Shown here one piece after another: positions 1-64,000 of a DNA stretch of 64,000 nucleotides; within the stretch, counting starts at the first letter, position 1, and each line of letters opens with the position of its first letter. Origin of the DNA: Gammaproteobacteria bacterium (GTDB lineage: Bacteria > Pseudomonadota > Gammaproteobacteria > Eutrophobiales > Eutrophobiaceae); contig OZ220714.1 of assembly GCA_965116585.1 (NCBI GenBank), positions 2,309,247 to 2,373,246 on the forward strand, in the 5' to 3' direction. A program made the position numbers and the translations under genes. The notes beneath the pieces are model-generated. The model had not been told where the DNA came from and did not search any database. It saw only the letters and a list, made by a program, of their open reading frames with translations.

Positions 1-294
1 GCCCTGACTGAGGAGATGCTGTGGGACAACGGCCGTATGCTCAACCCGACCATGATGGATTACAAGATACCCGGCATGGCGGACGTGCCACTGAAGATTC
101 ATCCCCTGCTCATCGAGATACCGGAAGACTCGGCCCCCTTTGGCGCCAAGGGCGTCGCCGAGATCTGCGCAGTCGGCCCCGCGCCCGCGGTGACCAACGC
201 GATAAAAAACGCCACCGGCGCGCGTATCAACGAAATCCCCGCAACACCGGAGCGGGTGTTGCGGGCTTTGCAAAATTTATCTGCGGATAATTAA
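1..294 (+). CDS. C-terminal fragment (gene starts upstream of window) of a xanthine dehydrogenase/aldehyde oxidase family molybdopterin-binding subunit
   Basis: Frame-1 ORF 16..294 is open to position 1. The translation ends ...IPEDSAPFGAKGVAEICAVGPAPAVTNAIKNATGARINEIP, the typical C-terminus of Mo-hydroxylase large subunits. It is a paralog of the CoxL-like gene at 5238..7592. Confidence 0.75.
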   Translation, partial: ALTEEMLWDNGRMLNPTMMDYKIPGMADVPLKIHPLLIEIPEDSAPFGAKGVAEICAVGPAPAVTNAIKNATGARINEIPATPERVLRALQNLSADN

Positions 295-306
295 CACAGA
301 TAGATG

Positions 307-3044
307 TTACGGAACTGTTACCTGAAGTTGTAAGTAAAGGAAAGTTCCCTGCCAGGGAACGACGGAATCGCTGCGATAGATACGGCCGCAACAGGTTTCG
401 AACTCGCCGCGTTCGGGGTACACGTCGAACAGGTTGTGCGCGCCGGCTTTCACGGAAAAGCGATCGCCGAAATGCAGGGTCGCTTCTGCGTCAACCATAA
501 ACCTGGCGCCGAAACTCTGGATCACGGCCAGGTCCGCCGTGCTGGTATTTTCATAATCGCCGTAGTAGCGCCCCCGCAGCAGCAGGTCAATACGCTCCCG
601 CGTATGATGCAGGGATGCCACGCCGCGCAGGTGCGGCGCGCCGTTTTCAGAGTCAAACTGCGCTTCTGCGTTAACGAAACGACCGCGCTCGACAAGCCGG
701 GTTTTATTGTAGTTGCCGGCCAGGTGCAGTATGTTACTGCCGCCGAAACCGTCAAACTCGAAATTGGCTGACAGGTCAACGCCGCGGGTTTTCGAATCCA
801 CGTCGTTGGTGAAAAAGCGCACGTGGGCAATGCTGTTGGCGCCCGGCACACCCAGCGCTGCCAGTTGTGCGACCTGTTCGGGCGCGACGGCAAACTGTGA
901 TGACAACACGATGCGATCATCAAGCCGGATGTGGTAGTAATCAAGGCTCAGGGTGAGGCCGTCCAGCGGTTCTGCGGCGAAACCGAGACTGTAAGAGGTC
1001 GAGTCCTCGGCGTCCAGCGGACGGCCGCCGAACAAGGCTGAAGCCGGGTGTTCGGCAGGGTAGATCCCTTCTGCCTGGGGCAGGCCGTTCGGGTTGACCC
1101 GGGTGGAGACGTTGGTGGTCGAGATCTGGCCTGGTGTCGGCGCGCGAAAACCCGTGCCGACGGAACCGCGCAGGTTGAGATAATCCGTGAGACGGTAACG
1201 CGCGGCCAGTTTCCAGGTGACTACGTCACCGAAATCGGAGAAATGGTCGAAGCGCAGCAGGCCGTTAAGCAGTAATTCATCCGTCAAATCCATCTGCAGG
1301 TCGATATACCCGGCGTAGTTGCTGCGGCTGAGACTGCCGGCGAACTCCGGTGCGTAACCGGGAAAACCGTTCGAGCCGACCGGTACCGTGTTATGGCTCG
1401 GGTCACCGGCCGGGCACAGCGAACCGACCGCTTCCAGACCGGGAATCCGGCACTCTATAACGTTCAGATCATCGTCCGGGTGCGCATCAACCTCAGCCTG
1501 GGTAATCTCGAAATTAAACGGATCAGCGCCGGCATAGGGTCCGATGGCATAGGATAGCGGGTCACCGGCTTCGATCCGGTAACGCTCGCGCCGGTATTCA
1601 AAACCAAACGCGGCATTCATGGGGGCGGCAAAACCCAGTTCCACGGGCAAACTGAAATCGGCATTCACGGCCAGTTCGTCATTGATCAGGTTGCCGGGCC
1701 GGAAGCGTGTCGGCGTCTCCGGCCCCAGCGACGGATTGAGTGTGTTGGCGATCCGGTAACGGATCTCGTCAGAGCCGTAACTCAGCGAAAGATCCAGGTT
1801 GAAACCGTTGTTCAATTCCCCGCGCAGGCCGCCGGCCATGCTGTAATCGATCACTTCCCCGAAAAATTGCGGCGTGAACCCCGCGGGATACAGACCGGCG
1901 CGCGGGTCATGGATCGAGCCGTCTGCCAGTCGTAACGGCAATAACTGGCTGACACCGGGGCGCCGGTAGAAGAAACCGCCATTCTGGTCCTTCCAGGAGT
2001 AACTGCCGAAACCATACAGCTCGAACAGTTCCGAAACCGGCAGCGCCGCATTGGCAAAGAACAGCGCTTGTTCACGCTCCGGCTGCCCCCAGATCTGCGC
2101 CGGGCTGTCGAATTTACGTTCGCCACCGACGCTGGTGAAATTGTCGGCGAAGCGTGTGTCCGGGTCGTCCGGTATGCCGTCGCTGCCGGGCAACACCTGT
2201 TCAATCGTGCCGTCGGGCCGGTAGGTATAGGTAAACGCATCCGGCCCGTAATACGTCACCCCGTCCACCGTTAACCGGTTTTGCGTGGCCTGCAACGGCG
2301 TCTGTCCCGAACTGCCGATGGCAAGATCATAAGGCTGCGAGCGGCTGCTTGGTCGGGCATTCGAATATTGCCCGCTGATGTTGATAAAACCGTCACTGCC
2401 CAGGCCGAAACCGGCGTTGGCTTCAACGGTAAGTTCCTCGCCATCGCCTTCCGTATAGCTGCCGTATTTACTGCGCAACTCGAAGCCGGTGCGATTCTCC
2501 CTGAGGTTGAAGTTGATGACACCGGCAATGGCGTCGGAACCGTACTGGGCGGCGGCGCTGTCCCGGAGCGTTTCCACGGATTGCAAGGCAATGGAAGGAA
2601 TACTGCCCACGTCGGGGCCATGCGCGCCAAAGCCGCCGAGTTGCATCAGCGCGGCGCGATGGCGGCGTTTGCCGTTCACAAGAACCAGGGAATGGTGCGA
2701 ATCCAGACCACGCAGGCTGACCGGGCGGATAAAGGTGGAGCCGTCGGAGATGGGCTGACGGGTAACGTTAAACGAGGGGACGATGGTATTGATGACATCC
2801 ACCATGTCCGATGAATTGACGCTCTCAAGATCGTGCAGTGAGAAGACGTCAACCGGCACGGCGGCATCGCGTGCGGCGCGTGGTGAGGCCCGCGTGCCGA
2901 TGGTGACGACTTCTTCAATCTCCGCGTGCGAGTGTTTTTCTTCGCCCTGGGCCGCTGCCGGGATAGTTACGATAAATCCGAGGCCAAGCCACAGTGACAA
3001 AAAACCGGGACGGGCGTTCAGGGTTGCAAAAAATTTATCCATGG
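307..3044 (-). CDS. TonB-dependent outer-membrane receptor
   Basis: 918-aa ORF with a signal peptide (FLSLWLGLGFIVTIPAAAQ), a plug domain (VVTIGTRAS...VPVDVFSL...), and a long beta-barrel region rich in G/Y/F/N/R/D. The likely start is the ATG at 3042..3044 (MDKFF...). Confidence 0.85.
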
Positions 3045-3139
3045 CACAAACACAGATTAGCACAGATTATTTTGGTCTTTTCGAGTAAAACCTTGCGCAG
3101 AATGACCAGGAAATTTATGCGTCATTTGCGAACCTCTTC

Positions 3140-3170
3140 CGTCATTCCCGCGCAGGCGGGAATCCAGTGA
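3140..3170. repeat. REP-like palindrome (same family as 29911, 37493, 62669)
   Basis: CGTCATTCCCGCGCAGGCGGGAATCCAGTGA. Confidence 0.6.
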
Positions 3171-3259
3171 AAAAAACACCCCGAAGGGATACTTTGTAAT
3201 GTGTGGCAACTATCAAAAATAATCTGTGTTAATCTGTGTTTGCGCTGTGGATAATCCTT

Positions 3260-3712
3260 ATGAAAGTTGAAAAAACCTTTACCGTGCAGACCTCCCCGCA
3301 AGTGGTGTGGGATTTTGCCAAAGACCCGGAGAAGATGGCGCCGTGCATTCCCGGTTGCACGGCGATCAGTGTGGTCGATGACACCCGTTACCGGGCGCGG
3401 GTGGCGGTGAAGGTAGGTCCGATCTCGGCGAAGTTCAACCTGGACCTGGAGATCATCGAGGAAACGCCGCCCGTGGAGATCATTTCCAAGACTCGCGGCG
3501 AGGAAGGCACCCGCGCCAGTATGTTGACGGCAGACAACGTCGTGCGTCTCACAGCCAATGACGATGGTTCCACCGAGGTCTATTGCAGTTCGGAATCCTC
3601 CATCACCGGGCGCCTGGGCAAATATGGCGCCGGCATGATGATGAAAAAAGCCGACGCCATCTGGGACAAGCTGGCCGGGAACGTATGCAAGGCAATAGAA
3701 GCAAGCGTCTGA
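3260..3712 (+). CDS. coxG: CoxG-like SRPBCC family protein (carbon monoxide dehydrogenase subunit G family)
   Basis: MKVEKTFTVQTSPQVVWDFAKDPEKMAPCIPGC... matches the CoxG/SRPBCC pattern. It sits immediately upstream of the CoxM/S/L-like genes. Confidence 0.8.
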   Translation: MKVEKTFTVQTSPQVVWDFAKDPEKMAPCIPGCTAISVVDDTRYRARVAVKVGPISAKFNLDLEIIEETPPVEIISKTRGEEGTRASMLTADNVVRLTANDDGSTEVYCSSESSITGRLGKYGAGMMMKKADAIWDKLAGNVCKAIEASV

Positions 3713-3868
3713 AAGTAACCTCTAAAAATGCCATCCTTGGCATTTTTAGAGACGGAAACGAAAAATGTCGATTTTCCGTTTCCTTCATTTTCAATCACTT
3801 ACGTGATTAAAAATGGCAGCACATCCTTATGCTGCACGGCCACCTCTAATTTTTAGAGGTGCCCTGAA

Positions 3869-4756
3869 TTGAAACCGGCAAACTTCAATTACACCCGAGC
3901 GGAGTCCGTAGACCAGGCCCTTGACCTGCTTGAGCGGCACGCGGGCGCCGCCAAAATCCTGGCAGGCGGGCAGAGCCTGAACCCCACCCTGAACATGCGC
4001 CTGTCGGCGCCGGACCTGCTTATCGACATCAATGACCTGGATGAACTCAAGGGAATAGCACTGGCGGAGGGTATGCTTCACGTCGGCGCCCTGACCCGGC
4101 ACGCGCAACTCGAGCAATCCGAACTGGTCGCCACCCACGCCCCCCTGCTGAAAAAAGCCATCGGACACGTGGCCCATGCAGCCATACGCAACCGCGGCAC
4201 AATCGGTGGCAACGTAGCCCTGGCCGACCCCGCTTCGGAACTGCCGGCCTGCTGCGTCGCCCTGGATGCGCGCATGACCATCCGCAACAGGCAGGGTTTC
4301 AGGATTACGCCGGCCCGTGATTATTTCCGGGACCTGTACGAGACGGACTTGCAGGAAAATGAGTTGCTGACGTCGATCGCCTTTCCTGTTGCCGGGGATA
4401 CGACTGTCTGCGCGTTCCGTGAATTTGTCAGGCGCAAAGGGGATTTCGCTTCGACCGGCCTGGCGGTCAATGCCGAGTTTGAAAACGGCATGTTCACTTC
4501 CTTCAGCCCGGTATTCTTTGCCGTTGCCAATACTCCTGTCCTGGCTACCGGTGTTGCGCAACGACTGGTGCATAAAAGCCTGACCGCGGAACAGGTCGGC
4601 CAGGCGCTCGACGCCGTTGCCGGGATTGAAATAACCGGTGACACTTATATGAGCACGGAGATGAAACAACACCTGGCAAGGCATTACCTGGGCGAGGTGA
4701 TAGAGGAACTGTATAAGGAAGATTGTGCTACTGGATTCCCGCCTGCGCGGGAATGA
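3869..4756 (+). CDS. FAD-binding medium subunit of a xanthine dehydrogenase/CO dehydrogenase family enzyme (CoxM-like)
   Basis: TTG start preceded by a GAGGTG ribosome-binding site. ...AKILAGGQSLNPTLNMRLSAPDLLIDINDL...GALTRHAQL...AIRNRGTIGGN... are molybdopterin-dehydrogenase FAD-binding motifs. Confidence 0.85.
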   Translation: MKPANFNYTRAESVDQALDLLERHAGAAKILAGGQSLNPTLNMRLSAPDLLIDINDLDELKGIALAEGMLHVGALTRHAQLEQSELVATHAPLLKKAIGHVAHAAIRNRGTIGGNVALADPASELPACCVALDARMTIRNRQGFRITPARDYFRDLYETDLQENELLTSIAFPVAGDTTVCAFREFVRRKGDFASTGLAVNAEFENGMFTSFSPVFFAVANTPVLATGVAQRLVHKSLTAEQVGQALDAVAGIEITGDTYMSTEMKQHLARHYLGEVIEELYKEDCATGFPPARE

Positions 4757-4765
4757 CGAGTGAAA

Positions 4766-5245
4766 ATGCAAGGCAAAAATGAACAATATATCTCCGTTGC
4801 GATAACGGTCAACGGAGCGCTCATAGAGGCGGACATCCCCGCGCGGGAAAGCCTGGCGGATTTTCTGCGCCAGCAGGTGGGATTGACCGGCACCCACGTC
4901 GGCTGCGAACAAGGCGTCTGCGGCGCCTGCACGGTCAGGTTTGACGGTCGCATCGCCCGTTCCTGCCTGACCCTGGCGGCGCAAGCGCACGGCCACCGCG
5001 TCGACACCATCGAGGGGATGACCGACAGCGGCGAACTGGCCGCCTTGCAAGCGGCCTTCCTCAAACATAACGCCGCACAGTGCGGGTTCTGCACGCCCGG
5101 CATGTTGATTAGCGCAGCGGAATACCTGGCCGCCTCCGGCAGCGCCGAGCGGCACTTGATCCGGGAATTCCTGTCCGGCAATTACTGCCGCTGTACGGGC
5201 TACCATGCCATCGTCGATGCCATTGCAGAGGTTGCCGATGCCTGA
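4766..5245 (+). CDS. (2Fe-2S)-binding small subunit (CoxS-like)
   Basis: GCEQGVCGACTV...CGFCTPGM... are the two [2Fe-2S] cysteine clusters of Mo-hydroxylase small subunits. Confidence 0.9.
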   Translation: MQGKNEQYISVAITVNGALIEADIPARESLADFLRQQVGLTGTHVGCEQGVCGACTVRFDGRIARSCLTLAAQAHGHRVDTIEGMTDSGELAALQAAFLKHNAAQCGFCTPGMLISAAEYLAASGSAERHLIREFLSGNYCRCTGYHAIVDAIAEVADA

Positions 5246-7592
5246 TCCATTCATCGACGATTCGGGTCTTGCCAGACCGGACGCCGGTAGATTCATACAC
5301 GGCCGGGGTCGTTATCTTGATGATATCTCGCTCACCGGCATGCTCCACGTGGTTTATGTACGCAGCCCCTATGCCCATGCAAAAATCGACGGCGTTGATA
5401 CTTCAAAAGCACGGGAAGTCTGTGACGTCAGCCACGTTTTCACCGGACAGGACCTGGCCGCGGTCTGCCAACCCTGGACTGCGCAACTGACCAACCTGGG
5501 TGAGATGAAGACCGCGCCGCAGGCGGCCATGCCTACGGACATCGTCAGGTGGCAGGGTGAGCCGGTTGCCGCGGTGGTGGCGAATTCCAGGGCTATCGCC
5601 GAGGACGCGGCGGAACTGGTCGAGGTGGATTACACAGAATTACCGGCAGTCACGGATCCGGAGGCGGCGCGCAGCACAGATGCGCCCCTGGTCCATCCGC
5701 AACTGGGGACTAACGTTGCCTGGTCGATCAACATCGATACGGGTGAGGTGGAGGAAGCCATGGCCGCGGCCGACCTGGTGATAGAGAGGATGTTCGAGGT
5801 CAACCGGCAGACCGGCGTCACGCTGGAACCACGCGGCGCCATCGCCGACTACGATCCGTCCCGGCGTTACCTGACCCTGTACCTGACCAGTCAGGTGCCC
5901 CATATCCAGCGCTATATCTACGCCCGGCAACTGGGGCTGAAGGAAGCGAACGTGCGCATCATCTGTCCGGATATCGGTGGCGGCTTCGGGCTGAAACTGC
6001 ACGTGTATTCCGACGAGATCGCCACTGCCGCGATCAGCATGCTGATACGGCGGCCGGTAAAATTCGTCGCCGACAGGCTGGAATCGTTTGTGTCCGACAT
6101 CCATGCCCGCGGGCACCGGGTAAAAGCCCGCATGGGAGTTAATCGCGACGGGACCATCCAGGCCCTGGAAGTGGACGACCTGGCCGGCGCCGGGCCGTAT
6201 CTTATCCATCCCCGCACCAGTGTAATCGAACCCCTGCTGGTCGCCATCTGTACGCCGCTGGCCTACGACCTCAAGCACTACCGCGCGGTTGCCTCGCTGG
6301 TGTACCAGAACAAGGTCAGCACCGGCCAGTACCGCGGCGTGGGTATGCCCGTTGCCAGCCTGGTGGCGGAAGGGATGGTCGATGCGGCTGCCAGGGCGAT
6401 CGGTCTGGACCAGGTCGAGATCAGGAAACGCAACCTGTACCGGGACGACGCCTACCCCGTTACCGCTATCTCCGGTGAATATCTCGAATGCCTGTCCCAG
6501 CAGGCCTCCCTGGACAAGTTGTTGGGAATGATGGACTACGACGGGTTGCGCGAGGAACGTGACGCGAGGCGCAATCAAGACGCCTACAGGGGTATCGGTC
6601 TGGCCACCGTGGTGGAGGGAACGTCGCCCAGTCCCGCGCTGTATGCCGCGGGTGGCGCGCCGATCAGTTCCCGGGACGCCTGTACCCTGCGCCTGGAAGC
6701 GGACGGCAACATCTCCTGCGCCACCGGCCTGACCGACCAGGGCCAGGGCGGCGAGGCCGTGGTGACGTCCATCATCTCCGCGGTGCTGGGTGTGGCGCGG
6801 GACGAGATCAACGTCGTCATGGGCGATACCGCCACCACACCGTTCGGTGGCGGCACCTGGGCATCCAGGGGCACGGCCATCGCCGGCGAGGCGTGCCTGC
6901 TGGCGGCGAGGGAGATGCGGGAAAAGATACTGGAAGTGGCCGCCGTAGCTCACGAACAACCCGCGGACATACTCACCATTCGGGCCGGCAACATCATCAA
7001 CCTGGAGACGGACGAGCAGGTCTCATCTCTGGCGGCAATCGGCAACACCGTCCATTTCAACACCCACACCCTGCCCAGGGACCTGGAACCGGAACTGATT
7101 GTCACCCGCCATTACAGCCAGCGCGAACAACTCATGGTGTATGCCAACTGCGCGCTCGGCGTTTCCCTGGAAGTGGACGTGAACACCGGCCTGGTGACGC
7201 TGCACAAAGTCTGGGCAGTGGATGACTGCGGCCGCATCATCAACGAAAAACTGGTAGTGGAACAACTGCGCGGCAGCATCGTCCAGGGCATCGGTTCCAG
7301 CCTGTATGAAGAGTGCATCTACGACGCAGCCGGCCAGTTGCTGAACGGCAACATGTTCGAGTACCTGCTACCCATGGCCGGCGAAATGCCCGACATCGAG
7401 GTAGAACACATCGAAACCCCCACCAAAGCCACCCAACTAGGCGCCAAAGGCTGCGGCGAAGCCGGCATCATCGCCATCTGCGGCGCCATCATGAACGGGA
7501 TTAACGACGCGCTGGAGCCTTTCGGGGTGGAGGTGACTTCACAGCCGTTTACGCCGGAGAAGATATTGAGGGTGTTGGGGAGGGTTGGTTAA
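5238..7592 (+). CDS. Molybdopterin-binding large subunit of a xanthine dehydrogenase family enzyme (CoxL-like; probably not a form I CO dehydrogenase)
   Basis: ~785 aa with aldehyde oxidase/xanthine DH a/b hammerhead and Mo-binding regions. The start overlaps the coxS-like stop (ATGCCTGA). The form I CODH active-site signature AYRCSFR is not visible; GQYRGVG is found instead. The last 214 bp are duplicated at 20783..20996. Confidence 0.85.
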   Translation: MPDPFIDDSGLARPDAGRFIHGRGRYLDDISLTGMLHVVYVRSPYAHAKIDGVDTSKAREVCDVSHVFTGQDLAAVCQPWTAQLTNLGEMKTAPQAAMPTDIVRWQGEPVAAVVANSRAIAEDAAELVEVDYTELPAVTDPEAARSTDAPLVHPQLGTNVAWSINIDTGEVEEAMAAADLVIERMFEVNRQTGVTLEPRGAIADYDPSRRYLTLYLTSQVPHIQRYIYARQLGLKEANVRIICPDIGGGFGLKLHVYSDEIATAAISMLIRRPVKFVADRLESFVSDIHARGHRVKARMGVNRDGTIQALEVDDLAGAGPYLIHPRTSVIEPLLVAICTPLAYDLKHYRAVASLVYQNKVSTGQYRGVGMPVASLVAEGMVDAAARAIGLDQVEIRKRNLYRDDAYPVTAISGEYLECLSQQASLDKLLGMMDYDGLREERDARRNQDAYRGIGLATVVEGTSPSPALYAAGGAPISSRDACTLRLEADGNISCATGLTDQGQGGEAVVTSIISAVLGVARDEINVVMGDTATTPFGGGTWASRGTAIAGEACLLAAREMREKILEVAAVAHEQPADILTIRAGNIINLETDEQVSSLAAIGNTVHFNTHTLPRDLEPELIVTRHYSQREQLMVYANCALGVSLEVDVNTGLVTLHKVWAVDDCGRIINEKLVVEQLRGSIVQGIGSSLYEECIYDAAGQLLNGNMFEYLLPMAGEMPDIEVEHIETPTKATQLGAKGCGEAGIIAICGAIMNGINDALEPFGVEVTSQPFTPEKILRVLGRVG
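7379..7592 (+). repeat. Left copy of a 214-bp direct repeat (3' end of the CoxL-like gene); putative attL of the inserted island
   Basis: 97% identical to 20783..20996; the first ~130 bp are identical and about 6 mismatches cluster in the last 80 bp. Confidence 0.85.
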
Positions 7593-7733
7593 GCCGGGGG
7601 GTGATTAACCACGACTTGGCAGCGTTATCCTGGGAACTGGTAGTGAAGGCGGGACATTAGCGGCCGATACGAGAAGATTAGACCCGATGAATATTGTCCG
7701 TACGTAGGACAGCAAGATATATTGTGATGACGG

Positions 7734-8108
7734 CTACCATTCGCCCTTCAGAGTTGGTGATTGTCTGGTGTTGTCGTGGTTAACGGCCATTTCCAACTGT
7801 TCGACCAGATCAGGCAGATCGTTCTGTATAGTGTCCCAGAGAATATCGTCGTCGATATTGTGGTAACCATGAACAAGACGATGTCGCATGCCTATGATGT
7901 TATCGAAATCGATATACGCCAGTTCATGTCGTTTTGCTTTTGACACCTGATAGGCCGCTTCACACAGAATTTCTACAAGCCTTACCATTGCCAGCGAATA
8001 CATACGGTCGGAATCCAGATCCTCCCGAGTTTTCCCCTCGCTTAGCTCAATGGCTTCCTGCGCAGCATCCAGCATGTGCAATAGCCGGGTATTATCATCA
8101 ATGAACAT
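7734..8108 (-). CDS. hepT: HepT-like (DUF86) toxin of a HepT/MNT type II toxin-antitoxin pair
   Basis: RX4HXY motif (GMRHRLVHGYHNID), ~124 aa, immediately downstream of an MNT nucleotidyltransferase. Confidence 0.8.
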   Translation of the reverse strand: MFIDDNTRLLHMLDAAQEAIELSEGKTREDLDSDRMYSLAMVRLVEILCEAAYQVSKAKRHELAYIDFDNIIGMRHRLVHGYHNIDDDILWDTIQNDLPDLVEQLEMAVNHDNTRQSPTLKGEW

Positions 8109-8153
8109 AAGTTGTCACGACAGATTCTATCAGGCGGTTAGCAATTCAAGGTT

Positions 8154-8468
8154 TTATGGCGTGGACAAATCGACCAGAATATGTGCATCTTTCACCACCC
8201 TGTCCTGAATATATGGACTCAGATCCCCCATTGTGCGTAAATCAATTTTGCGTTGTCCAAAAAAGAATGACAGGGCTTTTTCCAACCCAACTACTCTGAA
8301 TAGTCCGACTCGAGCGCCAGGTCTGAACTTGACCAACAGATCAATGTCGCTGTCAGGACCGAAATCATTACGCAGCGCTGACCCATACACAGCCAGTTTA
8401 AGGATATCGTTGTTCCGGCAGAACGTTGTAATTTGTTTACTGTCTGGAAGAATCACTTGCGGGTTCAT
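8154..8468 (-). CDS. mnt: MNT nucleotidyltransferase antitoxin (cognate of HepT)
   Basis: GSX10DXD nucleotidyltransferase motif (YGSALRNDFGPDSDIDLLV), 104 aa, upstream of hepT in the same operon. Confidence 0.8.
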   Translation of the reverse strand: MNPQVILPDSKQITTFCRNNDILKLAVYGSALRNDFGPDSDIDLLVKFRPGARVGLFRVVGLEKALSFFFGQRKIDLRTMGDLSPYIQDRVVKDAHILVDLSTP

Positions 8469-8537
8469 GCCTTGCCTGTTTTCGGAATAGTAATATAAGG
8501 ATTTTAACCACGGAGTATTTTATTCGCAATGGACACC

Positions 8538-8656
8538 CTTGGATACCGCTGAGATCTGCTACCATTAACTCCACAAAAAAGAACAGCCGCGTTAGCGGCG
8601 GCTGTCGGGCCGTGGCTCCCTTCCTGTTATGACAAGGTATGGGCATACCAACGGTG
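8538..8656. repeat. Copy 1 of a ~120-170-bp intergenic repeat family (hairpin ACAGCCGC-GTTAGCG-GCGGCTGT preceded by an A-run, plus a TGTCATGACA-like palindrome)
   Basis: Near-identical to 26986..27157 and 13600..13729. Copy 1 diverges after ...CCAACGGTG and abuts the IS66-like insertion. Confidence 0.7.
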
Positions 8657-8794
8657 TTGTTACTTATAACTCAGTATAAGATTTAGCGCCGTGTCAAGGA
8701 AAAAACAGGAAAAATTGTAACTACTCACCCCCTCCCCACTAATTCTACCTGAATTTGCAACAAGGGGTGCTTGACATCATAGTTTTCTGGCGCT

Positions 8795-9472
8795 ATGGTA
8801 GGCGCCATGGGGCATGCGTATCTCGGTTCGAAAGCGACGACGGGGCTGTGCCAACCGTTGATTGCCATGATGCCGCCGCACAGTGTGTACATTGAGACAC
8901 ACTTGGGCGGCGGGGCGATTATGCGGCGCAAGCCGGCGGCGCTGCGCAACATTGGCATTGACATGGATGGGCGGGCGCTGTCGGCGTTCGAGTGTGCGTA
9001 TCCGGTGGAGCTGGTGCAGGGGTGTTGCCACCGGTTTTTAGCGGACTTTCCGTTCGACGGCACGGAGCTGGTGTACAGCGACCCGCCGTATTTGCAGCGT
9101 GCCCGCAAGTCGGGGCGGGGTTATCGGCACGACTACGAGGAGGGCGACCACGAGGCCTTGCTGGCGCTGCTCACGGGGTTGCCGTGTGCGGTGATGCTAT
9201 CGGGGTATCCCTCGGCGTTGTATGACGAGCGGTTGTGTGGCTGGCGCTGCGTGTCGCTGCAGGTGATGAATCAGGCCGGGGTGGTCACGGAGAAGGTATG
9301 GTTCAACTTTGCCCCGGACCGGGTGCACTGGGTGCGTTATGCGGGGCGCAACTTCACGCACCGCCAGCAGGTCAAGCGCAAGGCGGCGAGCTGGGGCCGG
9401 CGGTATCGGGAGTTGCCGCCGGCGGAGCGCCTGGCGGTGCTGGCGGCGATGATGGCGGTGGAGGCGGAGTGA
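8795..9472 (+). CDS. Dam-family N6-adenine DNA methyltransferase (cargo of the IS66-like element)
   Basis: HLGGGAIM (AdoMet-binding FxGxG) followed by the YSDPPY catalytic motif, the D12-class order. The stop lies 4 bp before the transposase start. Confidence 0.75.
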   Translation: MVGAMGHAYLGSKATTGLCQPLIAMMPPHSVYIETHLGGGAIMRRKPAALRNIGIDMDGRALSAFECAYPVELVQGCCHRFLADFPFDGTELVYSDPPYLQRARKSGRGYRHDYEEGDHEALLALLTGLPCAVMLSGYPSALYDERLCGWRCVSLQVMNQAGVVTEKVWFNFAPDRVHWVRYAGRNFTHRQQVKRKAASWGRRYRELPPAERLAVLAAMMAVEAE

Positions 9473-9476
9473 GGGC

Positions 9477-10976
9477 ATGGCGAGCGTGAACAAGACCTCG
9501 CTGCGCACGGAGTTCGAGGCCATCAAGACGCGCTTTGCGGCGCTGTGTGCGGAGGGCAAGCTGAGTCCCGAGGGCCGCGCCCTGTTCGAGGCGATGCTGC
9601 TGCTGTTCGAGTTGCTGCTGGCGGTGTTGATGGAGAAGGCCACGCCGAAGGGAACGCATAACTCGGGCCTGCCGAGTTCCCAAACCGGGCCGGACGAGAC
9701 CGCACGCCGGCAGACCGGCGCCAAGGGCAAGGGGCCGGACCACCGTGCCGCACGGGGCGAGTCAACCCGCGTGGTGGTCGAGACCCGCACCGCCGCGGTC
9801 ACCGAGTGCCGGGCCTGCGGGCGCGACCTCAAGGACCTCCACCCCAGCGGCCACGAGCGGCGCGTGAAGGTCGATATCGTCTTCGAGACAACCGAACTGA
9901 CCGTGAAGGCCGACATCAAGACCTGCCCGCGCTGCCGTACCGAGACCCGCGGGCCGTTTCCGGACACGATGCCGGGCCCCTTGCAGTACGGCCACGGCAT
10001 CGTGGCCTTCGCCACGCACCTGCTCACCGCACAGATGCTCTCACTGCGGCGCGCCGCTCAGACCCTCAAGGCGCTGACCGGGCGCACCATCGCCGAGGCG
10101 ACCTTGCTGGCTTGGCTCTCACGCCTGCACGAGGCCCTGGCCGAGTGGGAGGGGGCCGCCATTGAGCGCCTGCTCGCCGAGCCGGTGCTGCACGCCGATG
10201 AAACCGGCCTGCGCATCGACCGTAAGACCCACTGGCTGCACAGCGTCAGCGCCGGGAACCTGACCGTAAAGCGCGGCCACCGCAAACGGGGCCGCGAGGC
10301 CCTCAAGGACATCGGCATCGTCCCCCGCTATGGCGGTATCCTCGTCCACGACCGCTGGGCCAGCTACTTCGCCTGGGAGAACTGTGAACACGCCCTGTGC
10401 GGCAGCCACCTGCTGCGCGACCTGGCCTTCATCGAAGAGGCCCACGGCCATACCTGGGCAACACGTCTGGGCAACCTCCTGCTCACTACCTGCCGCACCG
10501 TGCGTGACCACCCGAACAAAGCGCTCAGCGACCCCGACTACAAAGCCCTGCGCACACGCTACCGCACCCTCCTCACACAGGCCAGACGGGAACTCCCCAC
10601 ACCCCCTCAGCGTCTCACCGGACAACGCGGACGTATCGCCAAATCCGATGCGCAAAACCTGCATGAAGCCCTCGTCAAGTATGAAACCGACGTGCTGCGC
10701 TTCGCCCGCAACCCCCAGGTCCCGTTCACCAATAACCGCGCCGAGCGCGACCTCCGCATGGCCAAGGTCAAGCAGAAAGTCGCCGGGTGCTTCCGTACCC
10801 CCCACTACGCCGCCGCCTACTGCCGCATCTCCAGCTACTTGCAGTCCATGGCGCTGCAGGGCTACAATCCCCTCACCGCCATCGAGATAGCGCTCAACGG
10901 CAATGCCGCCTCCATGGTAGAGAAACCACCCCAGAATAACCCGGACGACCAGGACCAGGATAAGGGGGGCGAGTAG
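9477..10976 (+). CDS. IS66 family transposase (TnpC-like: zinc ribbon plus DDE domain)
   Basis: CRACGRDL...CPRCRT zinc-finger; ...HADETGLRI...WLHSV... and ...FTNNRAERDLRMAKVKQKVAGCFRT... are IS66 TnpC signature blocks. Confidence 0.9.
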   Translation: MASVNKTSLRTEFEAIKTRFAALCAEGKLSPEGRALFEAMLLLFELLLAVLMEKATPKGTHNSGLPSSQTGPDETARRQTGAKGKGPDHRAARGESTRVVVETRTAAVTECRACGRDLKDLHPSGHERRVKVDIVFETTELTVKADIKTCPRCRTETRGPFPDTMPGPLQYGHGIVAFATHLLTAQMLSLRRAAQTLKALTGRTIAEATLLAWLSRLHEALAEWEGAAIERLLAEPVLHADETGLRIDRKTHWLHSVSAGNLTVKRGHRKRGREALKDIGIVPRYGGILVHDRWASYFAWENCEHALCGSHLLRDLAFIEEAHGHTWATRLGNLLLTTCRTVRDHPNKALSDPDYKALRTRYRTLLTQARRELPTPPQRLTGQRGRIAKSDAQNLHEALVKYETDVLRFARNPQVPFTNNRAERDLRMAKVKQKVAGCFRTPHYAAAYCRISSYLQSMALQGYNPLTAIEIALNGNAASMVEKPPQNNPDDQDQDKGGE

Positions 10977-11036
10977 TTACGAAAAATTTTAATTTGAGTA
11001 GTAATTTAGCTTCACCATGTAGCGCGAGGTGCAACT

Positions 11037-11297
11037 ATGGTAGCCTTTGAAAATCTCTTAAAAACAGAGTCCGATTTCTATGAACGTGAGCAACACAATC
11101 TTTTGGTAAAGTACCCCAACAGGGTTTTGTTAATACACGGTGATCATGTTGAAGGGGATTTTGATTCCGGGAATGCGGCCATATCAGAAGGAGTTCGCAA
11201 GTTTGGTACAGGTCCGTTTTTAGCCAGGAGAGCCGGGGAAGAAGAGCCTGTTTTTTTCAGTGCCAGCATTAACGTTGAGTCTGTAAAATGTCGGTAA
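11037..11297 (+). CDS. 86-aa conserved hypothetical protein (paralog A of the 23007..23267 protein)
   Basis: ~80% aa identity with the ORF at 23007..23267. The ~30 bp upstream (…GTAGCGCGAGGTGCAACTATGG) is also conserved in both copies. No recognisable domain. Confidence 0.6.
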   Translation: MVAFENLLKTESDFYEREQHNLLVKYPNRVLLIHGDHVEGDFDSGNAAISEGVRKFGTGPFLARRAGEEEPVFFSASINVESVKCR

Positions 11298-11352
11298 GAG
11301 TGCAACGGACAGCATTAATCTGGCGATACAGGAAGAATTGGCTGCCAGGTAC

Positions 11353-12447
11353 TTATTTGTTGGATTTCCTGCGATTGCAACCCTTGCATAGCATCTGACA
11401 GTTATCCTCGTTTGTCTTGCCACCCTCCGACCAAGGGGTGATGTGGTCAGCCTCCATGTCCACGATCTCAAACACCTTTGCGCATACCTTGCATATCCCC
11501 TTTTGAATCTCGAACGTCCTCTGCTTCATGGCATCGGAGAAGGCTCGGATGTTGAGATGTTTTTCCTCGCCAGTGAGGAGATACGGGTAGATACCCGCCT
11601 TCTTCGTCACATCGTCGTCGATCATCAGGCGGCCAACCTCGACTTCCAGTCTTTCGGGATCCAGTTTCTCGTTCTTGAGTTGCTTGTAAAGCCCACCCCA
11701 ATCCACTCCCTTCATTTGTGTGCGGTAGTTCGGAAAAACCGCCTCCACCCGGTTGATCACCGCCTGGAAGTGACTCCACAAAGCAGTTGCGGTCTTGTCG
11801 TGCTGATGCACGGCCATATACTGCTCGACCGCCTGGTCCTCGTCCTTGATCCATTGGATTGCGGTTTCGAGGTACTCCTGGCGGTCCGCCCTCCCATTCA
11901 CATAACGGCTGCCGATTGCATAAGCCGGGCAGGTGGCCCCCTTCCTGCTGAAATGCCGCTTTGCATCGGATACCCACGGGCCAGCATAAACCGCGTTCCG
12001 CAACTCCTGGTCGGTCAGCCGCTCGCCTGCAATATTGATGATCCTGAACCAAGCCAGCTTTTCGCTGGCGCTTCCCTCGCAGACATAAACCTGCAACGTG
12101 TAGTTAAGAATCCGATCCTGCTCGTCATCTTGCAGGTTATGGAAATACCGCCCGTCAAGGGAGTAGTCGCCTTCCACATACTGTGCGACTGAGATCGTGC
12201 GCTGCTGGCCGTCGATGACCTCATATGTTCCGTCTTCGCGTAGTGCCCAATACATCACATTGAGCGGAAAGCCCTTGTTGATCGTCTCGATCACAGCATC
12301 GCGTTGCTTGTCCTTATAGACGAACTCGCGCTGAAACGGCGGGCGGATGTCGAGTTTACCGCCATAGCCGCGCACCCCGCCTTCGCCGTCGTCGATGTAG
12401 CCCTTCACAAGGTCGCGGACAGTGACTTTCGTCAGAGCAATTTTCAT
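11353..12447 (-). CDS. DUF262 (ParB-like, DGQQR) N-terminal domain fused to a C-terminal HNH endonuclease
   Basis: EVIDGQQRT is the DUF262 motif. The C-terminus HITPWSEGGKTNEDNCQMLCKGCNRRKSN is an HNH motif. A 4-bp overlap with the upstream MTase gene indicates co-transcription. Confidence 0.75.
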   Translation of the reverse strand: MKIALTKVTVRDLVKGYIDDGEGGVRGYGGKLDIRPPFQREFVYKDKQRDAVIETINKGFPLNVMYWALREDGTYEVIDGQQRTISVAQYVEGDYSLDGRYFHNLQDDEQDRILNYTLQVYVCEGSASEKLAWFRIINIAGERLTDQELRNAVYAGPWVSDAKRHFSRKGATCPAYAIGSRYVNGRADRQEYLETAIQWIKDEDQAVEQYMAVHQHDKTATALWSHFQAVINRVEAVFPNYRTQMKGVDWGGLYKQLKNEKLDPERLEVEVGRLMIDDDVTKKAGIYPYLLTGEEKHLNIRAFSDAMKQRTFEIQKGICKVCAKVFEIVDMEADHITPWSEGGKTNEDNCQMLCKGCNRRKSNK

Positions 12448-13505
12448 CGCGACGGCATTCTCTTAATCAGAATGCGTCTATAGGTGCGTTTGTATTGGCC
12501 TCCCACCTTGATAACCCCTCCTTCCCCGTTCAGGTCGTTATAGTTAGTCGCATCTGCGGACGTGTATTTTTTCGTTTTCAGGCCGTAGCGGTCGTCCCTG
12601 TCTGTTATCCCCATGACTTCAAACTGCCCCGGGTTGTGCTTATCCAGAAACGTAATCGGCACCCCCATCGCCCCGTCCCAATCTATCGGGATTTCGGCGG
12701 TCTTGTCCACGTTGATCGCGTCGTAGTTGTCGTAGGCCGGGTATTCCTCCGGCGAGTAGAGCTTGTAGAGGATCAACTCCTCGTGGCGCTTGGCATGGTC
12801 GAGATTGGTGAACCAGGCCGCGTTGCCCAATCGTCCTTTGATAACTCCCTCGACAACTCTGTAGGCGCTCCCCTCCTTTGCGGTCGCCTCCAATTCCCGC
12901 GCGTATCCCTCCGGCACATCGAACAGCATGTCTTGGCCCTTCGGGGTGACGCCAAGCCACATCGTGCCGTCCTTGATTAGGGGGAAAATCTCCTTGTAGG
13001 TGACGGCGTTCTGACTCCCGACGATCAGGAACTTCTTGCCGTACTGCACCAGTTGGGCGACGTATTCGCGGAACAGCGAAAACGGCGGATTGGTCACCAC
13101 GATGTCCGCCTGCTTCAGAAGCTCAATGCACTCCGCGCTGCGGAAATCGCCGTCCCCCTCAAACTCCCGAATTCCGATATCCCCGACTTCTGGCACCCTG
13201 CCGCCCTTCGCGTTCCCCTTGTATTCGAGCCATATCGCCCGCTCCGAATCGTGACGGCTGAACAAGTCACGTTCCTGGTTCCTGTAGCACGCGGTGATGA
13301 GCGTCTTCAGACCCAGGCGCTCAAAGTTGTATGAGAAATAATGAAAGAAGTTGGAGACGCGGGGGTCGTCGCAGTTACAGTACACAACCTTGTCCCGGAA
13401 ATGTCCAGTGTAGTGGCGCAGCTCGTTTTCGATATCGGAAAGCTGCGTGTAGAACTCGTCGTTCTTTTGCCGTTTGGCGTTGCGTAAGTTTTCATTCAGA
13501 GACAT
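12444..13505 (-). CDS. Adenine-specific DNA methyltransferase, EcoRI-methylase-like family
   Basis: N-terminal ...NDEFYTQLSDIENEL...VVYCNCDDPRVSNFFHYF... block and NPPF catalytic motif (VVTNPPFSL). The family assignment is from memory of M.EcoRI-like sequences. Confidence 0.65.
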   Translation of the reverse strand: MSLNENLRNAKRQKNDEFYTQLSDIENELRHYTGHFRDKVVYCNCDDPRVSNFFHYFSYNFERLGLKTLITACYRNQERDLFSRHDSERAIWLEYKGNAKGGRVPEVGDIGIREFEGDGDFRSAECIELLKQADIVVTNPPFSLFREYVAQLVQYGKKFLIVGSQNAVTYKEIFPLIKDGTMWLGVTPKGQDMLFDVPEGYARELEATAKEGSAYRVVEGVIKGRLGNAAWFTNLDHAKRHEELILYKLYSPEEYPAYDNYDAINVDKTAEIPIDWDGAMGVPITFLDKHNPGQFEVMGITDRDDRYGLKTKKYTSADATNYNDLNGEGGVIKVGGQYKRTYRRILIKRMPSR

Positions 13506-13599
13506 GGGTTTGCTCCCGAACCAAGCCCGTTGTCGACGACTAGCTCCCGAGATTTATACCGCCCCAAACTTCGATACTCTACTACACAATTCCCCAAAA

Positions 13600-13729
13600 A
13601 AAGAACAGCCGCGTTAGCGGCGGCTGTCGGGCCGTGGCTCCCTCCTGTCATGACAAGGCATGGGCACACCAACGGTGAGGTTGAGCAAAGTCTATTATAA
13701 CACCCGACACTGTGTCAATGATTTGAATC
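13600..13729. repeat. Copy 2 of the intergenic repeat family
   Basis: ...CCCCAAAAAAAGAACAGCCGCGTTAGCGGCGGCTGTCGGGCCGTGGCTCCC...GTCAATGATTTGAATC is almost identical to 27020..27157. Confidence 0.7.
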
Positions 13730-13832
13730 GGCCTTGCGGTTGCTTTGTTTCCTCTCTCATCTTCCCTCATCTGCTGTTATTAACTTGTAAATCACGGTAT
13801 AATCTATTGTAATCCTTTTCTGGAATCTGTAT

Positions 13833-14837
13833 ATGTACTCAAATCGAATTTCATTCTACAAACAACTGGAGGATGCCAGACAGTCTAAGGTGCTGGCGTA
13901 TATCACAGGTGACCGGCGCCAATTAGAGACAAAAATGGCTGCGGAGGTTCTAGACTTCTTTGTCCATCATCTTGACAAGATTGGTGTTGTTGGAAAGCTT
14001 TCTCTATTTCTTTATACCCGTGGTGGGGATACTTTATCAGCTTGGAGCCTCGTTAATTTGTTACGTGCTTTTTGCGATAAGCTAGAGATTATCATTCCTT
14101 CAAAAAGCCATAGTGCCGGAACGTTAGTTTGTCTGGGAGCGGATATATTAGTTATGACTAAACAAGCCACTTTGGGTCCTATTGATCCAAGTGTAAATAC
14201 ACCTCTGAATCCTCAAGTTCCGGGTGGACAACCTATGGCAAATGTACCAGTGAGTGTTGAAGATATTAACGCTTTCCTTGAGCATGCCCGAGAAACAGTT
14301 GGTGTGGGCACTCAACCAAACATCGGTACTGTCTTTGATAGACTTGCGCAAAATGTTCATCCTCTCGTTCTTGGAAGCGCCTTTCGAGCGCGCTCACAGA
14401 TTCGCATGTTGGGAAGCAGGCTCCTTGCTAACCACATGGATAATGAAGATGGTATGAATAAAATCCTGGATTTTTTGTGCAGCGAATCTGGCAGCCATGA
14501 CTACACAATAAACAGAAGAGAAGCTCGAGATGATCTATCCTTACCTATTGAGAAACCAAGCTGGGAACTTTACGAAATAATCAAAACTCTGTATGACGAT
14601 ATTGCCTCAGAATTAGAACTGACTACCGCCTATGATCCAAACTTGGTCTTGGGAGGTTCACAAACTAAGAATTATTCATTTACGCGAGCACTGATTGAGA
14701 GCGCGGGGGGTGGTTCAGATGCTTTCTTAAGTGAGGGGGTTCTCAGTCGCCAACAGATTCAAATTCAGCCAGGTGTTGTAGGAGATGCTATCAACGACCA
14801 ACGTCAGTTTGAAGGATGGAGACATCGTGATGCCTAA
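13833..14837 (+). CDS. SDH-family / ClpP-fold (S49-like) serine protease homolog
   Basis: ...LSLFLYTRGGDTLSAWSLVNLLRAF...PSKSHSAGTLVCLGADILVMTKQATLGPIDP... is a ClpP/crotonase-fold protease core with a Ser nucleophile context. Confidence 0.55.
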   Translation: MYSNRISFYKQLEDARQSKVLAYITGDRRQLETKMAAEVLDFFVHHLDKIGVVGKLSLFLYTRGGDTLSAWSLVNLLRAFCDKLEIIIPSKSHSAGTLVCLGADILVMTKQATLGPIDPSVNTPLNPQVPGGQPMANVPVSVEDINAFLEHARETVGVGTQPNIGTVFDRLAQNVHPLVLGSAFRARSQIRMLGSRLLANHMDNEDGMNKILDFLCSESGSHDYTINRREARDDLSLPIEKPSWELYEIIKTLYDDIASELELTTAYDPNLVLGGSQTKNYSFTRALIESAGGGSDAFLSEGVLSRQQIQIQPGVVGDAINDQRQFEGWRHRDA

Positions 14838-15075
14838 CATCGATAATCCACATCTATCTGTCAAATTAACCCAAGCTAGCGGTATGACCCCGAGCATAGC
14901 AGAAGACACAATCGCGACCGATAACCTTTCTGCTATGATGAAAAATGCTATTGTCATTTTTCAGTCAACACTTACTTTAATTGACTCTCCTTCCCAATAT
15001 CAGAGTGAAGATGGGACTGCTGAAAGGGCTAAAGATTTCGATACAAGTACAAAGCCTCAGATATCAGAGGGGTAG
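14830..15075 (+). CDS. Small hypothetical protein (81 aa), start overlapping the protease stop
   Basis: ORF only; ATG at 14830 overlaps 14837. No known domain; it may be spurious. Confidence 0.25.
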   Translation: MPNIDNPHLSVKLTQASGMTPSIAEDTIATDNLSAMMKNAIVIFQSTLTLIDSPSQYQSEDGTAERAKDFDTSTKPQISEG

Positions 15076-15085
15076 GTATCTCTGA

Positions 15086-15299
15086 CTAGTACTCTTTCAA
15101 TTTAATTCTGACCGGTTAGCTTGTCATAAGCGGTTCACTCCAACGATACTGACCAGCCCAAAGAAACGGTACCAGATGTAAAGTGAGGGATCAGCATTAT
15201 GCCGCCTTTTTTCTTTCTTTTCGATATCTGTCAGCAAACGCCACCACTCGATTAATCTTGACCCGTCGATCAATCAGAATTAAATTGAAAGAGTACTAG
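15086..15299. mobile_element. MITE-like element: 25-bp perfect terminal inverted repeats flanking ~164 bp
   Basis: CTAGTACTCTTTCAATTTAATTCTG (15086..15110) is the exact reverse complement of 15275..15299. It sits between two convergent gene ends; the right inverted repeat overlaps the stop codon of the NACHT gene. Confidence 0.5.
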
Positions 15300-18200
15300 T
15301 GTGGCAAACGAATCTCGCGGAATGCCTCACCGAGCTGAAGTGCCACACTTCGCCGGTCACCCATGTCGACAAGTATGTCGAGGATATGTAAGAACTTCTG
15401 AGCCAAAGCCAGCGCCATTGGCGCGTCACGATGTACAAAGTGTTGTATCATCTCCGCTATGCGCTCCGGGATGAACGTTCCATACCAACCCTTTAGGTTG
15501 TCGGGTCCATCGCCGATAATTGCGAGCACCTGATCCGCGAAGGCTTCGGCTGGGTAGTCGGCCCTGGCTCGCTCACAGAGCGTCAAGAACGGGTCCATAA
15601 CGGAAGCTGCCCATCCGCCAGCGCGAACGAAACGATCAATCAGCGGCAGGATGCGGCTGATTTCGGACCAGTCGCCGTTGACGTAGCGAGTGGCCAGGTC
15701 CGCGCGTTCGACTGAGACAAACATTAACGTGCGAACAAGTTTGGGCAGATCGAAGCCATAGAGATTTCCTCTCCGGTAGCCGTTTTTCTGTAAGGCTGGG
15801 GCTTGCAGAAGCCGGTCAAGACAAAGGTCCAGCGTCGCGACTGCATCCTCTGGGACTACCGGCGCATCGTACACGTAGGAGCAGATGTAAGTATCTACGA
15901 ATGGAGAGAGAAGATCCCAGCAATTGTCACCCTCGATCCCCAATATTGGGTCGAGGAAACGGGCCTGAAAATCACTAAGAGGTAGAAGGCCGACCACCTG
16001 GCCGAGTGCCGACCCGAGGGCGTGGGTCCATTCAAAGCTCTCGGTTGCCGAACGATCTCGACGTCCGGGCTTCATCCAAGGCGGCACATTCTTCTGATTG
16101 GTCCAGTCGAGAACCCCTGTCAGAAAGTTGAGGAGTGCGCTTTTTGCGCTACTGCTTAGGGCCCCGTCGAAGGGGATGCGCTCCAAAATTTCCGCCGCCC
16201 GCTTTGAGTACCAATAGACATCCGGTTCACCCCATACTTCATCTGCGTCGACCGTATCATCTGCATCGTACTCTACAAATCTTTGACACCCACTTCGACC
16301 CTTCCCGGGTTTGACCTTCATCCAGGCCGGAGGCGGTAGCGGAAGGGGCACCCATCCGCTACCGTTTTGATAGAACGCAACCGCCACATCGACCGCCGCT
16401 TGCGCTTCACTTGACGAGTGGAGCGCTTCATTGTGTTGCCTAAGTTGGCCACGCGGCCGCGGAGGAATATGACAGAGCGAAAATGCCAAGATCAGCGCGG
16501 CCCAAGTGAGCTTGGGGTCCTTAGACCAAAGCCTGCACGCTTCTTCGAGCGCAGCTAACGAAACGGCTTCGAGTGGATGCGCAATCAGCCCAAGGAGGTC
16601 GTGAGCTGTGCCCTGTTCGGCTGTGCCTTCGTGGAGGTCCGCTGCGAAGCCTCGCGCTACGTAGATCGCGTGGTGCCATGGGATGACGGAACCAGGCGGC
16701 CACGTCTGACCAGGCTTTTCTGGTAAACGGATAGCGCGTGCCAGGACATCTCGAGACCACTCAAGGTTTTCTTGTGTGCATCGCTCGCGAAAGTTAAGCG
16801 TGATTGCCGCGGTAGCGGCGACTGCGCCACGACGCATACCCGATAGTTCTTCTTCGTCCTCGTCGTCCAGGTGCCTGAACAAGTCGCGGGAGTCCGCTTC
16901 CTTGGCCAATGCTATGGCCCCTTCGACCGTGTAGGTATCGCTCAGTGTCTTCTTCTCGAATGACTTGGAGGCCCAAGTCCAAAGGTTTGTCTGGGCAAGA
17001 CGCTTAGACGCCCCTTCGGCTCTGGTAACGTTTTCAGGCTTAGCAGCAGAAGGACTAACATGGACAACCGCAACCTGGTCCGAATCCTCTTTGGTGCGGT
17101 AAACCTGATAGTTTTCCGGGTCAACTAACTCTGCATATTCCAAGGCCTGAGATGTAAGGTCCTCGCGTGCCTCCAGAATGTCGCGGTGCTCTTCGTACTG
17201 GTAGGGCAAATCGTTCTTAAAATTGAGGACCGCTTCGCGGACCCGGTGGCGGAGCGGTGCCGTCCCAAAGAAAAACATAGGTACCATCCAGCTAAGCTGT
17301 TTGTTACGGACTGGTCTGGCATTTGCTGCTTGGATCGCCTCAATGTGGTGATTATCGTTGCTATTCGTAAAACCGATCAGGTTATTCGTTGACGAAAAGT
17401 CTTGTACCATTCGGTTACGGTCTGCAGTCAACAGTCGTTGTGAGGTAACGAGGGGAAAAGTCGCTTCGCACACCGTCTCGGTATCGAGCGCAAGCATCGA
17501 CGCGATGCCCAGGATGGCGATGCATTCATTCCCTTCTACGATTTGCTGGATCAGTTCATCTACGGCGCGGTTACGCTCAAGCTCGGTGAAGCACCACTCT
17601 TCAAGCGCCATAAACCCGCAACCGATGGCTGCCGGCGCCCACGTTGAACGAAACCAAAGATATTCCCGATCAGTGCCCCAGAACTTTTGGGTGTCCCAGG
17701 GAAACGTCAGTTCGAGTGGTACGGGGGTGCCGCGACGGTCGGGTGAGTGACGATGCAGTTGTCGCCACGCAATCATCGCGTGATTGCAGAGCTCTCGAAG
17801 AAGCCGCAGTGCGTCGTTGGGCGATGATTGGAAAAGCGAGTGAAAGGGCTCTCGAAGCGGTGAAGCATTCGGGAAGCATCGGTGGTCGTCGTGGACCGAC
17901 AGCCTGTTCCAGTCGTGGTGGCTGAAATTGCCGACGGTTCGTAGGGAAAGCGCCCCCGAAAGCGCGATTTCATCTTGACGCGAGCGCTCGGCGTCCGGCT
18001 TGGCAAGAGCTGCTTTGCGCCAGTCAGCCGCATCATGTTGTTCCTGCTTCTCGCGGGCAACTCGCTCGTCCGGAAGCTCCCTTCGCAGGAACGCCAGTGA
18101 AAGCTTAACCACCGGCTGGGGTAATGACTGGGCGAGGACGGGTGAGAAGGTGATGATGTCATGAAATACCTCGTCGCGGATTTGCTTTGAGCTGATTGCT

Positions 18201-20680
18201 CGCTGCAAATAGTTGGCTGCAAGGGCAGGCTCGGCTCTCGATGATCTCAGTAGAAGCTGTCCAAGAGATTTTCGGAAAGCATCCAGGTCGGATACCTTCG
18301 CCCAGTAAGCAGAGTTCTCATCAGGCCCATCGGCGGTACTGATCGCGTCGATGGCGGCGAGCCAGGTAGCGCACTGTTGCAGAAGAGCGCGGGACGTTGG
18401 GTTGCGAATGTCGGCCAGGATATTCTGCCAGACATCGAAGACAGCCACGATCTCCGGATAAAGCCTCTGCGGAATGCCTGAAATGCGTCGAAGGATAAAG
18501 TCGATTAGGCGACGCCACGCGGAGAGGTCGGAAGGCCATCCGAGAAAATAGGCAATCCGTTGTCGTTGCTCTAGTGGATACTCCCCAGAAAGGATCATTT
18601 CATTCGGGGTAGTCTTCTCAGCCTGAAACCAGACGAGCGTCTTCCTGAAAAGGTAGAAGTCATTGGCAAAGACGGCCATCGCGAATTGATCCTCATCAAC
18701 TTCAAACCTCGCAGTTCCGAAAGGACCCACCAGCCAGGCTCGCAACCATTGTGATCTTAGACCTGAATCCCCAGCTTGGGCGAGGTACACTGGCCAGTCT
18801 GCTCCATGTGCATACTCCCATTGGGAAGCGAGTTCGACGACGCGCGCGACCGCTGGTGGTTCGCCGCAGTCCTTGATCACTTCTATCCATTGTGGCCCGC
18901 GATCGGCAAGGACGTGGAAGAAGGCCCATTCAAAGAAGATATCGTGGGCGAAACGGACGGAGATCCCTTCGCGGACATTCAGGAGTATGCCGTCCGATCT
19001 CAGGTCATTGATGTATGTAACGGAGTTGAGTTGGCCAAGGCCAATCGGTTGGCTAAGTTGACGGGCATGAACACGCGCTAAGTTGAGCAGCGCGCGTTGG
19101 CGTTCAATTGCGCGTTGGCCTGTTTCATTGTAGCCGCCCCGTCGCCACCAATTCTCGATCAGATCGATTTCAGATTGTGGAGCGAATGTCGAAGTGCTGG
19201 GGTCGGCTACGTAACCCTGGTTCAGCACCTTCGCGAAAAAGGGTCGTCGGACAATCTCTATCACCTGCGCTGGTCCAAACAGAAGTGGCTTGAGGTGTGG
19301 TTTGGCTTTTGCAAGCGTGTCTGCTTCGTCGTCGCTCAGCTGACCAACGACAAGCGTCTCGACCTTCAGCGCATCAAGGAAGTTACCCAACCAATTACGA
19401 AGCATTTCAATGCCGGTGTCGCGAAGGGAGACAACGACGCGCCAGTTATCGAGTAACGGTGACTCCACGATGGTGCGGACCACATCAATGATGATGGGCT
19501 GGTGCTCATTATTGATGCGATCAATTGCATCAATGAAGAGTATGGGAGTACCGGCAGCCGCAATCTCCAGGAGAAGGTGCTCCAAGGAGGTACCCGAAAG
19601 ACCCTGCGAGGCAGCGTAGCTGGTCCAGCTGGTGCCTTCGAGTTGTTCGGCTTTGAGGAAGAGGACCGGTCCGTGTTCTAACGCGCGCTGTAATGTCCGC
19701 TTTACTACAACTGATTTACCGCTTCCGGGTAGACCGCGCACCTGGACGACACGAGCAGTTGTGAGTTTTGCGTCCAGTTCCTCAAGGAGTGAGGCTCGGT
19801 CGAGCTTCATGCCTCCGATATCATCCGGGATGAGGGTTGCATAGCTCATTGCAAGCTCTGTCAGCTTGTCGAGGTCGGGGCGCAATGAGATCGAGCCGCA
19901 AAGGCGTGCGATTGGTGAAATCAAGCGCACAAGCCGCGCGCGATCAAATTGGCCTGACTTGCCTGCTGATGCGCGGGCTAGTTGAACGAACCGCGACCAG
20001 ATGAGAGGCGCCTTGGCTGTATCATCGGGCGCAAGGCAATCTCGAATGCGATTAATGGCATTAGGGGGATCCGTGGCGCCTTCACGAAGGAAGTCGAACT
20101 GAATGAGCACGAAGTGCGCGAGAAAATGATGCACTTCCTCAGATGTGCATGGTGTCCCCTTCGATTCTTCCAGTAAGGCAACGATGTCATTTTTGACGGC
20201 TTTGATGCCGCCCCTGGCATTGCCCCCCTTTGCAAAGCGAGCGTCGAAATGGTCTGCCGTCAGACTTTCACGAGCCCAATCACAAAGGGTCTTGAGCGCT
20301 CGCTCTTTGGCAGGGGAGATCGTGCCAACTGCAGCGCCGTAACGGTCGGCACTGACGCGGAAGTCAGACTTTCCAAGAGTAGCCCAACTGTCGAGAATGA
20401 TGCCGCGAAAGTGTTTGTTCGTTATTGCATTGCTGATCGTGAGCGAACGCTTTACTTGTAGGCTGAGGCGGGCAGGCTTTTTTTCGGCGTCTTCAAAGTC
20501 AATAATTACATCATCGAGAGGTTCGCCGAAGTCGCGCTGCTGAACTGACACACTGACAACGGTTCGATCATCCATGCCGGGGGCATACTCTTCGGCAAGA
20601 AGCGCGGTGAGATAAAACGCAGCCACATCTCCTTCAAAGGTGAAACCCTCGCCGCCAGCGAGTTCAGGTGATTGTTTCAT
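15296..20680 (-). CDS. 1794-aa NACHT/STAND-type P-loop NTPase with an N-terminal PD-(D/E)xK-like nuclease domain and a long helical C-terminal region (Avs / bacterial-NACHT-like antiphage protein)
   Basis: Walker A VRGLPGSGKSVVV. NACHT-type Walker B PILFIDAIDRI (hhhhDxhD). N-terminal GFTFEGDVAAFYL...VIIDFED...LSLQVKRS resembles Cap4/Mrr-like D...(E/Q)xK nucleases. About 1300 aa of the C-terminus is alpha-helical and W/L-rich. Confidence 0.6.
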   Translation of the reverse strand: MKQSPELAGGEGFTFEGDVAAFYLTALLAEEYAPGMDDRTVVSVSVQQRDFGEPLDDVIIDFEDAEKKPARLSLQVKRSLTISNAITNKHFRGIILDSWATLGKSDFRVSADRYGAAVGTISPAKERALKTLCDWARESLTADHFDARFAKGGNARGGIKAVKNDIVALLEESKGTPCTSEEVHHFLAHFVLIQFDFLREGATDPPNAINRIRDCLAPDDTAKAPLIWSRFVQLARASAGKSGQFDRARLVRLISPIARLCGSISLRPDLDKLTELAMSYATLIPDDIGGMKLDRASLLEELDAKLTTARVVQVRGLPGSGKSVVVKRTLQRALEHGPVLFLKAEQLEGTSWTSYAASQGLSGTSLEHLLLEIAAAGTPILFIDAIDRINNEHQPIIIDVVRTIVESPLLDNWRVVVSLRDTGIEMLRNWLGNFLDALKVETLVVGQLSDDEADTLAKAKPHLKPLLFGPAQVIEIVRRPFFAKVLNQGYVADPSTSTFAPQSEIDLIENWWRRGGYNETGQRAIERQRALLNLARVHARQLSQPIGLGQLNSVTYINDLRSDGILLNVREGISVRFAHDIFFEWAFFHVLADRGPQWIEVIKDCGEPPAVARVVELASQWEYAHGADWPVYLAQAGDSGLRSQWLRAWLVGPFGTARFEVDEDQFAMAVFANDFYLFRKTLVWFQAEKTTPNEMILSGEYPLEQRQRIAYFLGWPSDLSAWRRLIDFILRRISGIPQRLYPEIVAVFDVWQNILADIRNPTSRALLQQCATWLAAIDAISTADGPDENSAYWAKVSDLDAFRKSLGQLLLRSSRAEPALAANYLQRAISSKQIRDEVFHDIITFSPVLAQSLPQPVVKLSLAFLRRELPDERVAREKQEQHDAADWRKAALAKPDAERSRQDEIALSGALSLRTVGNFSHHDWNRLSVHDDHRCFPNASPLREPFHSLFQSSPNDALRLLRELCNHAMIAWRQLHRHSPDRRGTPVPLELTFPWDTQKFWGTDREYLWFRSTWAPAAIGCGFMALEEWCFTELERNRAVDELIQQIVEGNECIAILGIASMLALDTETVCEATFPLVTSQRLLTADRNRMVQDFSSTNNLIGFTNSNDNHHIEAIQAANARPVRNKQLSWMVPMFFFGTAPLRHRVREAVLNFKNDLPYQYEEHRDILEAREDLTSQALEYAELVDPENYQVYRTKEDSDQVAVVHVSPSAAKPENVTRAEGASKRLAQTNLWTWASKSFEKKTLSDTYTVEGAIALAKEADSRDLFRHLDDEDEEELSGMRRGAVAATAAITLNFRERCTQENLEWSRDVLARAIRLPEKPGQTWPPGSVIPWHHAIYVARGFAADLHEGTAEQGTAHDLLGLIAHPLEAVSLAALEEACRLWSKDPKLTWAALILAFSLCHIPPRPRGQLRQHNEALHSSSEAQAAVDVAVAFYQNGSGWVPLPLPPPAWMKVKPGKGRSGCQRFVEYDADDTVDADEVWGEPDVYWYSKRAAEILERIPFDGALSSSAKSALLNFLTGVLDWTNQKNVPPWMKPGRRDRSATESFEWTHALGSALGQVVGLLPLSDFQARFLDPILGIEGDNCWDLLSPFVDTYICSYVYDAPVVPEDAVATLDLCLDRLLQAPALQKNGYRRGNLYGFDLPKLVRTLMFVSVERADLATRYVNGDWSEISRILPLIDRFVRAGGWAASVMDPFLTLCERARADYPAEAFADQVLAIIGDGPDNLKGWYGTFIPERIAEMIQHFVHRDAPMALALAQKFLHILDILVDMGDRRSVALQLGEAFREIRLPH

Positions 20681-20782
20681 CGCTAGCTTGAGTCTCGTGA
20701 GTAAACATCAGTCGTGGGAGCGATTGAGATAGATTATGCGCCGAGAATGGACTGCGGGCAATGAAGGATTAAATTCATAACT

Positions 20783-20996
20783 CGGCGAAATGCCCGACAT
20801 CGAGGTAGAACACATCGAAACCCCCACCAAAGCCACCCAACTAGGCGCCAAAGGCTGCGGCGAAGCCGGCATCATCGCCATCTGCGGCGCCATCATGAAC
20901 GGGATTAACGATGCGCTGGAACCGTTCGGGGCGGAGGTGACTTCACAGCCGTTTACGCCGGAGAAGATATTGAGGGTGTTGGGGAAGGTTGGTTAG
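20783..20996 (+). repeat. Right copy of the 214-bp direct repeat; orphan 3' fragment of the CoxL-like gene; putative attR
   Basis: Encodes MPDIEVEHIETPTKATQLGAKGCGEAGIIAICGAIMNGINDALEPFGAEVTSQPFTPEKILRVLGKVG, the last 68 aa of the CoxL-like protein with 3 substitutions. Confidence 0.85.
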
Positions 20997-21122
20997 TTCC
21001 CGGGTTTGCTTACCTGCTCCTTTTGCTGCCTAACCTTCTGGGTGCGGCACAACGTGTTGATTTTTCCTGGCCATTTTGGACTCCATGAGTTTATTTTAGT
21101 TGAATAACCACAATTTTTTGCT

Positions 21123-21149
21123 AATATTTCAACCATAGATTGAAATATT
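21123..21149. promoter_or_regulatory. Inverted repeat (AATATTTCAA-N-TTGAAATATT) in the promoter region of the HTH-ImmA gene; putative operator
   Basis: Perfect 9-10-bp arms in an AT-rich region ~45 bp upstream of a GGAGG ribosome-binding site and the ATG at 21197. Confidence 0.35.
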
Positions 21150-21196
21150 GCATTAATTATTGTGAATATCAACCACATTAATAAAGGAGGAAAACC

Positions 21197-22276
21197 ATGT
21201 TTGGACAAAGACTCAGATTAGCGCGAAAGAAGGCTGGGTTATCAATGCAGGCCCTTGCAAACAGCGTTATACCCAAAGTTAGCGCACAAGCAATCAGCAA
21301 ATATGAGGCGGAAAAGATGATGCCTTCTTCAGCGGTGCTGGTCGGACTAAGCAAAACGCTTGGCGTGTCCATTGACTTCCTCATGGGAGGGCAAGTCGAA
21401 ACCCTGAAAGGTGTCGAGTTCCGCAAACATTCCGGCACCTCGGCACGAGATCGCGCCCGCGTCGAAGCAATTGTGACTGAAAAGGTCGAAGACTATCTGG
21501 CAATTGAAGACATTCTGGAACTGGTTCCGCTTGCCAATCCCTTTGGCGATCTGGTGACCGATGAGATTGAGAGTATCGAGTACGTTGATGACATGGCCCG
21601 GGCTTTGCGGGAGAAATGGCTGCTGGGACTGGATCCAATTCCCAGCATGTCTGCGCTGCTGGAAGATAAGGGGATTAAAGTTATCGAAGCGGATCTACCG
21701 GATCGTTTCGACGGAATGGCTTGTGATGTAAAGCGTAGTGAGGGCAGACCTGACACGGCAGTCGTCGTTGTGTCCAATCGTACTAATATTGAACGCAAAC
21801 GATTTACTCTCGCCCATGAACTCGCACACAGAGTCATTCGCTCGACTGGTAATCCAGGTATCAATCTTGAAAAAGCCATGAACCGCTTCGCAGGTGCATT
21901 TCTTGTACCAAGCGAACATTTAGTCAAGGAAGCCGGGGCACATCGGCACGGCATGACTTATCACGAGTTGGTTCGGCTAAAACATCTTTATGGCGTTTCG
22001 GCGGTGGCACTGTTGATGCGGCTTATGCAGGTAGATATTTTGTCAAAAGCGGCGACCGAATATGCCTTCCGCAGCTATGCACGCACTTGGCGAGTTGAAG
22101 AACCTGAGCCGATCCGTAATGATGAGGGCTTTGGCACCTTTGAACGGCCACAGCGTTTCGAGCGACTGGTTTGGTGGGCCTTGGGAGAACACCTGATTTC
22201 GTCTGTACGCGCAGCGCAGTTCTTACGTTTGCCGGTTTCGACTATCGAACAGGAAATTCGAGGGCCACAAGACTGA
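21197..22276 (+). CDS. XRE-family HTH domain fused to an ImmA/IrrE-family (COG2856) zinc metallopeptidase
   Basis: N-terminal HTH (FGQRLRLARKKAGLSMQALANSV...SKYE) and a HEXXH motif (LAHELAHRV). Confidence 0.8.
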   Translation: MFGQRLRLARKKAGLSMQALANSVIPKVSAQAISKYEAEKMMPSSAVLVGLSKTLGVSIDFLMGGQVETLKGVEFRKHSGTSARDRARVEAIVTEKVEDYLAIEDILELVPLANPFGDLVTDEIESIEYVDDMARALREKWLLGLDPIPSMSALLEDKGIKVIEADLPDRFDGMACDVKRSEGRPDTAVVVVSNRTNIERKRFTLAHELAHRVIRSTGNPGINLEKAMNRFAGAFLVPSEHLVKEAGAHRHGMTYHELVRLKHLYGVSAVALLMRLMQVDILSKAATEYAFRSYARTWRVEEPEPIRNDEGFGTFERPQRFERLVWWALGEHLISSVRAAQFLRLPVSTIEQEIRGPQD

Positions 22277-22786
22277 TGACCTGTGTCGCTGTCAATGATG
22301 CGTCTTGTCTGATAGACCTTCGAAAAGGGCAGCTTCTGCATGTTTTGTCGCGCCTGCCTTATCGTTTCATCGTACCGCTACCAATACGTGTGTCAGAATT
22401 ACTTGACTTCACGCCCCAGGAATGGGCAATTCTCGATGGTGGAGGTATGGAAACCTACCGACCTTCCTCCAAAACGGATGGTGGATGTATTCGCACTAAA
22501 GAGGCAACACGGGAGGCTAACAGCTAACGACTGCTTTTGCTTGGTGGCCACACAATGTCACGAGGGAGGAATTCTTCTGACCGGTGATAGTCTTCTGCGC
22601 AAAGTCGCGTCCGAGGTCGGTATTGAAGTCCATGGTGTGCTCTGGGTCATCAAAGAATTTATAGCAGCCGATGTCTGTGATAAGGCGCTTCTGATAAGAG
22701 CTTTAAATATTTGGAAAGACGATGCAACAGTTTTCCTTCCTAAGTCTGAGATCGAACAGCAGTTAAGCGTCCTTCTTTCCTCATGA
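22276..22786 (+). pseudogene. PIN/DUF4411-like nuclease gene interrupted by a +1 frameshift (two overlapping ORFs, 22276..22527 and ~22450..22786)
   Basis: ATG overlaps the upstream stop (TGATG). N-terminal part MTCVAVNDASCLIDL... is in frame 1; C-terminal part ...RLTANDCFCLVATQ...GILLTGDSLL... (PIN-like acidic motif) is in frame 2. The total ~170 codons fit a single PIN gene. Confidence 0.55.
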
Positions 22787-23006
22787 ATGCATTGATTCTG
22801 TCTATCGACAAATAAAACGATTAAAAAGCGACCTTAGGTGATGGCTTCTCTCAGAGGTAAAATAAATTACATAGGGCAATTTAATTCAAAGCAGGTGGCC
22901 CGCTTGGAAAAATTTTTCCTGATTGCTGATTCCGATTTCAACGTGAACGCGGATTCCGGGAAAGTGAACACCGATTTAGCTTGACCACGTAACGCGAGGT
23001 GCAACT

Positions 23007-23267
23007 ATGGCAGCTTTTGAAAATCTCTTAAAAACAGAGTCCGATTTCTACGGACGCGAGCAACACAATCTATTGGCGAAGTACCCCAACAGGGTTTTGT
23101 TGATACACGGTGATCGTGTTGAAGGAGATTTTGATTCCGAGGAAGCGGCAATTACAGAAGGGGTACGCAAGTTTGGCGTAGGTCCGTTTTTAGTCAGGAG
23201 AGCCGGAGAACAAGAACCTGTTTTTTTCAGCGCCAGCATTAGCGTTGGGCCTGTAAAATGTTGGTAA
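23007..23267 (+). CDS. 86-aa conserved hypothetical protein (paralog B)
   Basis: MAAFENLLKTESDFYGREQHNLLAKYPNRVLLIHGDRVEGDFDS... is ~80% identical to the 11037..11297 product. Confidence 0.6.
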   Translation: MAAFENLLKTESDFYGREQHNLLAKYPNRVLLIHGDRVEGDFDSEEAAITEGVRKFGVGPFLVRRAGEQEPVFFSASISVGPVKCW

Positions 23268-23360
23268 GGTGCGACAAGGATCGTTATTGTACACAGAACT
23301 GGATGAACCTAGGTTCAAGGATTATTTACATTATTTTTTTGTCGAAGGAATCTACATAAC

Positions 23361-25322
23361 GTGCAAATTTCAACAATTCTTGATTATATCGATTATGGTC
23401 ACATAGCTCTTCCAGAGTTTCAGCGAGGGTATGTTTGGAATCGGGACCAAGTACGGAGGCTGTTTGATTCTCTTTATTACCGGCATCCGATAGGTGGGCT
23501 TCTAGTCTGGGCAACTGACGCACGCACCGCAGCATTTCGGGGAGATGGGCCAATAGCCCCAGGAGTTGTCAAACTCCTACTAGATGGCCAGCAACGAATG
23601 ACCTCTCTTTACGGCGTCATTCGTGGCCATGCCCCAAAATTCTTCGATGGGAACGATTACACTTTTACAGGTCTTAGCTTTCACTTAGATACTCAAACTT
23701 TTGCCTTTTATCAGCCGATAAAGATGAAAGATGATCCCCTATGGATTGATGTCTCTCAACTCATGAAGGCTGGTACAGATGGTATTGACGGATTTACCTC
23801 CAAGCTCAGTGAGAATCTGGAATTGTCCCAGAAAGGAGTTGGAATGTATGCAGGGCGATTGATTCGTTTACTTGGTATAAGAGATATTGATCTTCATATT
23901 GAGGAGTTAACAGGTGCAGATAAAACCATTGATGTCGTAGTCGATATTTTCAACCGGGTTAACAGCGGCGGCACAAAGCTTTCCAAGGGTGACCTCGCCC
24001 TTGCCAAGATATGTGCTGATTGGCCCGAAGCGAGAGATGCGATGAAAACGACACTCAAGGGGTGGTCTGACGCAGGATATGGCTTCAATATAGACTGGTT
24101 GTTGCGTTCGGTAAACACTGTGCTCACCGGCGAAGCCAAATTTCAGTATTTGCATGATAAAGATGCTATTGAAATACAAGATGGTTTAAACCGCGCTGTT
24201 AAACATATTAATAATTGTCTCAATATGATTGCCGGACGACTGGGGCTTGACCATGATCGAGTTTTCTTTGGTCGGTTTGCAGTACCAGTGATTGTGAGAT
24301 ATCTGGATCGAAGAGGTGGAATGCTCAATGAACAAGAGAGGGATAAGCTTCTATTCTGGTTTGCGCAGGCAGGGATGTGGGGCCGTTTCTCAGGCTCAAC
24401 TGAATCCTACATTGATCAAGACCTTGAAGCTCTCGAAGGCGAGCATGGTGGGCTTAATCAGCTTATAGAACAGCTTCGTCTTTGGCACGGGGGACTGCGT
24501 GTCGAACCGGGACATTTCACAGGCTGGAGTATGGGAGCCCGGTTTTATCCGGTGCTCTACATGCTAACAAGGATGGGGGAAGCCCTCGACTGGGGAACCG
24601 GTTTGCCTCTTAAAGCAAGCCTTTTAGGAAAAATGAACAGTCTTGAAGTCCATCATATCTTCCCAAAATCACAACTATATGATCGAGACTTTTCCAGACA
24701 AGATGTGAATGCGCTCGCAAATTTCTGTTTTTTGACCAAGGATACAAATCTGGTTATAGGTAACAAATTACCGGAAATTTACTTCCCAAAAATTGAGGAG
24801 GCCCATCCGGGCGCACTGAAATCACAATGGATACCCGATGATCCTGTCCTCTGGAATGTAAGTAATTTCCTTGAATTCCTTGAGGCCAGAAAAGCTCTTC
24901 TTGCAGATGAGGTAAATCACCGCATGGAAGAGTTGCTTCATGGTGATAAAAGTTGGCTCACTGGACCGTCTACACCAATGCCAGTGCTTGAACCAATATC
25001 TGTTCCTGGCAGTATAGAAAGTGAGGATGAGGAAAAAGAACTTGAAGATGTCAATAGCTGGATTTCTAAAAATGGACTCCCTCGCGGTACCTTGTCCTAT
25101 GATTTTTCCGACCCTGTAACTGGACAGCAAAAGGCTTTGTTTGATTTGGCTTGGCCGAATGGCATCCAGGAGGAATTAAGCCAGCCGGTTGCCCTGCTGT
25201 TGAATGAAAGTAGTGAGGTTTTAGCCATCGCAAGTCAGGCAGGGTATCGGTGTTTTCTGAGCACTGCTGACCTGCGACGATATATTCAATCAGAGGTGTT
25301 GATTGAAGAAGTCGTTTCTTGA
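23361..25322 (+). CDS. GmrSD-family (DUF262 + DUF1524/His-Me) type IV restriction-like endonuclease
   Basis: GTG start. N-terminal ...LLDGQQRMTSL is the DUF262 motif. ...LEVHHIFPKSQL...NALANFCFLTKDTN is the DUF1524 HNH-like motif. There is a ~150-aa C-terminal extension. Confidence 0.75.
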   Translation: MQISTILDYIDYGHIALPEFQRGYVWNRDQVRRLFDSLYYRHPIGGLLVWATDARTAAFRGDGPIAPGVVKLLLDGQQRMTSLYGVIRGHAPKFFDGNDYTFTGLSFHLDTQTFAFYQPIKMKDDPLWIDVSQLMKAGTDGIDGFTSKLSENLELSQKGVGMYAGRLIRLLGIRDIDLHIEELTGADKTIDVVVDIFNRVNSGGTKLSKGDLALAKICADWPEARDAMKTTLKGWSDAGYGFNIDWLLRSVNTVLTGEAKFQYLHDKDAIEIQDGLNRAVKHINNCLNMIAGRLGLDHDRVFFGRFAVPVIVRYLDRRGGMLNEQERDKLLFWFAQAGMWGRFSGSTESYIDQDLEALEGEHGGLNQLIEQLRLWHGGLRVEPGHFTGWSMGARFYPVLYMLTRMGEALDWGTGLPLKASLLGKMNSLEVHHIFPKSQLYDRDFSRQDVNALANFCFLTKDTNLVIGNKLPEIYFPKIEEAHPGALKSQWIPDDPVLWNVSNFLEFLEARKALLADEVNHRMEELLHGDKSWLTGPSTPMPVLEPISVPGSIESEDEEKELEDVNSWISKNGLPRGTLSYDFSDPVTGQQKALFDLAWPNGIQEELSQPVALLLNESSEVLAIASQAGYRCFLSTADLRRYIQSEVLIEEVVS

Positions 25323-25639
25323 GGTGAGTAGCATCAGTTGGCTGGCTGCTTTTACGCATCTTTAACCGGGTCGGTGGCAGTTTAGAATGAGGAGGTGCGG
25401 TATATTATGGGTCGTCTATCAGGTAGACGTTGAGGCGGATGCCAGCCAGAGGGATTCCGCCAGTCTGGAGAAAAAGTACAGAACGATGGATGTTGGAAGT
25501 GTCGTGTGAAAAGTGTGCAACCGAAAGTCGAGTGGCGTGTTAATATTATTGCAGACACGGCTGGTAATATTTGTGAACGTTCAAAATACTAAGTGATAGC
25601 TCCACGACGGCGTTCCGAACTGAGAGAGAAGAGGCAAAC

Positions 25640-25864
25640 ATGATCACACAACAGAAAAGACCAGAAAAAACTGGAAATTGTTGGTGTGGGTGTGATGAAG
25701 CTACAGATAGTTACTTCATCCCAGGGCATGACGCAATCGCTCGAAACGCACTATTGGAAATCGTCTATGGGAAACGAAAAACAGCTGAAATCCTTGAGAT
25801 GCTCGGTTTTAGCCCATCGAACAGCGTTAGTGCGGCGAGAGATAGAGTACAAAACAAGAAGTAG
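25640..25864 (+). CDS. Small Cys-rich hypothetical protein (74 aa)
   Basis: GNCWCGCDE cysteine cluster; no known domain; low-GC region. Confidence 0.35.
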   Translation: MITQQKRPEKTGNCWCGCDEATDSYFIPGHDAIARNALLEIVYGKRKTAEILEMLGFSPSNSVSAARDRVQNKK

Positions 25865-25897
25865 TACATTCAGCGTATGACAAAGGCTTAGCTGATT

Positions 25898-26560
25898 ATG
25901 CAACAACTTGTAATAGCTGCCATCCTGATTGCGGCGATGTCTACATTTAGCCGAGATATCAGTAGCCAAAACACCCCGCCAGATAGTCAAGAAGGCGCCG
26001 CTATTGTACAAACGGCCCAGATAGAAGGGCAAGAGACCGCAGAACAACCCCTCGGAATGAAAAACGATGCAAACCTCATTCAGGATCAGGATATTATGGA
26101 ACAGACGTCTCAACCACAGGAACAGGACAGCGTCAAAGAGGTCCCCCAACTGGATGAACAGGATAGCACCACAGAAACTGCCCAGCCAAAGGATAAAGAT
26201 GGGGACCCACAAGCTCTGACTTGGTGCTCACCATTGGTTATAGTCCAATGCTTATGGATGGCGCTGATCGCCATAGGCGCTCCGTTATATTCAAAATGTG
26301 CAGCCCCGGGTAAAAATGAAAAAGAACTCAGGGGCCTGAATTTGCCCAGAGGTTCAATCCGGGCGATACTGGCCCTCTTGGCAGTGGGTTCCTTTGTGAA
26401 TGTGTTGGTATTAGGCGCACCTGCGCTAGGGGAGCGTTTTGATAGTATTCTTGCTGCCTTCGGCACTTTGACGGGAGCCATGACGGGTTTCTATTTTGCT
26501 AATCGCTCTGCGACAACCCATCCTAATTTAAATTCAAATACGGAGTCGCAGACTTCATGA
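25898..26560 (+). CDS. Hypothetical membrane protein (N-terminal TM, acidic/Gln-rich linker, C-terminal TM helices)
   Basis: ORF with hydrophobic N-terminus (LVIAAILIAAM), a Q/E/D-rich low-complexity middle, and two C-terminal hydrophobic helices. Confidence 0.4.
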   Translation: MQQLVIAAILIAAMSTFSRDISSQNTPPDSQEGAAIVQTAQIEGQETAEQPLGMKNDANLIQDQDIMEQTSQPQEQDSVKEVPQLDEQDSTTETAQPKDKDGDPQALTWCSPLVIVQCLWMALIAIGAPLYSKCAAPGKNEKELRGLNLPRGSIRAILALLAVGSFVNVLVLGAPALGERFDSILAAFGTLTGAMTGFYFANRSATTHPNLNSNTESQTS

Positions 26561-26632
26561 ATGGACTGACAGAGGATAACCCGGAAGAGGATAGGTCGAA
26601 ATCTATGAAAAGCCCACCCCAAGACGGTCCTT

Positions 26633-26755
26633 ATCCTGGGAATCAGTAGTGAAGGTGGGACATTCGCAGCTGATATGGGAAGATTGGACCAGATGAATAT
26701 TGCCCGTATGCAGGGCAACAAGGTGTATTGCGATGGCAGCTACTAACTTTGATAT
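26633..26755. repeat. ~80% identical copy of the island-internal left-border segment 7612..7740 (the HepT 3' flank)
   Basis: TATCCTGGGAATCAGTAGTGAAGGTGGGACATTCGCAGC...GATGAATATTGCCCGTATGCAGG aligns with 7612..7740. Confidence 0.6.
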
Positions 26756-26985
26756 CATCGAAATCAATATGCGCCTGTTCCTTGACATTTACAACTTATG
26801 AACTAAATTCGAAATTGAAAATTGGGGTATTCCCGGTCGACATTGGGGTTCTGGAGTTTTCCGGAGCCTCTTTTGTTTTTTGCTGTATGGAAACACTTTC
26901 TTTTCTGTCAGTTTGGACCTGATAATCTCATATGCTCGGTTGGGTTGTCCCGACTAAAGACGTTCAGAGCAACGGGCTTAGGTAT

Positions 26986-27157
26986 CCTTGGATATCGCTG
27001 AGATATGCTACCATTAGCTCCACAAAAAAGAACAGCCGCGTTAGCGGCGGCTGTCGGGCCGTGGCTCCCTTCCTGTCATGACAAGGCATGGGCACACCAA
27101 CGGTGAGGTTGAGCAAAGTCTATTATAACACCCGACACTGTGTCAATGATTTGAATC
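26986..27157. repeat. Copy 3 (longest) of the intergenic repeat family
   Basis: CCTTGGATATCGCTGAGATATGCTACCATTAGCTCCACAAAAAAGAACAGCCGCGTTAGCGGCGGCTGTCGGG...GATTTGAATCA. Confidence 0.7.
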
Positions 27158-27341
27158 ACAAGCCAGGTACCCTCATCCGGCATCGAAAGCGTTACATCAA
27201 GATAAATCCACTTTATGGTGGTATTTCAGACAGAATATGTTGTTTATTACCTTGTATTTTTGACAATTACTGTTAATAATAACCTTGTATTTTTGACATT
27301 TCTGTATTATAGTGCCTTCTTATTTGCCGGAGGTACCAACC

Positions 27342-28670
27342 ATGAAGCGTTCTATTGATGCCGTGCTGCGAGCCTGGAAGGATTCTTCCGGGCGCAAGCC
27401 GTTATTGATCCGGGGGGCGCGTCAGGTAGGCAAATCCTGGTCCGTGCAGCGCTTTGGCAAGCAGGAATTCGCTGATATGGCAGTCATCAATCTTGAATCG
27501 GAGCCGCATGTTGCGGAGTTGTTCCGGAGCATGAACCCCAGGGAGATACTGAACAAGATCGAAATACTGACCGGGCAAAAGGTGGTTCCCGGCAGAACAC
27601 TGTTGTTTATCGACGAGATTCAGGCGTTTCCCAAGGCTGTTTCGGCGTTGCGTTACTTCTATGAGGAAGCCCCGGAACTGCACGTGATCGCGGCAGGTTC
27701 GTTGCTGGAATTAACCCTGCATGCAAGCGGTATTTCCATGCCGGTGGGGCGTGTTCAATACCTGTATATGAAGCCCATGAGTTTTGAAGAATTTCTCATT
27801 GCGCAGGGGCAGGAAACGGTAGTTGAAGCGCTCAGACACAATCGGAGTTTGTTCGAAGAACCGGTGGTTCACGACACCCTGCTTGACCGGGTAAGACAAT
27901 ACCTGCTCATCGGCGGCATGCCCGAAGTGGTGGCAGAATACCGGGAATCCGGGAACTACGAACATTGCCGCCAGATCCAGACCTCCCTGCTACAGACCTA
28001 CCGGGACGATTTCAACAAATATGTAAAATCCGGACGACATGAAAACGTCGGCAAGGTATTCCAGTCCGCCGTGCAACAGGTGGGAAACAAGTTCAAATAT
28101 GCCAGGGTTGACCCTGACGAACTCTCCAGAAATATAAAAACTGCCCTGGAATTACTAACGCTGGCCGGTGTGTATCACAAAGTCGTCAAGTCATCTGCTG
28201 AGGGTTTGCCCCTGGGAGCAAATATCAATGAGCATTTTTTCAAGGTGCTGTTTCTTGACGTCGGCCTGATGCAAAATCTCTGTGGTCTGGCGACGGATAT
28301 TATCCGGGAAAAGGACTTGATGGCGATCTACCACGGCGCGTTAATGGAACAATTTGTCGGGCAGGAACTGATTGCCTGTCAGGACTGTTTCACCAGGCCG
28401 GCGCTGTATTACTGGGCCAGGGAAGCCAGAAACAGCAGTGCGGAGATTGATTTTGTCTGCCAGTCCGGTACCAACCTGGTCCCGATAGAGGTAAAAGCCG
28501 GGAAAACCGGGCGGCTCAGAAGCCTGCACCAGTATCTCGCAGAAAAACAACAAGGATGGGGAGTTAAAATATCGACCGCGCCGCTGCAATATGAAAAGCC
28601 GGTGTTATCCATTCCCTTTTATATGGTCAACCATTGGCAGGCATTGTGGGAGGTCCGGGAGAGGGATTAA
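27342..28670 (+). CDS. ATPase with AAA (PF13173-like) and DUF4143 domains
   Basis: Walker A RGARQVGKS and Walker B LLFIDEIQ; a GGAGG ribosome-binding site before the ATG at 27342. Confidence 0.75.
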   Translation: MKRSIDAVLRAWKDSSGRKPLLIRGARQVGKSWSVQRFGKQEFADMAVINLESEPHVAELFRSMNPREILNKIEILTGQKVVPGRTLLFIDEIQAFPKAVSALRYFYEEAPELHVIAAGSLLELTLHASGISMPVGRVQYLYMKPMSFEEFLIAQGQETVVEALRHNRSLFEEPVVHDTLLDRVRQYLLIGGMPEVVAEYRESGNYEHCRQIQTSLLQTYRDDFNKYVKSGRHENVGKVFQSAVQQVGNKFKYARVDPDELSRNIKTALELLTLAGVYHKVVKSSAEGLPLGANINEHFFKVLFLDVGLMQNLCGLATDIIREKDLMAIYHGALMEQFVGQELIACQDCFTRPALYYWAREARNSSAEIDFVCQSGTNLVPIEVKAGKTGRLRSLHQYLAEKQQGWGVKISTAPLQYEKPVLSIPFYMVNHWQALWEVRERD

Positions 28671-28677
28671 TTTCTTT

Positions 28678-29808
28678 CTACCCTCTTGATGGTTGCACCG
28701 CTACTCTTACGATGAACAGGAAGGACAGCAGCATGACGCTGATGCCCATCCAGAGGACGGGGGTGAAACTGTCTGAGGTCTGCAACAGGGCGGCGCAGGC
28801 GGGTCCGGTTGAGGTGCCGACCGCGGCTACGAGGTTGGACAGGATCAGCAACCTGCCCGTGGTATCCACGTTGGCGATGGATGCCATGATGTAGGGCAGG
28901 GTGAAATACCAGGCAAAGGTGAACAGCCCTACACTGATTACGTAGCTGGTGGTAGAGAAATCCGTCAGCAACAGTGCCGTGCAGAAGACTGCCAGCGCGG
29001 TGCCCAGCGCAACCGGAAGGAGGCGACTGAAACGGGTGGACAGCGCGGCCGTGGCCATGGAACCCAGGAAACCGAGAAACAGGCTGGCGGACAGCGCATA
29101 ACCGATAGTATGGGGCGCGATGCCGCCGGCATTACCGATGCGTTCGTAGTAAGTCCAGACGCCCATGATGCCGGCTTCGAACAGAAACAGGCCGATAAAA
29201 CCGAGCCCTACCAGGATGGGCACCGAACCTGTGGCTTTGACCTCCTGGGCTTGTTCAATTTCCCCGTGGTCGGGGATATAGCGGATGAACACCAGCAACA
29301 GGGCATGCAGTCCTGCCAGCAGCAGGAATACCGCGCCGACCCCGTAATCCGCGATCAGGTCAGGAAGAAATATCACTCCCAGTGAACCTGCCAGTAATTG
29401 CAGGCCGAACCAGTAGCCGAGACTGCGGTCCGGGTCCGGGGTGCGGTGAATGACGGCCATACAGACGGCCAGCAGTATGCCGGCCGCAAATCCGCACATG
29501 AAGCGGGTGGCCAGGTAGGGAGTAAAATCCGTGAGTGAACCGGTAACCAGGTTCATCAGGATGATCACACCCACGGAGCAATACAACGCCAGGCGCCAAC
29601 TGACCTTTCTTACCCAGATTGCGGCAGGGATGGGCGCCAGGGCAAAACCGGCCAGCTCCACAGAGATGATGTAGCCACCCTGCTGGTTGCTGAACCCCAG
29701 TTGCGTCACGTATCCGCCTACCAGCAAGGGCGCGATAAAATATATCGCCGCACCGAAGGTGTTCAACAACGACAGGATGGTGAGGGTGCGATAGGGTACG
29801 GAGGCCAT
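28678..29808 (-). CDS. MFS-type membrane transporter
   Basis: 12-helix-like hydrophobic pattern, 376 aa. Confidence 0.6.
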   Translation of the reverse strand: MASVPYRTLTILSLLNTFGAAIYFIAPLLVGGYVTQLGFSNQQGGYIISVELAGFALAPIPAAIWVRKVSWRLALYCSVGVIILMNLVTGSLTDFTPYLATRFMCGFAAGILLAVCMAVIHRTPDPDRSLGYWFGLQLLAGSLGVIFLPDLIADYGVGAVFLLLAGLHALLLVFIRYIPDHGEIEQAQEVKATGSVPILVGLGFIGLFLFEAGIMGVWTYYERIGNAGGIAPHTIGYALSASLFLGFLGSMATAALSTRFSRLLPVALGTALAVFCTALLLTDFSTTSYVISVGLFTFAWYFTLPYIMASIANVDTTGRLLILSNLVAAVGTSTGPACAALLQTSDSFTPVLWMGISVMLLSFLFIVRVAVQPSRG

Positions 29809-29910
29809 TAGCGGGATACTAACATGGATGGACGGGACAGAATCATACTTTCAGTTTCCATTGATGAAAATGGCCAGCTTGCCAATAAACCTTGTTCATT
29901 CTGGCTTCAT

Positions 29911-30018
29911 TCGTCATTCCGGGCTTGACCCGGAATCCAGTCAAACAAGCAACTCCTCATAAAGTGCGCAAACAACGCGGGGGGTTCTACTGGATTCCTG
30001 CTTTCGCAAATGACGAAC
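29911..30018. repeat. Pair of inverted REP-like palindromes (CGTCATTCC-hairpin-GGAATCCAGT family)
   Basis: 29911..29945 TCGTCATTCCGGGCTTGACCCGGAATCCAGT, with the inverse orientation at 29988..30018. The same family occurs at 3140..3170, 37493..37588 and 62669..62703. Confidence 0.7.
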
Positions 30019-30104
30019 ACGGCGCTATTTATGTCGTTACGAATAGACTTGAATAACGAGGTAATTGCTGTTGTTATACCCGTATCTTACCCAGGAAATA
30101 CAAA

Positions 30105-30956
30105 ATGAATTGGCGAGACTATCCGCTGGAGGAACTGCGCCGTCAGTATCTTACCAACCTGACGCCCGGCATGGGCGACCACGTACGCCGCTACGAGGAA
30201 CTCAGTGAGGAACTTGTGCGCACGATGCCCGGTGAGCTGGACGTGGCTTACGGCCCTGCCGGGCCGCGCCAGACCCTGGACATCTTCACTCCTGAAGCAG
30301 ACCGTGCGCCCATCCTGGTCTTCATCCACGGCGGCTACTGGTTCTTCAACAGCAAGGATCCGCGACGTTTTCCGGCGCGGGAGTTCATCCCCCGCGGCAT
30401 TGCCTGGGTTCCCATCAATTACCGGCTGGCGCCCACCGTGCCCATGGGCGACATCGTGGCCGACGTTAGAAACACGGTGCAGTGGTTGTACCACCATGCG
30501 GAGGATTACGGTTGTGACCCCGACCGGATTTACGTGAGCGGCAACTCCGCCGGCGGTCACCTTACCGCGGAATTGCTCAGCGATGACTGGACGGAGCAGT
30601 ACGGCCTGCCCGCGGACGTGGTAAAAGGCGCCTGCGCTATCAGCGGCCTGTACGACCTGGAACCGCTGCTGCAATGCGAACCCAATGAAAAACTGCGGCT
30701 GGATCTTGAATCCGCCAGACGCTACAGCCCGATTTACCACCTGTCCGGACAGCCCACGCCTGCCGTCATTGCTTGCGGTGGAAATGAGTCCGCCGAATTC
30801 CGCCGCCAGACTGCAACCTATGCGGACACTCTCAAAGAGGCTGGGTATCCCGTCACCCACATGGAGGTTGCCGGTCACGACCACTTTTCCATTATCGGTG
30901 AACTGGCCAACCCGGAAAGCCCGCTGTTCCAGGCCGTCATCAAGATGATTGTGTAA
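30105..30956 (+). CDS. Alpha/beta-hydrolase fold esterase (arylformamidase/carboxylesterase-like)
   Basis: HGGYW oxyanion motif and GNSAGGH nucleophile elbow. Confidence 0.75.
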   Translation: MNWRDYPLEELRRQYLTNLTPGMGDHVRRYEELSEELVRTMPGELDVAYGPAGPRQTLDIFTPEADRAPILVFIHGGYWFFNSKDPRRFPAREFIPRGIAWVPINYRLAPTVPMGDIVADVRNTVQWLYHHAEDYGCDPDRIYVSGNSAGGHLTAELLSDDWTEQYGLPADVVKGACAISGLYDLEPLLQCEPNEKLRLDLESARRYSPIYHLSGQPTPAVIACGGNESAEFRRQTATYADTLKEAGYPVTHMEVAGHDHFSIIGELANPESPLFQAVIKMIV

Positions 30957-31046
30957 GCCGCCTGGAGTATTATCATCTTGAATATCTGATAACGGAGAGA
31001 CGACTGTGGAGTTCAACCTGACCCTGCAAGAAAATAGAGAACCATA

Positions 31047-31422
31047 ATGGGTAACCAGGCAGACATGCAGGAGATGATCGAACTGTTCGAAGCGGAGTTG
31101 CGGCTCTGCGGGCTGGATTCCAGCCAGAAGCTCGCGGTGCTTTCGGAAGGCGAAAACCTGCAGGATTACGCTGAAGCATTTCGGCTGGGGTCTGAACGAG
31201 GACGCAAAGTGGGACGTGACGTTACCGGGGATCTGTATGGACGGGCGCGCCTATTACGGCAACGTTCTGTTTTCCACCGGCCCCAACACCGAGTTCGGCG
31301 GCGACAACGACACCGCTTGCCACCTGGACCTGCCCATGAAAAACTGCTCACTGTGGCTGGACAACGACATCATCGTAAAAGACGGCCAGGTAATCCCTGA
31401 AGACTTACAAGCACGAGGATAA
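31047..31422 (+). pseudogene. Remnant of an aminopeptidase-T/M29-like gene with an internal deletion or frameshift
   Basis: Frame-3 ORF has a credible ~50-aa N-terminus and then Arg-rich junk. Frame 1 carries a credible C-terminus ...GNVLFSTGPNTEFGGDNDTACHLDLPMKNCSLWLDNDIIVKDGQVI. Confidence 0.35.
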
Positions 31423-31427
31423 TATCA

Positions 31428-31811
31428 ATGATTGAAGCACTGAGTTCAAACAACCTGCCGGCGCCCCGGTTCCGCTACAGCCCGCTGGTCAAGGCGGGGC
31501 CGTTCTACAAAACCGCCGGCATGATCGCCCTGAACAAGGAAACTGGCCAACTGGAACCAGGCGGCGCCGGCCCGGAGACAGCCAGGATCCTCAGCAACCT
31601 GCTGGAAGCCCTGCCCGATTTCGGTCTGACCCTGGACGACCTGGTCAGCGCAACCATCTTCACCACGCAAATGGACCGGTTCCCGGATATCAACAAGGCA
31701 TGGGAAGCGGTATTCAGCGCCGACATGCGCCTGCCCGCCCGCACGGCCGTCGGCGCCACGGCATTGCCCATCAATGCCGCGGTGGAGATGGAGTTCTGGT
31801 TTTATAAATAA
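31428..31811 (+). CDS. ridA: RidA/YjgF/L-PSP family protein
   Basis: 127 aa; ...APRFRYSPLVKAGPFYKTAG...PARTAVGATALPINAAVEMEF are family signatures. Confidence 0.8.
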   Translation: MIEALSSNNLPAPRFRYSPLVKAGPFYKTAGMIALNKETGQLEPGGAGPETARILSNLLEALPDFGLTLDDLVSATIFTTQMDRFPDINKAWEAVFSADMRLPARTAVGATALPINAAVEMEFWFYK

Positions 31812-31844
31812 AATCAGATTATTGGTACAGAGCGAATAAATACT

Positions 31845-31892
31845 TGTTACTTCCCATTTTGGGAATGATAATTCCCAAAATGGGAAGTAACA
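31845..31892. terminator. 48-bp near-perfect palindrome (22-bp arms, 4-bp spacer) between ridA and the redoxin gene; likely a bidirectional terminator or regulatory hairpin
   Basis: TGTTACTTCCCATTTTGGGAAT-GATA-ATTCCCAAAATGGGAAGTAACA. Confidence 0.45.
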
Positions 31893-31926
31893 TAACAGAC
31901 TCTGTATCTAAACTAAGGAGTGTAAC

Positions 31927-32592
31927 TTGAAAAAAATCCTTAAAGGTTTTGTAGCGGTCGCGATTATCCTGGGCCTGCCCTTTGCGGCTGTCATGCTGGA
32001 TACCCCGCCCATCAAACTTTTCGGCGGCAAGGTCATTGGACTCCTTGAAGGCCCCGTTACCGGCGGTATGTTCGTTTCCGAAGATACGGATGGTTTCAGC
32101 CCGGGCCTGCCAATCGGCGCCAGGTTCCCTGCTATCCGGGCACTTTATATGGGGCAGGAGATCACCAGCATCGAACAGTTTATGGGCGCGCGCGGGGCAG
32201 TCTTTGTTGCGGTACGTTCGGCGGACTGGTGACCCTACTGCAGAAGGCAGCTCGTGCAGTTGCAGGAACAGGAAGCGGACTTCGAGGAGGCCGGTATCGG
32301 CATTGTTGCGATTACTTATGATGCGCCGGAGCTGCAACAGGTGTTCATTGATGCTGCTTCCATTACCTACCCGCTCCTCTCGGATGTCGATGCGGTAACT
32401 ATTAAGACTCTTGGCATCCTGAACGAGCAGTACGAACGGGGGGATACAGCATACGGGATCCCTCACCCAGGAGTATTCGTAATTGATCCGGAGATGAATA
32501 TCGCCGGCAAGATATTCGTTGAGGATTATCAGGTGCGGGTGGACGGCGAGGGCACACTCGCTTACGCGCTGGAAGTCCTGAACGCGCTTTAA
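31927..32592 (+). CDS. Secreted AhpC/TSA-family redoxin (thiol:disulfide oxidoreductase/peroxiredoxin-like); candidate selenoprotein with in-frame TGA (Sec) at 32230..32232
   Basis: Two same-frame ORFs (31927..32232 and 32254..32592) are separated only by a TGA. Read-through gives ...FVAVRSADW-U-PYCRRQLVQLQEQEADFEEAGIGIVAITYDAPEL...PLLSD...GVFVIDP, with Sec at the first Cys of the CxxC motif. A CTGCAG...TGCAG stem-loop follows the TGA. TTG start with an AAGGAG ribosome-binding site; signal peptide. Confidence 0.55.
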
Positions 32593-33947
32593 TCCTCCCC
32601 CATCAGCGCTTTGGTAACCCCGTCGTGGAGCGAAGCGTCGATCATCTCCGGCAGGTGGATGGTGCGCAGGTCGGCTACATCATCCATGCCCTGGACCGGC
32701 GCTGTGGGTGGGTTTTCCGGTTCACCCAGTTGTGCGGCGCGCTCGGCGTTGGTGGTTCCGATCTTCTGCTCCTCCCGCAAGTATTCCGGTTTGCCGTCCG
32801 CCGCGCGGAACAGCGGCATGACTTCCTCGGCGAACATCTGCATGTTTTTCTGGGCCATCCAGTTGGGCATGGGGCCGGAGGGTGAACCGGCGCAGAGCAC
32901 CCCGCCGGCGCCGAGTTCATCGCAGTACTGTGCGTAACCTTCCGCCACGGTCTGGGGTGAACCGACGATGATGTACCCCTGCTTGATCAGGTCGTCGTAG
33001 CTCAGGTCCTTGGGCGCTTTGGCGCCTTTATCGAGCACGGCCGACCAGTAACCGCGGAAGGACCGATCGCTCAGGTAGCCGGGCGGGAAATAATGGGTGG
33101 GCTTGATCTTGAGGCCGGTGTTGAACAGCCATTGCATGTGCGCCTTGGCTTCCCGGTGCGCCTGCTTGTCGGTTTCCGCGACATAAGTGGGGATGGCCGC
33201 CATGCACTGGTCCCTGGGCAACTCGTAACCGCACAATTCCGCTTCTTCCTTCAGCTTGTCGAAGGCCCATTTGCACATCCAGGTGGGTGCGAAAATCATC
33301 ATGTAGGTGTAACGGTTCCGGGCGCATTCACGCAGGGTCTCCAGGGAGCCCATGCCCGGCAACCATACCGGCGGGTGGGGTTTCTGGATGGGGCGCGGCC
33401 ACAGGTTGACGTTGGGGATGTAATAGTGCTTGCCCTGCCAGGTGAACGGCCCGGGTTCGGTCCAGGCCTTGAGAATAAGTTCATTCGCCTCCCAGAAGCG
33501 CTCCACGGAATCCGTGGGAGAGACGGGATTGTTGAAGTATTCGCAACCAATGCCGCGTACGAAGCCGGAAATAATGCGCCCGCCGGAGATCACGTCCAGC
33601 ATGGCAATCTCCTCGGCGACCCGCACCGGGTTGCCATGCAACGGGATGGCGTTGCCGACGATGCCGACCGGCATGCGCTGCGTGCGGGTGACCACCATGG
33701 CGGCAATCAGGTTGGGAGAGGGCATGGTGCCGTAGGCATTGGCGTGGTGTTCGTTCACGATGGCGCCGTCATAGCCGTATTTTTCCGCCGCCACCAGCAG
33801 GTCGATATACTCGTTGTAGAGTTGATGCCCGCGTACCGGGTCATAATGGGTATTGGAAAGCGTCACCCAGGACGAATCGAACTCACTGGATTTGGGTACG
33901 TAGCCGTAGGGCATCAGGTGGAAAAAGTAGAATTTCAGCTTGTTCAT
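32589..33947 (-). CDS. LLM-class (luciferase-like) flavin-dependent oxidoreductase
   Basis: 452 aa; ...FYFFHLMPYGYVP...IVNEHHANAYGTMPSPNLIAA... is typical of the family. Confidence 0.7.
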   Translation of the reverse strand: MNKLKFYFFHLMPYGYVPKSSEFDSSWVTLSNTHYDPVRGHQLYNEYIDLLVAAEKYGYDGAIVNEHHANAYGTMPSPNLIAAMVVTRTQRMPVGIVGNAIPLHGNPVRVAEEIAMLDVISGGRIISGFVRGIGCEYFNNPVSPTDSVERFWEANELILKAWTEPGPFTWQGKHYYIPNVNLWPRPIQKPHPPVWLPGMGSLETLRECARNRYTYMMIFAPTWMCKWAFDKLKEEAELCGYELPRDQCMAAIPTYVAETDKQAHREAKAHMQWLFNTGLKIKPTHYFPPGYLSDRSFRGYWSAVLDKGAKAPKDLSYDDLIKQGYIIVGSPQTVAEGYAQYCDELGAGGVLCAGSPSGPMPNWMAQKNMQMFAEEVMPLFRAADGKPEYLREEQKIGTTNAERAAQLGEPENPPTAPVQGMDDVADLRTIHLPEMIDASLHDGVTKALMGED

Positions 33948-34747
33948 CAGGCGTTCTCCTCAATGAACTTCAACAGGGCAGCGGCGGTCTCGCCGGGGCG
34001 TTCGACGCACAGCACGTGACCGGTCTCCGGGATGGTGACGGTTGTTGCGCCGGGTATTACTTCGGCATAACGGTCGGCCATCTCGTTGGGTATGAGCCGA
34101 TCATCTTCAGCTTTGACCACCAGGCCTGGGCATTGCAGCCTCTGCAAGCGGCGCTCCAGGGCCAGATTATAACGTGGCGACCAGACCAGCTTGGCAAAGG
34201 TGGAGGACTCAAAGTGGGAGTGGCAGAGCTCATCAAAATCATTCGGGTCTTCAGCAACGGCTAACATCGTACTTTTGTCGTTGAAGCCCAGGCCGGCCAT
34301 TTCTTCCGGCGACAGTTGGAAATAGTCAACGCCGGGATTATCCGGCAGGCGCAGCCCTATGGGCACGATCAGGGTCAGCGACTTCAAGCGTCGGGGATAG
34401 TAGGAGGCAAACTCTGCCGCAGTCCAGCCTCCCAGGGACCAGCCGATCAGGTGTACGGTATCAATATCCAGTTCAGCCAGGAATTGATCGTAATGGATGA
34501 CCAGATCGTTGAAACTCTCCAGCCAGTCCGGGCGCGGGGTTTCACCAAAGCCCGGATGTTCCGGCGCGATAAAATCGACTTTCTCCGCAAGCAGTTCATA
34601 CATGGGCAACCACCTGCGCGTCAGTCCTGCGCCGTGCAGGAACAGCACCGGTTCACCCCGACCCTTGCGCCGGTAGGCCGTGCGCAGGCCGTTTACGTCG
34701 ATAAACTCGGGTTGCGTGTAATAGTTACGCGGTTTGGGGACAGTCAT
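33947..34747 (-). CDS. Alpha/beta hydrolase
   Basis: VLFLHGAG and GWSLGG nucleophile motifs. Confidence 0.75.
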   Translation of the reverse strand: MTVPKPRNYYTQPEFIDVNGLRTAYRRKGRGEPVLFLHGAGLTRRWLPMYELLAEKVDFIAPEHPGFGETPRPDWLESFNDLVIHYDQFLAELDIDTVHLIGWSLGGWTAAEFASYYPRRLKSLTLIVPIGLRLPDNPGVDYFQLSPEEMAGLGFNDKSTMLAVAEDPNDFDELCHSHFESSTFAKLVWSPRYNLALERRLQRLQCPGLVVKAEDDRLIPNEMADRYAEVIPGATTVTIPETGHVLCVERPGETAAALLKFIEENA

Positions 34748-34759
34748 ATCTGTTTCCTC

Positions 34760-35968
34760 TCAGGAACCCAGCTTCAACTTGAAATGCGTCGGCGGATTGT
34801 TATGCAATAGTCTGCTGACGGCCAGCATCGCGACAATGCTGATGATCGCAGCTATGGAAAAGAGCATAAATGCCGGGTCGTAGTGTCCTGTCTGTTCCAG
34901 CAGGTAACCACCCGAATAACTCCCCAGGATAGACCCAGCGTAACCGAATGTGAATATCACACCCAACGCTTTGCCTGAGCTGTGTGTAGGCACGATCATC
35001 GCGGCAATACTCATAATGGTAACGATGACCTGTGAATGCCCCCAGGTAATCATGGTAATGACGGCGACAGTTGCCCACAACGGCAGTTGCGGGGCAAGCA
35101 GCAGGATGAGAATACCGGCGCAGGCCAGGATGCCGCCCGAGACACACAGGATGATTATCCGGCGCAGGTTCGAGCACAGGAAACCGGTGAGCAACGATGC
35201 CGGGATTGCCGCGATGCCAAACATGACGGCGCCGACGCCGATTTCAGCCGGCGAGTATTGGTAGACCTCACCCAGGAAGACCGGGACCCAGGTAAGCACG
35301 CCGTAGAGTTCGACAAACAGGACGCAGGCGCCAAATGCCAGCAGCATGACACAGGGGTTGCGCAGCAAGGCGCCGATGGTGGTGGAGCCTTCATTGTCCG
35401 CGGGTTTGTCAGGTCCGGCCGTTGGCGGCGGATTTCTCAACAGCGGCAGGGAAATAATGAAGAGCAGCAAAAAGGACAGCGAGAAAATACGCGCCGTCCA
35501 GCGCCAGCCCAGCGCATCGGCCAGGATCGGTGTCATGAACATCGCCAGGGCAATACCGATGTTGAGCGAACCGTTGATATAACCAATCCCCTTCCCCACC
35601 TGCTCCGGCGGCATGTACTTGGGAATGGAATCCACTGCCGCGATAAAGATGATGGAGATACCGATGGCGACCAGCACTCTCAGCGCCAGCAACACATAAT
35701 AGTTGTCGCCCACCGTGCCCAGGATACCCAGCAGTCCGACGCCAAGCAGGCAAACACAAATCACCGGCGCCGCGCCCAGCCTGTCCGTCACGGAACCGGC
35801 CGGCAGACTCGCCAGACACCTGACCACGGTATAAGCCGTCATGAACAAACCTGCCTGGGCATAACTGATGTGCAGTTCGTCAACCAGCAGCGGGATCATC
35901 GAAGGTATTTCGAATACCTTGATGAAGGCAAAAAGAATCGCGAGATTAACCAGCCAGATGACTTTCAT
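34760..35968 (-). CDS. MFS transporter
   Basis: 402 aa, 12 predicted hydrophobic helices, a DRLG-like motif (VTDRLGAAP). Confidence 0.7.
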   Translation of the reverse strand: MKVIWLVNLAILFAFIKVFEIPSMIPLLVDELHISYAQAGLFMTAYTVVRCLASLPAGSVTDRLGAAPVICVCLLGVGLLGILGTVGDNYYVLLALRVLVAIGISIIFIAAVDSIPKYMPPEQVGKGIGYINGSLNIGIALAMFMTPILADALGWRWTARIFSLSFLLLFIISLPLLRNPPPTAGPDKPADNEGSTTIGALLRNPCVMLLAFGACVLFVELYGVLTWVPVFLGEVYQYSPAEIGVGAVMFGIAAIPASLLTGFLCSNLRRIIILCVSGGILACAGILILLLAPQLPLWATVAVITMITWGHSQVIVTIMSIAAMIVPTHSSGKALGVIFTFGYAGSILGSYSGGYLLEQTGHYDPAFMLFSIAAIISIVAMLAVSRLLHNNPPTHFKLKLGS

Positions 35969-36229
35969 GGAGATACCGTGTATTTGTTCTGAGTCCGTGA
36001 GTCCGGACTCTCCTTAAAGTTTTGTTTTATCCTGTGAAAACCGTAGCTTAAGCCCATAATAGCACATCTTTTGAAAAAGTTTCTCTTTATTATCAGTAGG
36101 TTTCACCAGTTTAGACTGGTCCGACCCTAATCAAATTCATGCTCAAAAAAACGGGGCTGTGATAAACTGCACGGTATTTCTTATTTTACACTCAACCCAC
36201 GCGCAAGGCAGGGGACAGGGAGACCACAG

Positions 36230-37477
36230 ATGACATCGGCAAACACGTCTTCACTGAGAATAGCAGGAGATCGGCTCTGGTCGTCTCTTATGGAAATGGC
36301 GGAGATCGGCAAAACTGTACGCGGGGGTTGTAACCGCCAGGCCCTGACCGATGAGGACAAACAGGGAAGGGATTTATTTGTTGCCTGGTGCGAGTCAGCC
36401 GGTTGTACAGTCAGCACCGACGCCATGGGCAACCTCTTTGCCCGCCGTGCCGGTATTGATAATTCCCTGCCGCCGGTCATCTGCGGTTCGCACCTGGACA
36501 CCCAGCCCACCGGTGGGAAATTTGATGGTGTGTATGGCGTGCTTGCCGGCCTGGAAGTGATCCGTACCCTGAACGACCATGGCGTGCAGACCCGGCATCC
36601 GTTTGAAGTGGTCTGCTGGACTAACGAGGAAGGCGCGCGTTTCTCACCGGCGATGCTGGGTTCCGGCGTCTGGGCCGGCGCGTTCGACCTGGAATACGGG
36701 CACAACCGTACCGACAAGGAAGGGAAAACCGTACAACAGGAACTGCAACGGATTGGCTACCTGGGAGCTGCCGAATGCCGGCCAAGACCGCTCAGGGCCG
36801 CATTCGAGGCGCATATCGAGCAAGGCCCCATCCTGGAACAGGAGGGCATCCGGATCGGCATCGTGAAAGGCGTACAGGCGATTGGCTGGTATGACCTGAT
36901 CATCGAGGGCGTACCCTGCCATGCGGGCACTACGCCGATGGAAGTGCGCCGGGACCCGTTTATGGCCTTGTATGGGATCCTGGACAAGCTCTACCAGCTT
37001 GCCGACGATTTCAAACCCTGGGCAAGAATGACGTTCGGCGATATCAGGGCTGAACCCGGCGCCCGCAATACCGTGCCGGAGCGCCTGCTCGTGACCGTGG
37101 ATATGCGTCATCCCGACCGCCGGCAGCTAGGTAATATGGAGCAGGCAATGCAGGCCATCGTCAGTAACGAGTGCGGCAAATTCGGACTGGACTGGGAAGT
37201 AAAACAGGAGTTCGATGCACCCGCCATCAGTTTCGACCAGGATTGCATTAACGCAGTGCGTAACGCGACGGACGCGCTGGGCTATTCCAGCAAGGAGATG
37301 GTCAGCGGCGCCGGGCATGATTCTGTTTACGTATCCGGGGTGGCGCCGACCAGTATGATCTTCATCCCCTGCGAAGGGGGGTTAAGCCACAATGAGGCTG
37401 AAAACACCGGCAAGGAAGACGTGGAAGCCGGTTGCAACGTGTTGTTGCATGCCATGCTCGGAATAGACGTGGGTTAG
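36230..37477 (+). CDS. M20-family Zn-dependent amidohydrolase (N-carbamoyl-amino-acid/allantoate amidohydrolase-like)
   Basis: ...ICGSHLDTQPTGGKFDGVYGVLAGLEV...CWTNEEGARFSP... are M20/AmaB motifs. Confidence 0.75.
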   Translation: MTSANTSSLRIAGDRLWSSLMEMAEIGKTVRGGCNRQALTDEDKQGRDLFVAWCESAGCTVSTDAMGNLFARRAGIDNSLPPVICGSHLDTQPTGGKFDGVYGVLAGLEVIRTLNDHGVQTRHPFEVVCWTNEEGARFSPAMLGSGVWAGAFDLEYGHNRTDKEGKTVQQELQRIGYLGAAECRPRPLRAAFEAHIEQGPILEQEGIRIGIVKGVQAIGWYDLIIEGVPCHAGTTPMEVRRDPFMALYGILDKLYQLADDFKPWARMTFGDIRAEPGARNTVPERLLVTVDMRHPDRRQLGNMEQAMQAIVSNECGKFGLDWEVKQEFDAPAISFDQDCINAVRNATDALGYSSKEMVSGAGHDSVYVSGVAPTSMIFIPCEGGLSHNEAENTGKEDVEAGCNVLLHAMLGIDVG

Positions 37478-37492
37478 TTATCCAGCGCCACG

Positions 37493-37588
37493 TTCGTCAT
37501 TCCTGCGAATGCAGGAATCCAGTGAAAAAACATTCCTTATAAGGAATTTGGCTGTCTACTGGATTCCTGTATTCACGGGAATGACGAA
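37493..37588. repeat. Pair of inverted REP-like palindromes with a central perfect palindrome ATTCCTTATAAGGAAT
   Basis: CGTCATTCCTGCGAATGCAGGAATCCAGTGA ... CTACTGGATTCCTGTATTCACGGGAATGACG. Confidence 0.7.
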
Positions 37589-37631
37589 TTATGATGCGGC
37601 ATGAATTACGTCGCTTTGTATGAAACGAAGA

Positions 37632-38300
37632 TCAACCCGGCTGTTCGGTGAAAAACGTCCTGATCTGGTTGGCCAGGGATTTGCAGGCGTTTTCCTGGAC
37701 GCGGGCCAGCAGCGGCACCGGGATGATGATCGCCGGCATGAACGAGGTGCCCTTGGTTTCCGCATTGATCTTGCCGGATAAGGCCAGTTCCTTGAAGTCC
37801 CAGATGCTGGCTTCGTAGTTAGCCTCGTCCTTCCAGTAGGCAAAACCGAAACAACCGCCACCACCCGGTCCCACCGCACAGGACACGGAGCCGGATTTGT
37901 CCGTTCTTTCGGTGGTGCCGTCTATCCAGACGAAATAACGCAGGTTGAACTCATTGAATTTCGAGGCAATAGCCGGGACTTGCGCCAATTTGCCCAGGTT
38001 TTTTACGTCCATGGGCGCGGTGCTGGTTTCAAAGTAGGGGTACATGCTGTCGATAAATTCCTGCTCCGGAATCACGTTGATGTCGGACTGTCCCTGCCGC
38101 AGCGATTTGCCCACACAACTGATGAAGTCATTTTCGGTCTCATAGCCGGAACTGTGACGCCGCCCCAGCACCACGATGGCCTCACCCCCGGCTATCAGCG
38201 CGGTCGGCGCCTCCCGGTACTCGTCGATCACCGTCGTGCTCTTGCACCCCGCCAGCAGGGCTGCAGCAAACAGGACAATGAGGGTTGTCAGGATTTTCAC
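37632..38300 (-). CDS. Lipoprotein, unknown function
   Basis: Signal peptide plus lipobox LLAGC. Confidence 0.55.
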   Translation of the reverse strand: MKILTTLIVLFAAALLAGCKSTTVIDEYREAPTALIAGGEAIVVLGRRHSSGYETENDFISCVGKSLRQGQSDINVIPEQEFIDSMYPYFETSTAPMDVKNLGKLAQVPAIASKFNEFNLRYFVWIDGTTERTDKSGSVSCAVGPGGGGCFGFAYWKDEANYEASIWDFKELALSGKINAETKGTSFMPAIIIPVPLLARVQENACKSLANQIRTFFTEQPG

Positions 38301-38342
38301 GCTTGCAGGCTACTTATGTTAATTATCCGCAGATTTGTTGAT

Positions 38343-38966
38343 TCATCTGCGGATATCAAACTGCTCCAGCCAGGCGCCGACGTCCGCTATTTTGGGGAAA
38401 CCCAGCGCAAACCGGGCGCCGGCGTCGCGCAGGGCCTGGTTGACGGCGGCGTTAAGGCCCTTGTCGCGGCTTTTCATGAACTCGGTGGATGATTTGCCGT
38501 AGCCGGTCACCGACCAGTTTGCGATGGTGTTGCCGTCCCGGTCGTAGAGTTCCATGTTGTACTTGACCCAGGCTTCGTAGAAGTCCGTTTTGGTTTCCGC
38601 AGGCAGGGCAAACTGCATCTCTGCAACGCTGGGCAGCAGCACTGCATCGACACCGGCATCCGTGTCCGTTGTTGTAACCTCCGTTGTTTCCTCGAACATG
38701 GAAGTGAAGATTTGCTGGAACAGGGCCAGGTGGGACGCGCCGCTGTCTATCTTCCACTCAGGCCGATCTTCTGAATCTTCCTCGTAAATGTAATTCCGCA
38801 ACTCATCACTATAGACCACGCCCATCTTCACCGGCATGCGGGAGACCACCGGACTGGGAATCTCGCTGTCCACCTTGAGTGACATGGACTGCTGGCAGGC
38901 AGTCAGGAACAATGCCAGGCCGATTGGGAAAATGAGTTTGCCAGTTATCTGCATTCGCATATTCAC
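38343..38966 (-). CDS. Lipoprotein, unknown function
   Basis: Signal peptide plus lipobox LTAC. Confidence 0.55.
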   Translation of the reverse strand: MNMRMQITGKLIFPIGLALFLTACQQSMSLKVDSEIPSPVVSRMPVKMGVVYSDELRNYIYEEDSEDRPEWKIDSGASHLALFQQIFTSMFEETTEVTTTDTDAGVDAVLLPSVAEMQFALPAETKTDFYEAWVKYNMELYDRDGNTIANWSVTGYGKSSTEFMKSRDKGLNAAVNQALRDAGARFALGFPKIADVGAWLEQFDIRR

Positions 38967-39005
38967 AGATTAACACAAATATAATCCGTACATTACGCAG
39001 TGGAC

Positions 39006-40010
39006 TTAAAACGCCCGGCCCGGTTCATTCAAACCTACATACGCCCCGCCGTTTTCGTGGGTGAGTTGGCGCATGAGCGCGGCGTAGTGTCTGTTGGTCA
39101 TCTGGAAATGTTCAGGGGCGCTGGACGGGACCGGGAAACCGACGGCGTGGATGCGTACTTTGGTTTTGCCGTCCCTGTCTTTCGGGTTGATGCGTTCTAC
39201 CGCATCCAGCACCTGCTTGATTGAACCGGAGAATTCGTCGCCGTACACGTAGATGCTGATCTTTTTTCCAGAGTCATAAAACGTGCGGATCGCCTGGGTA
39301 ATCCCTTCTACCGGGCTGCTGTTGCTGAAGGTGCGCCAACTGCGCAAGGTCCTGATGATAACCCGGCGCCGGCCTTCCGTATCGGGTATCCATTTGCGCC
39401 GGTACTGGGAAAACAGGTATTCACCCATATCGCTCATGATCTGTATGCCCTTCAGGCGGGGATAGACGTCCAGCGTGGTGATCAACTGCTTGATCATGTT
39501 TTCCCAGTGGCTGTTGACCATGCTGCCGGAGGTGTCGATGATGAAGATAACGTACTCGCTGTCCACCGGTATGCCGCCGATCAGGCCGGTCTGCACCCGG
39601 CCTGTCTGGGCCAGCAGGCGTTTCATCTCTTCCGTCAGGGTTTGCAGGGCCAGTTCAAACTCACCCCTCATGATCTCGCCCACGGCCGAATCGTCGCGCA
39701 CGCTGTTATAGCGCAACTCCTCCTGCACCAGTTCCGCCTCCAGGCGCGCCACCCGCTGTTCCCATTCGGAACGCTGCTCGTGTTTGGCGTTCAGTTCCCG
39801 GTCCAGGATTTTTGCCTCGCCGCGGATTTCAAACAACTGGATCTGCAATTCCCTCACGATACCGTGCAGGGATTCCTCGGCGCGTTCCAGAATGGGACTG
39901 TCCCCGGTTTTGGCAATCAGCAACAACAGGATGATGGCGCCGAAGCCGCAGGTTATGACGTCCAGGAAGGAAATGCTGAACGCTTCGTTTTCCCGCCGCT
40001 TTTTCCTCAT
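39006..40010 (-). CDS. Membrane protein: ExbD/TolR-like N-terminal anchor, coiled coil, C-terminal VWA domain
   Basis: N-terminus FSISFLDVITCGFGAIILLLLI resembles the ExbD/TolR TM segment and keeps the conserved Asp. DxSxS MIDAS-like motif (IIDTSGSM). It is a paralog of the upstream gene. Confidence 0.55.
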   Translation of the reverse strand: MRKKRRENEAFSISFLDVITCGFGAIILLLLIAKTGDSPILERAEESLHGIVRELQIQLFEIRGEAKILDRELNAKHEQRSEWEQRVARLEAELVQEELRYNSVRDDSAVGEIMRGEFELALQTLTEEMKRLLAQTGRVQTGLIGGIPVDSEYVIFIIDTSGSMVNSHWENMIKQLITTLDVYPRLKGIQIMSDMGEYLFSQYRRKWIPDTEGRRRVIIRTLRSWRTFSNSSPVEGITQAIRTFYDSGKKISIYVYGDEFSGSIKQVLDAVERINPKDRDGKTKVRIHAVGFPVPSSAPEHFQMTNRHYAALMRQLTHENGGAYVGLNEPGRAF

Positions 40011-41092
40011 GGCCAGTCCTTGCTGGGGATCAGGAACGCGCCGTTGGTACTCATGGCCAGACGCCAGTAGGCGAAGGCTGCGTCTCGGTCGCCTTCCAGC
40101 GGCGTCAGTATCACGTTAAGCGGCACACCGCCGGGCACTTGTGCCACCGCCCGGGTAAACAGGTCCAGACGTTGTTTGCCGGTGATGGTCGCCCCCCTGA
40201 TCCGCTTTGAGCCCTGGGTGGGCAAGCCGTCGGTAATCAGGTACACGTTGTCGGGCCTGGGCCGCAGTTTGCTGATGGCTGCAAACGCTCGCTCCAGGTT
40301 GGTACCGCCTTCCGGCACGACCTTGGCCAGCGCTTCTATCATCGAGTTCAACTCCGCCTTGTTGTTGACGTCCAGCCACTTACCGGCCAGGCCCGGCAGC
40401 AATGCGCGGGTTTCCGTGTTGAACACGTAGATCTGGTATTGGCTGCCCCGGGGAAACCGGGCCGTGAGCCAGTCTACCGTTCTCAGGGTCTGCACCCATT
40501 TTTCCGCTCGACGCCTCACGCCATCACGTTCATTGCGAAGGATGATGACATTTGTAATGCTCTTATGCATCATACTGGCAGAAACATCCAGCAATAACAG
40601 GATGCGTTTACCGTCCAGTTTCAGCCCGGTCAGGTACTCGCGGTTGCCCTCGCCGACCAGGCGTCGCACATCGTTGCCGCGGTCCTTCAGGTCTTCCTGC
40701 AACTGCTTCTTCTGTTCTTCCAGTTGCTTGATATTGAGCTTCAATTGGTCCAGTTCCACGGTGCTGGTGGTTTCCGACAGTTGTTCGATCAGGGAGCGTG
40801 TCTCCTCAATTTTCGCCATGATGCGCCGTGCCATGCCCTGCGCCACGACCAGTTCTTCATCAAGTTCCGAGATGGTGTTGCGGGTTTTGGCCAGGTTCTG
40901 CCTGCCTGCCAGTATTTCCTCCTCCAGCAACATCACTTCGGAGGTCTGGTCCCGGTTATCCACGGGTATGGGTGCGTTGGTGTCAACGTTGTGCTTGATG
41001 ATGAGGAACAACAGCACTACCGAGCCGAAGCCGCAGGACATGATGTCCAGGAAGGACAGGCTGAAAGGGGTGAGCAGTCTGCGATTGCGCAT
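40007..41092 (-). CDS. Membrane protein: ExbD/TolR-like N-terminal anchor, long coiled coil, C-terminal VWA domain (paralog)
   Basis: N-terminus FSLSFLDIMSCGFGSVVLLFLI; LLLDVSASM MIDAS-like motif; 4-bp overlap with the downstream gene. Confidence 0.55.
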   Translation of the reverse strand: MRNRRLLTPFSLSFLDIMSCGFGSVVLLFLIIKHNVDTNAPIPVDNRDQTSEVMLLEEEILAGRQNLAKTRNTISELDEELVVAQGMARRIMAKIEETRSLIEQLSETTSTVELDQLKLNIKQLEEQKKQLQEDLKDRGNDVRRLVGEGNREYLTGLKLDGKRILLLLDVSASMMHKSITNVIILRNERDGVRRRAEKWVQTLRTVDWLTARFPRGSQYQIYVFNTETRALLPGLAGKWLDVNNKAELNSMIEALAKVVPEGGTNLERAFAAISKLRPRPDNVYLITDGLPTQGSKRIRGATITGKQRLDLFTRAVAQVPGGVPLNVILTPLEGDRDAAFAYWRLAMSTNGAFLIPSKDWP

Positions 41093-42405
41093 TAGCGCAA
41101 CACCTTGATCAGGGCAAATTCACGCTCCGAGTGAGCGAAACTGATAATGTCGCCTGGCTTTAGCGCCGCGCCGCGCTCACTGGCCTGTCCGTTGATATAA
41201 ACAACACCATTGGCAACCAGGGACAGGATTGCCGCGGCGCCGTTCAGGGACACCGAGCAAAGCGCATCCTGTGTGCCGGGTTGCGCCGGCGCGCCGTGCG
41301 CGCACAGGTATAAGGGTTCCGGCCCCAGCGGGTACGCCTCGGCGCCGGCCAGGACATGGGTTGGCCCGGCTTCAGGTTGTTGTGTCAGGCTTGCCGGCGC
41401 ACTGAAGCCGATGGCGGGGTCGGCGGCGGCCTCAAGCCGGGTAACAAAATACACCTCTTCTTCCGCATCACTGCCTTCCCGCACATAGCCCATACAGCCG
41501 GCGCAGGCGGCGCGCGGGTCCAGAACCTCGACCTGCCGGTGCGCGCTTGCCAGGTGCTCGGTGAACGCGGGCAGTCCGGCCAGACGCGGGTGCAACAGTG
41601 CCATCCGGTCGGCATCAACGGCAGCGCTGATTTTGCCATACAAGGGTCGCAGTGCTTCCACCAGCCGCTCCCGGCTTACCCGGGCCTGGTAACGGGCCTG
41701 CTCGAACTCAATATCGACCCGCGCATCGGCCGCCCGTGCCAGGTCGTGCAGGCATTGCGCCATGCGGTTGCATAGTGCCTGTTCCGTTACCGCGTGGTGC
41801 AGGGGGTCGAAACGGGACTGCTGTATGAACAGATCGGCGACGTGGTTCACGCATTTATCCTGAATTTCCAGCAGACCGACCTCGTTGATGACCTTCACTG
41901 CCGTGCGTTGCACCGTATCAGAGACGTCCAGGGAAGTGATCACGGTGTGATGCAGGTGGATGTCCAGGTGCTCATACCTCCCGGCGCCGGCCGTTGCTGC
42001 GGTGGCCGCCACCGCACTGTCCACCAGGCCCACCGGGGTAAACGGAGAGGCCTCCATCAGCCCGAGCAGCAATGCCAGTTGCTCCGTGGTAAAGCTGCCG
42101 GGCACCGCCATGGCCACCTGCTCCACCCCATCCGCCAATTCATGCAGGGACAGCAAATGCGCATAAGCCAGGTCGGCATTATGCCGGGCCAGTTTTGAGC
42201 GGTGTTTGAAATTATCCTGGTTCAGGCCGCTCCAGAAGCGGCTGAAAGTGTTGCGCGGGTCAAGATGGGTAGATTCCAGCGCTGCCTGCCCCAGCTCGAT
42301 CCGATCTTCCCTGAGCACGGCAATGCCGGGACTGCTCGCCACGACCTCACCGGCCTGGAAGATCTTTAATTCGGCATCGTTGAGTTCTATGACCGCGGCA
42401 TTCAT
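41092..42405 (-). CDS. Hsp70/actin-like (ASKHA-fold) N-terminal domain fused to a C-terminal FHA domain
   Basis: N-terminus AVIELNDAELKIF...IAVLREDRIELGQAAL...DPRNTFSRF resembles the DnaK N-terminal phosphate-1 region. C-terminus ...VYINGQASERGAALKPGDIISFAHSEREFALI is FHA-like. Confidence 0.5.
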   Translation of the reverse strand: MNAAVIELNDAELKIFQAGEVVASSPGIAVLREDRIELGQAALESTHLDPRNTFSRFWSGLNQDNFKHRSKLARHNADLAYAHLLSLHELADGVEQVAMAVPGSFTTEQLALLLGLMEASPFTPVGLVDSAVAATAATAGAGRYEHLDIHLHHTVITSLDVSDTVQRTAVKVINEVGLLEIQDKCVNHVADLFIQQSRFDPLHHAVTEQALCNRMAQCLHDLARAADARVDIEFEQARYQARVSRERLVEALRPLYGKISAAVDADRMALLHPRLAGLPAFTEHLASAHRQVEVLDPRAACAGCMGYVREGSDAEEEVYFVTRLEAAADPAIGFSAPASLTQQPEAGPTHVLAGAEAYPLGPEPLYLCAHGAPAQPGTQDALCSVSLNGAAAILSLVANGVVYINGQASERGAALKPGDIISFAHSEREFALIKVLR

Positions 42406-42413
42406 TTACCCGC

Positions 42414-43211
42414 CTACCTTACCTGCAAATGCCGTAACAGGTTGACGTCGCAGTAGTGTTGCGTGTCCAGCACCAGTCGTTCCTGGAGCAACTGTAACTG
42501 GTGCATCAGGAACATGATGAAAATACTGATGATCAAGGCAATGAAGGTGGAGTTGAAAGCCACCCCCAGGCTGACGGTGACCCCCACGATATCGCCTTCC
42601 ACCGCGCGGTGGGCCTGCCCCAGGGCCTCGCCGATACCGCGCACCGTGCCGATAAAGCCGATGGAAGGGATGGCCCAGATGATGTACCTGATCATGGAAA
42701 GTTCGGAGTCCAGCCGGTCCGATTCGGTCTCGCAGACCTCCCTGATGGCCGAGGACACGTCCTGGATATCCGCAGTGGAACCGAAGCGTTGCAACGCCGC
42801 CTGCAGGGCGCGCGGCAACAGGTATTCGCGTTCATCCTGCGCCAGCGCCTGTAACGGCCGGACGTACTGCCGGGTGTCCTCCGGCAGAATAGTGGCGCCG
42901 GGCGGCAACTCCAGCAGGGAACGGCCCAGCAAACGTCTTTCAGCCAGCGCCACCCTGGCCTTCAGGCCGATAATGGCCACGACCCACAAGGCCAGGATAA
43001 AACAGGCCTCCTGCTCGAAGTCCTTGATCACGATGAAAACCGAACGTTGCACCTCGTAGCTTTCCCCGGCCTCCTGTTGCAGGCGCTGCTCCTCCAGCAA
43101 CGCATCCGCATTGGGGCGCACCACCGCCACATACAGCGCGTGTACGATGATCATCGCGGCGATCAGCGTGAACAACTGGTAGAAAAAATCTGTGGTCTGG
43201 TTGAATTTCAC
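42414..43211 (-). CDS. MotA/TolQ/ExbB-family proton channel protein
   Basis: 265 aa with three TM helices. ...IIWAIPSIGFIGTVRGIGEALG...VTVSLGVAFNSTFIALIISIFIMF matches the ExbB/TolQ C-terminal TM pair. Confidence 0.7.
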   Translation of the reverse strand: MKFNQTTDFFYQLFTLIAAMIIVHALYVAVVRPNADALLEEQRLQQEAGESYEVQRSVFIVIKDFEQEACFILALWVVAIIGLKARVALAERRLLGRSLLELPPGATILPEDTRQYVRPLQALAQDEREYLLPRALQAALQRFGSTADIQDVSSAIREVCETESDRLDSELSMIRYIIWAIPSIGFIGTVRGIGEALGQAHRAVEGDIVGVTVSLGVAFNSTFIALIISIFIMFLMHQLQLLQERLVLDTQHYCDVNLLRHLQVR

Positions 43212-43426
43212 TATATGTCCACCGGGAACTCGATAGGATAATCTTCAGAAACCTCCTCCGTCGGATCAAAGGTTTCCGGTGCGCCGTCCGCTATCTCCTC
43301 TTCTGCCTGCTGTGCACCCGTTTCCTGCGACCCCTGCACAGCCTCGGGTTCGGCAACCACAGGGGCCTCCTGCGCCGCCACCGTAACAGCAGCAAAGATG
43401 ACAAGAAAAAAGGCTATTCTATACAT
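43211..43426 (-). CDS. Small secreted acidic protein (71 aa)
   Basis: Signal peptide MYRIAFFLVIFAAVTVAAQ followed by an E/D-rich stretch; stop overlaps the motA-like start. Confidence 0.4.
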   Translation of the reverse strand: MYRIAFFLVIFAAVTVAAQEAPVVAEPEAVQGSQETGAQQAEEEIADGAPETFDPTEEVSEDYPIEFPVDI

Positions 43427-43456
43427 GCGGAAGTTTGTATTGTATCACTGCCCCCT

Positions 43457-45529
43457 TCAATCCGCATACCGGGCAATCCTGAAGCCCAGGTCATTCCTGG
43501 CTTCGCTGTCGTAGTCGCGGTAGGACAGGCGTAGTTCGGTGACGCTGCTGTGTCTCCAGCTTGCGCCGCGGATGACGTGCAGGTCACCGCGGTCCGGCCC
43601 CATGGGGTCCAGCTCGGTTTTTTTATCGGCACTGACTACCACGTCGTAAACGTCATTGACCCATTCTGCCACGTTGCCGCCCAGGTCGAAGAGGCCCTTG
43701 TCGTTCGGCGCGAAGCTTCCCACTGGTGCGCTTACGACATGGCCGTCATCGTACTCGCCGATGATGCGCCCCAGGAGGCTTGCGGCTTTGCGGTCGGCGT
43801 AGTTGCCGCTGTTGTTGGCGGGCGGCATCTCTGCGCCCCAGGGGAACTTGAGGGGCTCGCCTGTCCTGCCGGTGCGCGCGGCCCAGGCCCATTCTGCCTC
43901 GGTGGGCAGGCGGTAACCGTCTGCTGTTTTATCAAATCCCGTTATTTTGCCGTTCTCCTCGATATAGAACGGCGCCAGGGATGCCTCCCTGCTCAACCAG
44001 TTGCAATAACTCGCGGCCTGCTCCCAGGTCAGGTTCACCGCGGGCTGGTTGTCTCCGTTCAGGCTGTTGCCCTGTACCGTACCGGAGGAAAAATCCTTGT
44101 TGAACAAACGATACTCCCGGTTTGTGACTTCCTTCAAACCCAGGTAGAACGGGCGCGTGAGTTGCACGTTACGGATAGTCTCGTTGGCCCGGCGCCCCGG
44201 TTCCCGGCGCGAGGCGCCCATGGTGACTGTGCCCGGGTAAAACAACTTTAACGCCTGTCCACCCGGGGCGCTGCTAACCGGTTTCAGGGCTTCCAGTTTT
44301 GCCTGTTTGACGGTCTTCAGGGTCACGTTCAACTGCTGTTCCACGCCGGGCAGGGGCGTGAGGGTGGTCTTGTGTTCCACGTAGCCCTGTTTGCGCACCT
44401 CGATCCGGTGCTCACGGGTGGATAACAGCAGTGCGCCGTCAGTGACCGCGGCCAGTGCCCCGTCAACGTACACCGAGGCGTCGGCCGGTTCGAGCTTCAC
44501 TGCCACGCGCACCAACTCAGGCTCCAGGTTGATGGATAACCTCTTCTGCTCACCCGAGCGTGCCTGCGCCGACCTGGATGCCGGCTGGTAGCCCTGTTTG
44601 AACAGGCGGATTTGCGCGCGCACACCCGGCGTCAGGGGAACTTCCAGCGGCGTCAGTCCCAGGAAATTGCCATTCAGGGTGGCATTCGCCCGCGCCGGGT
44701 CGGAGACCAGGAACAAAGTGGCATCCGCCGGTTCCAGCTTGACGTCATCAATGGTCTGCGGCTCTCCCGCGACCACAGTAATAGTGTCCTGCCAGGCCTT
44801 GTAGCCGTTTGCCCTCACCCTGATCTCATGTTTGCCTTGCAGCAGGTCCACCGTGAGCGGGGTTGTGCCGAGCAGGTCAGCGCCGCTGAATACCTGCGCG
44901 TGCGCCGGTGTCGAGGCCAGGCTGAGCGCCGCCCAGGCCGGTTTCAGTTCGGCATCGAGGATTTGTTCCTGGCCCAGTCCTTCCAGTATTACTTGTTCAC
45001 GCCAGGGTAAATAACGCGCCGCCTTGATCTCCACAAGATATTCTCCCGGAGGGAGGTCCCTGAGCGTCAGCGGCGTTTCCCCCCTGGCGACGCCGTCCAC
45101 GAACACCGGCGCGCCCGTGATGACGCCGCTGCCTATGCGCAGGTGTCCGGGCAGCTTCTCCAGCCGGTAAATATAGTGCTGGGCCGCGGTATCGGTGACG
45201 AGCAGGGTTTCCTGCAGTGGCTGGTACCCCTGGGCAGTCAGCGTCAGGTCATAAGCCCCTGGGCGGACCAGGTGGCGATTGCCCAGCTTCAGTTGCAGCA
45301 CACCGGAGATATCGACTGTGGCGGATAACGGTTCCGTTTCAATATACACTGCCCTGGCAGTCAGCATGAACCAGGCACAGAACGCGCCGAGGGCGAGTAA
45401 TGCGAAAACCAGGCACAGGCGCAGATTGATCTTGATTGACCAACCTGGTTTTGTTGACGAAAGCGGCTCGAATCTTGCCGCTTCAATCCTGGCTGCCGTG
45501 TTGGTCGGATGATTTATCTTTTCTGCCAA
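43457..45529 (-). CDS. Membrane-anchored protein with multiple PEGA domains and a C-terminal formylglycine-generating-enzyme (FGE/SUMF1)-type domain
   Basis: Repeated ...GxYxLxxxKxGY...R blocks are PEGA-like. The C-terminus GGNVAEWV...RGASWR...GFRIARY carries FGE-sulfatase motifs. Confidence 0.65.
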   Translation of the reverse strand: MAEKINHPTNTAARIEAARFEPLSSTKPGWSIKINLRLCLVFALLALGAFCAWFMLTARAVYIETEPLSATVDISGVLQLKLGNRHLVRPGAYDLTLTAQGYQPLQETLLVTDTAAQHYIYRLEKLPGHLRIGSGVITGAPVFVDGVARGETPLTLRDLPPGEYLVEIKAARYLPWREQVILEGLGQEQILDAELKPAWAALSLASTPAHAQVFSGADLLGTTPLTVDLLQGKHEIRVRANGYKAWQDTITVVAGEPQTIDDVKLEPADATLFLVSDPARANATLNGNFLGLTPLEVPLTPGVRAQIRLFKQGYQPASRSAQARSGEQKRLSINLEPELVRVAVKLEPADASVYVDGALAAVTDGALLLSTREHRIEVRKQGYVEHKTTLTPLPGVEQQLNVTLKTVKQAKLEALKPVSSAPGGQALKLFYPGTVTMGASRREPGRRANETIRNVQLTRPFYLGLKEVTNREYRLFNKDFSSGTVQGNSLNGDNQPAVNLTWEQAASYCNWLSREASLAPFYIEENGKITGFDKTADGYRLPTEAEWAWAARTGRTGEPLKFPWGAEMPPANNSGNYADRKAASLLGRIIGEYDDGHVVSAPVGSFAPNDKGLFDLGGNVAEWVNDVYDVVVSADKKTELDPMGPDRGDLHVIRGASWRHSSVTELRLSYRDYDSEARNDLGFRIARYAD

Positions 45530-45548
45530 GATACACCGCCTGTGGATG

Positions 45549-47117
45549 TCAGTTCCCCAGCGCTATCCGTTCACCGCTGCTGACCACTACCGGTTCCATG
45601 GCTTTATCCGGGTCAACAAAAAACTCCACGCGCACATCGCGATAGCCGTCACGGTGGCCGACTGCCACGTAACGGCCGGGACGCAGCGACAGGACTTTAC
45701 TGGTGAAAGAGCCTAGTTCGCCCACCTTGTACAGGGTGACCCGGGTCTGGTTGTCGGAGCGCAGCTCTACCGTGACCGGGGTTGCAGCCAGGGTGAGCAG
45801 GCGCACGAGTTGTTCCAGTTGTGCGGATAAAATCGGACCCGGATCCGGCAAGCTCTGGATTGTATTGAGAAAACTGGTCACGTCATCGTATACGGCCCGG
45901 TCAAACAGGCGCTCCGGCTGTGCCAGTATCTCTTCCAGCCGGGTGTGTATCTGCGCGCGCAATGCCGCGCGTTGCTTACCTTCCAGGGCATTGCCCAGGC
46001 TGCTGTTCAGTTTCAGGGCGGCTTCATAAGCAGCGACGGCGCCGCGCCAGTCTTCCTGGTGCTCTGCGCTCTGCGCCTGCTTGAGCGCGCTATTGATCTG
46101 CGTTGAGGTGATACGATGTGTGGCCTGCTCGATGCCGTCACGGGCCGAGCGTGAGCGGGGCTTCAGCTTGAGCGCCTGCTTGAACGCTTCCCGCGCCTGT
46201 TCGTGGCGTTCCTGTTCCAGCAACCGGAAGCCGGAAGACATGGCCAGGTTGAAGGCGTTATCGTTGATGCGGGCTTTGCTCAGCTCAAGCTGTTGCCGGG
46301 CGCGCGCCGCATGCGAGTCGATATCCAGGGCCTGTTGATATACGTCCCGGGCCTGTTCGGGCTTGCCGTCCCGCAACAAGGCATCACCCTGCTCGATCAG
46401 CGCCATCACCTCGGTGAGGCGCCCCGCCCGTTCCATGCCCAGCAGGGCATCCCGGTCAATGGAGTCGATGGCGAGGGCGATACTGAACGCGCTACCGGCC
46501 GCATCGGCATCACCGGCATCCAGGGCCGCGTGGCCGGCTTCCATGGTATCGGCAAACAACTGTTCCACACCTTCCAGCAATCCGTTCAGGATGTCCAGGG
46601 CGGCGGCATAGTGGTCGTGCGCCTGGGAAAAATTCTGGCGGCTGTACTCCGCGTCTCCCGACCGGGCGTGTTCCAGCGCTTGCTCGTACTCCTTCCTGCC
46701 CCATACGCTTACTCCCCGTTCCTCCAGGGCTTTCTGTGCGTCCAGCAATTCCTGCAGGATTGCCTGGCTGTCCTTACGCACGGAGAACTGCTGCGCCTTG
46801 CTCCAGGGGGCAGCGTCCGGCGCGGTTGCGCGCGGCGCGGAGGGTGGCGTTGTCCCTGCGGCCCGCGGCGGCCTGGTAGCGGGCGTAGCGGGGTCGTTCT
46901 GGCTCGTGTTACCGCCGGATTCGATGACCGGGGACGGAATCCAGCGGGGGAGCAAGAGGAAGACAACGCTCACGGCGCACAGCACTGCAGCGCCGCCCAA
47001 CCATAACCCTGGTCGCCCAGGCAAACGCCTGCGTTTCGACTCCTTGCCGCCGGTAGCGGCAGTGAGGTCAACCTCAGCCGGCTTTATCGGGACAAAACCA
47101 GGCTCTTTGGATCGCAT
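45549..47117 (-). CDS. TM-anchored TPR-repeat protein with a C-terminal PEGA-like domain
   Basis: Pro/Ala-rich linker, multiple A...Y..AL...P TPR-like helices, C-terminal ...VTLYKVGELG...LRPGRYVAVGHRDGYRD. Confidence 0.55.
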   Translation of the reverse strand: MRSKEPGFVPIKPAEVDLTAATGGKESKRRRLPGRPGLWLGGAAVLCAVSVVFLLLPRWIPSPVIESGGNTSQNDPATPATRPPRAAGTTPPSAPRATAPDAAPWSKAQQFSVRKDSQAILQELLDAQKALEERGVSVWGRKEYEQALEHARSGDAEYSRQNFSQAHDHYAAALDILNGLLEGVEQLFADTMEAGHAALDAGDADAAGSAFSIALAIDSIDRDALLGMERAGRLTEVMALIEQGDALLRDGKPEQARDVYQQALDIDSHAARARQQLELSKARINDNAFNLAMSSGFRLLEQERHEQAREAFKQALKLKPRSRSARDGIEQATHRITSTQINSALKQAQSAEHQEDWRGAVAAYEAALKLNSSLGNALEGKQRAALRAQIHTRLEEILAQPERLFDRAVYDDVTSFLNTIQSLPDPGPILSAQLEQLVRLLTLAATPVTVELRSDNQTRVTLYKVGELGSFTSKVLSLRPGRYVAVGHRDGYRDVRVEFFVDPDKAMEPVVVSSGERIALGN

Positions 47118-47187
47118 TTCTCACCGGCCAGCGCAATCATCACGCAGGTCTCTTCCAGCGACCTGATGAAACATGCCCACCGGCCTG

Positions 47188-48381
47188 TCATTGTCCGGTG
47201 TCAACAGCCGACCCGGTTTCCGTCGCATGGATCTCTTTCAGGATCCGGCGCCATTGACCGTATTGCTCATTCACCGTACCCGACAGGGTGACCGTGCGGT
47301 CTTCCAGTTCTATGGAGTGTGGTTGTATTTCCGAATCCAGCGATGCGGAAATTTCTTCCAGGGCTTCCACGTGGATTTTCGCTTCCTCGCGCTTTTGCAG
47401 GCCGCTCTGGATCGCCGTGGCGCCGGCGCCGATGCCTACCCAGCCGGCCGTGCGCGCAGTCCTGCTGTCAACCCCTTGCGCCAGGATGCCGGCCAGCACC
47501 GCCAAGGCGCCGCCGATCAGGCGGGTATTGGCTTCGGACTTGACTTCCCGCAATGCTTGGCTCTCCAGGTAAAAGGCTTCACGCCACTCCCGGTACGGCG
47601 CCTCCATCTGGTTGACGAAAGAGGCGTAATACTGTTGCAGCGTATCGACAAAGATATAGTCTCGCTCCCGGATCTGGCGCATCTGTTGCATGGCCGGGTC
47701 ACCCTTGGCGGGCAGGCGCTTGACCGCGTAGCGTCCCTTCTCATTCACGGTCAGGTAGTCGTGGAATAATTCGGGTGAGAAGTCCCGGGCAAATTTCAAT
47801 TCGGCGACGGTTCTTATCGTCCTGATCTCAGTGGCGCTGAGCAGGCTGCGATAAGCCAGCATATCGTTCGCGATCTGGTTATAGATCTTCTGAAACGGTT
47901 CGCGGTTGTTGGAGGTGCGGTCGTCGTATGAATACTTGCCGGCCACTTCCGTGTATTTCTTGCTGAACCAGCGCTTACCCGTGGCATCCTCCACGGTCAC
48001 GCGCAACCACAGGTTCTCGCCGTCAGATTTCAGGATCTCACCGTCCGCCCACACGTCCATTTCGCTGAGCCGGTCCGGTATCACCCGTACCACGCCCCAG
48101 TTGCCGGTGTGTTGCAGGGTTTCCATCAGTTGGTATGGGACGAAGCGCGCCTCCGCGGCGCGGATTTCGGGAAATACACCCTCTTCCTCGACGCTGATGG
48201 CGTCGGTGCCGGGATTGAAGATGCCGACCCCCACGTCCAGCAATAACTCTTCCGGTGTTGCCTCCGTTTCCAGGGCCACCTGCTCGTAACTGGACGTTTT
48301 TACGGTGGTGGTGTTACAACCGGCCAGACTGAAACACAGCGCCACAACCACCGCAATCGACTTGATATGGCTTGTTCTCAT
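47188..48381 (-). CDS. Lipoprotein, unknown function
   Basis: Signal peptide plus lipobox LAGC; 397 aa. Confidence 0.5.
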   Translation of the reverse strand: MRTSHIKSIAVVVALCFSLAGCNTTTVKTSSYEQVALETEATPEELLLDVGVGIFNPGTDAISVEEEGVFPEIRAAEARFVPYQLMETLQHTGNWGVVRVIPDRLSEMDVWADGEILKSDGENLWLRVTVEDATGKRWFSKKYTEVAGKYSYDDRTSNNREPFQKIYNQIANDMLAYRSLLSATEIRTIRTVAELKFARDFSPELFHDYLTVNEKGRYAVKRLPAKGDPAMQQMRQIRERDYIFVDTLQQYYASFVNQMEAPYREWREAFYLESQALREVKSEANTRLIGGALAVLAGILAQGVDSRTARTAGWVGIGAGATAIQSGLQKREEAKIHVEALEEISASLDSEIQPHSIELEDRTVTLSGTVNEQYGQWRRILKEIHATETGSAVDTGQ

Positions 48382-49310
48382 CTTAAGTCTCGTTTGTATT
48401 TACGATATTCGTCCCACAGTTTTTCCCTTAGCTCGGGGTCTTGTTCCTTCATGGCGGCCTCACGCAACTGGCGCGCGATGATATCGTCATTCCGGGCATC
48501 GGCCAGGTCAGGCGGCACCTGGCTGTGGCTGGGGGTTGGGATGTTCCCCTCTCCCTGCACGGATATGGGGTCGCTGTCAACCAGTGCGGTTTGCATGGGT
48601 TCGTTGGCTGCCCCGTCCAGGGAGTCGCTGGCTGCGGGAAAAGCATCCTGTTCGGCAAATCCGCCCCCGCCCTGCTGGTCTGCCCGTTCACTGTTGGCCT
48701 GCTGCTCACTCAGCATCACCCGGTCAAATTCGGCAAAACCCTGTTCCAGTTCCTCGTCCAGAACCTGCTTCTTCTCGGCCGCGGTTACTGCCGGAGCGCC
48801 GGCGCCGGTCCCAGTCGCTGAGGGCGCAGCGCCGGACCCGGCCGCATCTGCTCCCTGCTCTCCGGCCGCGGGCCTGCTCTCCAATGCCTCCAAGGCTGCA
48901 GCCAGTATTTCATCCTCGGTTTGCTCCCGTCCGCCGGCGCCGACTGGTGTTGCCCCACCGGGTTGTTGCCGGGCGCCGGCCTGGGCCGGTGCGGAAGCGC
49001 CGGCGCCGCCGGCAGAAGTTGTACCGGATTGCGGCGCCGGCAGGGAGACCGTGCCCGGAGTGGGGGCAGGCGTGCCCGGCATATCGCCTGAACCTGACCC
49101 GGAGGACGGCAACCCGGGCATGCCCGGCGCCTCCACTTGAACGGACGGGCCTGATGATCCCGGTGAACCCGGCGCTCCGGGTGACCCTGCCGGTGGCGGA
49201 GAACCGGGGGCGCCCGGCGCCCCTGAGGAACGGGTGACCGGCGTGGTATTGCAGCCGACCACCAACGCCAGGACGAAGATCACGACCGGAAATTGTAACG
49301 GCCTTGCCAT
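48378..49310 (-). CDS. Lipoprotein with collagen-like G-A/S-P-G low-complexity repeats
   Basis: MARPLQFPVVIFVLALVVGC lipobox; GAPGAPGSPPPAGSPGAPGSPGSSGP repeats. The start is assigned to the ATG at 49310; the longer ORF runs to 49412. Confidence 0.5.
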   Translation of the reverse strand: MARPLQFPVVIFVLALVVGCNTTPVTRSSGAPGAPGSPPPAGSPGAPGSPGSSGPSVQVEAPGMPGLPSSGSGSGDMPGTPAPTPGTVSLPAPQSGTTSAGGAGASAPAQAGARQQPGGATPVGAGGREQTEDEILAAALEALESRPAAGEQGADAAGSGAAPSATGTGAGAPAVTAAEKKQVLDEELEQGFAEFDRVMLSEQQANSERADQQGGGGFAEQDAFPAASDSLDGAANEPMQTALVDSDPISVQGEGNIPTPSHSQVPPDLADARNDDIIARQLREAAMKEQDPELREKLWDEYRKYKRDLR

Positions 49311-49408
49311 GATAGTCGCCATTATAGCACAGGGTCTGGTTGGCAGGCCAACTACTGCCGAGGGAATCTCCATGATCCTGGCGCAATTGTTTTCGCTTCC
49401 CTCACTCA

Positions 49409-50326
49409 TCAATATTCAGAGGCGAGGCGTAACTCATGCAGCCTTTTTCTCCTTCTCTGTGCCGTCTCACCCAGTGCGTCCGCCACACCGGCGACCAGGA
49501 GTTCCATCAGCGCCGCGATACTCACGACAGAAGTAACCATGGCGGGGCCTTCTACTTCCACCGGTAATACGCAGTCTGCAACGGCCGCAATGGGAGACAG
49601 GCGGGGATCGGTAATCAGGATTATCTCCGCCCCGTTACGGTTTGCCTGCCTGGTAAAATCGGCGGTGTCAGCTTGATACGGCCTGATATCAATGACTACC
49701 ACCACGTCCCTGCTATTGATGTCCAGCACGTATTCGCTGCTCCAGGTATGGACAGGTCTGCCGAACCCGATGCCCGGCCTCAGTTCGTGCAAGCGTAGCG
49801 CAAGATATTGCGCCAGGAAATCCGTAGACCGGCCACCTGTGCCGGTGACTCTTGACTTCCGGTTGGAGAGCAGCCCAATGGCATGCTCAAATTCGGACAC
49901 AGGCAGCCGGGCCAGGCTGTCAAGTAATTTATCCTGGCACATCCTGGCAAAACCCTGTGCCAGTCCTTCATCCCTGACCTCGCCAGCCCTGTCTTTATGC
50001 AAATCATAAGCATGGTTTTTTCGTTGGCTGATCTCCCCCAGCAGGCGCTCCTGAAAATCCATGTAACTGGTAAAACCCAACCGTTTGATAAACCGTAATA
50101 CAGTAGGACCACTGACATCGCTCAGTGCTGCCAGCCTGGCAACGGATAACAATCCGGCACAGGGATAATCGGACAGGACTATTCTCGCGACGCGCTTTTC
50201 TGCACGCGTCATGACTGATAGTTCTGTAGCTATGTAATGACTTAACAACTTCTCAACCATGATACTTCTGGTAGGGGCGAAAGCACCTACCGGAATTAGT
50301 CCCGTGGCATTCCTCAAAGTTCCCAC
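49409..50326 (-). CDS. RpiR/MurR-family transcriptional regulator (HTH + SIS domain)
   Basis: ...AEKRVARIVLSDYPCAGLLSVARLAALSDVSGPTVLRFIKRLGF... is an RpiR HTH; a SIS domain follows. The true start may be the internal MVEKLL. Confidence 0.7.
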   Translation of the reverse strand: MGTLRNATGLIPVGAFAPTRSIMVEKLLSHYIATELSVMTRAEKRVARIVLSDYPCAGLLSVARLAALSDVSGPTVLRFIKRLGFTSYMDFQERLLGEISQRKNHAYDLHKDRAGEVRDEGLAQGFARMCQDKLLDSLARLPVSEFEHAIGLLSNRKSRVTGTGGRSTDFLAQYLALRLHELRPGIGFGRPVHTWSSEYVLDINSRDVVVVIDIRPYQADTADFTRQANRNGAEIILITDPRLSPIAAVADCVLPVEVEGPAMVTSVVSIAALMELLVAGVADALGETAQRRRKRLHELRLASEY

Positions 50327-50414
50327 GCGGCTGCAGAAATGACGACAAACTTCACATAAAATCGCCGAACGGTTTATACTTTAACGGTGTCCTGTTTCCG
50401 CCAACACAAGGTTC

Positions 50415-51194
50415 ATGATTAAACAGTTCCCGGCGCTATGCCTGCTGCTGATGCTCACGTTCAGCCACAGTTTTGCCGCGCCGTTCAGTTATACCTGGCG
50501 CATTGAAGATATTGCCAAAACGAATACCGGCACTGTCGAGCTGCGCGACAAGAACGGCCGTCTGTTGAAGCGCATCGACTCAAAACAGATGATCTACCTG
50601 TACTCGGTGATGCAGGCCCTGGAGGAAGTCTCGGAGCTGCGCTCGGAACTGCTCATCACCGACGGCAAGCAACCCAATGCGTTTGCCACCAAAGGCATGG
50701 CGGAACTGGTGCCCACAGAAGCAAGCGACAAGGATCAAGCGGAGGCCGGGGCGCAGGCGGCCAGCAGGCAGGGCAAGGCGCTTGCAGACGCCAAGCCGAT
50801 AGACGAGGACAATGCGGTGGAAATCAATATTGTCGGCATCAATTTTGCCATGCTGGACCTGCTCGGCCTGGACGTGCACATGGCCGCCGCCCTCATCGGC
50901 CATGAACTGGGGCATTTGAAGCTGAACCACGGCGAGGACCATAAAGCCCAGCGCCGAACCGACATCCGCACTGCCAGCAACACCCGCTACAGCCGTGATA
51001 ATGAGCGCGAGGCGGACTACCTGGGCGCTATCTGGGCGGTGGAGGCCGGTTATGACCCGGCAGGGGCGGTGCGCCTGCAGGAGTTGCTGTACAAGAAGAC
51101 CAAACACCTGTCAGGAGGCTTTTCCGGTTCACACCCGTCGTCGATTGAACGCGTCACGAAACTGAAGTCCCTGGCCCGCCGGCTGTCTCAGTAG
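50415..51194 (+). CDS. M48-family zinc metalloprotease (secreted)
   Basis: Signal peptide; HEXXH motif (IGHELGHLKLNH); downstream EREADYLG. Confidence 0.75.
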   Translation: MIKQFPALCLLLMLTFSHSFAAPFSYTWRIEDIAKTNTGTVELRDKNGRLLKRIDSKQMIYLYSVMQALEEVSELRSELLITDGKQPNAFATKGMAELVPTEASDKDQAEAGAQAASRQGKALADAKPIDEDNAVEINIVGINFAMLDLLGLDVHMAAALIGHELGHLKLNHGEDHKAQRRTDIRTASNTRYSRDNEREADYLGAIWAVEAGYDPAGAVRLQELLYKKTKHLSGGFSGSHPSSIERVTKLKSLARRLSQ

Positions 51195-53908
51195 TGCTGG
51201 TTGAGCCTGCACAGACTGTTATCTGCGCCAACACGCGCCTTGCGCGCCGGTTGCGCCTGCGCCACGCACAGGAACAGCTACGCCGGGGTAACCACGCCTG
51301 GGAGAGCCCGGATATCCTGCCCTGGCAGGCCTGGCTGCGGCGCTGCCGGGACGCTCTCAGTGAGCACAACGGCATACTGTTGAGTGCGGAGCAGGAAAGT
51401 GTTTTGTGGCAGCAGATCATCGAGGGTTCCGCGCAGCAGGACAAGCTGTTGCAGAGTTCGTCGGTCGCCGCGCAGGCGGCCGCGGCCTGGCAGGACCTGA
51501 GAGCATACCGGATCCCGATCTTTCCCGCAGGCGTTCCCTTGAATGAGGATGCCGGCGCATTCAAACTCTGGGCCGATGAGTTCCGCGCGCAATGCCAGCG
51601 CAACCACTGGACTGACAGCGCGGCGCTGGCGGATGAATTACTGCATATCTCCCCCGTCGCTGTGCACGTGTTCGGCAGTGAACTGACGCTGGTCGGATTT
51701 GACCGGCTGACCCCGCAACAGCAGACCTTGTTTGACACACTCAGGGCCGGTGGTGTGTCCGTGCGAGAACACCGGGGAGAGCGCCGGAACGAGACCGTGC
51801 GGGTAATGGATTTCAATGACGTGGATGCGGAGATCCAGGCCGCGGCGCTCTGGGCACGCCGCTGTGTCGAAACAGACGGGGAGCAGACAGTCGGCATCAT
51901 CACGCCACAGTTGCGCAACCTGCGTACCCGCATCCGTTACATCCTTGAGGACGTATTGGCGCCGGCACACCTGCGTTACCGGGATGGGGCCGAACGCCCA
52001 CCCTTCAGCATTTCCGTGGGACAGCCGCTGGCGGATTATCCATTGGTGCACGTGATCTTTCCCCTGCTTGAGTTGAGCAAGGCGCCGTTGCCCCTGGACG
52101 CGCTGGGCCTGCTGCTGCGCTCGCCGTTTATCCGTGGTTATGCGCGTGAGCGATCAGGACGCGCGCTGCTGGACCAGAAATTACGTTCCCGCAAGCAACC
52201 GGCGCTGAGCTGGAACGACCTGTTTTACCTGGCTGAGGACAGTAGCGAGTGCGCTCAGGCCGTCCCGGTTCTGGTGCGCATATTGCGTGACATCCGCACC
52301 CTGCTGGACGGATTGCCGGCGCGCCAGTCACCGGAGGCCTGGGCGGACACTTTCACCCGCGTGCTGGAAGTCCTGGGCTGGCCGGGTGAGCGCACGCCGG
52401 ACAGTGCAGAGCACCAACTGATCCGGGCCTGGCACAAGGCGCTGGACGGGCTGGTGTCCCTGCGCGTGGTGAAGGCGCAAATGACCCGGCGCGAGGCGCT
52501 CGCACAATTACGACGCAGTGCCGGGAATACCGGCTTCCAGCCGGAAACCGCGGAGACGCCGATCCAGGTCCTCGACCCCCAGGGCGCCGCCGCCATGGCT
52601 TTTGACCGCACCTGGATGCTGGGGCTGAACGAGGAATCCTGGCCGTCACGACCGCACCCCAATCCTTTCATTCCGATCCCGTTACAGAAGCAGTACGGGA
52701 TACCGGGCGCCGACGCCGGCGCGGCATTGGAACAAACCAGGGCCTTGCAGGCCGCGTTAGTGCGTTCTACCAGGCATATCATCCTGAGTCATGCCCGCCT
52801 TGATGAGGACCGGCCGTTGTTGGCCAGCCCCTTGTTGCAAGGCCTGATGCACGGCCCCGAGCCAGGCTCCCCGGACTCCCCGGGCACACCGGAGCAGGGC
52901 GCAGCAGAACAAGACAGCAACCCGGACACAACGGCTGTATTCAACGCCGGCAACCTGGAAACCATCGAAGACACCCATGCGCCGCCGGTAACCGGCCGTT
53001 ACGGCGCCGGCGGCGCGCAACTGTTCCAGGATCAATCCAAGTGTCCGTTTCGCGCCTTCGCTCGACACCGCCTGGATTCCAGGGGGCTGGACCACGCCGA
53101 CATAGGCACGGATGCCATGGAGCGAGGCAACCTGCTGCATGATCTCATGCAAAGTGTCTGGACGGAACTGCGCAGCCGGGAACGCCTCATGACTATGACT
53201 GAAACGGAACTCGAAGCATTCATTCAGGCCAAGACAGGCGCCATGTTGCAGGAGTATCGCAAACGTCGTCCCCTGGTTTATACAGCGCGCTTCGCTGAGA
53301 TAGAGGCTGAACGACTGGCGCACATCCTGAAGGAATGGCTGGCGCTGGAACTGGAACGGGCGCCGTTCACTGTAGTTGACGTGGAAGTGCGTACCCGTGC
53401 GACTATCGGCGAGGTGGAGTTTTCCACACGCCTGGATCGCGTGGATGCGCTGGAGGACGGCCGGCGCGTGATCATCGATTACAAAAGTGGCTCGGGTCTT
53501 GTCAAGAACTGGGCCGGTGAACGTCCCGAGGAACCGCAACTGCCGCTGTACGCCGTCACCCACCCGAAACCCGTGGCCGCACTCACGTTTGCCAGTCTCA
53601 AGCGGGGTGATAAATTCGGTTATGAAGGTCTGGCCGCAGACGCTGGCTTGTTGCCGAACACCGAGGAATTTACCAGTGACAAGCGGGCAAGAAATGTGCT
53701 GGCCGAATTGAAAACCCTGATCGGCGAGGATACACCGGAGTGGGCGAAGCTGTTCGACTACTGGCGCTCAGTGCTGGAGAACCTGGCGCAGGAATTCCGC
53801 CGGGGGGTAGCCACGGTAACACCCAAGGCGCGCGCCTGTGACTGGTGCGACCAGCACCCGCTGTGCCGCATCCATGAAGTCAACCAGGATATCAATAACG
53901 ATGGCTAA
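51194..53908 (+). CDS. addB: AddB-like PD-(D/E)xK nuclease subunit (double-strand break repair)
   Basis: 904 aa. C-terminal ...RVIIDYKSGSG... nuclease motif and a CDWCDQHPLCR Fe-S cysteine cluster. Translationally coupled to the downstream UvrD-like gene. Confidence 0.65.
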   Translation: MLVEPAQTVICANTRLARRLRLRHAQEQLRRGNHAWESPDILPWQAWLRRCRDALSEHNGILLSAEQESVLWQQIIEGSAQQDKLLQSSSVAAQAAAAWQDLRAYRIPIFPAGVPLNEDAGAFKLWADEFRAQCQRNHWTDSAALADELLHISPVAVHVFGSELTLVGFDRLTPQQQTLFDTLRAGGVSVREHRGERRNETVRVMDFNDVDAEIQAAALWARRCVETDGEQTVGIITPQLRNLRTRIRYILEDVLAPAHLRYRDGAERPPFSISVGQPLADYPLVHVIFPLLELSKAPLPLDALGLLLRSPFIRGYARERSGRALLDQKLRSRKQPALSWNDLFYLAEDSSECAQAVPVLVRILRDIRTLLDGLPARQSPEAWADTFTRVLEVLGWPGERTPDSAEHQLIRAWHKALDGLVSLRVVKAQMTRREALAQLRRSAGNTGFQPETAETPIQVLDPQGAAAMAFDRTWMLGLNEESWPSRPHPNPFIPIPLQKQYGIPGADAGAALEQTRALQAALVRSTRHIILSHARLDEDRPLLASPLLQGLMHGPEPGSPDSPGTPEQGAAEQDSNPDTTAVFNAGNLETIEDTHAPPVTGRYGAGGAQLFQDQSKCPFRAFARHRLDSRGLDHADIGTDAMERGNLLHDLMQSVWTELRSRERLMTMTETELEAFIQAKTGAMLQEYRKRRPLVYTARFAEIEAERLAHILKEWLALELERAPFTVVDVEVRTRATIGEVEFSTRLDRVDALEDGRRVIIDYKSGSGLVKNWAGERPEEPQLPLYAVTHPKPVAALTFASLKRGDKFGYEGLAADAGLLPNTEEFTSDKRARNVLAELKTLIGEDTPEWAKLFDYWRSVLENLAQEFRRGVATVTPKARACDWCDQHPLCRIHEVNQDINNDG

Positions 53909-56900
53909 GTCTCCTGTCGACCAGGACGTCCGGGAACGGGTATTACACCCGGAGCAGTCCTTTATCGTGCAGGCGCCGGCGGGGTCGGGCAAGACCGAGT
54001 TGCTGGTGAGGCGTTTCCTGCGTTTACTGACGGTGGTGGAAGCGCCGGAAGAGATTGTCGCCATCACCTTCACGCGCAAGGCGGCCGCGGAGATGCGCGA
54101 ACGCATTATCGTCAAGGCATTACAGCGCGCCGCGGCGCTGAGCAATGCCGCGCGGGAGGCAAACAGTACAGACCCGTTATTGAGACTGGCCTGTGAGGTA
54201 TTGGCAAGAGATGAGCAGCTTGGCTGGCAACTGCTGCAGAACCCGGCGCGCCTGAAAATCCAGACCATCGATTCCTTTTGTGCGGCGCTGACGCGGCAGA
54301 TGCCGCTGCTGGCGCAACTGGGCGGACAACCGGAGCTTGCCGAACACCCCGCCAACCTGTACCGGGAAGCGGCGACGAACACCCTGAAACTGCTGGATGA
54401 GACCACCGCGCAGGACGGAGCACAGTCCGGCGCCAGCGTCGCCGCCGAACTCCTGTTGCAGCGCCTGGACAACGACTTGCCCAAGGCCAGGGACATGCTC
54501 ATCAAGATGCTGCAGAAGCGGGATCAGTGGCTGCGCCACCTGGTCGGGCAACGGCCAGACCGGGCCGCCATGGAGAATGCACTCAAGCATATTGTGGAGG
54601 CTTCATTGGCTGACGTCCTGGATGCCTTGTCCGATAGCGATGCGCAGGAGCTGGCTGACAGCGCCGCTTATGCGGCAGACAACCTGCTGGGTGATTGTCC
54701 CTGGCCGGGCGGGGAATTACCCGAGCCCCGCGCAGAGTGCCGGCAGGACTGGCAGTTTATTGCCAACCGGTGCCTGACCCAACAGGGCGATTGGCGCAAA
54801 AGTGTGGACAAGAGGAACGGATTTCCGGCGGGCAAGGACGGCAAATATATGAAAGAGAAATTTACCGGCCTGCTGAACCGGTTCTCCGAACAACCGCACT
54901 TGCTGGAGTTGTTCCGGGAAGTGAAGATGCTCCCGCCCACTGAATACCAGGATGCCGAATGGGAGGTGCTCAGGGCGCTGTACGTGTTGCTGGTGCGGGC
55001 GAATGAGCAATTGCGCCGCTTGTGCGCGGCGCACAACCAGGTGGATTTCATCAGCCTGACCGAGGCCGCCATTCAGGCGCTGGGGGATGAGGACAGTCCT
55101 ACCGACCTGGCGCTGTACCTGGATTACCACATCCGCCACGTACTCGTGGATGAGTACCAGGACGTGTCCATCAACCAGCAGGAGTTACTGGAAAAGCTGA
55201 CTGCGGGCTGGTCCATGGAAGACGGCCACAGCCTGTTCCTGGTGGGCGACCCCATGCAATCCATCTACCGTTTCCGCAAGGCGGAAGTGGGGGTGTTCCT
55301 GAACACCTGGGAAGAACAACGGCTGGGACAGGTGCCTGTCGAGGCGGTGAAAATCGAGGTTAACTTCCGCTCCGACCCGACCCTGGTGAACTGGGTCAAT
55401 CGGGTCTTTCCCGAGATAATGCCCGGCGTGCCGGACAGCGCGCGCGGTGCGGTTGATTTCGCACCGGCACAGGCGTTCCGTGAATTTACGGGCACGACCG
55501 GCGTACACGTGCATCCCGTATTGATACCTAAAACGAACTATGAGCAGCGGGCCGCAGCGCAGGCACAGGGGGAAGCACGGGAGGCGCAACTGGTGTTGCA
55601 GCAGATCGGCAGCATCCGGGCAGAATTTCCATCCGACAGCATCGCCATACTGGTGCGCGCCCGCACTCGGCTTAATGCCATCACGCCATTACTGGCACAA
55701 CAGAAAATACCTTTTCGCGCGAAGGATATTGAACAACTCGACGCCCGCCCGGTGATCCAGGACCTGCTGACCCTGACCCGTGCCCTGCGCCACCCGGCCG
55801 ACCGCGTCGCCTGGCTGGCGTTGCTGCGCGCGCCCTGGTGTGGTTTGTGCCTGGCGGACCTGCTGGCGCTGAGTGAAAACAGCAAGCACAACACCATCTG
55901 GCAATGCCTGCAGGATGAGGAGAGACGTGCGGCGCTCAGCGCGGAAGGTCGGAGCCGGGCAGAACGCGTGTGTGCAATCCTCTCCCAGGCGTTGGCGCGG
56001 CAAGGCCGGCTGCCGTTCCGGCGCTGGGTGGAAGGGCTGTGGCTGAACCTGGGCGGTCCGGCAACCCTGGAGACTGATACCGATTTGCGCGACGCCCGGC
56101 GCTATTTTGAACTGCTGGATGGACTGGAGCAGGGCGGCGGCCTGCCCAGCCAGGAAGAACTGGAGACGCGCATGGAAGAGCTGTATGCCGGCGCTGATAC
56201 TCGGGCCGATGACAGTTTACAGGTAATGACCGTACACGGCGCCAAGGGACTGGAGTTTGACCACGTCATCCTGCCCGGCCTGTCCCGAACAATCCCAACT
56301 GCCAGGCAGGAATTACTGGCGTGGTCTGAAAACCCCTATCCCACCAGACCCGACCTGCTCCTGGCGCCGGTCAAGGCCAGCGAGGAGGCGGTGGCGCCGA
56401 TCTACGAGTTTATTACCAGCCTGGAAAAAAGAAAGCAACGCTACGAGGAAGGGCGTCTGTTATACGTGGCGGCTACCCGGGCGCGCAAACAACTGCACCT
56501 GATCGGTATTGCTGAGGTGGATGAGGGGGAGCACGGGTTGGCAACCAAAGAGCCATCCGACAACAAGCCGTTGGGGCAACTGTGGCCGGTGGTGGGAAAA
56601 GCGTTCCAGACCGGCATTTCCAGGGAACTGCTGCAAATCGACCCGAAAAATTCACCAGCCATGCGCCGGCGCGCGCCGCTGCGCCGCTTGCCCGCTGACT
56701 GGCAGTTGCCCGAGCCGCCAGCGGGCCTGCACTGGACCTCACCCCTGGCAGCAGATGCTACCCGGGAAGATGCCGGCGCGCAAAGCGGGCCCATCGAATA
56801 CCAGTGGGCCGGACGCGCCATCAAGCACGTGGGCAGTATTGTGCACCAGTATTTGCAGCGGATGAGCATTGAGGGAGCCGAACACTGGAACGCGGATAAA

Positions 56901-57335
56901 ATCCGCGCACACCGTCCCCGTTACCGGGATGCCTTGTACGCTCTCGGCGTGCCTGAAGCGGAACTGGATAACGCCTGTGCCTGGGTGGAACAGGCGCTGA
57001 ATGGGATCCTGGCAGACCCCAGGGGGCGCTGGTTGCTGGCCGCCCACGAGGAACAACAGAGCGAATACGCGCTGAGCGGCATCCACGGGGGCGACGTTGT
57101 GAATATCATCATCGACAGGACCTTCATTGACGCGGACGGCACACGCTGGATCGTCGATTACAAGGCCTCGCGCCATGAATCCGGCGACATTGAACAATTC
57201 CTGGATTTACAACAGGAACGCTACCGCGCACAACTGGAAAAATACGCGGCGGTGATGTCCGCCCTGGATGATCGGTCTGTGCGCCTGGGTCTGTATTTTC
57301 CACTCCTGCGCGGCTGGCGCGAGTGGGCATTATGA
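53904..57335 (+). CDS. addA: AddA-like UvrD-family helicase-nuclease subunit
   Basis: Walker A APAGSGKTELLV and UvrD helicase motifs. C-terminal ...RWIVDYKASR PD-(D/E)xK motif. ATG at 53904 overlaps the addB-like stop. Confidence 0.7.
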   Translation, partial: AKSPVDQDVRERVLHPEQSFIVQAPAGSGKTELLVRRFLRLLTVVEAPEEIVAITFTRKAAAEMRERIIVKALQRAAALSNAAREANSTDPLLRLACEVLARDEQLGWQLLQNPARLKIQTIDSFCAALTRQMPLLAQLGGQPELAEHPANLYREAATNTLKLLDETTAQDGAQSGASVAAELLLQRLDNDLPKARDMLIKMLQKRDQWLRHLVGQRPDRAAMENALKHIVEASLADVLDALSDSDAQELADSAAYAADNLLGDCPWPGGELPEPRAECRQDWQFIANRCLTQQGDWRKSVDKRNGFPAGKDGKYMKEKFTGLLNRFSEQPHLLELFREVKMLPPTEYQDAEWEVLRALYVLLVRANEQLRRLCAAHNQVDFISLTEAAIQALGDEDSPTDLALYLDYHIRHVLVDEYQDVSINQQELLEKLTAGWSMEDGHSLFLVGDPMQSIYRFRKAEVGVFLNTWEEQRLGQVPVEAVKIEVNFRSDPTLVNWVNRVFPEIMPGVPDSARGAVDFAPAQAFREFTGTTGVHVHPVLIPKTNYEQRAAAQAQGEAREAQLVLQQIGSIRAEFPSDSIAILVRARTRLNAITPLLAQQKIPFRAKDIEQLDARPVIQDLLTLTRALRHPADRVAWLALLRAPWCGLCLADLLALSENSKHNTIWQCLQDEERRAALSAEGRSRAERVCAILSQALARQGRLPFRRWVEGLWLNLGGPATLETDTDLRDARRYFELLDGLEQGGGLPSQEELETRMEELYAGADTRADDSLQVMTVHGAKGLEFDHVILPGLSRTIPTARQELLAWSENPYPTRPDLLLAPVKASEEAVAPIYEFITSLEKRKQRYEEGRLLYVAATRARKQLHLIGIAEVDEGEHGLATKEPSDNKPLGQLWPVVGKAFQTGISRELLQIDPKNSPAMRRRAPLRRLPADWQLPEPPAGLHWTSPLAADATREDAGAQSGPIEYQWAGRAIKHVGSIVHQYLQRMSIEGAEHWNADKIRAHRPRYRDALYALGVPEAELDNACAWVEQALNGILADPRGRWLLAAHEEQQSEYALSGIHGGDVVNIIIDRTFIDADGTRWIVDYKASRHESGDIEQFLDLQQERYRAQLEKYAAVMSALDDRSVRLGLYFPLLRGWREWAL

Positions 57336-57336
57336 G

Positions 57337-58428
57337 TCAAACATTGAACCGGAACAGTATCACGTCCCCGTCCTGCACTATGTAGTCTTTTCCTTCCAGG
57401 CGCCATTTGCCGGCGGTTTTGGCGCCTTGTTCGCCCTGGTACTCGATGAAGTCGTCATAGCCGATGACCTCGGCGCGGATGAAGCCCTTCTCGAAATCAG
57501 TGTGGATGACCCCCCCGGCCCGGGGGGCGGTGGCTCCGGTTTTGACGGTCCAGGCGCGTACCTCGCTGGGGCCGGCGGTGAAGAAGGTGTGCGTGTTCAG
57601 CAGTTCGTAACCGGCCCGGATCAGCCGGTGCAAACCCGGTTCGGCCAGCCCCAGTTCGTGCAGGAACTCCGTTTTACTGTGCTCGTCAAGTTGACCCAGT
57701 TCCGTCTCAATGGCAGCGGAGATGACGATCAGCCCGGCCGCGTCGGCTTTGGCGCGCCGGGCCAACGGCGCCAGCCATGCATTGGAGCTGATGCCGGTTT
57801 CTTCCACGTTGGCCACGTACAGCACCGGTTTTTCCGTTAGCAGGCCCAACTCCCGGGCCAGTGCGCGTGCGCCGCCGCTCGCAGGCAAGGCCCTGGCAAC
57901 CGCGTCGTCATCGATATGCCCGGTCAGGTCGGCCAGCAGGCGGACGCGCGTCAATGCCTCTTTGTCCCCGGTTTTCGCCGCTTTTTCCGCCTTCTGCACG
58001 GCGCGTTGCAAGGTTTGCAGGTCGGCCAGGCACAGTTCAGTATTGATGGTGTCCAGGTCCGCAAGCGGATCTATCCTGCCGCCGACATGGGTAACGTTGT
58101 CATCATCGAAGCAACGCAATACCTGGGCGAGGGCGTGGGTTTCCCGAATGTGGCCCAGGAATTTGTTGCCGAGACCTTCTCCCTTTGAGGCGCCGGCTAC
58201 CAGGCCGGCGATATCGACAAACTCCACGTGGGTGGGCACGACCCGTTGCGGCCGGACGATGCCGGCGACTGCCTGTAAGCGGGGATCGGGCACCGGCACT
58301 ACGCCGGTATTGGGCTCAATGGTGCAGAACGGATAATTCGCCGCGTCAATCCCGGCGTTGGTCAAGGCATTGAACAAGGTGGACTTGCCCACGTTGGGCA
58401 AGCCGACGATCCCGCATTTGAAACCCAT
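57337..58428 (-). CDS. ychF: Ribosome-binding ATPase YchF
   Basis: MGFKCGIVGLPNVGKSTLFNALT...; 363 aa. Confidence 0.9.
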   Translation of the reverse strand: MGFKCGIVGLPNVGKSTLFNALTNAGIDAANYPFCTIEPNTGVVPVPDPRLQAVAGIVRPQRVVPTHVEFVDIAGLVAGASKGEGLGNKFLGHIRETHALAQVLRCFDDDNVTHVGGRIDPLADLDTINTELCLADLQTLQRAVQKAEKAAKTGDKEALTRVRLLADLTGHIDDDAVARALPASGGARALARELGLLTEKPVLYVANVEETGISSNAWLAPLARRAKADAAGLIVISAAIETELGQLDEHSKTEFLHELGLAEPGLHRLIRAGYELLNTHTFFTAGPSEVRAWTVKTGATAPRAGGVIHTDFEKGFIRAEVIGYDDFIEYQGEQGAKTAGKWRLEGKDYIVQDGDVILFRFNV

Positions 58429-58463
58429 GGTTCGTATTGGTTCCCTTGGAGCTTCCCTAAGTA

Positions 58464-59057
58464 CTAAGGTTGTTCCCTGCTGTGCAAACGATGCATGGCT
58501 TTTTCCAGTGCGCCGGCGTATAGCAGGGGCATGACTTCCAGGCCACTTTGTATTGCCTGCCCGATCAGCGCGCTATCGTCGCTATCGGGCCGGCCCAGCA
58601 CGTGCGCTAACACCCTGGACTTGTCTCCCGGATGGCTGACGCCTATGCGCAGCCTCAGGTAGTCGTTGTCGCCGAGTTTTTCACTGATGTCGATCAAGCC
58701 CTTGTGACCGCCATGGCCGCCGTTTTTTTTCAGGCGTATTACGCCGGAGTCCAGGTCTATCTCATCGTGAACAACCAGTATGCGGGACGGTTCAATACGG
58801 TAATAGTCGGTAACGGCCCGCAGCGCCCGCCCGCTGTCGTTCATGAAAGTAGTGGGTTTGAACAGCAGACAATCCAGTGCGGGGGTGTTGATCCGGGCAA
58901 GCTCGCCAAAGAATTTTTTTTCGGGCGCAAAACGGACCTGGTGTTCATCTGCCAGCCCGTCTACGAACCAGAAACCGGCATTATGACGCGTAGCCGAATA
59001 GTCCGCGCCGGGATTACCCAGGCCCGCAATGAGTTTCAATCCGGTTGTATCGCTCAC
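58464..59057 (-). CDS. pth: Peptidyl-tRNA hydrolase
   Basis: LIAGLGNPG...YSATRHNAGF...; 197 aa. Confidence 0.9.
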   Translation of the reverse strand: MSDTTGLKLIAGLGNPGADYSATRHNAGFWFVDGLADEHQVRFAPEKKFFGELARINTPALDCLLFKPTTFMNDSGRALRAVTDYYRIEPSRILVVHDEIDLDSGVIRLKKNGGHGGHKGLIDISEKLGDNDYLRLRIGVSHPGDKSRVLAHVLGRPDSDDSALIGQAIQSGLEVMPLLYAGALEKAMHRLHSREQP

Positions 59058-59111
59058 CCGGAAAGGAGATGATTATATTGGGCAGTAACCGGTAACGTTC
59101 CGTTGCAGATC

Positions 59112-59780
59112 CTATTCTTCCTCTGCCTCTGTCTCTGCCTCTGTCTCTGTTCCCTCCATCTCCTCCAGCGCTTCTTCCATTTCCTCTTCTTCTTCCAGAG
59201 TGCCTTTTGGCAGGCTCACGGTCGCCACCGAAGCCGACGCATCACCGCCGGACAGCAGCGCATAAATTTCCACTCCTTCGGGCAGGACGATGTCGCTGAG
59301 ATGCACGGATTCGCCCACGTGCACGTTCGCCATGTCCACGTCGATGTATTCCGGCAGGTTCCCGGGCAGGCAGCTTATTTCCAGTTCGGTCATGATGTGG
59401 CCGACCACGCCGCCGTCCGTCTTCACGCCCACACACTGGTCTTCATTCACAAAATGCAGCGGCACCCGCATGGTAATTTTCTGTTTCTCGTCAATCCGTT
59501 GAAAATCGATATGCAGGATATCGGGCTTGTAGGGATGCCTCTGTAAATCCTTTACCACTACCTGCTCACTCTGCGCATCGAGGTTAAGCGTCAGGATGCT
59601 GGAGTAAAACGCCTCCTGGTCGAGGCGGTGCAACACATCGTCATGCACTAACGCGATAGACTGCGGCTCTTTGCCGGCGCCGTAAACAATGCCGGGTATC
59701 CGGCCCGAACGGCGCAGGCGGCGACTCGCGCTTTTCCCCAGGTCATTGCGGGTTTCTGCTTTTAATTCACTAACTTGCAT
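59112..59780 (-). CDS. rplY: 50S ribosomal protein L25 / general stress protein Ctc
   Basis: L25/Ctc fold sequence with an acidic C-terminal tail. Confidence 0.85.
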   Translation of the reverse strand: MQVSELKAETRNDLGKSASRRLRRSGRIPGIVYGAGKEPQSIALVHDDVLHRLDQEAFYSSILTLNLDAQSEQVVVKDLQRHPYKPDILHIDFQRIDEKQKITMRVPLHFVNEDQCVGVKTDGGVVGHIMTELEISCLPGNLPEYIDVDMANVHVGESVHLSDIVLPEGVEIYALLSGGDASASVATVSLPKGTLEEEEEMEEALEEMEGTETEAETEAEEE

Positions 59781-59790
59781 TTTACAAATC

Positions 59791-60744
59791 TCAATCGATA
59801 AACATGGAACTCAGCGATTCTCCCTCGGAAATCCGCCGGATGCTCTCTGCCAGCATGGTGGCAACACTGAGCTGGCGAATTTTAGCACAATTCTCAGCGC
59901 TTTCGCGCAACGGGATAGTATCCGTTACCACCAGTTCATCCAGTTGCGACGCGTTGATGTTGCTTAGCGCCTTGCCGGACAGCACCGGGTGAGTACAATA
60001 GGCGACCACCCGGGCCGCGCCGAAATCCTTCAGCGCATTGGAGGCATTGCATAACGTTCCCGCCGTATCCACCATGTCATCCACGATGATGCAGGTCCGA
60101 TCTTTCACGTCGCCGATGATGTTCATAATCTCCGACTCATTTGCCTTGGGCCGGCGCTTGTCGATAATGGCCAGGTCAGTATCATCCAGTCGCTTGGCAA
60201 TGGCGCGTGCCCTGACTACGCCGCCCACGTCTGGCGATACCACCATCAGTTGTTCATACCTGTGCTTCCATATATCACCCAGTAATACCGGGGACGCATA
60301 GACATTGTCCAGCGGCATATCAAAAAACCCCTGGATCTGGTCGGCATGCAGGTCCACTGTCAGCACCTTGGAGATGCCCGTGGTTCCAATCATATCCGCC
60401 ACCACCTTGGCCGTGATGGGCACCCTGGCCGACCTTGTTCTGCGGTCCTGGCGGGCATAGCCCATGTAGGGAATCACCGCGGTAATGCGCCCTGCCGATG
60501 CTCTCTTCAGGGCATCGGCAATGATCAGTAATTCCATCAGGTTGTCATTGGCCGGCGAACACAGGGATTGCAGGATAAATACGTCACGCCCGCGCACGTT
60601 TTCCGCAATTTCCACCATGATCTCGCCATCGCTGAAACGACCTACACTGATTTTACCCAGGGGCATATTCAGGTTGCGCGCTATGGCAGACGCCAGGGCC
60701 GGATTGGCGTTTCCGGAAAACAGCATCATATCTACTAACGACAT
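59791..60744 (-). CDS. prs: Ribose-phosphate pyrophosphokinase
   Basis: ...[12 protein letters not shown]...GRFSDGE...; conserved PRPP synthetase motifs. The real start is probably the internal MMLF. Confidence 0.9.
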
Positions 60745-60770
60745 TCATTGCCCCTGTGGATAGGCTCAAC

Positions 60771-60845
60771 TGGCTGGGGCGCCAGGATTCGAACCTGGGA
60801 ATGCAGGGATCAAAACCCTGTGCCTTACCACTTGGCCACGCCCCA
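60771..60845 (-). tRNA. tRNA-Gln: tRNA-Gln (anticodon UUG)
   Basis: The reverse complement reads TGGGGCGTGGCCAAGTGGTAAGGCACAGGGTTTTGATCCCTGCATTCCCAGGTTCGAATCCTGGCGCCCCAGCCA. It folds as a cloverleaf with anticodon loop TTTTGAT and ends in CCA. Confidence 0.85.
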
Positions 60846-60988
60846 TCAATGCCCGCCACTCCGGCATGTCTTTGCCCAACACGATATTCAATGAAATTTC
60901 AACGGAGAACGGCGGTGAACTGTATAGTATCACATAATCAACCCGGTTTGCGCAAAAGGACAACCGTACATGTACCGGCGCGCGTGCA

Positions 60989-62644
60989 ATGAATAACCCG
61001 AAAACGACGATACACAGCGCGGCGCAGCGGCGCCATTACCGGGCCGCGGGGTTCTGGCAGGATCAGACCATTTACCAGGTTGTCCGGGATCATGCCGAAC
61101 GCGCGCCCGGCCGTTTTGCCGTGCGCGACCGCCACCGCCGCCTGACCTACCGGCAACTGGTTGTTGCCGCGGACAGGCTGGCGGCATACCTGTCCGGGGC
61201 CGGGGTCGAACCGGGGCAGCAGGTCGCGCTGTGGTTGCCGAACCGGCTGGAAACGGTGGTTGTGTTGCTGGCCTGCTCAAAAAATCGCCTGGTCTGTTGC
61301 CCATCATTGCAGCGCAATCACACGCCCGGCGAAGTCCTGCGGTTGCTGCAGCGTTTTCGTCCCGCGCTGTTGATTACTGAAGCAGGTTACGGCGCCGGCA
61401 GGGAGGCGCGGGATATCGACCGCGCCCTGGCGCGGCTGCCATTTCCTCTCGTGCATCATGTCCTGCCTCCTGTCAGCCGTGATGACGTCGATAACCCGGT
61501 GTTCGACAACTTCAATGACCTGCCGGAAATGTCCCAACGGCCCGCGCCCGCTGATCCCGACGGCCTGGTTTACCTGGCCCTGACCTCCGGCACGACCGCT
61601 GAGCCGAAGGGTGTGATGCACAGCGACAATACGTTGCTGGCCAATGCCCGCGCACTGGCTGCGGACTGGGGCTTCGATCATGCCTCGGTCATCCAGACCC
61701 TGGGGCCGCTAAGCCACAACCTGGGGTTCGGCGCCATGGTTACTGCGCTGAACGCAGGTGGCGAGATCGTCCTGGGCGGACTCAAGCGGGGCGCATCCCT
61801 GCTCGATGACCTGACCCGCACGGGGGCAACGTTCATCTACGGTGTCCCCGCCCACGCGCTGGACCTGGTAAAGGAACTGAGACGACCCGGCGCCGTGGCG
61901 CCCGGCGCCATCACGGGCTTTCGTATTTCCGGCGCCCAGGCGCCCGGCGAGGTGGTCAGGGAATTACTGGGTTACGGCATCAAGGTACAGACCGGCTACG
62001 GCATGACGGAAGCACATTCCCATAACTATACCCTGCCTGGTGACGACTGCGCGCGCATCATCGGCAGCGCGGGCCGGGCCGGGCCCGGCTACGAGGTAAC
62101 AATCTGGTCCCTGCAGGATCGCGACGTTGCCTCCGGCCCCGGTGAGGTCGGCCAGGTCGGCGGGCGCGGGGCCAGCCTGATGTTGGGGTATTACCAGGAT
62201 GAAACTGCGACCGCAAAGTCGTTCAATGCCCACGGCTGGTTTATGACCGGAGACCTGGGCAGCCTGGACGAGGACGGTTATCTTTACCTGAAAGGCCGCC
62301 TGAAGGACATGATTATCCGCGGCGGCCATAACATCTACCCGGCCCGGATAGAGCAGCTTGCCATACGCCATCCTGCCGTCGACAGCGCCGCGGCCGTCCC
62401 GTTTCCCGATGCGCGGTTGGGAGAAAAAGTGTGCCTGGTAGTCGTCCCCGCGGACGGTGCGGCGCCGGATGGAGGCGAGGTGCTGGAGTTTCTGCAGGCA
62501 CAGGGTCTGTCCAAATACGACCTGCCGGAGTACTATGCCGAAATAGATAGCATGCCCCTGACTCCCGGCGGCAAGGTGTTGAAGCGGGAGGTGCTCGATA
62601 TGATCGAAACAGGCCGGCTTGTTCCACACAGCCTGACGCAATAA
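60989..62644 (+). CDS. AMP-binding (class I adenylate-forming) enzyme, acyl-CoA synthetase-like
   Basis: LTSGTTAEPKGVMHS (A3 motif), GYGMTE, and TGDLG...GYLYLKGRLKDMIIRGGHNIYPARIE. Confidence 0.8.
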   Translation: MNNPKTTIHSAAQRRHYRAAGFWQDQTIYQVVRDHAERAPGRFAVRDRHRRLTYRQLVVAADRLAAYLSGAGVEPGQQVALWLPNRLETVVVLLACSKNRLVCCPSLQRNHTPGEVLRLLQRFRPALLITEAGYGAGREARDIDRALARLPFPLVHHVLPPVSRDDVDNPVFDNFNDLPEMSQRPAPADPDGLVYLALTSGTTAEPKGVMHSDNTLLANARALAADWGFDHASVIQTLGPLSHNLGFGAMVTALNAGGEIVLGGLKRGASLLDDLTRTGATFIYGVPAHALDLVKELRRPGAVAPGAITGFRISGAQAPGEVVRELLGYGIKVQTGYGMTEAHSHNYTLPGDDCARIIGSAGRAGPGYEVTIWSLQDRDVASGPGEVGQVGGRGASLMLGYYQDETATAKSFNAHGWFMTGDLGSLDEDGYLYLKGRLKDMIIRGGHNIYPARIEQLAIRHPAVDSAAAVPFPDARLGEKVCLVVVPADGAAPDGGEVLEFLQAQGLSKYDLPEYYAEIDSMPLTPGGKVLKREVLDMIETGRLVPHSLTQ

Positions 62645-62668
62645 TGTGTCGCGTGCGACAAGTTAATC

Positions 62669-62703
62669 GACTGGGTTCCTGCATACGCAGGAACGACGAA
62701 CGG
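62669..62703. repeat. REP-like palindrome (same family)
   Basis: GACTGGGTTCCTGCATACGCAGGAACGACGAACG. Confidence 0.5.
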
Positions 62704-62748
62704 GGAGGAACCCCTGATTAAGTCGGAGCTTCTTAGATAGCAACCGTC

Positions 62749-63756
62749 ATGAAGAAAAAAACCATGCAAGCCGTGATCGTGGATAAGCCCGGAGACGTGC
62801 GCGCAACCCGACTCGGCAATATGCCGGCGCCGTCCCCCGCTGCGGATGAGGTGGTCGTCGATATCCGGGCGACCGCGCTGAACTACGTGGACCTGCTCGT
62901 CATCGCCGGGAAATACCAGTTCCGCAGCGAATACCCGTTCATTCCCGGCAAGGCCCCGGCAGGGGTAGTGCGGGCAACGGGTGAACGGGTAACCGGGCTC
63001 AGGGTCGGCGACCGGGTGCTTGCCATGGCGGAACTGGGCGGGTATGCGGAACAGGTGGCAGTGGCTGCCGACCAGTGTTACCTCTTGCCCGCATCCATGT
63101 CTTATCGCGACGCTGCGGGCATGGCGCTGGCCTTTGACACGGCCTGGATGGCGTTGCGGGAACGGGCGCGTATCCAGGCGGGCGAAGTGGCGCTGGTTCT
63201 CGGCGCATCGGGCGCGGTAGGGCATGCCGCCTTGCAGCTTGCCCGCGCCCTGGGCGTCAGGACACTGGCGGGTATAACCAGGCCGGAAAAAGCGGCACCG
63301 GCGCTGGCCGCCGGCGCCGAAGCGGCCATCGACCTCAGCGTTCCGGACCTGCATGAAAGCCTGCGCCGACAAGTCCATGCGGCCAACCAGGGACGTGGCG
63401 TCGACGTTATTCTCGACCCCCTGGGCGGCGATTATTTTGCTGCGGCGCTGCGCGCGCTGGCCTGGCGCGGCAGATTGGTGGTCATCGGGTTTGCCGGCGG
63501 TCGCATCCCCGCGCTCAAGGCCAATTACCTGCTGCTGAAAAATATCGAGGTGAGCGGGTTGCAGGTAAGCGATTACCGCAAGCGCATGCCGGAACTGATG
63601 CGGGAATGTTTCCAGGAGATCTTTGCGCTGTACCAGGCCGGCAAAATCAGCCCCGCGCCGATTACCCGCTTCCCCCTGCAGGACTACCAGGCCGCGCTCA
63701 CGCGGTTACAGAAGCGGGAGGCGCAGGGCCGGATTATTCTGGAGATAAATGCTTGA
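62749..63756 (+). CDS. NADPH:quinone oxidoreductase / zinc-type alcohol dehydrogenase superfamily (MDR)
   Basis: ...LGASGAVGHAALQLARALG... Rossmann motif; 335 aa. Confidence 0.8.
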   Translation: MKKKTMQAVIVDKPGDVRATRLGNMPAPSPAADEVVVDIRATALNYVDLLVIAGKYQFRSEYPFIPGKAPAGVVRATGERVTGLRVGDRVLAMAELGGYAEQVAVAADQCYLLPASMSYRDAAGMALAFDTAWMALRERARIQAGEVALVLGASGAVGHAALQLARALGVRTLAGITRPEKAAPALAAGAEAAIDLSVPDLHESLRRQVHAANQGRGVDVILDPLGGDYFAAALRALAWRGRLVVIGFAGGRIPALKANYLLLKNIEVSGLQVSDYRKRMPELMRECFQEIFALYQAGKISPAPITRFPLQDYQAALTRLQKREAQGRIILEINA

Positions 63757-64000
63757 TTGCCCGTTCCAGGTCTTCAAGAAACCGGGCAATGTGTTCCTCG
63801 GTGGTATCCCATGAGCACATCAGACGCGCGCCCTGTTCGCCACTGACTATGTGATAAGCCCAGCCGTTATCCCGCATAGTGCGGTGCACAGCCTGGGGCA
63901 GGTTCACGAATACGGCGTTGCTTTGCACCGGCGCCAGCAGTTCGGCTTCGGCAAACCGTTCCAGTCCCGCGGCCAGTAAGGCCGCACAGCGGTTGGCGTG
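63734..64000 (-). CDS. C-terminal part of a threonine aldolase-family protein (gene start lies beyond the window end)
   Basis: ...NAVFVNLPQAVHRTMRDNGWAYHIVSGEQGARLMCSWDTTEEHIARFLEDLERA... is the typical LtaE C-terminus. The ORF is open to the window edge. Confidence 0.5.
   Translation of the reverse strand, partial: HANRCAALLAAGLERFAEAELLAPVQSNAVFVNLPQAVHRTMRDNGWAYHIVSGEQGARLMCSWDTTEEHIARFLEDLERAIKHLSPE

Follow-up and report, generated by a model that had tools for sequence, protein, structure and literature searches.

Two stacked alleles of a defense hotspot as a possible origin of a duplicated coxL 3′ end in an uncultured gammaproteobacterium

Islands that use an integrase to target the 3′ end of a protein-coding gene carry a replacement for that end, as seen with SGI1 at trmE and SXT/R391 at prfC. 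The core defense hotspots cDHS1 and cDHS2 of P. aeruginosa are flanked by conserved genes; mobility genes are often missing from hotspots of this kind, for which recombination between homologous flanks has been suggested as the means of exchange (PMC10250203). How defense hotspots are assembled without mobility genes is an open question, and such hotspots have been termed enigmatic (PMC10250203). In Rhs, CDI and T6SS effector-immunity loci, incoming modules that anchor in a conserved gene upstream displace their predecessors, whose 3′ regions persist as orphans; this C-terminal displacement with its orphan 3′ arrays has been attributed to homology-facilitated illegitimate recombination (HFIR; PMC5361080). 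HFIR has been described in transformable Acinetobacter, S. pneumoniae and P. stutzeri, and also in E. coli conjugation (PMC3240628).

We analyzed a 64-kb stretch of DNA, referred to as the window, in which an earlier note had proposed a genomic island bracketed by direct repeats of a coxL-like 3′ end (Table 1). Alignment and repeat search showed that the two copies are identical at 208 of 214 nt and self-BLAST of the window recovered the repeat with E = 6e-101, in agreement with the ~97% identity claimed. All six mismatches (repeat positions 130, 139, 142, 150, 204 and 214; window positions 7508, 7517, 7520, 7528, 7582 and 7592) fall within the final 85 nt and the initial 129 nt are perfect, as the description of an identical start of ~130 bp with distal mismatches had it. 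The left boundary of the repeat is sharp, and homology stops at the stop codon, which is TAA in the left copy and TAG in the right. We conclude that the duplicated coxL 3′ end is real. A 795-aa ORF has its true 3′ end in the left copy, and the database call of 784 aa for this ORF equals P0122. The encoded protein lacks the canonical CODH active-site motifs and has AYRGIGL instead, and the gene is the last of a coxG-coxM-coxS-coxL-type operon, a context seen in the conspecific loci L020 and L021. Exact-protein look-ups for the 795-aa CoxL, P0122 and the restriction enzyme returned no record.

Table 1. Features of the hypervariable interval and its flanks, in window positions.
Feature	Position	Strand	Basis and remarks
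CoxL-like Mo-hydroxylase large subunit	5205-7592	+	Pfam Ald_Xan_dh_C, MoCoBD_1, MoCoBD_2
Left repeat copy	7379-7592	+	Functional 3′ end of coxL; private R793 allele
D5 spacer	7625-7737		81% identical to D5′ (26631-26743); contiguous with HepT/MNT homology in L025
HepT/MNT toxin-antitoxin pair	HepT 7734-8108; MNT 8154-8468	-	Pfam
Conserved small element, copy 1 (earlier "MITE")	8537-8708	-	Repeat searches, comparison with L025
IS66-family insertion sequence	8709-10988	+	Inverted repeats GTAACTACTCACCCCC at 8717-8732 and 10965-10980; 8-bp target duplication GAAAAATT at 8709-8716 and 10981-10988; MTase fragment 8795-9472; transposase 9477-10976
D1 repeat with 86-aa ORF (11037-11297)	11004-11306	+	88% nt identical to 22974-23275
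Type II R-M pair	11353-13505	-	Pfam; PADLOC REase_II, 458 bits; DUF262/GmrSD_N-HNH restriction enzyme 11353-12447; EcoRI-like adenine methyltransferase 12444-13505
Conserved small element, copy 2	13597-13729	-	99% identical to copy 3
SDH-type Clp-fold serine protease	13833-14837	+	Profile searches
216-nt MITE-like element	15085-15300		Perfect 27-bp terminal inverted repeats, CTAG flanks
1794-aa STAND-type ATPase	15296-20680	-	PADLOC, NCBIfam; NTPase region Avs4-like
ATPase-module upstream region, cut short at seam	20681-20782	-	Comparison with L022 and L024
Right repeat copy, orphaned coxL 3′ fragment	20783-20996	+	Alignment to left copy
RosmerTA-like pair	RmrA 21197-22276; candidate toxin ORF 22340-22786	+	Pfam (HTH and M78 peptidase in RmrA); PADLOC RmrA, 147 bits
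D1′ repeat with 86-aa ORF (23007-23267)	22974-23275	+	Repeat search, self-BLAST
GmrSD-like (DUF262) protein	23361-25322	+	Matches HEC-05 candidate defense family
220-aa ORF	25898-26560	+	No Pfam, PADLOC, NCBIfam or PHROGs match
Decayed second framework copy	26631-27157		Contiguous with AAA_14-MFS in L025; D5′ 26631-26743, HepT remnant ~26745-26790, small element copy 3 26986-27157
Right flank	27203-29808		Homology with conspecific genomes resumes here; two TTACCTTGTATTTTTGAC boxes at 27249 and 27282; AAA_14/DUF4143 ATPase 27312-28670 (+); MFS transporter 28678-29808 (-)

Alignment of the repeats had been suggested as a way to find the crossover point of an attachment site. Among conspecific strains, the coxL tail shows one difference in the first 130 nt and four to eight in the last 84, and because the mismatch gradient between the two copies matches this polymorphism, it does not mark an att crossover. 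The right copy carries the K793 allele of the intact conspecific coxL, which is the only one of its amino-acid alleles that conspecifics share (their V790A is a different site). The 10 nt behind the right copy (20997-21006) are of the post-stop type found behind intact coxL in conspecifics, and the sequence behind the left copy (7593-7624) is private. Mismatch density against L020 and L021 showed a mosaic throughout coxL with no clear step that would mark a recombination switch. A third, degenerate copy of the coxL tail, which tandem att-type integrations would be expected to leave, was not detected at the right edge of segment B (20997-26630): local alignment gave scores no higher than shuffled sequence did, and blastn-short had no match.

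We compared the interval with 17 related loci (L001-L010, L019-L021 and L025-L028). Ten related species and three conspecific contigs carry coxL as the conserved left flank and AAA_14, MFS, hydrolase or RidA genes on the right, with differing content between, including HicAB or REase-ARP cargo. In the conspecific L020 and L021 (97% nt identity in both flanks), the coxL stop is followed by one small HicAB cassette and homology to the window resumes only at 27203, leaving ~19.6 kb (7593-27202) that is strain-specific and contains the second coxL tail. Other species rejoin the window at 27243, 28679, 30103 or 31390. GC content in the hotspot is 0.43-0.55 compared with 0.58-0.65 in the core, and low GC runs on to ~29 kb. 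The related metagenome contig L019, which is 97% identical across coxL, has a full-length coxL with the post-stop sequence of the right-copy type, followed by an 875-nt cassette of its own and then by sequence equal to the window from 21007 on, with 89% identity in the RmrA region. Since full coxL is followed there by the RmrA region, the 13.4-kb unit (7379-20782) has truly been inserted or deleted with respect to L019. The expectation of an empty site in relatives was thus borne out by L019 save for the 875-nt cassette, but not by L020, L021 or the other species, which rejoin at 27203 or beyond; likewise, an insert bracketed by the repeats holds relative to L019, whereas foreign DNA extends past 20996.

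The fixed core-gene flanks, the low GC and a defense content that varies highly between close relatives are features that this locus shares with cDHS1 and cDHS2. Encoded in the window are a type II R-M pair, an Avs4-like STAND ATPase, RmrA, a HEC-05/GmrSD protein and HepT/MNT, a mixture of TA, R-M, STAND and type IV restriction systems like that of the two P. aeruginosa hotspots; constant flanking genes and variable content are combined with enrichment in known or candidate anti-phage systems. There are also differences: the host is uncultured and, to judge from MAG names, probably a sponge-associated gammaproteobacterium; a Mo-hydroxylase gene forms the left flank in place of a site linked to a tRNA or tmRNA; and the locus retains a physical scar of one building event in the form of an orphaned flank-gene fragment.

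A native framework is present twice. In sister genomes L025-L028 coxL, D5, HepT/MNT, small element, AAA_14 and MFS follow one another contiguously in this order, and the window contains this framework once intact (7593-8708) and once decayed (26631-27157). The intact copy, including HepT/MNT beside coxL, is orthologous to the native DNA that follows coxL in these genomes, indicating that the claimed island begins, on its left, with ordinary chromosomal DNA. Divergence between the paired segments is uneven, with 6 of 214 positions differing in the coxL tail and 21 of 113 in D5 (Fisher p = 2e-6), and the two halves of the small element are 95% and ~60% identical between copies. Such heterogeneous divergence is as expected if deeply diverged hotspot alleles adjoin a homogenized core gene.

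We propose, with a probability of about 0.55, that the interval from the coxL stop to AAA_14/MFS is an integrase-free hypervariable defense hotspot of this uncultured gammaproteobacterial clade, that HFIR has stacked two alleles of it in this genome without a site-specific recombinase, and that the coxL-tail duplication is best read as a recombination scar rather than as an att site belonging to a self-mobile island. Allele 1 (7593-20782) would comprise D5, HepT/MNT, the small element, IS66, an 86-aa ORF, the R-M pair, the SDH protease and the STAND ATPase, and allele 2 (20997-27202) the RosmerTA-like genes, an 86-aa ORF, GmrSD/HEC-05, the 220-aa ORF and the decayed D5′-TA-small element. The two would lie head to tail with the 214-nt fragment as the orphaned leading edge of allele 2; the fragment would be the 3′ end of a coxL copy which recombination with conspecific DNA either shifted downstream or introduced. 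We infer that the exchange was anchored by homology at one end, in coxL or, in the mirror version, in AAA_14/MFS, and closed by an illegitimate joint at 20782|20783 at the opposite end.

Evidence for such a joint comes from the ATPase module. L022 and L024 share ~45 nt more of the ATPase upstream region, which the window lacks, and because the seam shortens this region relative to other genomes it probably marks the illegitimate joint. With L022 as a proxy for the donor sequence, microhomology at the seam is ~2 nt. A donor strain with allele 1 alone was not found, the nearest HepT being 81% identical. The coxL-tail/ATPase junction is known from one assembly: L029, which is of the same strain from another sample, stops before it, an exact RmrA look-up returned only a 2.5-kb same-strain contig that also ends before it, and a junction 28-mer had no match in viral contigs.

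The arrangement resembles displacement in Rhs, CDI and T6SS loci, where a new module arrives, without an integrase, together with its own version of the upstream gene's 3′ end, and the former 3′ end is shifted downstream and kept with its partners. Here the intact coxL is followed, further on, by an orphan 3′ end with the post-stop sequence and RmrA region that lie behind the intact coxL of L019. The displaced ends in those loci are variable toxin domains with cognate immunity genes, so stacking has a selective rationale, whereas the tail duplicated here belongs to a metabolic enzyme gene, is almost the same in both copies and has no evident function, and it is defense cargo that is stacked. 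[quoted passage not shown] If correct, the locus keeps a dated scar of one step in hotspot assembly, two alleles joined at an orphaned core-gene fragment, which favors one-ended homologous plus illegitimate recombination over site-specific integration. HFIR is known from experiments to be rare, and this counts against the reading.

As a by-product, the 214-nt repeat with its 129-nt perfect block now allows RecA-dependent loss of the 13.4-kb unit. The same homology exceeds the usual minimal length for RecA, and the unit could have arrived by a single RecA crossover in the coxL tail from a circularized conspecific fragment that ran from coxL −214 through the ATPase upstream region, the circle having formed by illegitimate circularization or by pop-out from a similar stacked locus. 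This Campbell-type event would give the topology observed, and L019 could be the unoccupied or popped-out state. Sequence alone cannot separate it from HFIR. An extra step would be needed to form and deliver a circle that has no mobility or replication gene, and no other occupied site was found among the 17 related loci; we consider it unlikely. We regard it as quite unlikely that the unit is a recombinase-independent mobile defense cassette that uses the 214-nt coxL piece as a homology "att", popping out as a RecA-generated circle, transferring between conspecific symbionts and re-integrating by a single crossover that restores coxL, although, if true, it would provide a general way to build and shuffle integrase-less defense hotspots.

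It is also improbable that the coxL tail and framework were duplicated in tandem in situ, each copy then gaining, losing and decaying cassettes independently. Tandem duplications are common and the coxL tail, D5, TA and small element are collinear in both copies, but the paired segments are unequal (97% for the coxL tail, 81% for D5 and the two very different small-element halves), many additional events would be required, and allele 2 stands beside a full coxL in L019 with an RmrA region at 89%, indicating that it is independent in the population.

An island whose attP contains the coxL 3′ end, with an integrase that was lost or acts in trans from outside the window, is just as improbable. 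As in the SGI1 and SXT/R391 type, direct repeats of a gene 3′ end bracket the unit and restore coxL, the gene is intact at the left junction and the space between is filled with accessory cargo, and both the near-empty site of L019 and the identical proximal block of the repeat agree with such an island. Absent here are an integrase beside the att site, short att cores, conserved element DNA at att and recurrence at the same site in many genomes. Searches with Pfam, NCBIfam, PHROGs and PADLOC found no tyrosine or serine recombinase in the long ORFs of the 64-kb window, as the earlier note had observed, nor any recombinase in the ORFs of 7.6-27.3 kb, and the IS66 transposase is the only recombinase-type gene in the 64 kb. 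Neither end of the unit behaves as an element end, since native chromosomal framework adjoins the would-be attL and the attR-side junction truncates a cargo module. Furthermore, HicAB, the 875-nt cassette, REase-ARP and segment B, which sits behind a coxL stop, all entered the same spot without duplicating coxL. A second coxL tail was present in 0 of 17 related loci within the flanks fetched. Megablast of 7379-27240 against plasmids and phages gave no match, and the mismatch gradient follows the polymorphism of the population. On its own, a direct repeat of a gene 3′ end is no evidence for an integrase-driven island.

An assembly artifact, in which two coexisting strain haplotypes were concatenated by way of the coxL tail they share or by a chimeric read, is very improbable. 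In its favor, the 3.8-Mb contig is of metagenomic origin, conspecific strains carrying different alleles are found together in one sample (L020 and L021, ERZ25070917), and the two coxL tails differ by about as much as those of separate strains do. Against it, the paths of a haplotype bubble would meet again at the right flank and not at coxL −214, the specific joint of ATPase upstream region and coxL −214 would have to exist in reads, and the left and right parts each run collinearly into both flanks.

Returning to the cargo that the stacked alleles would carry, Pfam, PADLOC and other profile searches recovered the HepT/MNT pair, IS66-like element, DUF262-HNH nuclease and SDH protease listed in the earlier note. 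One of its two MTases is the EcoRI-like enzyme and the other is a C-terminal fragment inside the IS66-family element, and its NACHT NTPase is the giant STAND-type ATPase. The IS66-family element is a simple secondary insertion; we rejected IS66-mediated mobilization or a composite transposon, the element being single-copy with its own intact 8-bp target duplication. Of the Avs4 models, the ATPase matches the NTPase part alone, and Pfam gave no match; the 216-nt MITE-like element abuts and overlaps its stop codon. Relatives at 73-87% aa identity occur across phyla, with 89-90% nt identity in unrelated contexts elsewhere, which marks the ATPase as a single-gene module spreading horizontally; a conserved partnership with the SDH protease was rejected because of these unrelated contexts. 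Downstream of RmrA, the ORF in second position is a candidate RosmerTA toxin by its location. The small element, part of the native framework, bears in copy 1 a terminator hairpin and a promoter-like box on the minus strand; its fold was no more stable than that of shuffles (z = −0.8), and Rfam at E ≤ 10 gave chance snoRNA matches only. At gathering thresholds, Rfam reported tRNA-Gln only across the whole window. A TA promoter predicted from the sequence (TTGCGA-N17-TAAAAT, minus strand, ~8490-8530) is shared, and the same promoter, read likewise, fronts the HicAB cassette of L021.

The 214-nt direct repeat reported in the earlier note was borne out: self-BLAST aligned 7379-7592 with 20783-20996 at 208 of 214 positions (E = 6e-101), with homology starting abruptly and ending at the stop codon (TAA in the left copy, TAG in the right copy). 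A coxL-like gene has its true end in the left copy; the active-site region of this gene carries AYRGIGL and not a canonical CODH motif. The six mismatches fall at repeat positions 130, 139, 142, 150, 204 and 214, and the identical proximal block had been read as the signature of an att site. Conspecifics show the same contrast, each with a single difference in the nearly invariant first 130 nt and 4-8 in the last 84, so the gradient tracks population polymorphism and marks no att crossover.

The repeats had also been taken as the bounds of an integrase-less island, and this placement did not hold. Between ~7.6 kb and ~29 kb GC content is 0.43-0.55, lower than the 0.58-0.65 of the neighbouring genes. 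A scan with one genome per species yielded ten related loci, all from uncultured Gammaproteobacteria MAGs with CoxL at 84-90% amino acid identity; at these related-species loci, homology to downstream window positions resumes within 100-200 nt of the coxL stop, at points listed in the table. Two conspecific contigs, L020 and L021, are 97% identical in nucleotide sequence to the window over 1-7595 and 27203-33101, and a HicAB cassette alone separates coxL from the AAA_14 ATPase gene in L021 and from the MFS gene in L020. Because conspecifics carry only this cassette between the same flanks, ~19.6 kb (7593-27202) is strain-specific. This stretch runs past 20996, and the second coxL tail lies in its middle, not at its edge. 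L020 and L021, two strains from the same sample (ERZ25070917), differ in that one of them has cleanly lost the AAA_14/DUF4143 gene (equivalent to window 27342-28580); even the hotspot framework turns over within one population.

Features of the locus and points at which homology resumes in related species (window coordinates)
Feature	Position	Strand	Remarks
coxL-like Mo-hydroxylase large-subunit gene	5205-7592		Pfam Ald_Xan_dh_C, MoCoBD_1/2
D5 repeat	7625-7737 vs 26631-26743		81% identical
Small element, three copies	8537-8708, 13597-13729, 26986-27157	minus	
D1 repeat with 86-aa ORF	11004-11306 vs 22974-23275		88% identical
1794-aa STAND-type ATPase	15296-20680	minus	matches NTPase part of Avs4 models only
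Resumption after coxL stop	27243+ (L009), 27388+ (L008)		related-species comparison
Resumption after coxL stop	28679+ (L003, L005)		related-species comparison
Resumption after coxL stop	30103+ (L010)		related-species comparison
Resumption after coxL stop	31390+ (L006, L007)		related-species comparison

Repeat families tie the claimed island to the DNA on its right. Four sister genomes, reached through HepT homologues, give the native order behind coxL, which is coxL - HepT/MNT - AAA_14 - MFS in L026-L028 and coxL - REase-ARP - D5 - HepT/MNT - small element - AAA_14 - MFS in L025; the latter is contiguous with window 7608-8662 and, separately, with 27009-29785. Given this order, the framework is present twice in the window, intact at 7593-8708 and decayed at 26631-27157, where D5', a 37-nt HepT remnant and the small element are left. 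What had been claimed as the island's left end is thus ordinary chromosomal DNA belonging behind coxL. The coxL tails differ at 6/214 positions and the adjacent D5 spacers at 21/113 (Fisher p = 2e-6), a disparity that is expected where hotspot alleles of deep divergence adjoin a homogenised core gene.

One contig that is 97% identical to coxL, L019, was recovered by scanning metagenomes for a lineage-specific 24-mer. There, intact coxL is followed by post-stop sequence of the right-copy type, an 875-nt cassette and the equivalent of window 21007-21390, the start of the RmrA gene (89% identical). In the empty site envisaged in the earlier note, coxL would run directly into the DNA right of the repeat: L019 joins coxL to the 21007+ equivalent across its cassette, and L020 and L021 rejoin the window only at 27203+. 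Right-copy-type post-stop sequence and K793, as in the orphan fragment, also occur in L020 and L021, whereas R793 and the post-stop sequence of the left copy are private to it; the remaining variable sites of the tail are assorted among strains. On these grounds, the orphan fragment looks like the coxL end of the common population type, parted from its gene.

The NACHT NTPase of the earlier note was present as an NTPase, found as a giant STAND-type ATPase without a Pfam domain. It shares 73-87% amino acid identity with proteins across phyla (Desulfurispirillum, Acidobacteria, Burkholderia, Pseudomonas, Halomonas and Nitrosomonas), a conservation unusual for a defence gene. Three contigs (L022-L024) carry the module at 89-90% nucleotide identity over window 15295 to ~20784 among wholly different neighbours, and this single-gene module, which spreads horizontally, seems to be highly mobile. 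In the window, the module ends exactly where the coxL fragment starts (20782/20783). Since the upstream homology common to L022 and L024 runs ~45 nt beyond that shared with the window, the module is cut off here, and the seam has the look of an illegitimate joint, not a conserved element end. At the other end of the gene, a 216-nt MITE-like element (15085-15300; perfect 27-bp terminal inverted repeats, CTAG on both sides) sits exactly at the stop codon, where homology to other gene copies ends.

The cargo between the repeats was largely as listed earlier: HepT/MNT, an IS66-family element, an SDH-type protease and a DUF262-HNH restriction enzyme with an EcoRI-like methylase. The second methyltransferase of that list is a fragment inside the IS, itself a clean secondary insertion (inverted repeats 8717-8732 and 10965-10980; 8-bp target site duplication GAAAAATT). 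This 225-aa ORF (8795-9472) lies upstream of the transposase within the IS (8717-10980), and over residues 90-223 it matches type II and Dam-like DNA methyltransferases in their C-terminal part; it is a fragment of a passenger gene. GC content of the IS is high (0.65-0.68), in contrast to its surroundings. The IS66 transposase is the only one present. As the earlier note had it, no tyrosine or serine recombinase was detected, and no excisionase either, among all ORFs of the region and the long ORFs of the whole 64-kb window (Pfam, NCBIfam, PHROGs, PADLOC). At megablast level, 7379-27240 matched no known plasmid or phage. The right end of segment B (20997-26630) bears no third coxL-tail vestige; therefore this segment and the relatives' cassettes at the same spot (HicAB, 875-nt, REase-ARP) were gained without coxL duplication.

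We conclude that the feature is a core-gene-flanked defence hotspot with an orphaned 3' fragment of displacement-type recombination, both of known kinds. We suggest that two hotspot alleles are stacked in this genome, either of which could be the resident one, and that the coxL fragment is the front edge of the downstream allele, left orphaned. The arrangement could have arisen by one-ended homologous recombination with DNA of a conspecific strain, completed by an illegitimate joint at 20782/20783; such homology-facilitated illegitimate recombination is the most economical route. The topology matches that of Rhs, CDI and T6SS displacement arrays, in which a new module, anchored in the conserved gene upstream, shifts older 3' regions downstream (PMC5361080). 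The locus also agrees with a proposed exchange of core defence hotspots, many of which have no mobility genes, by way of their conserved flanks (PMC10250203). RecA-mediated Campbell insertion of a circularised fragment is a less likely alternative that gives the same product. An artefact of the single metagenomic assembly is unlikely, as this specific joint would not arise naturally from one. The earlier reading as a site-specific island, its integrase lost or acting in trans, stands insofar as the repeat brackets a real insertion/deletion unit; a protein-gene att site is disfavoured by the lack of a recombinase in the 64-kb window, the native framework at the left end, the truncated module at the right seam, the cassettes gained without coxL duplication and the polymorphic origin of the mismatch gradient. 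The unequal divergences and L019 speak against in-situ duplication. The locus has kept a scar of the way in which defence hotspots are built.

Several smaller features were observed. The small element (~130-170 nt) carries, on the minus strand, a TGTTATAAT box, ~95 nt, a strong terminator hairpin and a T-run; it belongs to no Rfam family, its fold shows no unusual stability, and a small RNA gene, not a MITE, is one possible reading of it. Its copies 2 and 3 are 99% identical, and the L025 copy (L025 5091-5131), which occupies the homologous site with the TA promoter on one side and AAA_14 on the other, shares 93% identity, with neighbouring genes at just 82-84%. The two copies of the 86-aa ORF (11037-11297 and 23007-23267; 73/86 residues identical, no family match) each adjoin a DUF262/GmrSD_N-type nuclease gene, one per hotspot allele, and may encode a conserved partner or regulator. 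MNT/HepT (window ~8469-8536, minus strand) and HicAB (L021 ~13000-13076) are preceded by one and the same promoter-like sequence (TTGCGAATAAAA...TAAAAT); different toxin-antitoxin cassettes are exchanged behind this shared promoter at one chromosomal spot. Two copies of ACCTTGTATTTTTGAC (27249-27264 and 27282-27297) immediately precede the AAA_14/DUF4143 ATPase gene, of which they are probably an operator; they are conserved across species, being present also in L008, L009, L020 and L021. REP-like palindromes ATTCCCGCGCAGGCGGGAAT (ATTCCC-N8-GGGAAT), whose form recalls Neisseria dRS3 repeats, are intergenic at 3133-3175, 37488-37530 and ~29910-29930, and a pair of them occupies the coxL-downstream spot in the related-species locus L004.

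Follow-up and report, generated by a model that had tools for sequence, protein, structure and literature searches.

A Candidate Small-RNA Gene Repeated in Three Copies Within a Gammaproteobacterial Defence Island

Introduction

Horizontally acquired DNA can carry small RNA genes of its own, as exemplified by the island-encoded Isr RNAs of Salmonella, which are short, non-coding and equipped with their own promoter and rho-independent terminator. In the AbiF/RCd22 and type III systems, a non-coding RNA encoded upstream binds a HEPN-related toxin (PMC12373285, PMC5772629). The antitoxin of HepT is a protein, MntA, which acts by polyadenylylation (PMC7641770). In P. aeruginosa, the core defence hotspots are flanked by the non-coding RNA genes tRNA-Pro and ssrA and grow by addition, mostly without obvious mobility genes, and homologous recombination through conserved flanks has been proposed as a route of their transfer (PMC10250203). 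A search of the full-text literature returned no described RNA tied to HepT-MntA or to the hotspot considered here.

The repeat analyzed in this work occurs three times in a defence island that lies within a stretch of gammaproteobacterial DNA of 64,000 nucleotides, referred to below as the window. A first-pass annotation had suggested that the repeat might be a portable promoter/insulator module, a MITE or a recombination site. The reading favored here is that each repeat is, on balance, probably a stand-alone small-RNA gene on the minus strand, whose product may bind protein. As it presents itself in the DNA, the unit is best filed as an unannotated, narrowly distributed small-RNA-like gene of a defence island that matches no Rfam family. 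Its anatomy, its pattern of conservation, its absence from the syntenic site of relatives and the duplicated anchors of the island are directly observed.

Three Copies of an Intergenic Repeat

Repeat finding and alignment recovered three intergenic copies, almost exactly where the first-pass annotation had placed them: c1 (8537-8661), c2 (13597-13729) and c3 (26986-27157). Copy c1 is 94% identical to positions 26986-27110 of c3 (repeat family D4), c2 is 99% identical to positions 27024-27157 of c3 (D3), and a 47-nt block is 100% identical across all three (D6). The perfect hairpin noted earlier beside an A-run, ACAGCCGC-GTTAGCG-GCGGCTGT, is exact in every copy and occurs exactly three times, and no match to it arose in 100 shuffles with three mismatches tolerated. 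The palindrome-like core is likewise present in all three copies, reading CCTGTCATGACAAGG in c2 and c3 and differing in c1 (CCTGTTATGACAAGG). The further ~70 bp attributed to the second and third copies, ending in GACACTGTGTCAATGATTTGAATC, proved common to c2 and c3 only (c1 is ~64% similar there), and 38 nt past the terminator are common to four copies, namely c1, c3 and those of contigs L006 and L023 (see below). A covariance model built from the family matched c1 (8570-8669, 120 bits), c2 (13592-13690, 116 bits) and c3 (27019-27118, 126 bits), and its scan of the 64-kb window returned no copy beyond these.

The copies had also been said to lie 100-200 bp upstream of plus-strand genes, in agreement with the distances found: 104 nt from the end of c2 to the ATG of the SDH-protease gene (13833), 185 nt from the end of c3 to the ATG of the DUF4143 gene (27342) and, for c1, about 100 nt to the 86-aa gene (11037) prior to the insertion of the IS66 element that now stands between them (8717-10980, 8-bp target duplication GAAAAATT). 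This IS66-family element lies 19 nt from the TTGACA of c1. In L023 (9521-9737), the remnant of an IS66 end, independent of this element and oppositely oriented, abuts the same side of the unit, and a ~230-bp IS66-derived MITE with the duplication CCTTCGGT occupies the same intergenic region in L024 (~7290-7500). The intergenic region of the unit may be a preferred IS66 target.

Other short elements were also encountered. REP-like palindromes, GTCATTCC-N-GGAATCCAGT (ATTCC-N-GGAAT type; D7, D9, I2), form inverted pairs apart from the unit at 3133-3175, 4728-4769, 37488-37597 and 62668-62709; they recall Neisseria dRS3/NIME or REP elements, and a Y1 transposase gene is present in the related contig L025. 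A double-hairpin element, GGCAGCA...TGCTGC followed by GCCTCTAAtttttAGAGGTGCC, is found at 3810-3870 and at unrelated positions in L001 (1-56) and L012 (17291-17339), and is probably another family of small intergenic repeats or terminators. AGGTAYCC-like motifs were considered as terminal inverted repeats of the unit and ruled out, being inconsistent among copies.

Anatomy of the Minus-Strand Unit

Read on the minus strand, each copy consists of TTGACA, an AT-rich hexamer, a few variable bases, a conserved AACC-CACCG, a bulged hairpin and a terminator, in that order (Table 1). The bulged hairpin spans ~45 nt, in which a stem of CCG.UGGU with ACCA-CGG is followed by an internal loop, a stem of CCC with GGG and a variable apical hairpin; three bases then separate it from a 9-bp GC-rich stem-loop that runs into UUCUUUUUU. 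The A-run that precedes this stem-loop on the plus strand corresponds to a hairpin plus TTCTTTTTT on the minus strand, and the rho-independent terminator shape proposed for it was scored by a terminator scan in c1, c2 and c3 (9-bp stem with six G-C pairs, 7-nt loop, CTTTTTT). It was scored on the minus strand only; the plus-strand hairpin has no T-run after it.

Table 1. Positions in the window of the unit, its parts and the surrounding landmarks.
Feature	Position	Strand	Details
Defence island with all three copies	7596..27202	.	19.6 kb, low GC
MNT-HepT sigma-70-like promoter	8501..8529	-	TTGCGA-17-TAAAAT, between c1 terminator and MNT start 8468
c1 whole unit	8537..8699	-	TTGACA 8697-8692, TATACT 8678-8673, RNA body ~8665-8575
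c1 long bulged hairpin	8610..8654	-	basal stem CCG.UGGU / ACCA-CGG, stem CCC/GGG, apical hairpin
c1 intrinsic terminator	8575..8606	-	9-bp stem 8606-8582 + T-run
c1 post-terminator extension	8574-8537	-	also in c3, L006, L023
c2 whole unit	13597..13729	-	TTGACA 13718-13713; -10-like hexamer TATAAT 13699-13694 or TAGACT (18-nt spacer)
c2 long bulged hairpin	13632..13675	-	
c2 intrinsic terminator	13597..13628	-	stem 13628-13604 + T-run
c2 flanks	13730-13801		right flank, common to L006; no post-terminator extension
Duplicated xdh-family 3' end	20783..20995 (to 21006)	+	213 bp, 98% identical to 7379-7591
c3 whole unit	26986..27157	-	TTGACA 27146-27141; -10-like hexamer TATAAT 27127-27122 or TAGACT
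c3 long bulged hairpin	27059..27103	-	
c3 intrinsic terminator	27024..27055	-	stem 27055-27031 + T-run
c3 post-terminator extension	27023-26986	-	
c3 position			45 nt inside right island junction (~27202)

In a promoter scan of the minus strand, TTGACA-18-TAGACT matched 10 of 12 consensus positions in c2 and c3, and c1 failed the scan. The best TATAAT-like hexamer lies only 13 nt from TTGACA and is therefore too close to it for sigma-70, and the alternative hexamer at the 18-nt spacing is weaker. TTGACA and the AT-rich hexamer keep a constant position in all aligned copies and in contig L031, despite a diverged spacer. Moreover, homology among copies and genomes starts in the TTGACA region and stops at the T-run, so that the conserved block coincides with a promoter-to-terminator unit. 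Given its orientation, the conserved promoter-like motif would drive only the ~90-nt hairpin-terminator unit, away from the plus-strand genes. The repeat may thus be described as a small transcription unit, in which an RNA of ~85-95 nt would run from a promoter-like element to a strong rho-independent terminator; we infer that it is transcribed. In the predicted fold of this RNA, a short 5' tail is followed by a bulged hairpin of 45 nt, the tip of which differs among copies. A small conserved ORF was considered on either strand and rejected, since starts and frames are not conserved and c2 carries a 1-nt deletion.

Homologs and Database Searches

Nine copies are known from seven contigs of one narrow clade, three of them in the window and six in six further contigs of uncultured marine Gammaproteobacteria. 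Exact-pattern scans identified true homologs in three GTDB species genomes of uncultured Gammaproteobacteria (L001, L002 and L004); pattern matches in L003 and L005 were discarded as chance matches in coding DNA. A first metagenome scan with a two-block pattern gave no match, and a second yielded one true homolog, contig L006, along with two matches by chance. L023 and the Tara Oceans scaffold L031 were added by walking from MNT homologs. Tara Oceans and sponge-associated assemblies are both among the sources of these contigs, each of which carries one copy in the stretch examined, with differing flanks.

The search of Rfam that had been proposed as a check for a known non-coding RNA matched no family: with Rfam 15 at gathering and at permissive thresholds, neither the window copies nor the homologs were assigned. 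The best scores on the element, 19 bits for mir-6 and 16 bits for Trp_leader, are far under threshold, the homologs gave none, and in the whole window a tRNA alone passes the gathering threshold. BLAST of c3 against plasmid and phage collections found no match, and three scans of viral contigs returned nothing or chance matches only.

Neighboring Genes

Defence or toxin-antitoxin genes surround every copy whose neighborhood could be read. Of the nine copies, five (c1 and those in L001, L006, L023 and L031) are located upstream of, and co-oriented with, an MNT(-HepT) operon, which has its own promoter in most cases, and 92 nt separate c2 from the EcoRI-like methylase operon (MTase/GmrSD-HNH) downstream of it. 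The succession of promoter, RNA, terminator and toxin is that of the type III and AbiF/RCd22 systems (PMC12373285, PMC5772629), and would suit a unit that acts in cis, as a 5' leader or attenuator, or else as a type-III-like RNA antitoxin, from its place upstream of the MNT-HepT (and MTase/GmrSD-HNH) operon; a structured RNA would be made from its promoter, and its terminator would hold down read-through to the toxin or defence genes. The complete sequence invariance of the RNA is also what a protein-binding RNA might display. In line with such a role, a ~90-nt deletion has left L031 (395-442) without the MNT promoter, the shared extension and the last part of the U-tract; the hairpin-terminator stands 22 nt from the MNT start codon there, and the toxin-antitoxin operon is consequently readable only from the promoter of the unit.

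A leader or RNA antitoxin nevertheless appears unlikely. MNT-HepT retains its own promoter downstream of the terminator (Table 1), which is kept in L001, L006, L023 and L024 and partly in L009. Intact MNT-HepT orthologs occur without the unit (L024/L025), showing that it is not an essential antitoxin, and HepT is already served by a protein antitoxin (PMC7641770). No co-oriented gene follows c3, L002 or L004, and still the core of each matches that of c3 at 94-100% identity. A promoterless, co-oriented gene, which a cis-leader would always have downstream, is found only in L031. Additionally, no alternative anti-terminator pairing is evident, and the RNA has no tandem repeats, unlike ToxI. Each site holds a single unit, and the genes downstream are MNT/HepT or MTase, not of the ToxN/AbiQ type. 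Complementarity to targets within the window, assessed by k-mer complementarity and duplex folding, did not exceed background, a point that counts against the small-RNA reading itself. The promoter of MNT itself, the orthologs without the unit, the protein antitoxin and the copies with no gene downstream together favor a stand-alone small RNA, one independent of its neighbors in that the genes beside it differ among copies and MNT has a promoter of its own.

Regarding the plus-strand side, L009, L010, L012 and L024 have the DUF4143 gene with all of its upstream region (27203-27341) but not the repeat. MNT-HepT likewise occurs without it in L024/L025, and the methylase module of L023 has no copy of its own. 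The unit is therefore no promoter module for plus-strand genes, and a promoter cassette for DUF4143 was ruled out on the same grounds. Of the portable promoter/insulator module that had been suggested, portability is borne out by the six other contigs with their different flanks; a promoter for plus-strand genes is contradicted both by this distribution and by the opposite direction of the conserved motif. The DUF4143 upstream region also contains a tandem direct repeat of ACCTTGTATTTTTGACA (27249-27265 and 27282-27298), both copies of which are kept in L009, L010, L024 and L031 and only the second in L012. This repeat probably serves the DUF4143 gene as an operator or promoter element and is independent of the small-RNA unit.

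The Defence Island and Its Hotspot

Comparison with L009 and L010 places the island (Table 1) between the stop of an xdh-family large-subunit gene and the DUF4143 promoter region. Its cargo includes HepT/MNT, an EcoRI-like methylase with GmrSD-HNH and an SDH-type protease, together with an Avs4-like 1794-aa protein, an RmrA-like HTH-M78 protein and a HEC-05 GmrSD. The PDC-S01/DUF4143 ATPase gene lies directly past the right junction, and its promoter region (27203-27341) belongs to the conserved flank. In the four closest relatives (L009-L012; xdh large subunit 97%, 91%, 88% and 87% identical) the element is absent within 10 kb, for which reason a conserved chromosomal core gene downstream of xdh was ruled out. 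The island itself is missing in L009 and L010, the relatives with 97% and 91% identity in xdh; in L010, 58 nt separate the xdh stop from the DUF4143 promoter region. The same hotspot holds CBASS, RM, AbiL or HicAB in related contigs (L028, L023, L006, L009).

The unit appears to be at home in the intergenic stretch that separates the minus-strand MNT-HepT operon from the plus-strand DUF4143 (PDC-S01) gene, in a hotspot downstream of the xdh-family operon that would be shared by a clade of uncultured marine Gammaproteobacteria. The simple state is seen in L031, where DUF4143, the unit and MNT follow one another, and L024 has the same locus without the unit, the IS66-derived MITE being in its place. 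In L006, the right flank of c2 is joined to the left flank of c1 across the unit.

Within the island, several sequences are duplicated. The 3' end of the xdh-family gene recurs (Table 1), and the resulting 213-bp direct repeats flank a 13.2-kb segment; this looks like the scar of a single-crossover (Campbell-type) insertion of a second hotspot allele. An xdh fragment with a nearly identical truncation point is present in L023. A protein C-terminus remnant, D5 (LGTGSEGGTLAAD...), which matches the end of a 1148-aa SNF2/NOV_C protein intact in L001, occurs twice in the window (7625-7737, with an in-frame stop, and 26631-26743) and also in L002 (3540-3600) and L001 (1071-1184). The 86-aa gene is likewise found twice (11004-11298 and 22974-23268, 88% DNA identity) and again in L006 (924-1133). 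It has the motif KYPNRVLLIHGDxVEGDFDS... and recurs in different defence modules; no match to the 86-aa, 148-aa and 220-aa ORFs was found in Pfam, NCBIfam or PADLOC.

Judging by these duplications, the repeated xdh 3' end marks what would be the seam of two stacked alleles, Y (7593-20782) and X (20783-27202). The latter segment may represent a complete hotspot allele, composed of the xdh 3' end, cargo, D5, the unit and the DUF4143 flank, and the former a second allele, brought in by one crossover within the xdh 3' end. Alternative hotspot alleles, each with its unit, would then have been stacked by homologous (Campbell-type or unequal) recombination, and the window would hold three copies because the stacked alleles bore the unit. 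Gene conversion may afterwards have kept c2 and c3 at 99% identity, and would explain why this identity has sharp borders. Stacking and shuffling of alleles by homologous recombination is the simplest reading of these arrangements, as a reconstruction of their history. It is plausible that the unit is one of several homology patches for ordinary homologous recombination.

A more specific role in DNA exchange, in which the repeat is an att/attC-like recombination site or a protein-binding site that shuffles defence cassettes, is improbable. The copies do lie at the junctions of island modules, and the L006 arrangement shows such flanks brought together across the unit. The stems, furthermore, are invariant even beside diverged flanks, as would fit a sequence-specific DNA site, the bulged hairpin with its variable tip superficially resembles a folded attC, and an imperfect 9-bp repeat, GTGGAKYTA (7/9), brackets c3 plus 45 nt. 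It is a site-specific recombination site that finds no support. Among the island ORFs there is no integrase, IntI or tyrosine recombinase; the ends do not read RYYYAAC...GTTRRRY, and the GTT/AAC polarity is opposite to that of attC. The cassettes are large and face both directions, and every copy is full length, whereas integration into an RNA gene would be expected to leave 3' fragments. Many module and inter-allele junctions fall elsewhere, as in L023, where MNT is fused directly to the MTase upstream region in the absence of the repeat. The limits of the conserved block coincide with a transcription unit (promoter-like motif and terminator), and the G·U pairs of the fold become A·C mismatches on the other strand; these pairs and the one-sided U-tract favor a minus-strand RNA over a DNA hairpin. 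An att duplication generated by an integrase was ruled out in view of the absence of an integrase and the completeness of all three copies from promoter to terminator.

Conservation and Predicted Fold

With the apical hairpin left out, the homologs aligned all share a 70-nt core with c3 at 94-100% identity, and the promoter spacer at the same loci shows only 46-86% identity. Neighboring coding DNA is 78% identical for MNT/HepT (against L001) and 81-86% for xdh. One architecture suits all nine copies, and the seven that were folded singly all adopt it (RNAalifold and single-sequence folds). The core columns that vary avoid the paired positions (0/38 paired vs 5/15 unpaired; Fisher p=0.001). One pair of the apical stem is U·G in six copies, C-G in L031 and U-A in L001, and the unrelated apical sequences of L002 and L004 still form hairpins when folded. 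A covariation test was not significant because 19 of the 24 pairs never vary; in no pair have both partners changed, and shuffles score as high as the real alignment. The z-scores for folding are mostly weak (-0.1 to -1.8), reaching -3.5 for L004 only. Given the covariation result and these z-scores, the bulged-hairpin RNA structure is treated as a predicted fold that is plausible, not proven.

This pattern bears on whether the unit could be a non-functional relic, that is, one ancestral intergenic region that was segmentally duplicated and is conserved by recency alone. All copies are traceable to one hotspot, c2 and c3 are nearly identical, and the island holds other duplicated fragments (the xdh 3' end, D5 and the 86-aa gene), all of which would agree with such an origin. 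Recency alone is nonetheless a doubtful explanation, with little chance of being correct: within the same locus, the core is 94-97% identical against 46-77% for the adjoining promoter spacer and 78-86% for nearby genes, substitutions stay out of the paired positions, and orthologs persist in seven contigs, including the Tara Oceans and sponge-associated assemblies.

That the repeat is a MITE, as first suggested, or another small transposable element would be in keeping with a non-coding length of 130-220 bp, the occurrence in more than one context and the repeated IS66-family insertions beside the unit, but is very improbable, as the unit has neither terminal inverted repeats nor a consistent target duplication, its window copies are confined to one locus and not dispersed, each other contig has one copy per stretch examined, and the conserved block ends at the promoter-like motif and the terminator.

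Discussion

Collectively, these observations argue for the stand-alone small-RNA gene. Its RNA would act alone, in trans or by binding protein, and its near-complete sequence invariance makes a protein-binding RNA possible. A bolder proposal, quite unlikely to hold as it stands, is that the unit encodes a new class of protein-binding RNA of defence hotspots. In its most specific form, the RNA would serve as a regulator or auxiliary antitoxin of the HEPN RNase HepT, or of another effector of the island, and could act in trans from the orphan copies. The parallels would be RCd22 with AbiF and ToxI with ToxN, except that the RNA would belong to a type VII HepT-MntA module.

If transcribed, the unit would represent a new RNA family tied to a phage-defence hotspot and often to HepT-MNT modules, with uncultured marine and sponge-associated Gammaproteobacteria as its hosts. 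The near-invariant 70-nt core suggests a specific molecular partner. The locus also illustrates clearly the way in which a defence island lacking mobility genes may grow by the stacking of hotspot alleles, leaving behind duplicated anchors in the form of a core-gene 3' end, the small-RNA unit and gene remnants.

Among described elements, MITEs and REP/BIME repeats share with the unit that they are short, non-coding, repeated and intergenic, but the unit has no inverted-repeat ends or target duplications, and its copies are very few and undispersed. Likewise, integron attC sites are repeated elements of ~100 nt at cassette borders that form a bulged hairpin with a variable tip; the unit differs from them in having no R''/R' core sites, IntI or attI, in the size and direction of the island cassettes (1-13 kb, both directions) and in carrying a promoter-like motif and a terminator.

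The type III and AbiF/RCd22 systems also combine a promoter, a conserved structured RNA and a terminator with a toxin operon that encodes a HEPN-fold RNase. In contrast to these, the unit has no tandem repeats and no Rfam match to the abiF motif or ToxI, and the MNT-HepT operon has its own promoter and exists without the RNA (L024). Compared with the Isr RNAs of Salmonella, there is no relationship in sequence or Rfam family, and the unit is unusually invariant and present in several copies within one island; the resemblance is that of a short non-coding unit with a terminator and a predicted promoter of its own, lying in horizontally acquired DNA between divergent or tandem protein genes. Finally, in comparison with the P. 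aeruginosa hotspots, the unit is accessory, is located inside the variable region, is absent in close relatives and shows no integrase-type partial duplication, but in both cases a non-coding RNA gene, here a candidate, is tied to a defence hotspot.

Follow-up and report, generated by a model that had tools for sequence, protein, structure and literature searches.

An ISBst12-like IS66-family element whose Upf31-like, Dam-fold first gene lies in a promoter-gene cassette shared with an unrelated insertion-sequence family

Insertion sequences usually consist of a transposase gene and the element ends, at times joined by a regulator that derives from the transposase itself. The first-ORF regulators InsA of IS1 and OrfA of the IS3 family are of this kind, being DNA-binding domains that originate from the transposase and bind to the ends of the element, while the transposase promoters of IS10 and IS50 are controlled by Dam methylation, for which the host Dam is responsible. 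Within the IS66 family, the ISBst12 subgroup (ISBst12, ISDge4 and the Geobacillus transposases that PGAP assigns to ISGst1) never carries tnpA or tnpB (PMC12898284, PMC8024623), and its members transpose by means of the transposase alone (PMC12898284). In the IS231 subgroup of IS4, additional coding DNA separates the left end from the transposase gene (PMC2266710). A different point of comparison is Upf31 (upf31.0 of the IncP-1beta plasmids pBP136, R751 and pB3), the only experimentally studied homologue of the first gene of the element described here (PMC11997246). Upf31 represses its own 68-bp promoter, where the inverted repeat CAGCATCG was proposed as its operator; in methylase-free E. coli it failed both to yield a SMRT signal and to restore GATC methylation, and the restriction digest was likewise negative (PMC11997246).

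The 64-kb stretch of DNA that we analysed (the window) contains an intact IS66-family element of 2,264 bp at 8717-10980, with two coupled genes and the following features:

8709..8716, no strand: left copy of the target-site duplication, GAAAAATT, read directly and the same as 10981-10988
8717..8732, plus strand: left terminal inverted repeat, GTAACTACTCACCCCC, matching the right end at 15 of 16 positions
8763..9472, plus strand: portable cassette of promoter, candidate operator and ORF1, the sole stretch common with DDE_Tnp_1-type elements
8771..8799, plus strand: sigma-70-like promoter, with -35 box TTGACA (8771-8776), 17-nt spacer and -10 box TATGGT (8794-8799), agreeing with 10 of 12 consensus positions
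8775..8800, no strand: candidate operator, CATCATAG (8775-8782), N10 and CTATGGTA (8793-8800), overlapping both promoter boxes
8807..9472, plus strand: ORF1, a Upf31-family Dam-fold protein of 221 aa (225 aa from the ATG at 8795), assigned by profile, structure and homologues
9477..10976, plus strand: IS66-family (ISBst12-like) DDE transposase of 499 aa, beginning 4 nt beyond the stop codon of ORF1 (TGAGGGCATG), assigned by profile matches
10965..10980, minus strand: right terminal inverted repeat, GGGGGCGAGTAGTTAC (reverse complement GTAACTACTCGCCCCC), read from the sequence
10981..10988, no strand: right copy of the target-site duplication, GAAAAATT, read from the sequence

The sequence-only reading of this DNA had proposed an intact IS66-family element with terminal inverted repeats (TIRs) and an exact 8-bp duplication, a Dam-like gene ending 4 bp before the transposase start and an insertion about 57 bp upstream of the gene at 11037, and each of these points held up. 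Both ends read GTAACTACTC(A/G)CCCCC, and the 16-mer GTAACTACTCRCCCCC occurs in the whole 64-kb window at the two element ends only, with 0.02 occurrences expected. TIRs starting with GTAA and an 8-bp target duplication are as in the IS66 family, and the right end lies 57 nt ahead of the ATG at 11037. Two scans of metagenomes with the reconstructed uninterrupted target returned no match, and the 64-kb window contains no paralogous empty site; hence the case for insertion rests on the TIRs together with the duplication and on the multi-copy relatives. Copies bounded by the same TIRs and by 8-bp duplications occur at many positions of other genomes, and 216-bp MITEs have the same ends as well. 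The element is located in a defence island, adjoining an EcoRI-like methylase and nuclease pair.

The transposase matches the IS66 family transposase model NF033517 with 242.6 bits against a cut-off of 180 (E=7e-72) and PF03050 with E=2.1e-38, covering profile positions 3-282 of 284; it is full-length against its homologues (90% identity, 100% coverage). The nearest annotated transposases are those of Geobacillus (PGAP names ISGst1 and ISGka4), Deinococcus, Bacillus and Anoxybacillus, at 31-37% identity. Judged by these annotated matches and by the published TIRs of the ISBst12-group element ISDge4, GTGACTACTCAGCA and GTAACTGCTCAGCA (PMC12898284), both transposase and ends are related to that group, with which the element has in common the DDE_Tnp_IS66 transposase, ends starting GTAACT(A/G)CTC, the 8-bp target duplication and the lack of tnpA and tnpB. 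With at most 37% identity to the named members it is a distant relative, and whereas they have a single ORF, the transposase, it has two: ahead of the transposase, on the side of the left end, lies an additional gene that is kept clade-wide and has a promoter of its own. The canonical IS66 arrangement, with tnpA and tnpB (PF05717) upstream of tnpC, is absent: the two ORFs and the ends use up the element, leaving no space for either gene, and the sole upstream ORF is one with a methyltransferase fold. ORF1 gave no match at E<=0.1 to the TnpA/TnpB families of Pfam and NCBIfam, which, together with its fold, rules it out as a divergent TnpA or TnpB. The transposase and ends thus resemble those of a subgroup that is naturally devoid of tnpA and tnpB, which suggests that nothing was replaced in this element, contrary to the proposal that the Dam-like gene stands instead of them. 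We found no evidence for a frameshift fusion of ORF1 to the transposase, the two being in different frames with a stop codon and 4 nt between them. The sole hint of such a fusion is one odd database protein (P0129).

The longest frame of ORF1 spans 8795-9472 (225 aa, the numbering used here) and contains the motifs HLGGGAIM and DPPY. The ATG at 8807, giving 221 aa, is more likely to be the start, since the -10 box at 8794-8799 overlaps the ATG at 8795 and homologue N-termini also favour it. That this gene is a Dam relative had been correctly recognised from the letters, and it proves to be remote kin of Dam and DpnM. It falls below the cut-offs of the Dam models (15.3 bits against 22 for PF02086; 20.8 against 114.85 for TIGR00571), and a single-sequence search of the PDB sequences gave nothing meaningful; a family profile was needed, which finds DpnM with E=2.4e-9 and E. 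coli Dam with E=1.5e-5. ORF1 further matches the PHROG 'DNA methyltransferase' (2.6e-20) and PADLOC MTase_II (3.6e-18), and the best Foldseek matches of its AlphaFold model (pLDDT 89) are to Dam. Like the D12-class, alpha-group N6-adenine enzymes Dam, DpnM and T4 Dam, it combines a Rossmann methyltransferase fold with, in the same order, an N-terminal xGxK, an ExFxGGG motif I and a DPPY motif IV. Alignment confirmed the catalytic and SAM-binding positions, namely the glycines of motif I (HLGGGA), the acidic ribose-binding residue and DPPY (residues 96-99): within its motifs IETHLGGGA and DPPY, the residues G38, D96, P97 and P98 do not vary across 40 diverse homologues, in which E34, G40 and Y99 are at least 90% conserved. 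In contrast to the 260-285 aa of those enzymes, ORF1 has 221 aa and lacks the target-recognition domain of roughly 100 aa between motifs I-III and motif IV: merely ~55 residues separate motif I from DPPY, and the family profile alignment skips DpnM residues ~83-182. The gene is under purifying selection (dN/dS 0.12-0.39) and intact in 91 of 92 loci. As the invariant DPPY and the conserved SAM-binding residues would be superfluous for a pure repressor, some kind of enzymatic activity has probably been retained.

Over its full length ORF1 is homologous to Upf31 of the IncP-1beta plasmid pB3 (43% identity over 220 aa, E=1e-66). The two proteins are equal in length and have in common HLGGG, DPPY and a basic, helical C-terminal region. 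The likeness extends to the control region, where ORF1, too, has its own promoter with an inverted repeat over the -35 and -10 boxes (window 8771-8800): in both cases TTGACA precedes an inverted repeat, its arms 10 nt apart, that overlaps the -10 box, the repeat upstream of pB3 upf31 being CAGCATCG-N10-CGATGCTG. The half-site is CATCG there and CATAG here. Unlike the element gene, which is followed by a transposase, Upf31 belongs to the plasmid backbone and is thought to work through KorB, for which the element has no gene.

Among some 30 distinct variants of the element, TTGACA and TATGGT hardly change while the interior of the spacer varies; equally, the half-sites of the candidate operator are essentially invariant and its 10-nt spacer is free to vary, a few variants having one substitution. 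Part of the conservation of the right half-site is accounted for by the -10 box, with which it overlaps. CATAG-N9-12-CTATG occurs at a single site in the 64-kb window, the candidate operator, and we detected neither a second copy nor surplus half-sites elsewhere in it. The half-sites are ~18 bp apart from centre to centre, which is unusual for a simple dimeric repressor. A common layout of TTGACA and CAnCAT(A/C)G-N10-C(T/G)ATGnTG, then ~7 nt and an ATG, recurs in plasmids and in both types of element that carry an ORF1 (see below). Repeats of the CATAG class occur in both element types and in plasmids of Xanthomonas oryzae and Lichenicola, with the repeat lying directly against the annotated ATG in the Lichenicola record; those of the CATCG class occur in pB3, X. 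albilineans plasmI, Pseudomonas pBYT1-1, pPUV-6 and a Citrobacter plasmid. The change from CATAG to CATCG is symmetrical across the two arms. Four plasmid homologues (Sphingobium, Methylomonas, Vibrio and Synechocystis) have no such repeat before the annotated start.

A survey of genomes recovered 206 related loci, with 10-15 copies in single genomes; OY762706 and CBDCDS, both from sponge symbionts, have at least 14 each. The hosts are mostly uncultured marine Pseudomonadales and other Gammaproteobacteria, and are probably sponge symbionts. ORF1 lies inside an insertion sequence at all 79 loci that are free of a cut by a contig end. At 80 loci the downstream transposase is of the IS66 type in 37 and of the DDE_Tnp_1 type in 41, with both nearby in one and a contig end in one. 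The DDE_Tnp_1 elements (type B) form about half of the total; their ends differ and their duplications are 9 bp long, and the transposases of the two types fall into separate Pfam families. In blastn comparisons with four type-B elements, our element aligns solely over its positions 47/53-753 (window 8763/8769-9469) at ~80% identity, and the alignment stops at the ORF1 stop; the ORF1 proteins of the two types are 77-82% identical. Among IS66-type relatives with transposases down to 59-62% identity, a 220-aa ORF still lies 3-6 nt upstream, and ORF1 is the slower-evolving of the pair (identities of 80 vs 60%, 76 vs 61% and 89 vs 79% for ORF1 and transposase, respectively). Plasmids also carry the ORF1 family, 131 of the 177 being conjugative, and there the gene precedes non-transposase genes, e.g. 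one for an Ogg-like glycosylase. A DNA search of the element against plasmids gave two short, weak matches only, and IMG/VR viral contigs hold no close relative of ORF1. These contexts do not fit the description of the Dam-like gene as cargo: it is fixed, promoter-proximal and coupled to the transposase across the clade, down to 59% transposase identity, and the same promoter and gene recur in an unrelated family. Rather, the cassette looks like a portable control module. In this it differs from the passengers of the IS231 type, which are variable and sporadic, whereas here one gene is fixed over a deep clade in which the transposase is less conserved, and the cassette supplies the promoter of the transposase.

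Taken together, these observations are best accommodated, with a probability that we put at roughly 60%, by an ISBst12-like two-gene operon in which ORF1 acts as repressor of its own promoter and thereby of transposase synthesis. Repression is proposed because of the homology to Upf31 and the conservation of the operator. The copy at 8717-10980 appears intact and transposition-competent, in keeping with its observed anatomy and the multi-copy mobility of its relatives. A single left-end promoter would drive ORF1 from an mRNA that is probably leaderless or nearly so, with a predicted 5' end at about 8806-8807, and translation of the transposase gene 4 nt downstream is probably coupled to that of ORF1. 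A dimer of ORF1 most likely binds CAnCATAG-N10-CTATGnTG over the -35 and -10 boxes, which would shut down its own synthesis and that of the transposase; such negative feedback would be sensitive to copy number and act in trans on all copies. Promoter, operator and ORF1 together form a portable unit, which occupies the same place in the DDE_Tnp_1 (IS4/ISAs1-like) elements and heads other operons on plasmids. As with InsA, OrfA and the Dam-regulated IS10 and IS50, a promoter-proximal product or methylation would limit the transposase and thus copy number. In contrast to InsA and OrfA, the regulator would here have a methyltransferase fold and its own operator, would have been acquired as a cassette and would be common to unrelated families, and in contrast to IS10 and IS50, host Dam would not be needed.

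The sequence-only reading had instead envisaged a mobile orphan methyltransferase that spreads an epigenetic mark. On such an account ORF1 would be an active N6-adenine enzyme and beneficial cargo, modifying a short motif genome-wide for anti-restriction or epigenetic marking. The retained motifs with invariant D96, P97 and P98, the profile, PHROG and PADLOC matches, the Dam-like structural model, purifying selection, the many conjugative plasmids with the family and the setting in a defence island all agree with it. Yet Upf31 showed neither a SMRT signal nor GATC methylation in methylase-free E. coli (PMC11997246), ORF1 is without the inter-motif target-recognition domain and under the Pfam and TIGRFAM Dam cut-offs, and a benefit to the host leaves unexplained both the constant promoter-proximal coupling to a transposase and the 10-15 copies per genome. 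The 43% identical Upf31 represses its own promoter without detectable methylation (PMC11997246), and promoter and operator are arranged alike in the element. ORF1 may still be a methyltransferase, but this account is not the best supported, and we regard it as rather unlikely.

The conserved catalytic motifs and the negative SMRT result for Upf31 could be reconciled if ORF1 were repressor and enzyme at once, methylating adenines solely in its own long bipartite operator, so that transposase expression after replication would depend on whether the site is fully methylated or hemimethylated, in an element-autonomous version of the Dam control of IS10 and IS50. The established role of Dam at those promoters lends this some plausibility, as do the overlap of the half-sites with the -35 and -10 boxes, the near-absence to be expected of an 8+8-nt bipartite site in a chromosome (one in the 64-kb window) and the lack of an operator-like site in the E. 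coli in which Upf31 was tested; enzymatic activity has been demonstrated for no family member, and we consider this combination a long shot. Most improbable is that ORF1 is a transposition cofactor standing in for the IS66 TnpA/TnpB through contact with the transposase or the element ends. The tight, conserved and translationally coupled pairing over the whole transposase clade would fit, but the same protein (77-82% identical) accompanies an unrelated transposase with unrelated ends, plasmid copies precede genes such as that for the Ogg-like glycosylase, ORF1 has no similarity to TnpA or TnpB, and ISBst12-group elements transpose by the transposase alone (PMC12898284).

We found no description of an IS66-type element with a fixed Upf31-like front gene in the literature on IS66 elements, methyltransferases and passenger genes (ISfinder entries being outside this scope). 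In two unrelated families of insertion sequences, a foreign and apparently self-regulated cassette of promoter and gene now forms the constant front part, and in uncultured marine bacteria each of these families has multiplied to at least ten copies per genome. Should the cassette function in the way we infer, it would be a portable, host-independent governor of transposase copy number, and the two element families would be able to regulate each other. Were the operator also methylated, the element would possess its own replication-coupled epigenetic switch, independent of a host methylase; an operator common to both families would allow cross-regulation in one cell, and the missing SMRT motif of Upf31 in an E. 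coli without an operator-like site would be explained. Thousands of Upf31-family proteins are annotated as DNA adenine methylases; because the one tested member, Upf31, had no methylase activity, these annotations may need caution. For this poorly understood family the elements provide a second, very large natural data set.

The element at window positions 8717-10980 (2,264 bp) is wholly occupied by two ORFs, a Dam-like/Upf31-family gene (ORF1) and a transposase gene. It begins with GTAACTACTCACCCCC and finishes with GGGGGCGAGTAGTTAC, an inverted match at 15 of 16 positions, and the terminal 16-mer has no further occurrence in the window (expected 0.02 matches). The terminal inverted repeats, 8-bp duplication and two-ORF layout with a 4-nt gap described in the sequence-only reading are all borne out; no uninterrupted target site was found in the metagenome scans or the window.

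8709-8716 and 10981-10988: exact 8-bp target-site duplication, GAAAAATT
8771-8776 and 8794-8799: promoter-like site, TTGACA and TATGGT, 17-nt spacer
8775-8782 and 8793-8800: inverted repeat (candidate operator), CATCATAG and CTATGGTA, 10-nt spacer, overlapping both promoter boxes
8795-9472: ORF1, 225 aa, containing HLGGGAIM and DPPY
9477-10976: transposase ORF, 499 aa

The second ORF clearly encodes an IS66-family transposase (NF033517, 242.6 bits, cut-off 180; PF03050, E=2e-38), whose nearest annotated relatives, at 31-37% identity, come from Geobacillus (named ISGst1 and ISGka4 by PGAP), Deinococcus, Bacillus and Anoxybacillus. IS66-family elements of Geobacillus and Deinococcus belong to the ISBst12 group, whose members have a single ORF (PMC8024623, PMC12898284). 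The ends of the group member ISDge4 (GTGACTACTCAGCA / GTAACTGCTCAGCA, with an 8-bp duplication) are very close to GTAACTACTCACCCCC and to GTAACTGCTCACCCGA of L106, a locus outside the window. Judged by its transposase and ends, this is an ISBst12-like element to which ORF1 is an addition, not the substitute for tnpA/tnpB proposed earlier. The G+C content is 0.64-0.70 in the element versus 0.45-0.50 in the surrounding stretch. The GC skew (window 8800-10999) is about +0.24 over ORF1 and changes sign to about -0.27 across the transposase gene's 3' half, which is consistent with different origins for the two halves of the element.

The element sits in a low-G+C defence-type island, with its insertion point at the edge of the first copy of a repeat and, as had been noted, 57 nt before an 86-aa gene:

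8154-8468 and 7734-8108: nucleotidyltransferase/HepT toxin-antitoxin pair, left of the element
11353-12447: GmrSD_N/HNH nuclease, right of the element
12444-13505: EcoRI-like adenine methylase, right of the element
8537-8708, 13597-13729 and 26986-27157: 130-170-bp repeat, three copies, 47-nt identical core AAAAAAGAACAGCCGCGTTAGCGGCGGCTGTCGGGCCGTGGCTCCCT
11004-11298 and 22974-23268: the 86-aa gene and its paralogue, 88% identical, 12 kb apart
7379-7591 and 20783-20995: 213-nt direct repeat, 98% identity, 13.4 kb apart
3139-3209, 4730-4759, 29890-30017 and 37481-37588: scattered REP-like palindromic units, GTCATTCCCGCGCAGGCGGGAATCCAGTGAAAAAA

The methylase and nuclease locus matches PADLOC REase_II (E=4e-138), and the 86-aa gene has no match in Pfam or NCBIfam. 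Each copy of the 130-170-bp repeat lies upstream of a plus-strand gene; its core includes a minus-strand hairpin resembling a terminator, and it has no match in Rfam. One of the 213-nt copies overlaps a molybdopterin-dependent dehydrogenase gene (5205-7592) at its 3' end. In a related Gammaproteobacteria MAG (L015 1913-2128), the REP-like unit also makes up the inner part of 216-bp MITEs, where it is bounded by the element's terminal inverted repeats and 8-bp duplications.

As a single sequence, ORF1 gives weak, sub-threshold matches to Dam models (PF02086, E=0.017; TIGR00571, E=2.6e-4). Its family is large: one search gave 4,486 database clusters, and a second gave 5,743 representatives at 50% clustering. 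When 40 diverse members were aligned, G11, H29, G38, D96, P97, P98, H119, G184 and R190 proved invariant and K13, E34, G40 and Y99 nearly so, corresponding to a GxK motif at the N-terminal end, motif I and DPPY. The derived profile matches DpnM (E=2.4e-9), E. coli Dam (1.5e-5) and T4 Dam (0.025) over their N-terminal and DPPY regions but skips the target-recognition domain of these enzymes, about 100 residues. AlphaFold gives a confident model (pLDDT 89.4, pTM 0.83) whose top PDB matches are E. coli Dam structures, and methyltransferase families are matched in PHROG (2.6e-20) and PADLOC (3.6e-18). These matches and motifs rule out the alternative that ORF1 is a divergent TnpA or TnpB, and the catalytic residues are present.

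Proteins sharing 75% or more identity with ORF1 abound in uncultured bacteria, and scanning one genome per species recovered 206 loci, with 10-15 in single genomes. The best 80 of these are mainly from MAGs of Pseudomonadales and other Gammaproteobacteria, including Candidatus Poriferihabitaceae, Azotimanducaceae and Rariloculaceae, with one Alphaproteobacteria and one Caldilineaceae MAG in addition; family names and bin labels suggest that the hosts are sponge symbionts. With boundaries set by pairwise comparison of copies inside genomes, elements of the window's kind (type A) share its ends (GTAACTACTC...), span 2,240-2,340 bp and have 8-bp duplications; one genome also carries 216-bp MITEs with such ends and duplications. 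ORF1 is uninterrupted at 91 of 92 loci, its dN/dS is 0.12-0.39, and its identity is consistently higher than that of the transposase (89 vs 79%, 84 vs 75%, 80 vs 60% and 76 vs 61%). Two of three transposase relatives at 59-62% identity follow a 220-aa ORF that stops 3-6 nt before the transposase start, while the third has a shorter upstream ORF (110 aa). ORF1 is hence not a one-off cargo. One database protein of 236 aa, P0129 (L103 3001-3711), shares 61% identity with ORF1 and in addition matches PF03050; it could represent a fusion or a copy with a frameshift.

About half of the loci belong to a second, unrelated kind of element, type B (found in L057-L064 and L066-L092, for instance L076 2922-5064), of about 2,130-2,160 bp with ends CAGCAGTTCTCATTTTG ... 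CAAAATGAGAACTGCTG and 9-bp duplications. The ORF1 of type B shares 77-82% identity with that of type A, while the type B transposase lacks BLAST similarity to the IS66 protein and matches DDE_Tnp_1 (PF01609, above cut-off), DDE_Tnp_1_assoc and, weakly, IS4; the GTG start of this transposase overlaps the ORF1 stop codon. Among the best 80 loci the downstream transposase is IS66-type in 37 and DDE_Tnp_1-type in 41, with both nearby in one and a contig-end cut in one. One genome has at least 14 copies of type B, and both types co-occur within genomes (e.g. L049/L090; L082). The only DNA common to them is element positions 47/53-753 (window 8763/8769-9469; about 80% identity), running from just 5' of the promoter to the ORF1 stop.

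The operator pattern CATAG-N9-12-CTATG has a single site in the 64 kb. Across about 30 distinct variants from both types, the half-sites and TTGACA are essentially fixed (a few have one substitution), the spacer is free to vary, and in most variants the -10 box lies 7 nt before the ATG. Because the -10 box overlaps ATG 8795 and most homologues start two or three residues before a conserved Y, the true start is probably ATG 8807 (221 aa); the mRNA is possibly leaderless.

More distant relatives (42-52% identity) occur on 177 plasmids, 131 of them conjugative, and include upf31.0 of IncP-1beta plasmids; pB3 Upf31 aligns end to end with ORF1 (43% identity, E=1e-66). Upf31 of pBP136 did not restore GATC methylation to a dam mutant (Elg et al., 2025, PMC11997246), and its overexpression in methylase-free ER2796 gave no SMRT signal. 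The 68-bp fragment upstream of upf31 is an active promoter that full-length Upf31 represses about 50-fold, repression requiring the C-terminal region, and a conserved inverted repeat, CAGCATCG, was proposed as its operator (PMC11997246). We found the layout of the elements in pB3 and X. albilineans plasmI (TTGACAGCATCG-N10-CGATGCTG). Pseudomonas pBYT1-1, pPUV-6 and a Citrobacter plasmid have TTGACATCATCG-N10-CGATG with the ATG 6-8 nt on. The closest plasmid relatives, from X. oryzae and Lichenicola, have CA(A/C)CATAG-N10-CTATGCTG, the annotated ATG in the Lichenicola record directly abutting the repeat. The CATCG and CATAG half-site classes differ by a symmetrical change in both arms; a comparable upstream repeat is absent in four plasmid homologues.

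On several plasmids and metagenome contigs an Upf31-family gene and, downstream of it, a gene for an Ogg-like glycosylase of 277-278 aa (PF22175) form a coupled pair:

L097 1510-3020; L100 1480-2990; L101 1480-2990; L099 1441-3020; L104 2529-4040: Upf31-family/glycosylase pairs

On the four plasmids among these the pair adjoins 7-cyano-7-deazaguanine synthase genes, with a nitroreductase- or dehydrogenase-like gene also alongside on three; it may be a DNA-modification or repair module. On the Sphingobium plasmid pCFD-1-3 (L095 1510-3675), a 49%-identical homologue, also found on several sphingomonad plasmids, precedes an IS1380-like ISSp1-family transposase gene by 200 nt, with no operator-like repeat seen upstream. 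This could be a third insertion-sequence association or a coincidence.

That ORF1 is a conventional orphan methyltransferase appears doubtful, given the results for Upf31 and the lack of a recognition domain. A methyltransferase that acts at its own long operator alone would account for the negative SMRT result, and we consider it quite improbable. A role as transposase cofactor is unlikely, since the protein works with unrelated transposases and is found in non-transposase operons as well. In the reading with the best support, ORF1 would come first in the one operon of the element and repress itself, which fits its fixed promoter-proximal position, its pairing with two unrelated transposases, the conservation of the operator and the way Upf31 behaves. 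Such repression leaves the conserved SAM-binding and DPPY residues unexplained, so enzymatic activity is probably retained. By repressing its own operon, ORF1 would throttle transposase synthesis in trans, across all copies of the element.

Follow-up and report, generated by a model that had tools for sequence, protein, structure and literature searches.

In the window, i.e., the whole 64,000-nucleotide stretch of DNA analysed, two genes on the reverse strand encode a DNA methyltransferase (MTase) of the EcoRI family and, immediately after it, a nuclease that joins a ParB-like DUF262 domain, a helical region, and an HNH domain (Table 1). Both open reading frames and their 4-bp overlap, first reported in the first-pass annotation, are present exactly as given there. 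The junction reads …TCG CGA TGA / ATG AAA, ATGA being common to both genes. The same 4-bp overlap is found in 41 of 81 related loci, and the spacing between the two genes stays within ±30 bp in 69 of them. Considering the overlap and its conservation across loci, we infer that the MTase and the nuclease are probably co-transcribed. A GGGAG Shine-Dalgarno sequence precedes the ATG of the MTase, and homology with other loci starts 0–90 bp upstream of this ATG, as judged from blastn edges. Further upstream, a terminator-like hairpin probably shields the module from incoming transcription. The IS66 transposase next to the two-gene cassette belongs to a different element.

Table 1. Features of the MTase-nuclease locus, in window coordinates.
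Feature	Position	Strand	Description
Terminator-like hairpin and T-run	13604..13628	-	Directly upstream of the boundary of the two-gene module; from a consensus scan
Short leader	13506..13594	-	Moves with the two-gene module and holds the GGGAG ribosome-binding site; from blastn homology edges
EcoRI-family (gamma-class) N6-adenine DNA MTase	12444..13505	-	353 aa, first gene of the module
NPPF catalytic motif IV	13080..13091	-	MTase aa 139-142, inside TNPPFSxF
Hypervariable cassette 1	12801..12962	-	MTase aa 182-235; candidate target-recognition element
Hypervariable cassette 2	12486..12614	-	MTase aa about 298-340; length varies
ATGA overlap	12444..12447	-	MTase stop codon and nuclease start codon; translational coupling
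DUF262(ParB/Srx)-helical-HNH nuclease	11353..12447	-	364 aa, second gene of the module
N-terminal ParB/Srx-fold DUF262 domain	11983..12447	-	Nuclease aa 1-155; three family motifs
Eight-helix middle domain	11548..11979	-	Nuclease aa about 157-300; resembles the ParBDB DNA-binding domain
C-terminal zinc-ribbon HNH domain	11356..11535	-	Nuclease aa 305-364

The MTase matches the Pfam family PF13651 (EcoRI_methylase) over profile positions 1–344 of 345, with an E value of 2.9e-132 and a score of 441.6 bits against a gathering cut-off of 26.4, and is also recognized by the M.EcoRI-centred PADLOC model MTase_II PDLC03297 (E 2.9e-115). Over aa 2–304 it shares 50% identity with authentic M.EcoRI. TNPPFSxF is invariant among 48 homologues, and NPPF is at least 98% conserved among 72 MTases taken from the loci themselves; the DEFYT motif is invariant as well. 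The full-length PF13651 match and the intact NPPF thus bear out the earlier description of this protein as an EcoRI-methylase-like MTase. On the modification side, a type II restriction-modification (R-M) system calls for an MTase of its own whose catalytic and AdoMet motifs are intact, and this protein provides one. A search of the PDB with the MTase sequence gave no match, and its AF2 model (pLDDT 62, pTM 0.52) is too poor to place the hypervariable cassettes relative to the active site.

In the nuclease, Pfam places GmrSD_N (PF03235) at aa 34–154 (E 1.4e-18), and Foldseek matches of this DUF262 domain include ParB-CDP/CTPgS, Noc, and KorB. The three motifs of the DUF262 family, as defined in PMC12065111, appear as Q39-R40..Y44, D79-G-Q-Q-R83, and F134..N138, and are invariant in the homologue alignment. 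The helical domain that follows resembles the ParBDB domain, which comes after DUF262 in GmrSD, SspE, DndB, and NsnA. The C-terminus is an HNH domain of the PF01844/PF14279 type carrying the sequence DHITPW (PF01844 at aa 319–364, E 3.2e-14), similar to those of the type IV enzymes McrA and TagI; its site comprises D334-H335...N349...N358, and its zinc ligands are C319/C322/C354/C357 (CxxC...CxxC). These catalytic residues and metal ligands, on which the earlier reading depended, were checked and are all intact. Taken together, the Pfam matches and motifs of the two proteins go far beyond what chance would give. Neither a helicase nor a P-loop was found in the nuclease by Pfam, PADLOC, and fold comparison, the latter revealing structural similarity to BrxU/SspE. 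The PADLOC model REase_II PDLC03418 matches the protein end to end (aa 1–364 against profile positions 1–372 of 372, E 3.9e-138), and all clades of the nuclease family match this same model. Some members are named by NCBI 'GmrSD restriction endonuclease domain-containing protein'.

A word-index search of databases gave at least 8000 candidate matches. The family includes 486 clusters at 50% identity (E ≤ 1e-30) and is carried by about ten bacterial phyla, an archaeon, plasmids, and about 300 viral contigs; copies above 80% identity are spread over about ten phyla, and many of these copies come from sponge-symbiont MAGs. In about 74 of 80 GTDB species-representative genomes and in all 80 viral contigs, the gene immediately upstream of the nuclease is the MTase; the pairing holds in about 150 of the 160 loci examined, with the genes co-oriented and mostly overlapping. 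The pair is also present on plasmids, down to 38% identity, and in the cultured Flavobacterium phage laban6-1. Exceptions are due to IS insertions or to other inserted genes. The ORFs lying between both genes (ORF6N, an OLD ATPase-TOPRIM protein, Fic, transposases, and unknowns) are heterogeneous, and a third conserved component was rejected on this basis. According to the blastn homology edges, the transferred unit extends no more than 90 bp beyond the two ORFs. Flanking repeats and a dedicated mobility gene were discarded, as homology ends at the ORF ends, and the insertion contexts are unrelated, which makes site-specific homing, and with it a homing endonuclease, unlikely.

Very probably, the two-gene locus is a genuine R-M module. 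Of the atypical R-M-like pair proposed in the first-pass annotation, a real two-gene R-M-type cassette remains, but one that is neither rare nor uncatalogued, given the PADLOC models and the frequency of the pairing; it is among the most widely spread two-gene R-M cassettes in the databases searched. Since PADLOC catalogues both proteins, under type II R-M models that we take to originate from REBASE, the combination of genes as such is not novel, so that the question of whether it belongs to an R-M family already known is probably answered in the affirmative as far as cataloguing goes, although no biochemical characterization was found. The literature searched likewise contains no account of an EcoRI-like MTase encoded together with a DUF262-HNH nuclease. 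What is new is the cassette pattern in the MTase.

This pattern emerged from a window-by-window comparison of 26 loci whose nucleases share at least 74% identity. Comparison windows starting at MTase aa 181–211 fall below 45% identity in 32–38% of pairs, and those from aa 291 do so in 54–57% of pairs, whereas for nuclease windows the figure never exceeds 6%. In the alignment, cassette 2 precedes the conserved C-terminal strand Y-x-R-I-x-I-K/R of the MTase. Cassette 1 is either about 90% or about 30% identical to its counterpart in the window, a bimodal distribution, between flanks that are 74–93% identical. Among 69 loci, 13 types of cassette 1 and 24 types of cassette 2 occur in 37 combinations, and the two assort independently (Spearman 0.08). 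Nuclease divergence follows that of the MTase core (Spearman 0.62) much more closely than that of the cassettes (0.23 and 0.26), and nucleases that are 95% identical may carry different MTase cassettes. The same shuffling beside a constant nuclease replicates in viral contigs.

When nuclease columns were examined for a split by cassette type (20 vs. 6 loci), none was found except aa 2–7, which track the cassette because of their physical linkage to cassette 2, while scattered residues retuning specificity could escape a sample of this size. The loci were picked by nuclease similarity, which inflates any statistic by which the nuclease appears more conserved than the MTase. Nonetheless, this bias does not account for a collapse limited to the cassettes, because, for nucleases sharing 80% identity or more, the accompanying MTase cores are still 83% identical on average. 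In a control set of three MTases linked to EcoRI-type nucleases, two of them close relatives, the two segments are 77–96% and 78–89% conserved, compared with 57–80% for the core (aa 1–181). From this distribution we infer that the two MTase segments set target specificity, and their shuffling beside a constant nuclease suggests that the latter borrows its target choice from the MTase. On the contrary, the free-standing new type II-like restriction enzyme envisaged in the first-pass annotation fits poorly, as the MTase cassettes shuffle without matching change in the nuclease.

Weaker support for specificity supplied by the MTase comes from three further arrangements: arrays of two to three paralogous MTases with one nuclease, seen at some loci; natural MTase-nuclease fusions, one of them with a degenerate NPPF; and intact nucleases beside a broken or absent MTase, in 4 of 80 loci. 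The fusions could, however, result from spurious frameshifts at the ATGA overlap, and assembly problems, polar silencing, or a second copy protecting in trans may lie behind the MAG-derived loci apparently devoid of MTase. As for the site itself, a search for avoided palindromes, covering about 1 Mb of carrier loci, gave no site signal; many palindromes are depleted in the R-M-rich carrier genomes, but GAATTC and other sites with an AATT core are not. An AATT-type core as target, suggested by the 50% identity to M.EcoRI, would be a guess.

As regards its MTase, the module is related to the EcoRI system, M.EcoRI belonging to the same Pfam family and PADLOC model; each of the two systems, moreover, is a two-gene module located on mobile DNA. 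On the contrary, R.EcoRI is a PD-(D/E)XK enzyme (PADLOC PDLC03551) to which the ParB-like DUF262 plus HNH nuclease is unrelated, the gene order is R→M with a 20–36 bp gap instead of M→R with an overlap, and identity to M.EcoRI falls to 29% in cassette 1 and to 7% in cassette 2. As regards its nuclease, the N-terminal DUF262 with (I/V)DGQQR, hallmark of the GmrSD family, is present, and the GmrSD/SspE-type label given earlier holds for this part. It does not hold for the nuclease domain, which is a zinc-ribbon PF01844 HNH, like those of McrA and Cas9, and not the DUF1524 with (D/E)HxxP of GmrSD, Eco94GmrSD, BrxU, and SspE. Pfam gave no PF07510 (DUF1524) match in the protein, and the PADLOC models for GmrSD, BrxU, and SspE gave no significant one; its 364 aa, against 560–600 aa for those enzymes, make it about 200 aa shorter. 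Type IV enzymes of the GmrSD family stand alone without a modification gene and act on modified DNA, whereas the present nuclease, given its near-constant m6A MTase partner, presumably attacks DNA that is unmodified. That such enzymes have no cognate modifier fails as a family rule, since SspE has a dedicated partner, SspABCD phosphorothioation (PMC12707154, PMC13251355).

Menshen NsnA, PD-T4-2 A, and HEC-05 share the DUF262 domain and probably a ParBDB-type helical domain too, and the PADLOC models NsnA (E 8.6e-28) and PD-T4-2_A (E 6e-12) match the nuclease only at aa about 30–160; these proteins differ in that their partners are not the same (an ABC ATPase plus effector, among others) and in that they have neither a fused HNH nor a cognate MTase. 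The organization of the locus, in turn, recalls type III Mod-Res systems in that (i) the order is mod→res, with genes overlapping or adjacent, (ii) exchangeable recognition segments lie in a conserved MTase backbone while the nuclease subunit is conserved without matching variation, and (iii) this subunit carries a nucleotide-dependent module besides the nuclease. The parts are nonetheless different: type III Res combines an SF2 helicase-type ATPase with PD-(D/E)XK in place of a ParB/Srx fold with HNH, and Mod is a beta-class MTase, in contrast to the gamma-class, EcoRI-like one found here. The M-R complex and the MTase-dependent targeting of type III systems may extend to the present pair.

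The best explanation in full, to which we give not quite an even chance, is a self-contained, horizontally mobile two-gene R-M module in which the MTase would place m6A at a site that its two exchangeable cassettes determine, and the translationally coupled nuclease would attack DNA without this mark. The nuclease would consist of a nucleotide-binding DUF262 part, a ParBDB-like DNA-binding part, and a zinc-ribbon HNH, would lack sequence specificity of its own, and would be directed to unmethylated sites within an M-R complex with the MTase. DUF262 would then act as an NTP-dependent switch licensing the HNH, as in GmrSD, BrxU, and SspE. That the MTase supplies specificity to such an NTP-gated ParB-like/HNH nuclease, following a type III-like logic, is advanced tentatively, as a possibility somewhat below an even chance.

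Other explanations were weighed against the same data. A classical type IIP-like system, which we consider unlikely, would have the DUF262-HNH enzyme find its site on its own via the helical domain, with the MTase independently methylating the same site; the variable MTase segments would be specificity-neutral surface elements, or all variants would be isospecific. The full-length PADLOC labels REase_II and MTase_II agree with this, and so do the monomeric-type, EcoRI-like type II character of an MTase with 50% identity to M.EcoRI, the presence of only two genes with neither helicase nor S subunit, and the likeness of the helical domain to DNA-binding ParBDB. Freely drifting loops, however, would not be the best-conserved segments of isospecific EcoRI-linked MTases, nor is their wholesale replacement, with sharp boundaries and independent assortment, in keeping with neutral surfaces. 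Different cassettes accompany almost identical nucleases in which no residue tracks the cassette type beyond the linked aa 2–7, and the nuclease conserves an NTP-binding DGQQR motif. Multi-MTase arrays and intact nucleases beside destroyed MTases are also unexpected for a free-standing restriction enzyme.

It appears still less probable that the nuclease is an SspE-like reader of the mark itself, whose DUF262 and helical domains would sense m6A largely independently of sequence, so that only DNA devoid of m6A is nicked or cut. Sensing of the self-mark would switch NTPase and HNH activities, leaving MTase specificity free to vary, by analogy with SspE, which senses phosphorothioate, and with GmrSD/BrxU, which sense modified cytosines. 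Nevertheless, a DUF262 protein reading m6A was not found in the literature, generic detection of the absence of a sparse mark is mechanistically harder than site reading, and any m6A, either from host Dam or from a phage MTase, would protect, making a dedicated coupled MTase less needed; tight translational coupling and fusions fit a physical complex better. Very improbable, finally, is a type IV, GmrSD-like enzyme attacking foreign modified DNA beside an unrelated or merely neighbouring MTase. Despite its GmrSD_N domain, its BrxU/SspE similarity, its McrA- and TagI-like HNH, and the NCBI naming, the nuclease has no DUF1524 domain such as GmrSD enzymes carry, its MTase core co-diverges with it, and the two genes travel as one unit whose homology stops at the ORF ends. 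A chance neighbour was rejected in view of the near-obligate pairing with a co-oriented, usually overlapping MTase across bacteria, archaea, plasmids, and phages, even at 38% identity.

Were the locus an ordinary type II system instead, the family would be a large source of HNH restriction enzymes, possibly of several specificities. If, on the contrary, specificity is supplied by the MTase, the 'type II' annotation would mis-describe the logic of the system, which would be a functional counterpart of type III/type I systems built from GmrSD-type parts. We regard it as possible, though less likely than not, that this amounts to a helicase-free class without prior description, in which a specificity-less nuclease made of a ParB/Srx switch, a ParBDB clamp, and an HNH is programmed by a cassette-exchanging EcoRI-family MTase. 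Such a system would explain the spread over phyla, plasmids, and phages, as well as the arrays in which one nuclease is served by several MTases. It would also mean that the GmrSD/SspE sensor-nuclease chassis can be converted from modification-dependent to modification-blocked restriction, and would offer a compact, reprogrammable MTase-guided nuclease.

Both open reading frames of the cassette lie exactly where the first-pass annotation had placed them, an agreement far beyond chance, and the 4-bp overlap it proposed is confirmed as an ATGA shared by the stop codon of the MTase and the start codon of the nuclease. The MTase likewise bears the anticipated NPPF motif (aa 139-142), and the whole Pfam profile of EcoRI methylases matches it. 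In the nuclease, Pfam places GmrSD_N/DUF262 at aa 34-154 (E 1.4e-18) and PF01844 HNH at aa 319-364 (E 3.2e-14), and a confident AlphaFold2 model built on a two-clade alignment (pLDDT 85.3, pTM 0.72) predicts an alpha/beta N-domain (aa 1-155), eight helices (aa 157-292) and a beta-beta-alpha HNH (aa 305-364); the quality of the MTase model was too low for use.

Features of the window and of related loci (L-numbers; coordinates within each locus)
Feature	Location	Strand	Remarks
HEPN/minimal-nucleotidyltransferase-like (HepT/MntA-type) toxin-antitoxin pair, putative	7734-8468	-	two ORFs in overlapping frames, 124 + 104 aa; judged from the look of the sequence
Truncated Dam/type II MTase-like fragment	8795-9472	+	225 aa; matches just the C-terminal part of models
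IS66 transposase	9477-10976	+	NCBIfam E 7e-72
ORF convergent with nuclease gene	11037-11297	+	86 aa; between cassette and IS66 element
Nuclease gene, downstream member	11353-12447	-	364 aa; GmrSD_N/DUF262 + PF01844 HNH
ATGA shared by MTase stop and nuclease start codons	12444-12447	-	sequence
MTase gene, upstream member	12444-13505	-	353 aa; PF13651 EcoRI_methylase, whole profile, E 2.9e-132
SDH-type ClpP-like serine protease homologue	13833-14837	+	Pfam E 2e-12, partial; low GC (43%); divergent from R-M cassette
Avs4-like protein	15296-20680	-	1794 aa; NCBIfam Avs4 E 8e-28, aa 291-590, well under curated cut-off
RmrA-like HTH + M78/IrrE peptidase	21197-22276	+	PADLOC E 2e-43
Second, unrelated DUF262 protein	23361-25322	+	653 aa; GmrSD_N E 5e-26; best PADLOC HEC-05, E 1e-42
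PDC-S01 AAA_14/DUF4143 ATPase	27312-28670	+	E 9e-152
MTase arrays	L155:519-3624; L165:194-3087; L104:1818-3981; L071:436-3427		
Insertions between MTase and nuclease	L066:5447-6004; L071:3439-6032; L072:5041-5979		

The motifs of DUF262 have been defined as QRxxxW, DGxQR and FxxxN (PMC12065111), and the nuclease carries its versions of them as Q39-R40...Y44, D79-GQQ-R83 and F134...N138, all residues being invariant save F134, which is conserved in at least 90% of sequences. The catalytic residues and zinc ligands expected of the annotated HNH are also present, D334, H335, N349, N358, C319, C322 and C354 being invariant and the fourth ligand, C357, being kept in 70-90% of sequences. The nuclease is thus a GmrSD-like sensor/NTPase chassis with a classical zinc-HNH instead of DUF1524. 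Its earlier assignment to the GmrSD/SspE type therefore holds for the sensor chassis and its family motifs, but not for the effector, since DUF1524 is the defining feature of the GmrSD family and is replaced here. By analogy with GmrSD, BrxU and SspE (PMC4619093, PMC12707154, PMC12065111), the DGQQR pocket would be expected to make nuclease activity nucleotide-gated in all R-M readings of the system.

Against PADLOC-DB, the nuclease matches REase_II PDLC03418 (E 3.9e-138; aa 1-364 on profile positions 1-372 of 372), a model that also matches divergent nucleases of the family from Enterococcus, Neisseria and one viral contig, and the MTase matches MTase_II PDLC03297 (E 2.9e-115), whose top scorer is authentic M.EcoRI; R.EcoRI falls under another REase model. 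Consequently, defence-annotation tools would already label the locus 'RM type II'. PADLOC R-M models are built from REBASE sequence clusters, predicted enzymes included, so that such a match is no proof of characterisation. NCBI names the MTase only 'adenine-specific methyltransferase EcoRI family protein', and the nuclease 'DUF262 domain-containing protein', 'HNH endonuclease' or 'GmrSD restriction endonuclease domain-containing protein'; a full-text literature search found no description of an EcoRI-family MTase/DUF262-HNH pair. Authentic M.EcoRI, which adjoins the 'type-2 restriction enzyme EcoRI' on E. coli plasmid P4, shares 50% identity with the window MTase over aa 2-304, but its partner is an unrelated PD-(D/E)XK nuclease in the order R->M, whereas here the MTase comes first and is followed by a DUF262-HNH nuclease. 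Palindrome-avoidance analysis was uninformative on the recognition site.

The rarity implied by the first-pass annotation did not hold, the pair being widespread as well as already catalogued as type II R-M. The best 120 matches listed for the nuclease are all at least 81% identical, out of at least 8000 candidates scored; an exhaustive search against 50%-identity representatives returned 7332 at E≤1e-3, of which 486 reach E≤1e-30; and 563 stretches from GTDB species representatives encode relatives. The best 80 of these 563 come from Gamma- and Alphaproteobacteria, Neisseriaceae, Acidobacteriota, Latescibacterota, Gemmatimonadota, Chloroflexota, Bacteroidota, Poribacteria and Planctomycetota, with one archaeon (a Nitrosopumilus MAG, L078, 62% identity). 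The MTase gene immediately precedes that of the nuclease in ~74 of these 80 loci, in all 80 viral contigs examined of the 292 found, in Flavobacterium phage laban6-1, and on plasmids of Aeromonas, Sulfitobacter, Macrococcoides, Gordonia, lactobacilli and E. faecium, the last keeping the arrangement at just 38-39% identity. Gene spacing is within +/-30 bp in 69 of 81 loci, and the ATGA overlap is found in 41 of the 81. At the nucleotide level, the window is homologous to other loci from 0-90 bp 5' of the MTase ATG to within a few bases of the nuclease stop, the transferred unit being a bare two-gene cassette. Copies more than 80% identical (GTDB L008-L038) are common to MAGs of ~10 phyla, many from sponge microbiomes (bins APA_, COS, RHO3, SB06xx and Plut_, plus Poribacteria and Latescibacterota), which suggests intense recent horizontal exchange within the sponge habitat.

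Loci that depart from this arrangement carry an IS within or between the two genes, or have gained other genes (ORF6N, OLD-family ATPase-TOPRIM, Fic, unknowns). The gap between MTase and nuclease repeatedly gains unrelated genes, of ORF6N/KilA-N-type DNA-binding, OLD-family ATPase-TOPRIM and HTH-Fic kinds, and acts as a small integration hot spot; a consistent third component was rejected, the inserted genes differing between loci.

In the window, the cassette sits within a defence island of roughly 7.7-28.7 kb. The Dam-like fragment abutting IS66 is possibly a degraded R-M remnant, and the neighbouring 86-aa ORF has no Pfam, NCBIfam or PADLOC match and falls beyond the homology shared with other loci. 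The ClpP-like protease has no PADLOC match. The Avs4-like protein, with an N-terminal PADLOC 'DUF626_VIII' match, looks in its sequence like an Avs/STAND-like defence protein. The second DUF262 protein, with neither an HNH or DUF1524 match nor an adjoining MTase, may be a separate GmrSD-like sensor-type defence gene. The RmrA-like and PDC-S01 genes, in a 44-50% GC stretch, extend the island to ~28.7 kb.

Divergence of the MTase is centred on aa 182-235 (segment 1) and aa ~298-340 (segment 2). In a set of 26 loci with nucleases sharing 74% identity or more, 32-38% of pairs drop under 45% identity in MTase windows starting at aa 181-211, as do 54-57% of pairs in those from aa 291; the flanking MTase windows have median identities of ~80-90%, and in any nuclease window at most 6% of pairs drop so low. 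Segment 1 has 13 discrete types and segment 2 has 24, which make up 37 combinations in 69 loci and assort independently (segment 1/segment 2: window A/A, L009 A/B', L004 B/A, L036 B/B', L024 C/B'). Nuclease divergence follows the MTase core (Spearman 0.62) rather than segment 1 (0.23) or segment 2 (0.26), the two segments being uncorrelated with each other (0.08). Different cassettes occur with nucleases up to 95% identical, and one cassette type can accompany nucleases just 53% identical. In the nuclease alignment no column separates the segment-1 types, and residues 2-7, the sole part associated with segment-2 type, are physically linked to the swapped 3' end of the MTase gene.

An independent set, from viral contigs, shows this pattern again: of the pairs with nucleases at least 75% identical, 64% drop under 45% identity in segment 1 and 88% in segment 2. 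Of 2145 pairs there, 98% have a nuclease better conserved than the MTase, a whole-protein comparison biased by ascertainment of loci via the nuclease; such ascertainment fails to explain a collapse limited to the cassettes, since for nucleases sharing 80% identity or more the MTase core is on average 83% identical. In a small control of MTases linked to EcoRI-family REases (64-88% identical, presumably isospecific), both segments are the most conserved parts (77-96% and 78-89%, versus 57-80% for core aa 1-181). From this evolutionary behaviour and the small control, the segments appear to act as target-recognition elements, not drifting loops. One DUF262-linked MTase (L044) combines an EcoRI-like segment 1 with an unrelated segment 2.

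Weaker indications from arrays, fusions and MTase-deficient loci point the same way. Two to three paralogous MTases with different cassettes precede one nuclease in 5 of 160 loci (L155, L165/L166, L104, L071); the arrays are mostly on large viral contigs. Natural single-chain MTase-DUF262-HNH fusions among the representatives include P0400 (688 aa) and P0495 (515 aa); frameshifting within the ATGA overlap could have created such fusions as artefacts. The MTase half of P0400 is degenerate (NPPF to FPSF, DEFYT gone) with nuclease motifs intact, and this protein could be either a genuine fusion with a 'dead-MTase as DNA reader' or such an artefact. In 4 of 80 genomic loci, all MAG data in which polar silencing or protection in trans is possible, a motif-complete nuclease lies beside an IS-split, remnant or absent MTase.

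Near-obligate, co-oriented and translationally coupled pairing, together with co-mobility, argues that the pair is very probably a genuine R-M module in which the MTase would protect and the nuclease would restrict unmarked DNA; a stand-alone type IV enzyme beside an unrelated MTase is very unlikely. A classical type II enzyme, which would require the cassettes to be specificity-neutral, is possible though doubtful: a free-standing type II REase must recognise the sequence that its MTase recognises, so that exchanging the recognition elements of the MTase without nuclease change should kill the host. Cassettes swapped in this way favour models in which the nuclease has no sequence specificity of its own.

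One such model, in which the DUF262/helical module would read the m6A mark generically, as SspE reads phosphorothioate, agrees with the cassette data in this respect but is considered improbable. In view of the coupling, fusions and signature of TRD shuffling, preference tentatively goes to an M-R complex in which the MTase would serve as specificity subunit, with type III/I-like logic. The first-pass observation of the pair stands, and the nuclease architecture and the MTase cassettes decoupled from the nuclease make the pair a mechanistically uncharacterised, probably non-canonical R-M variant that merits experiments.
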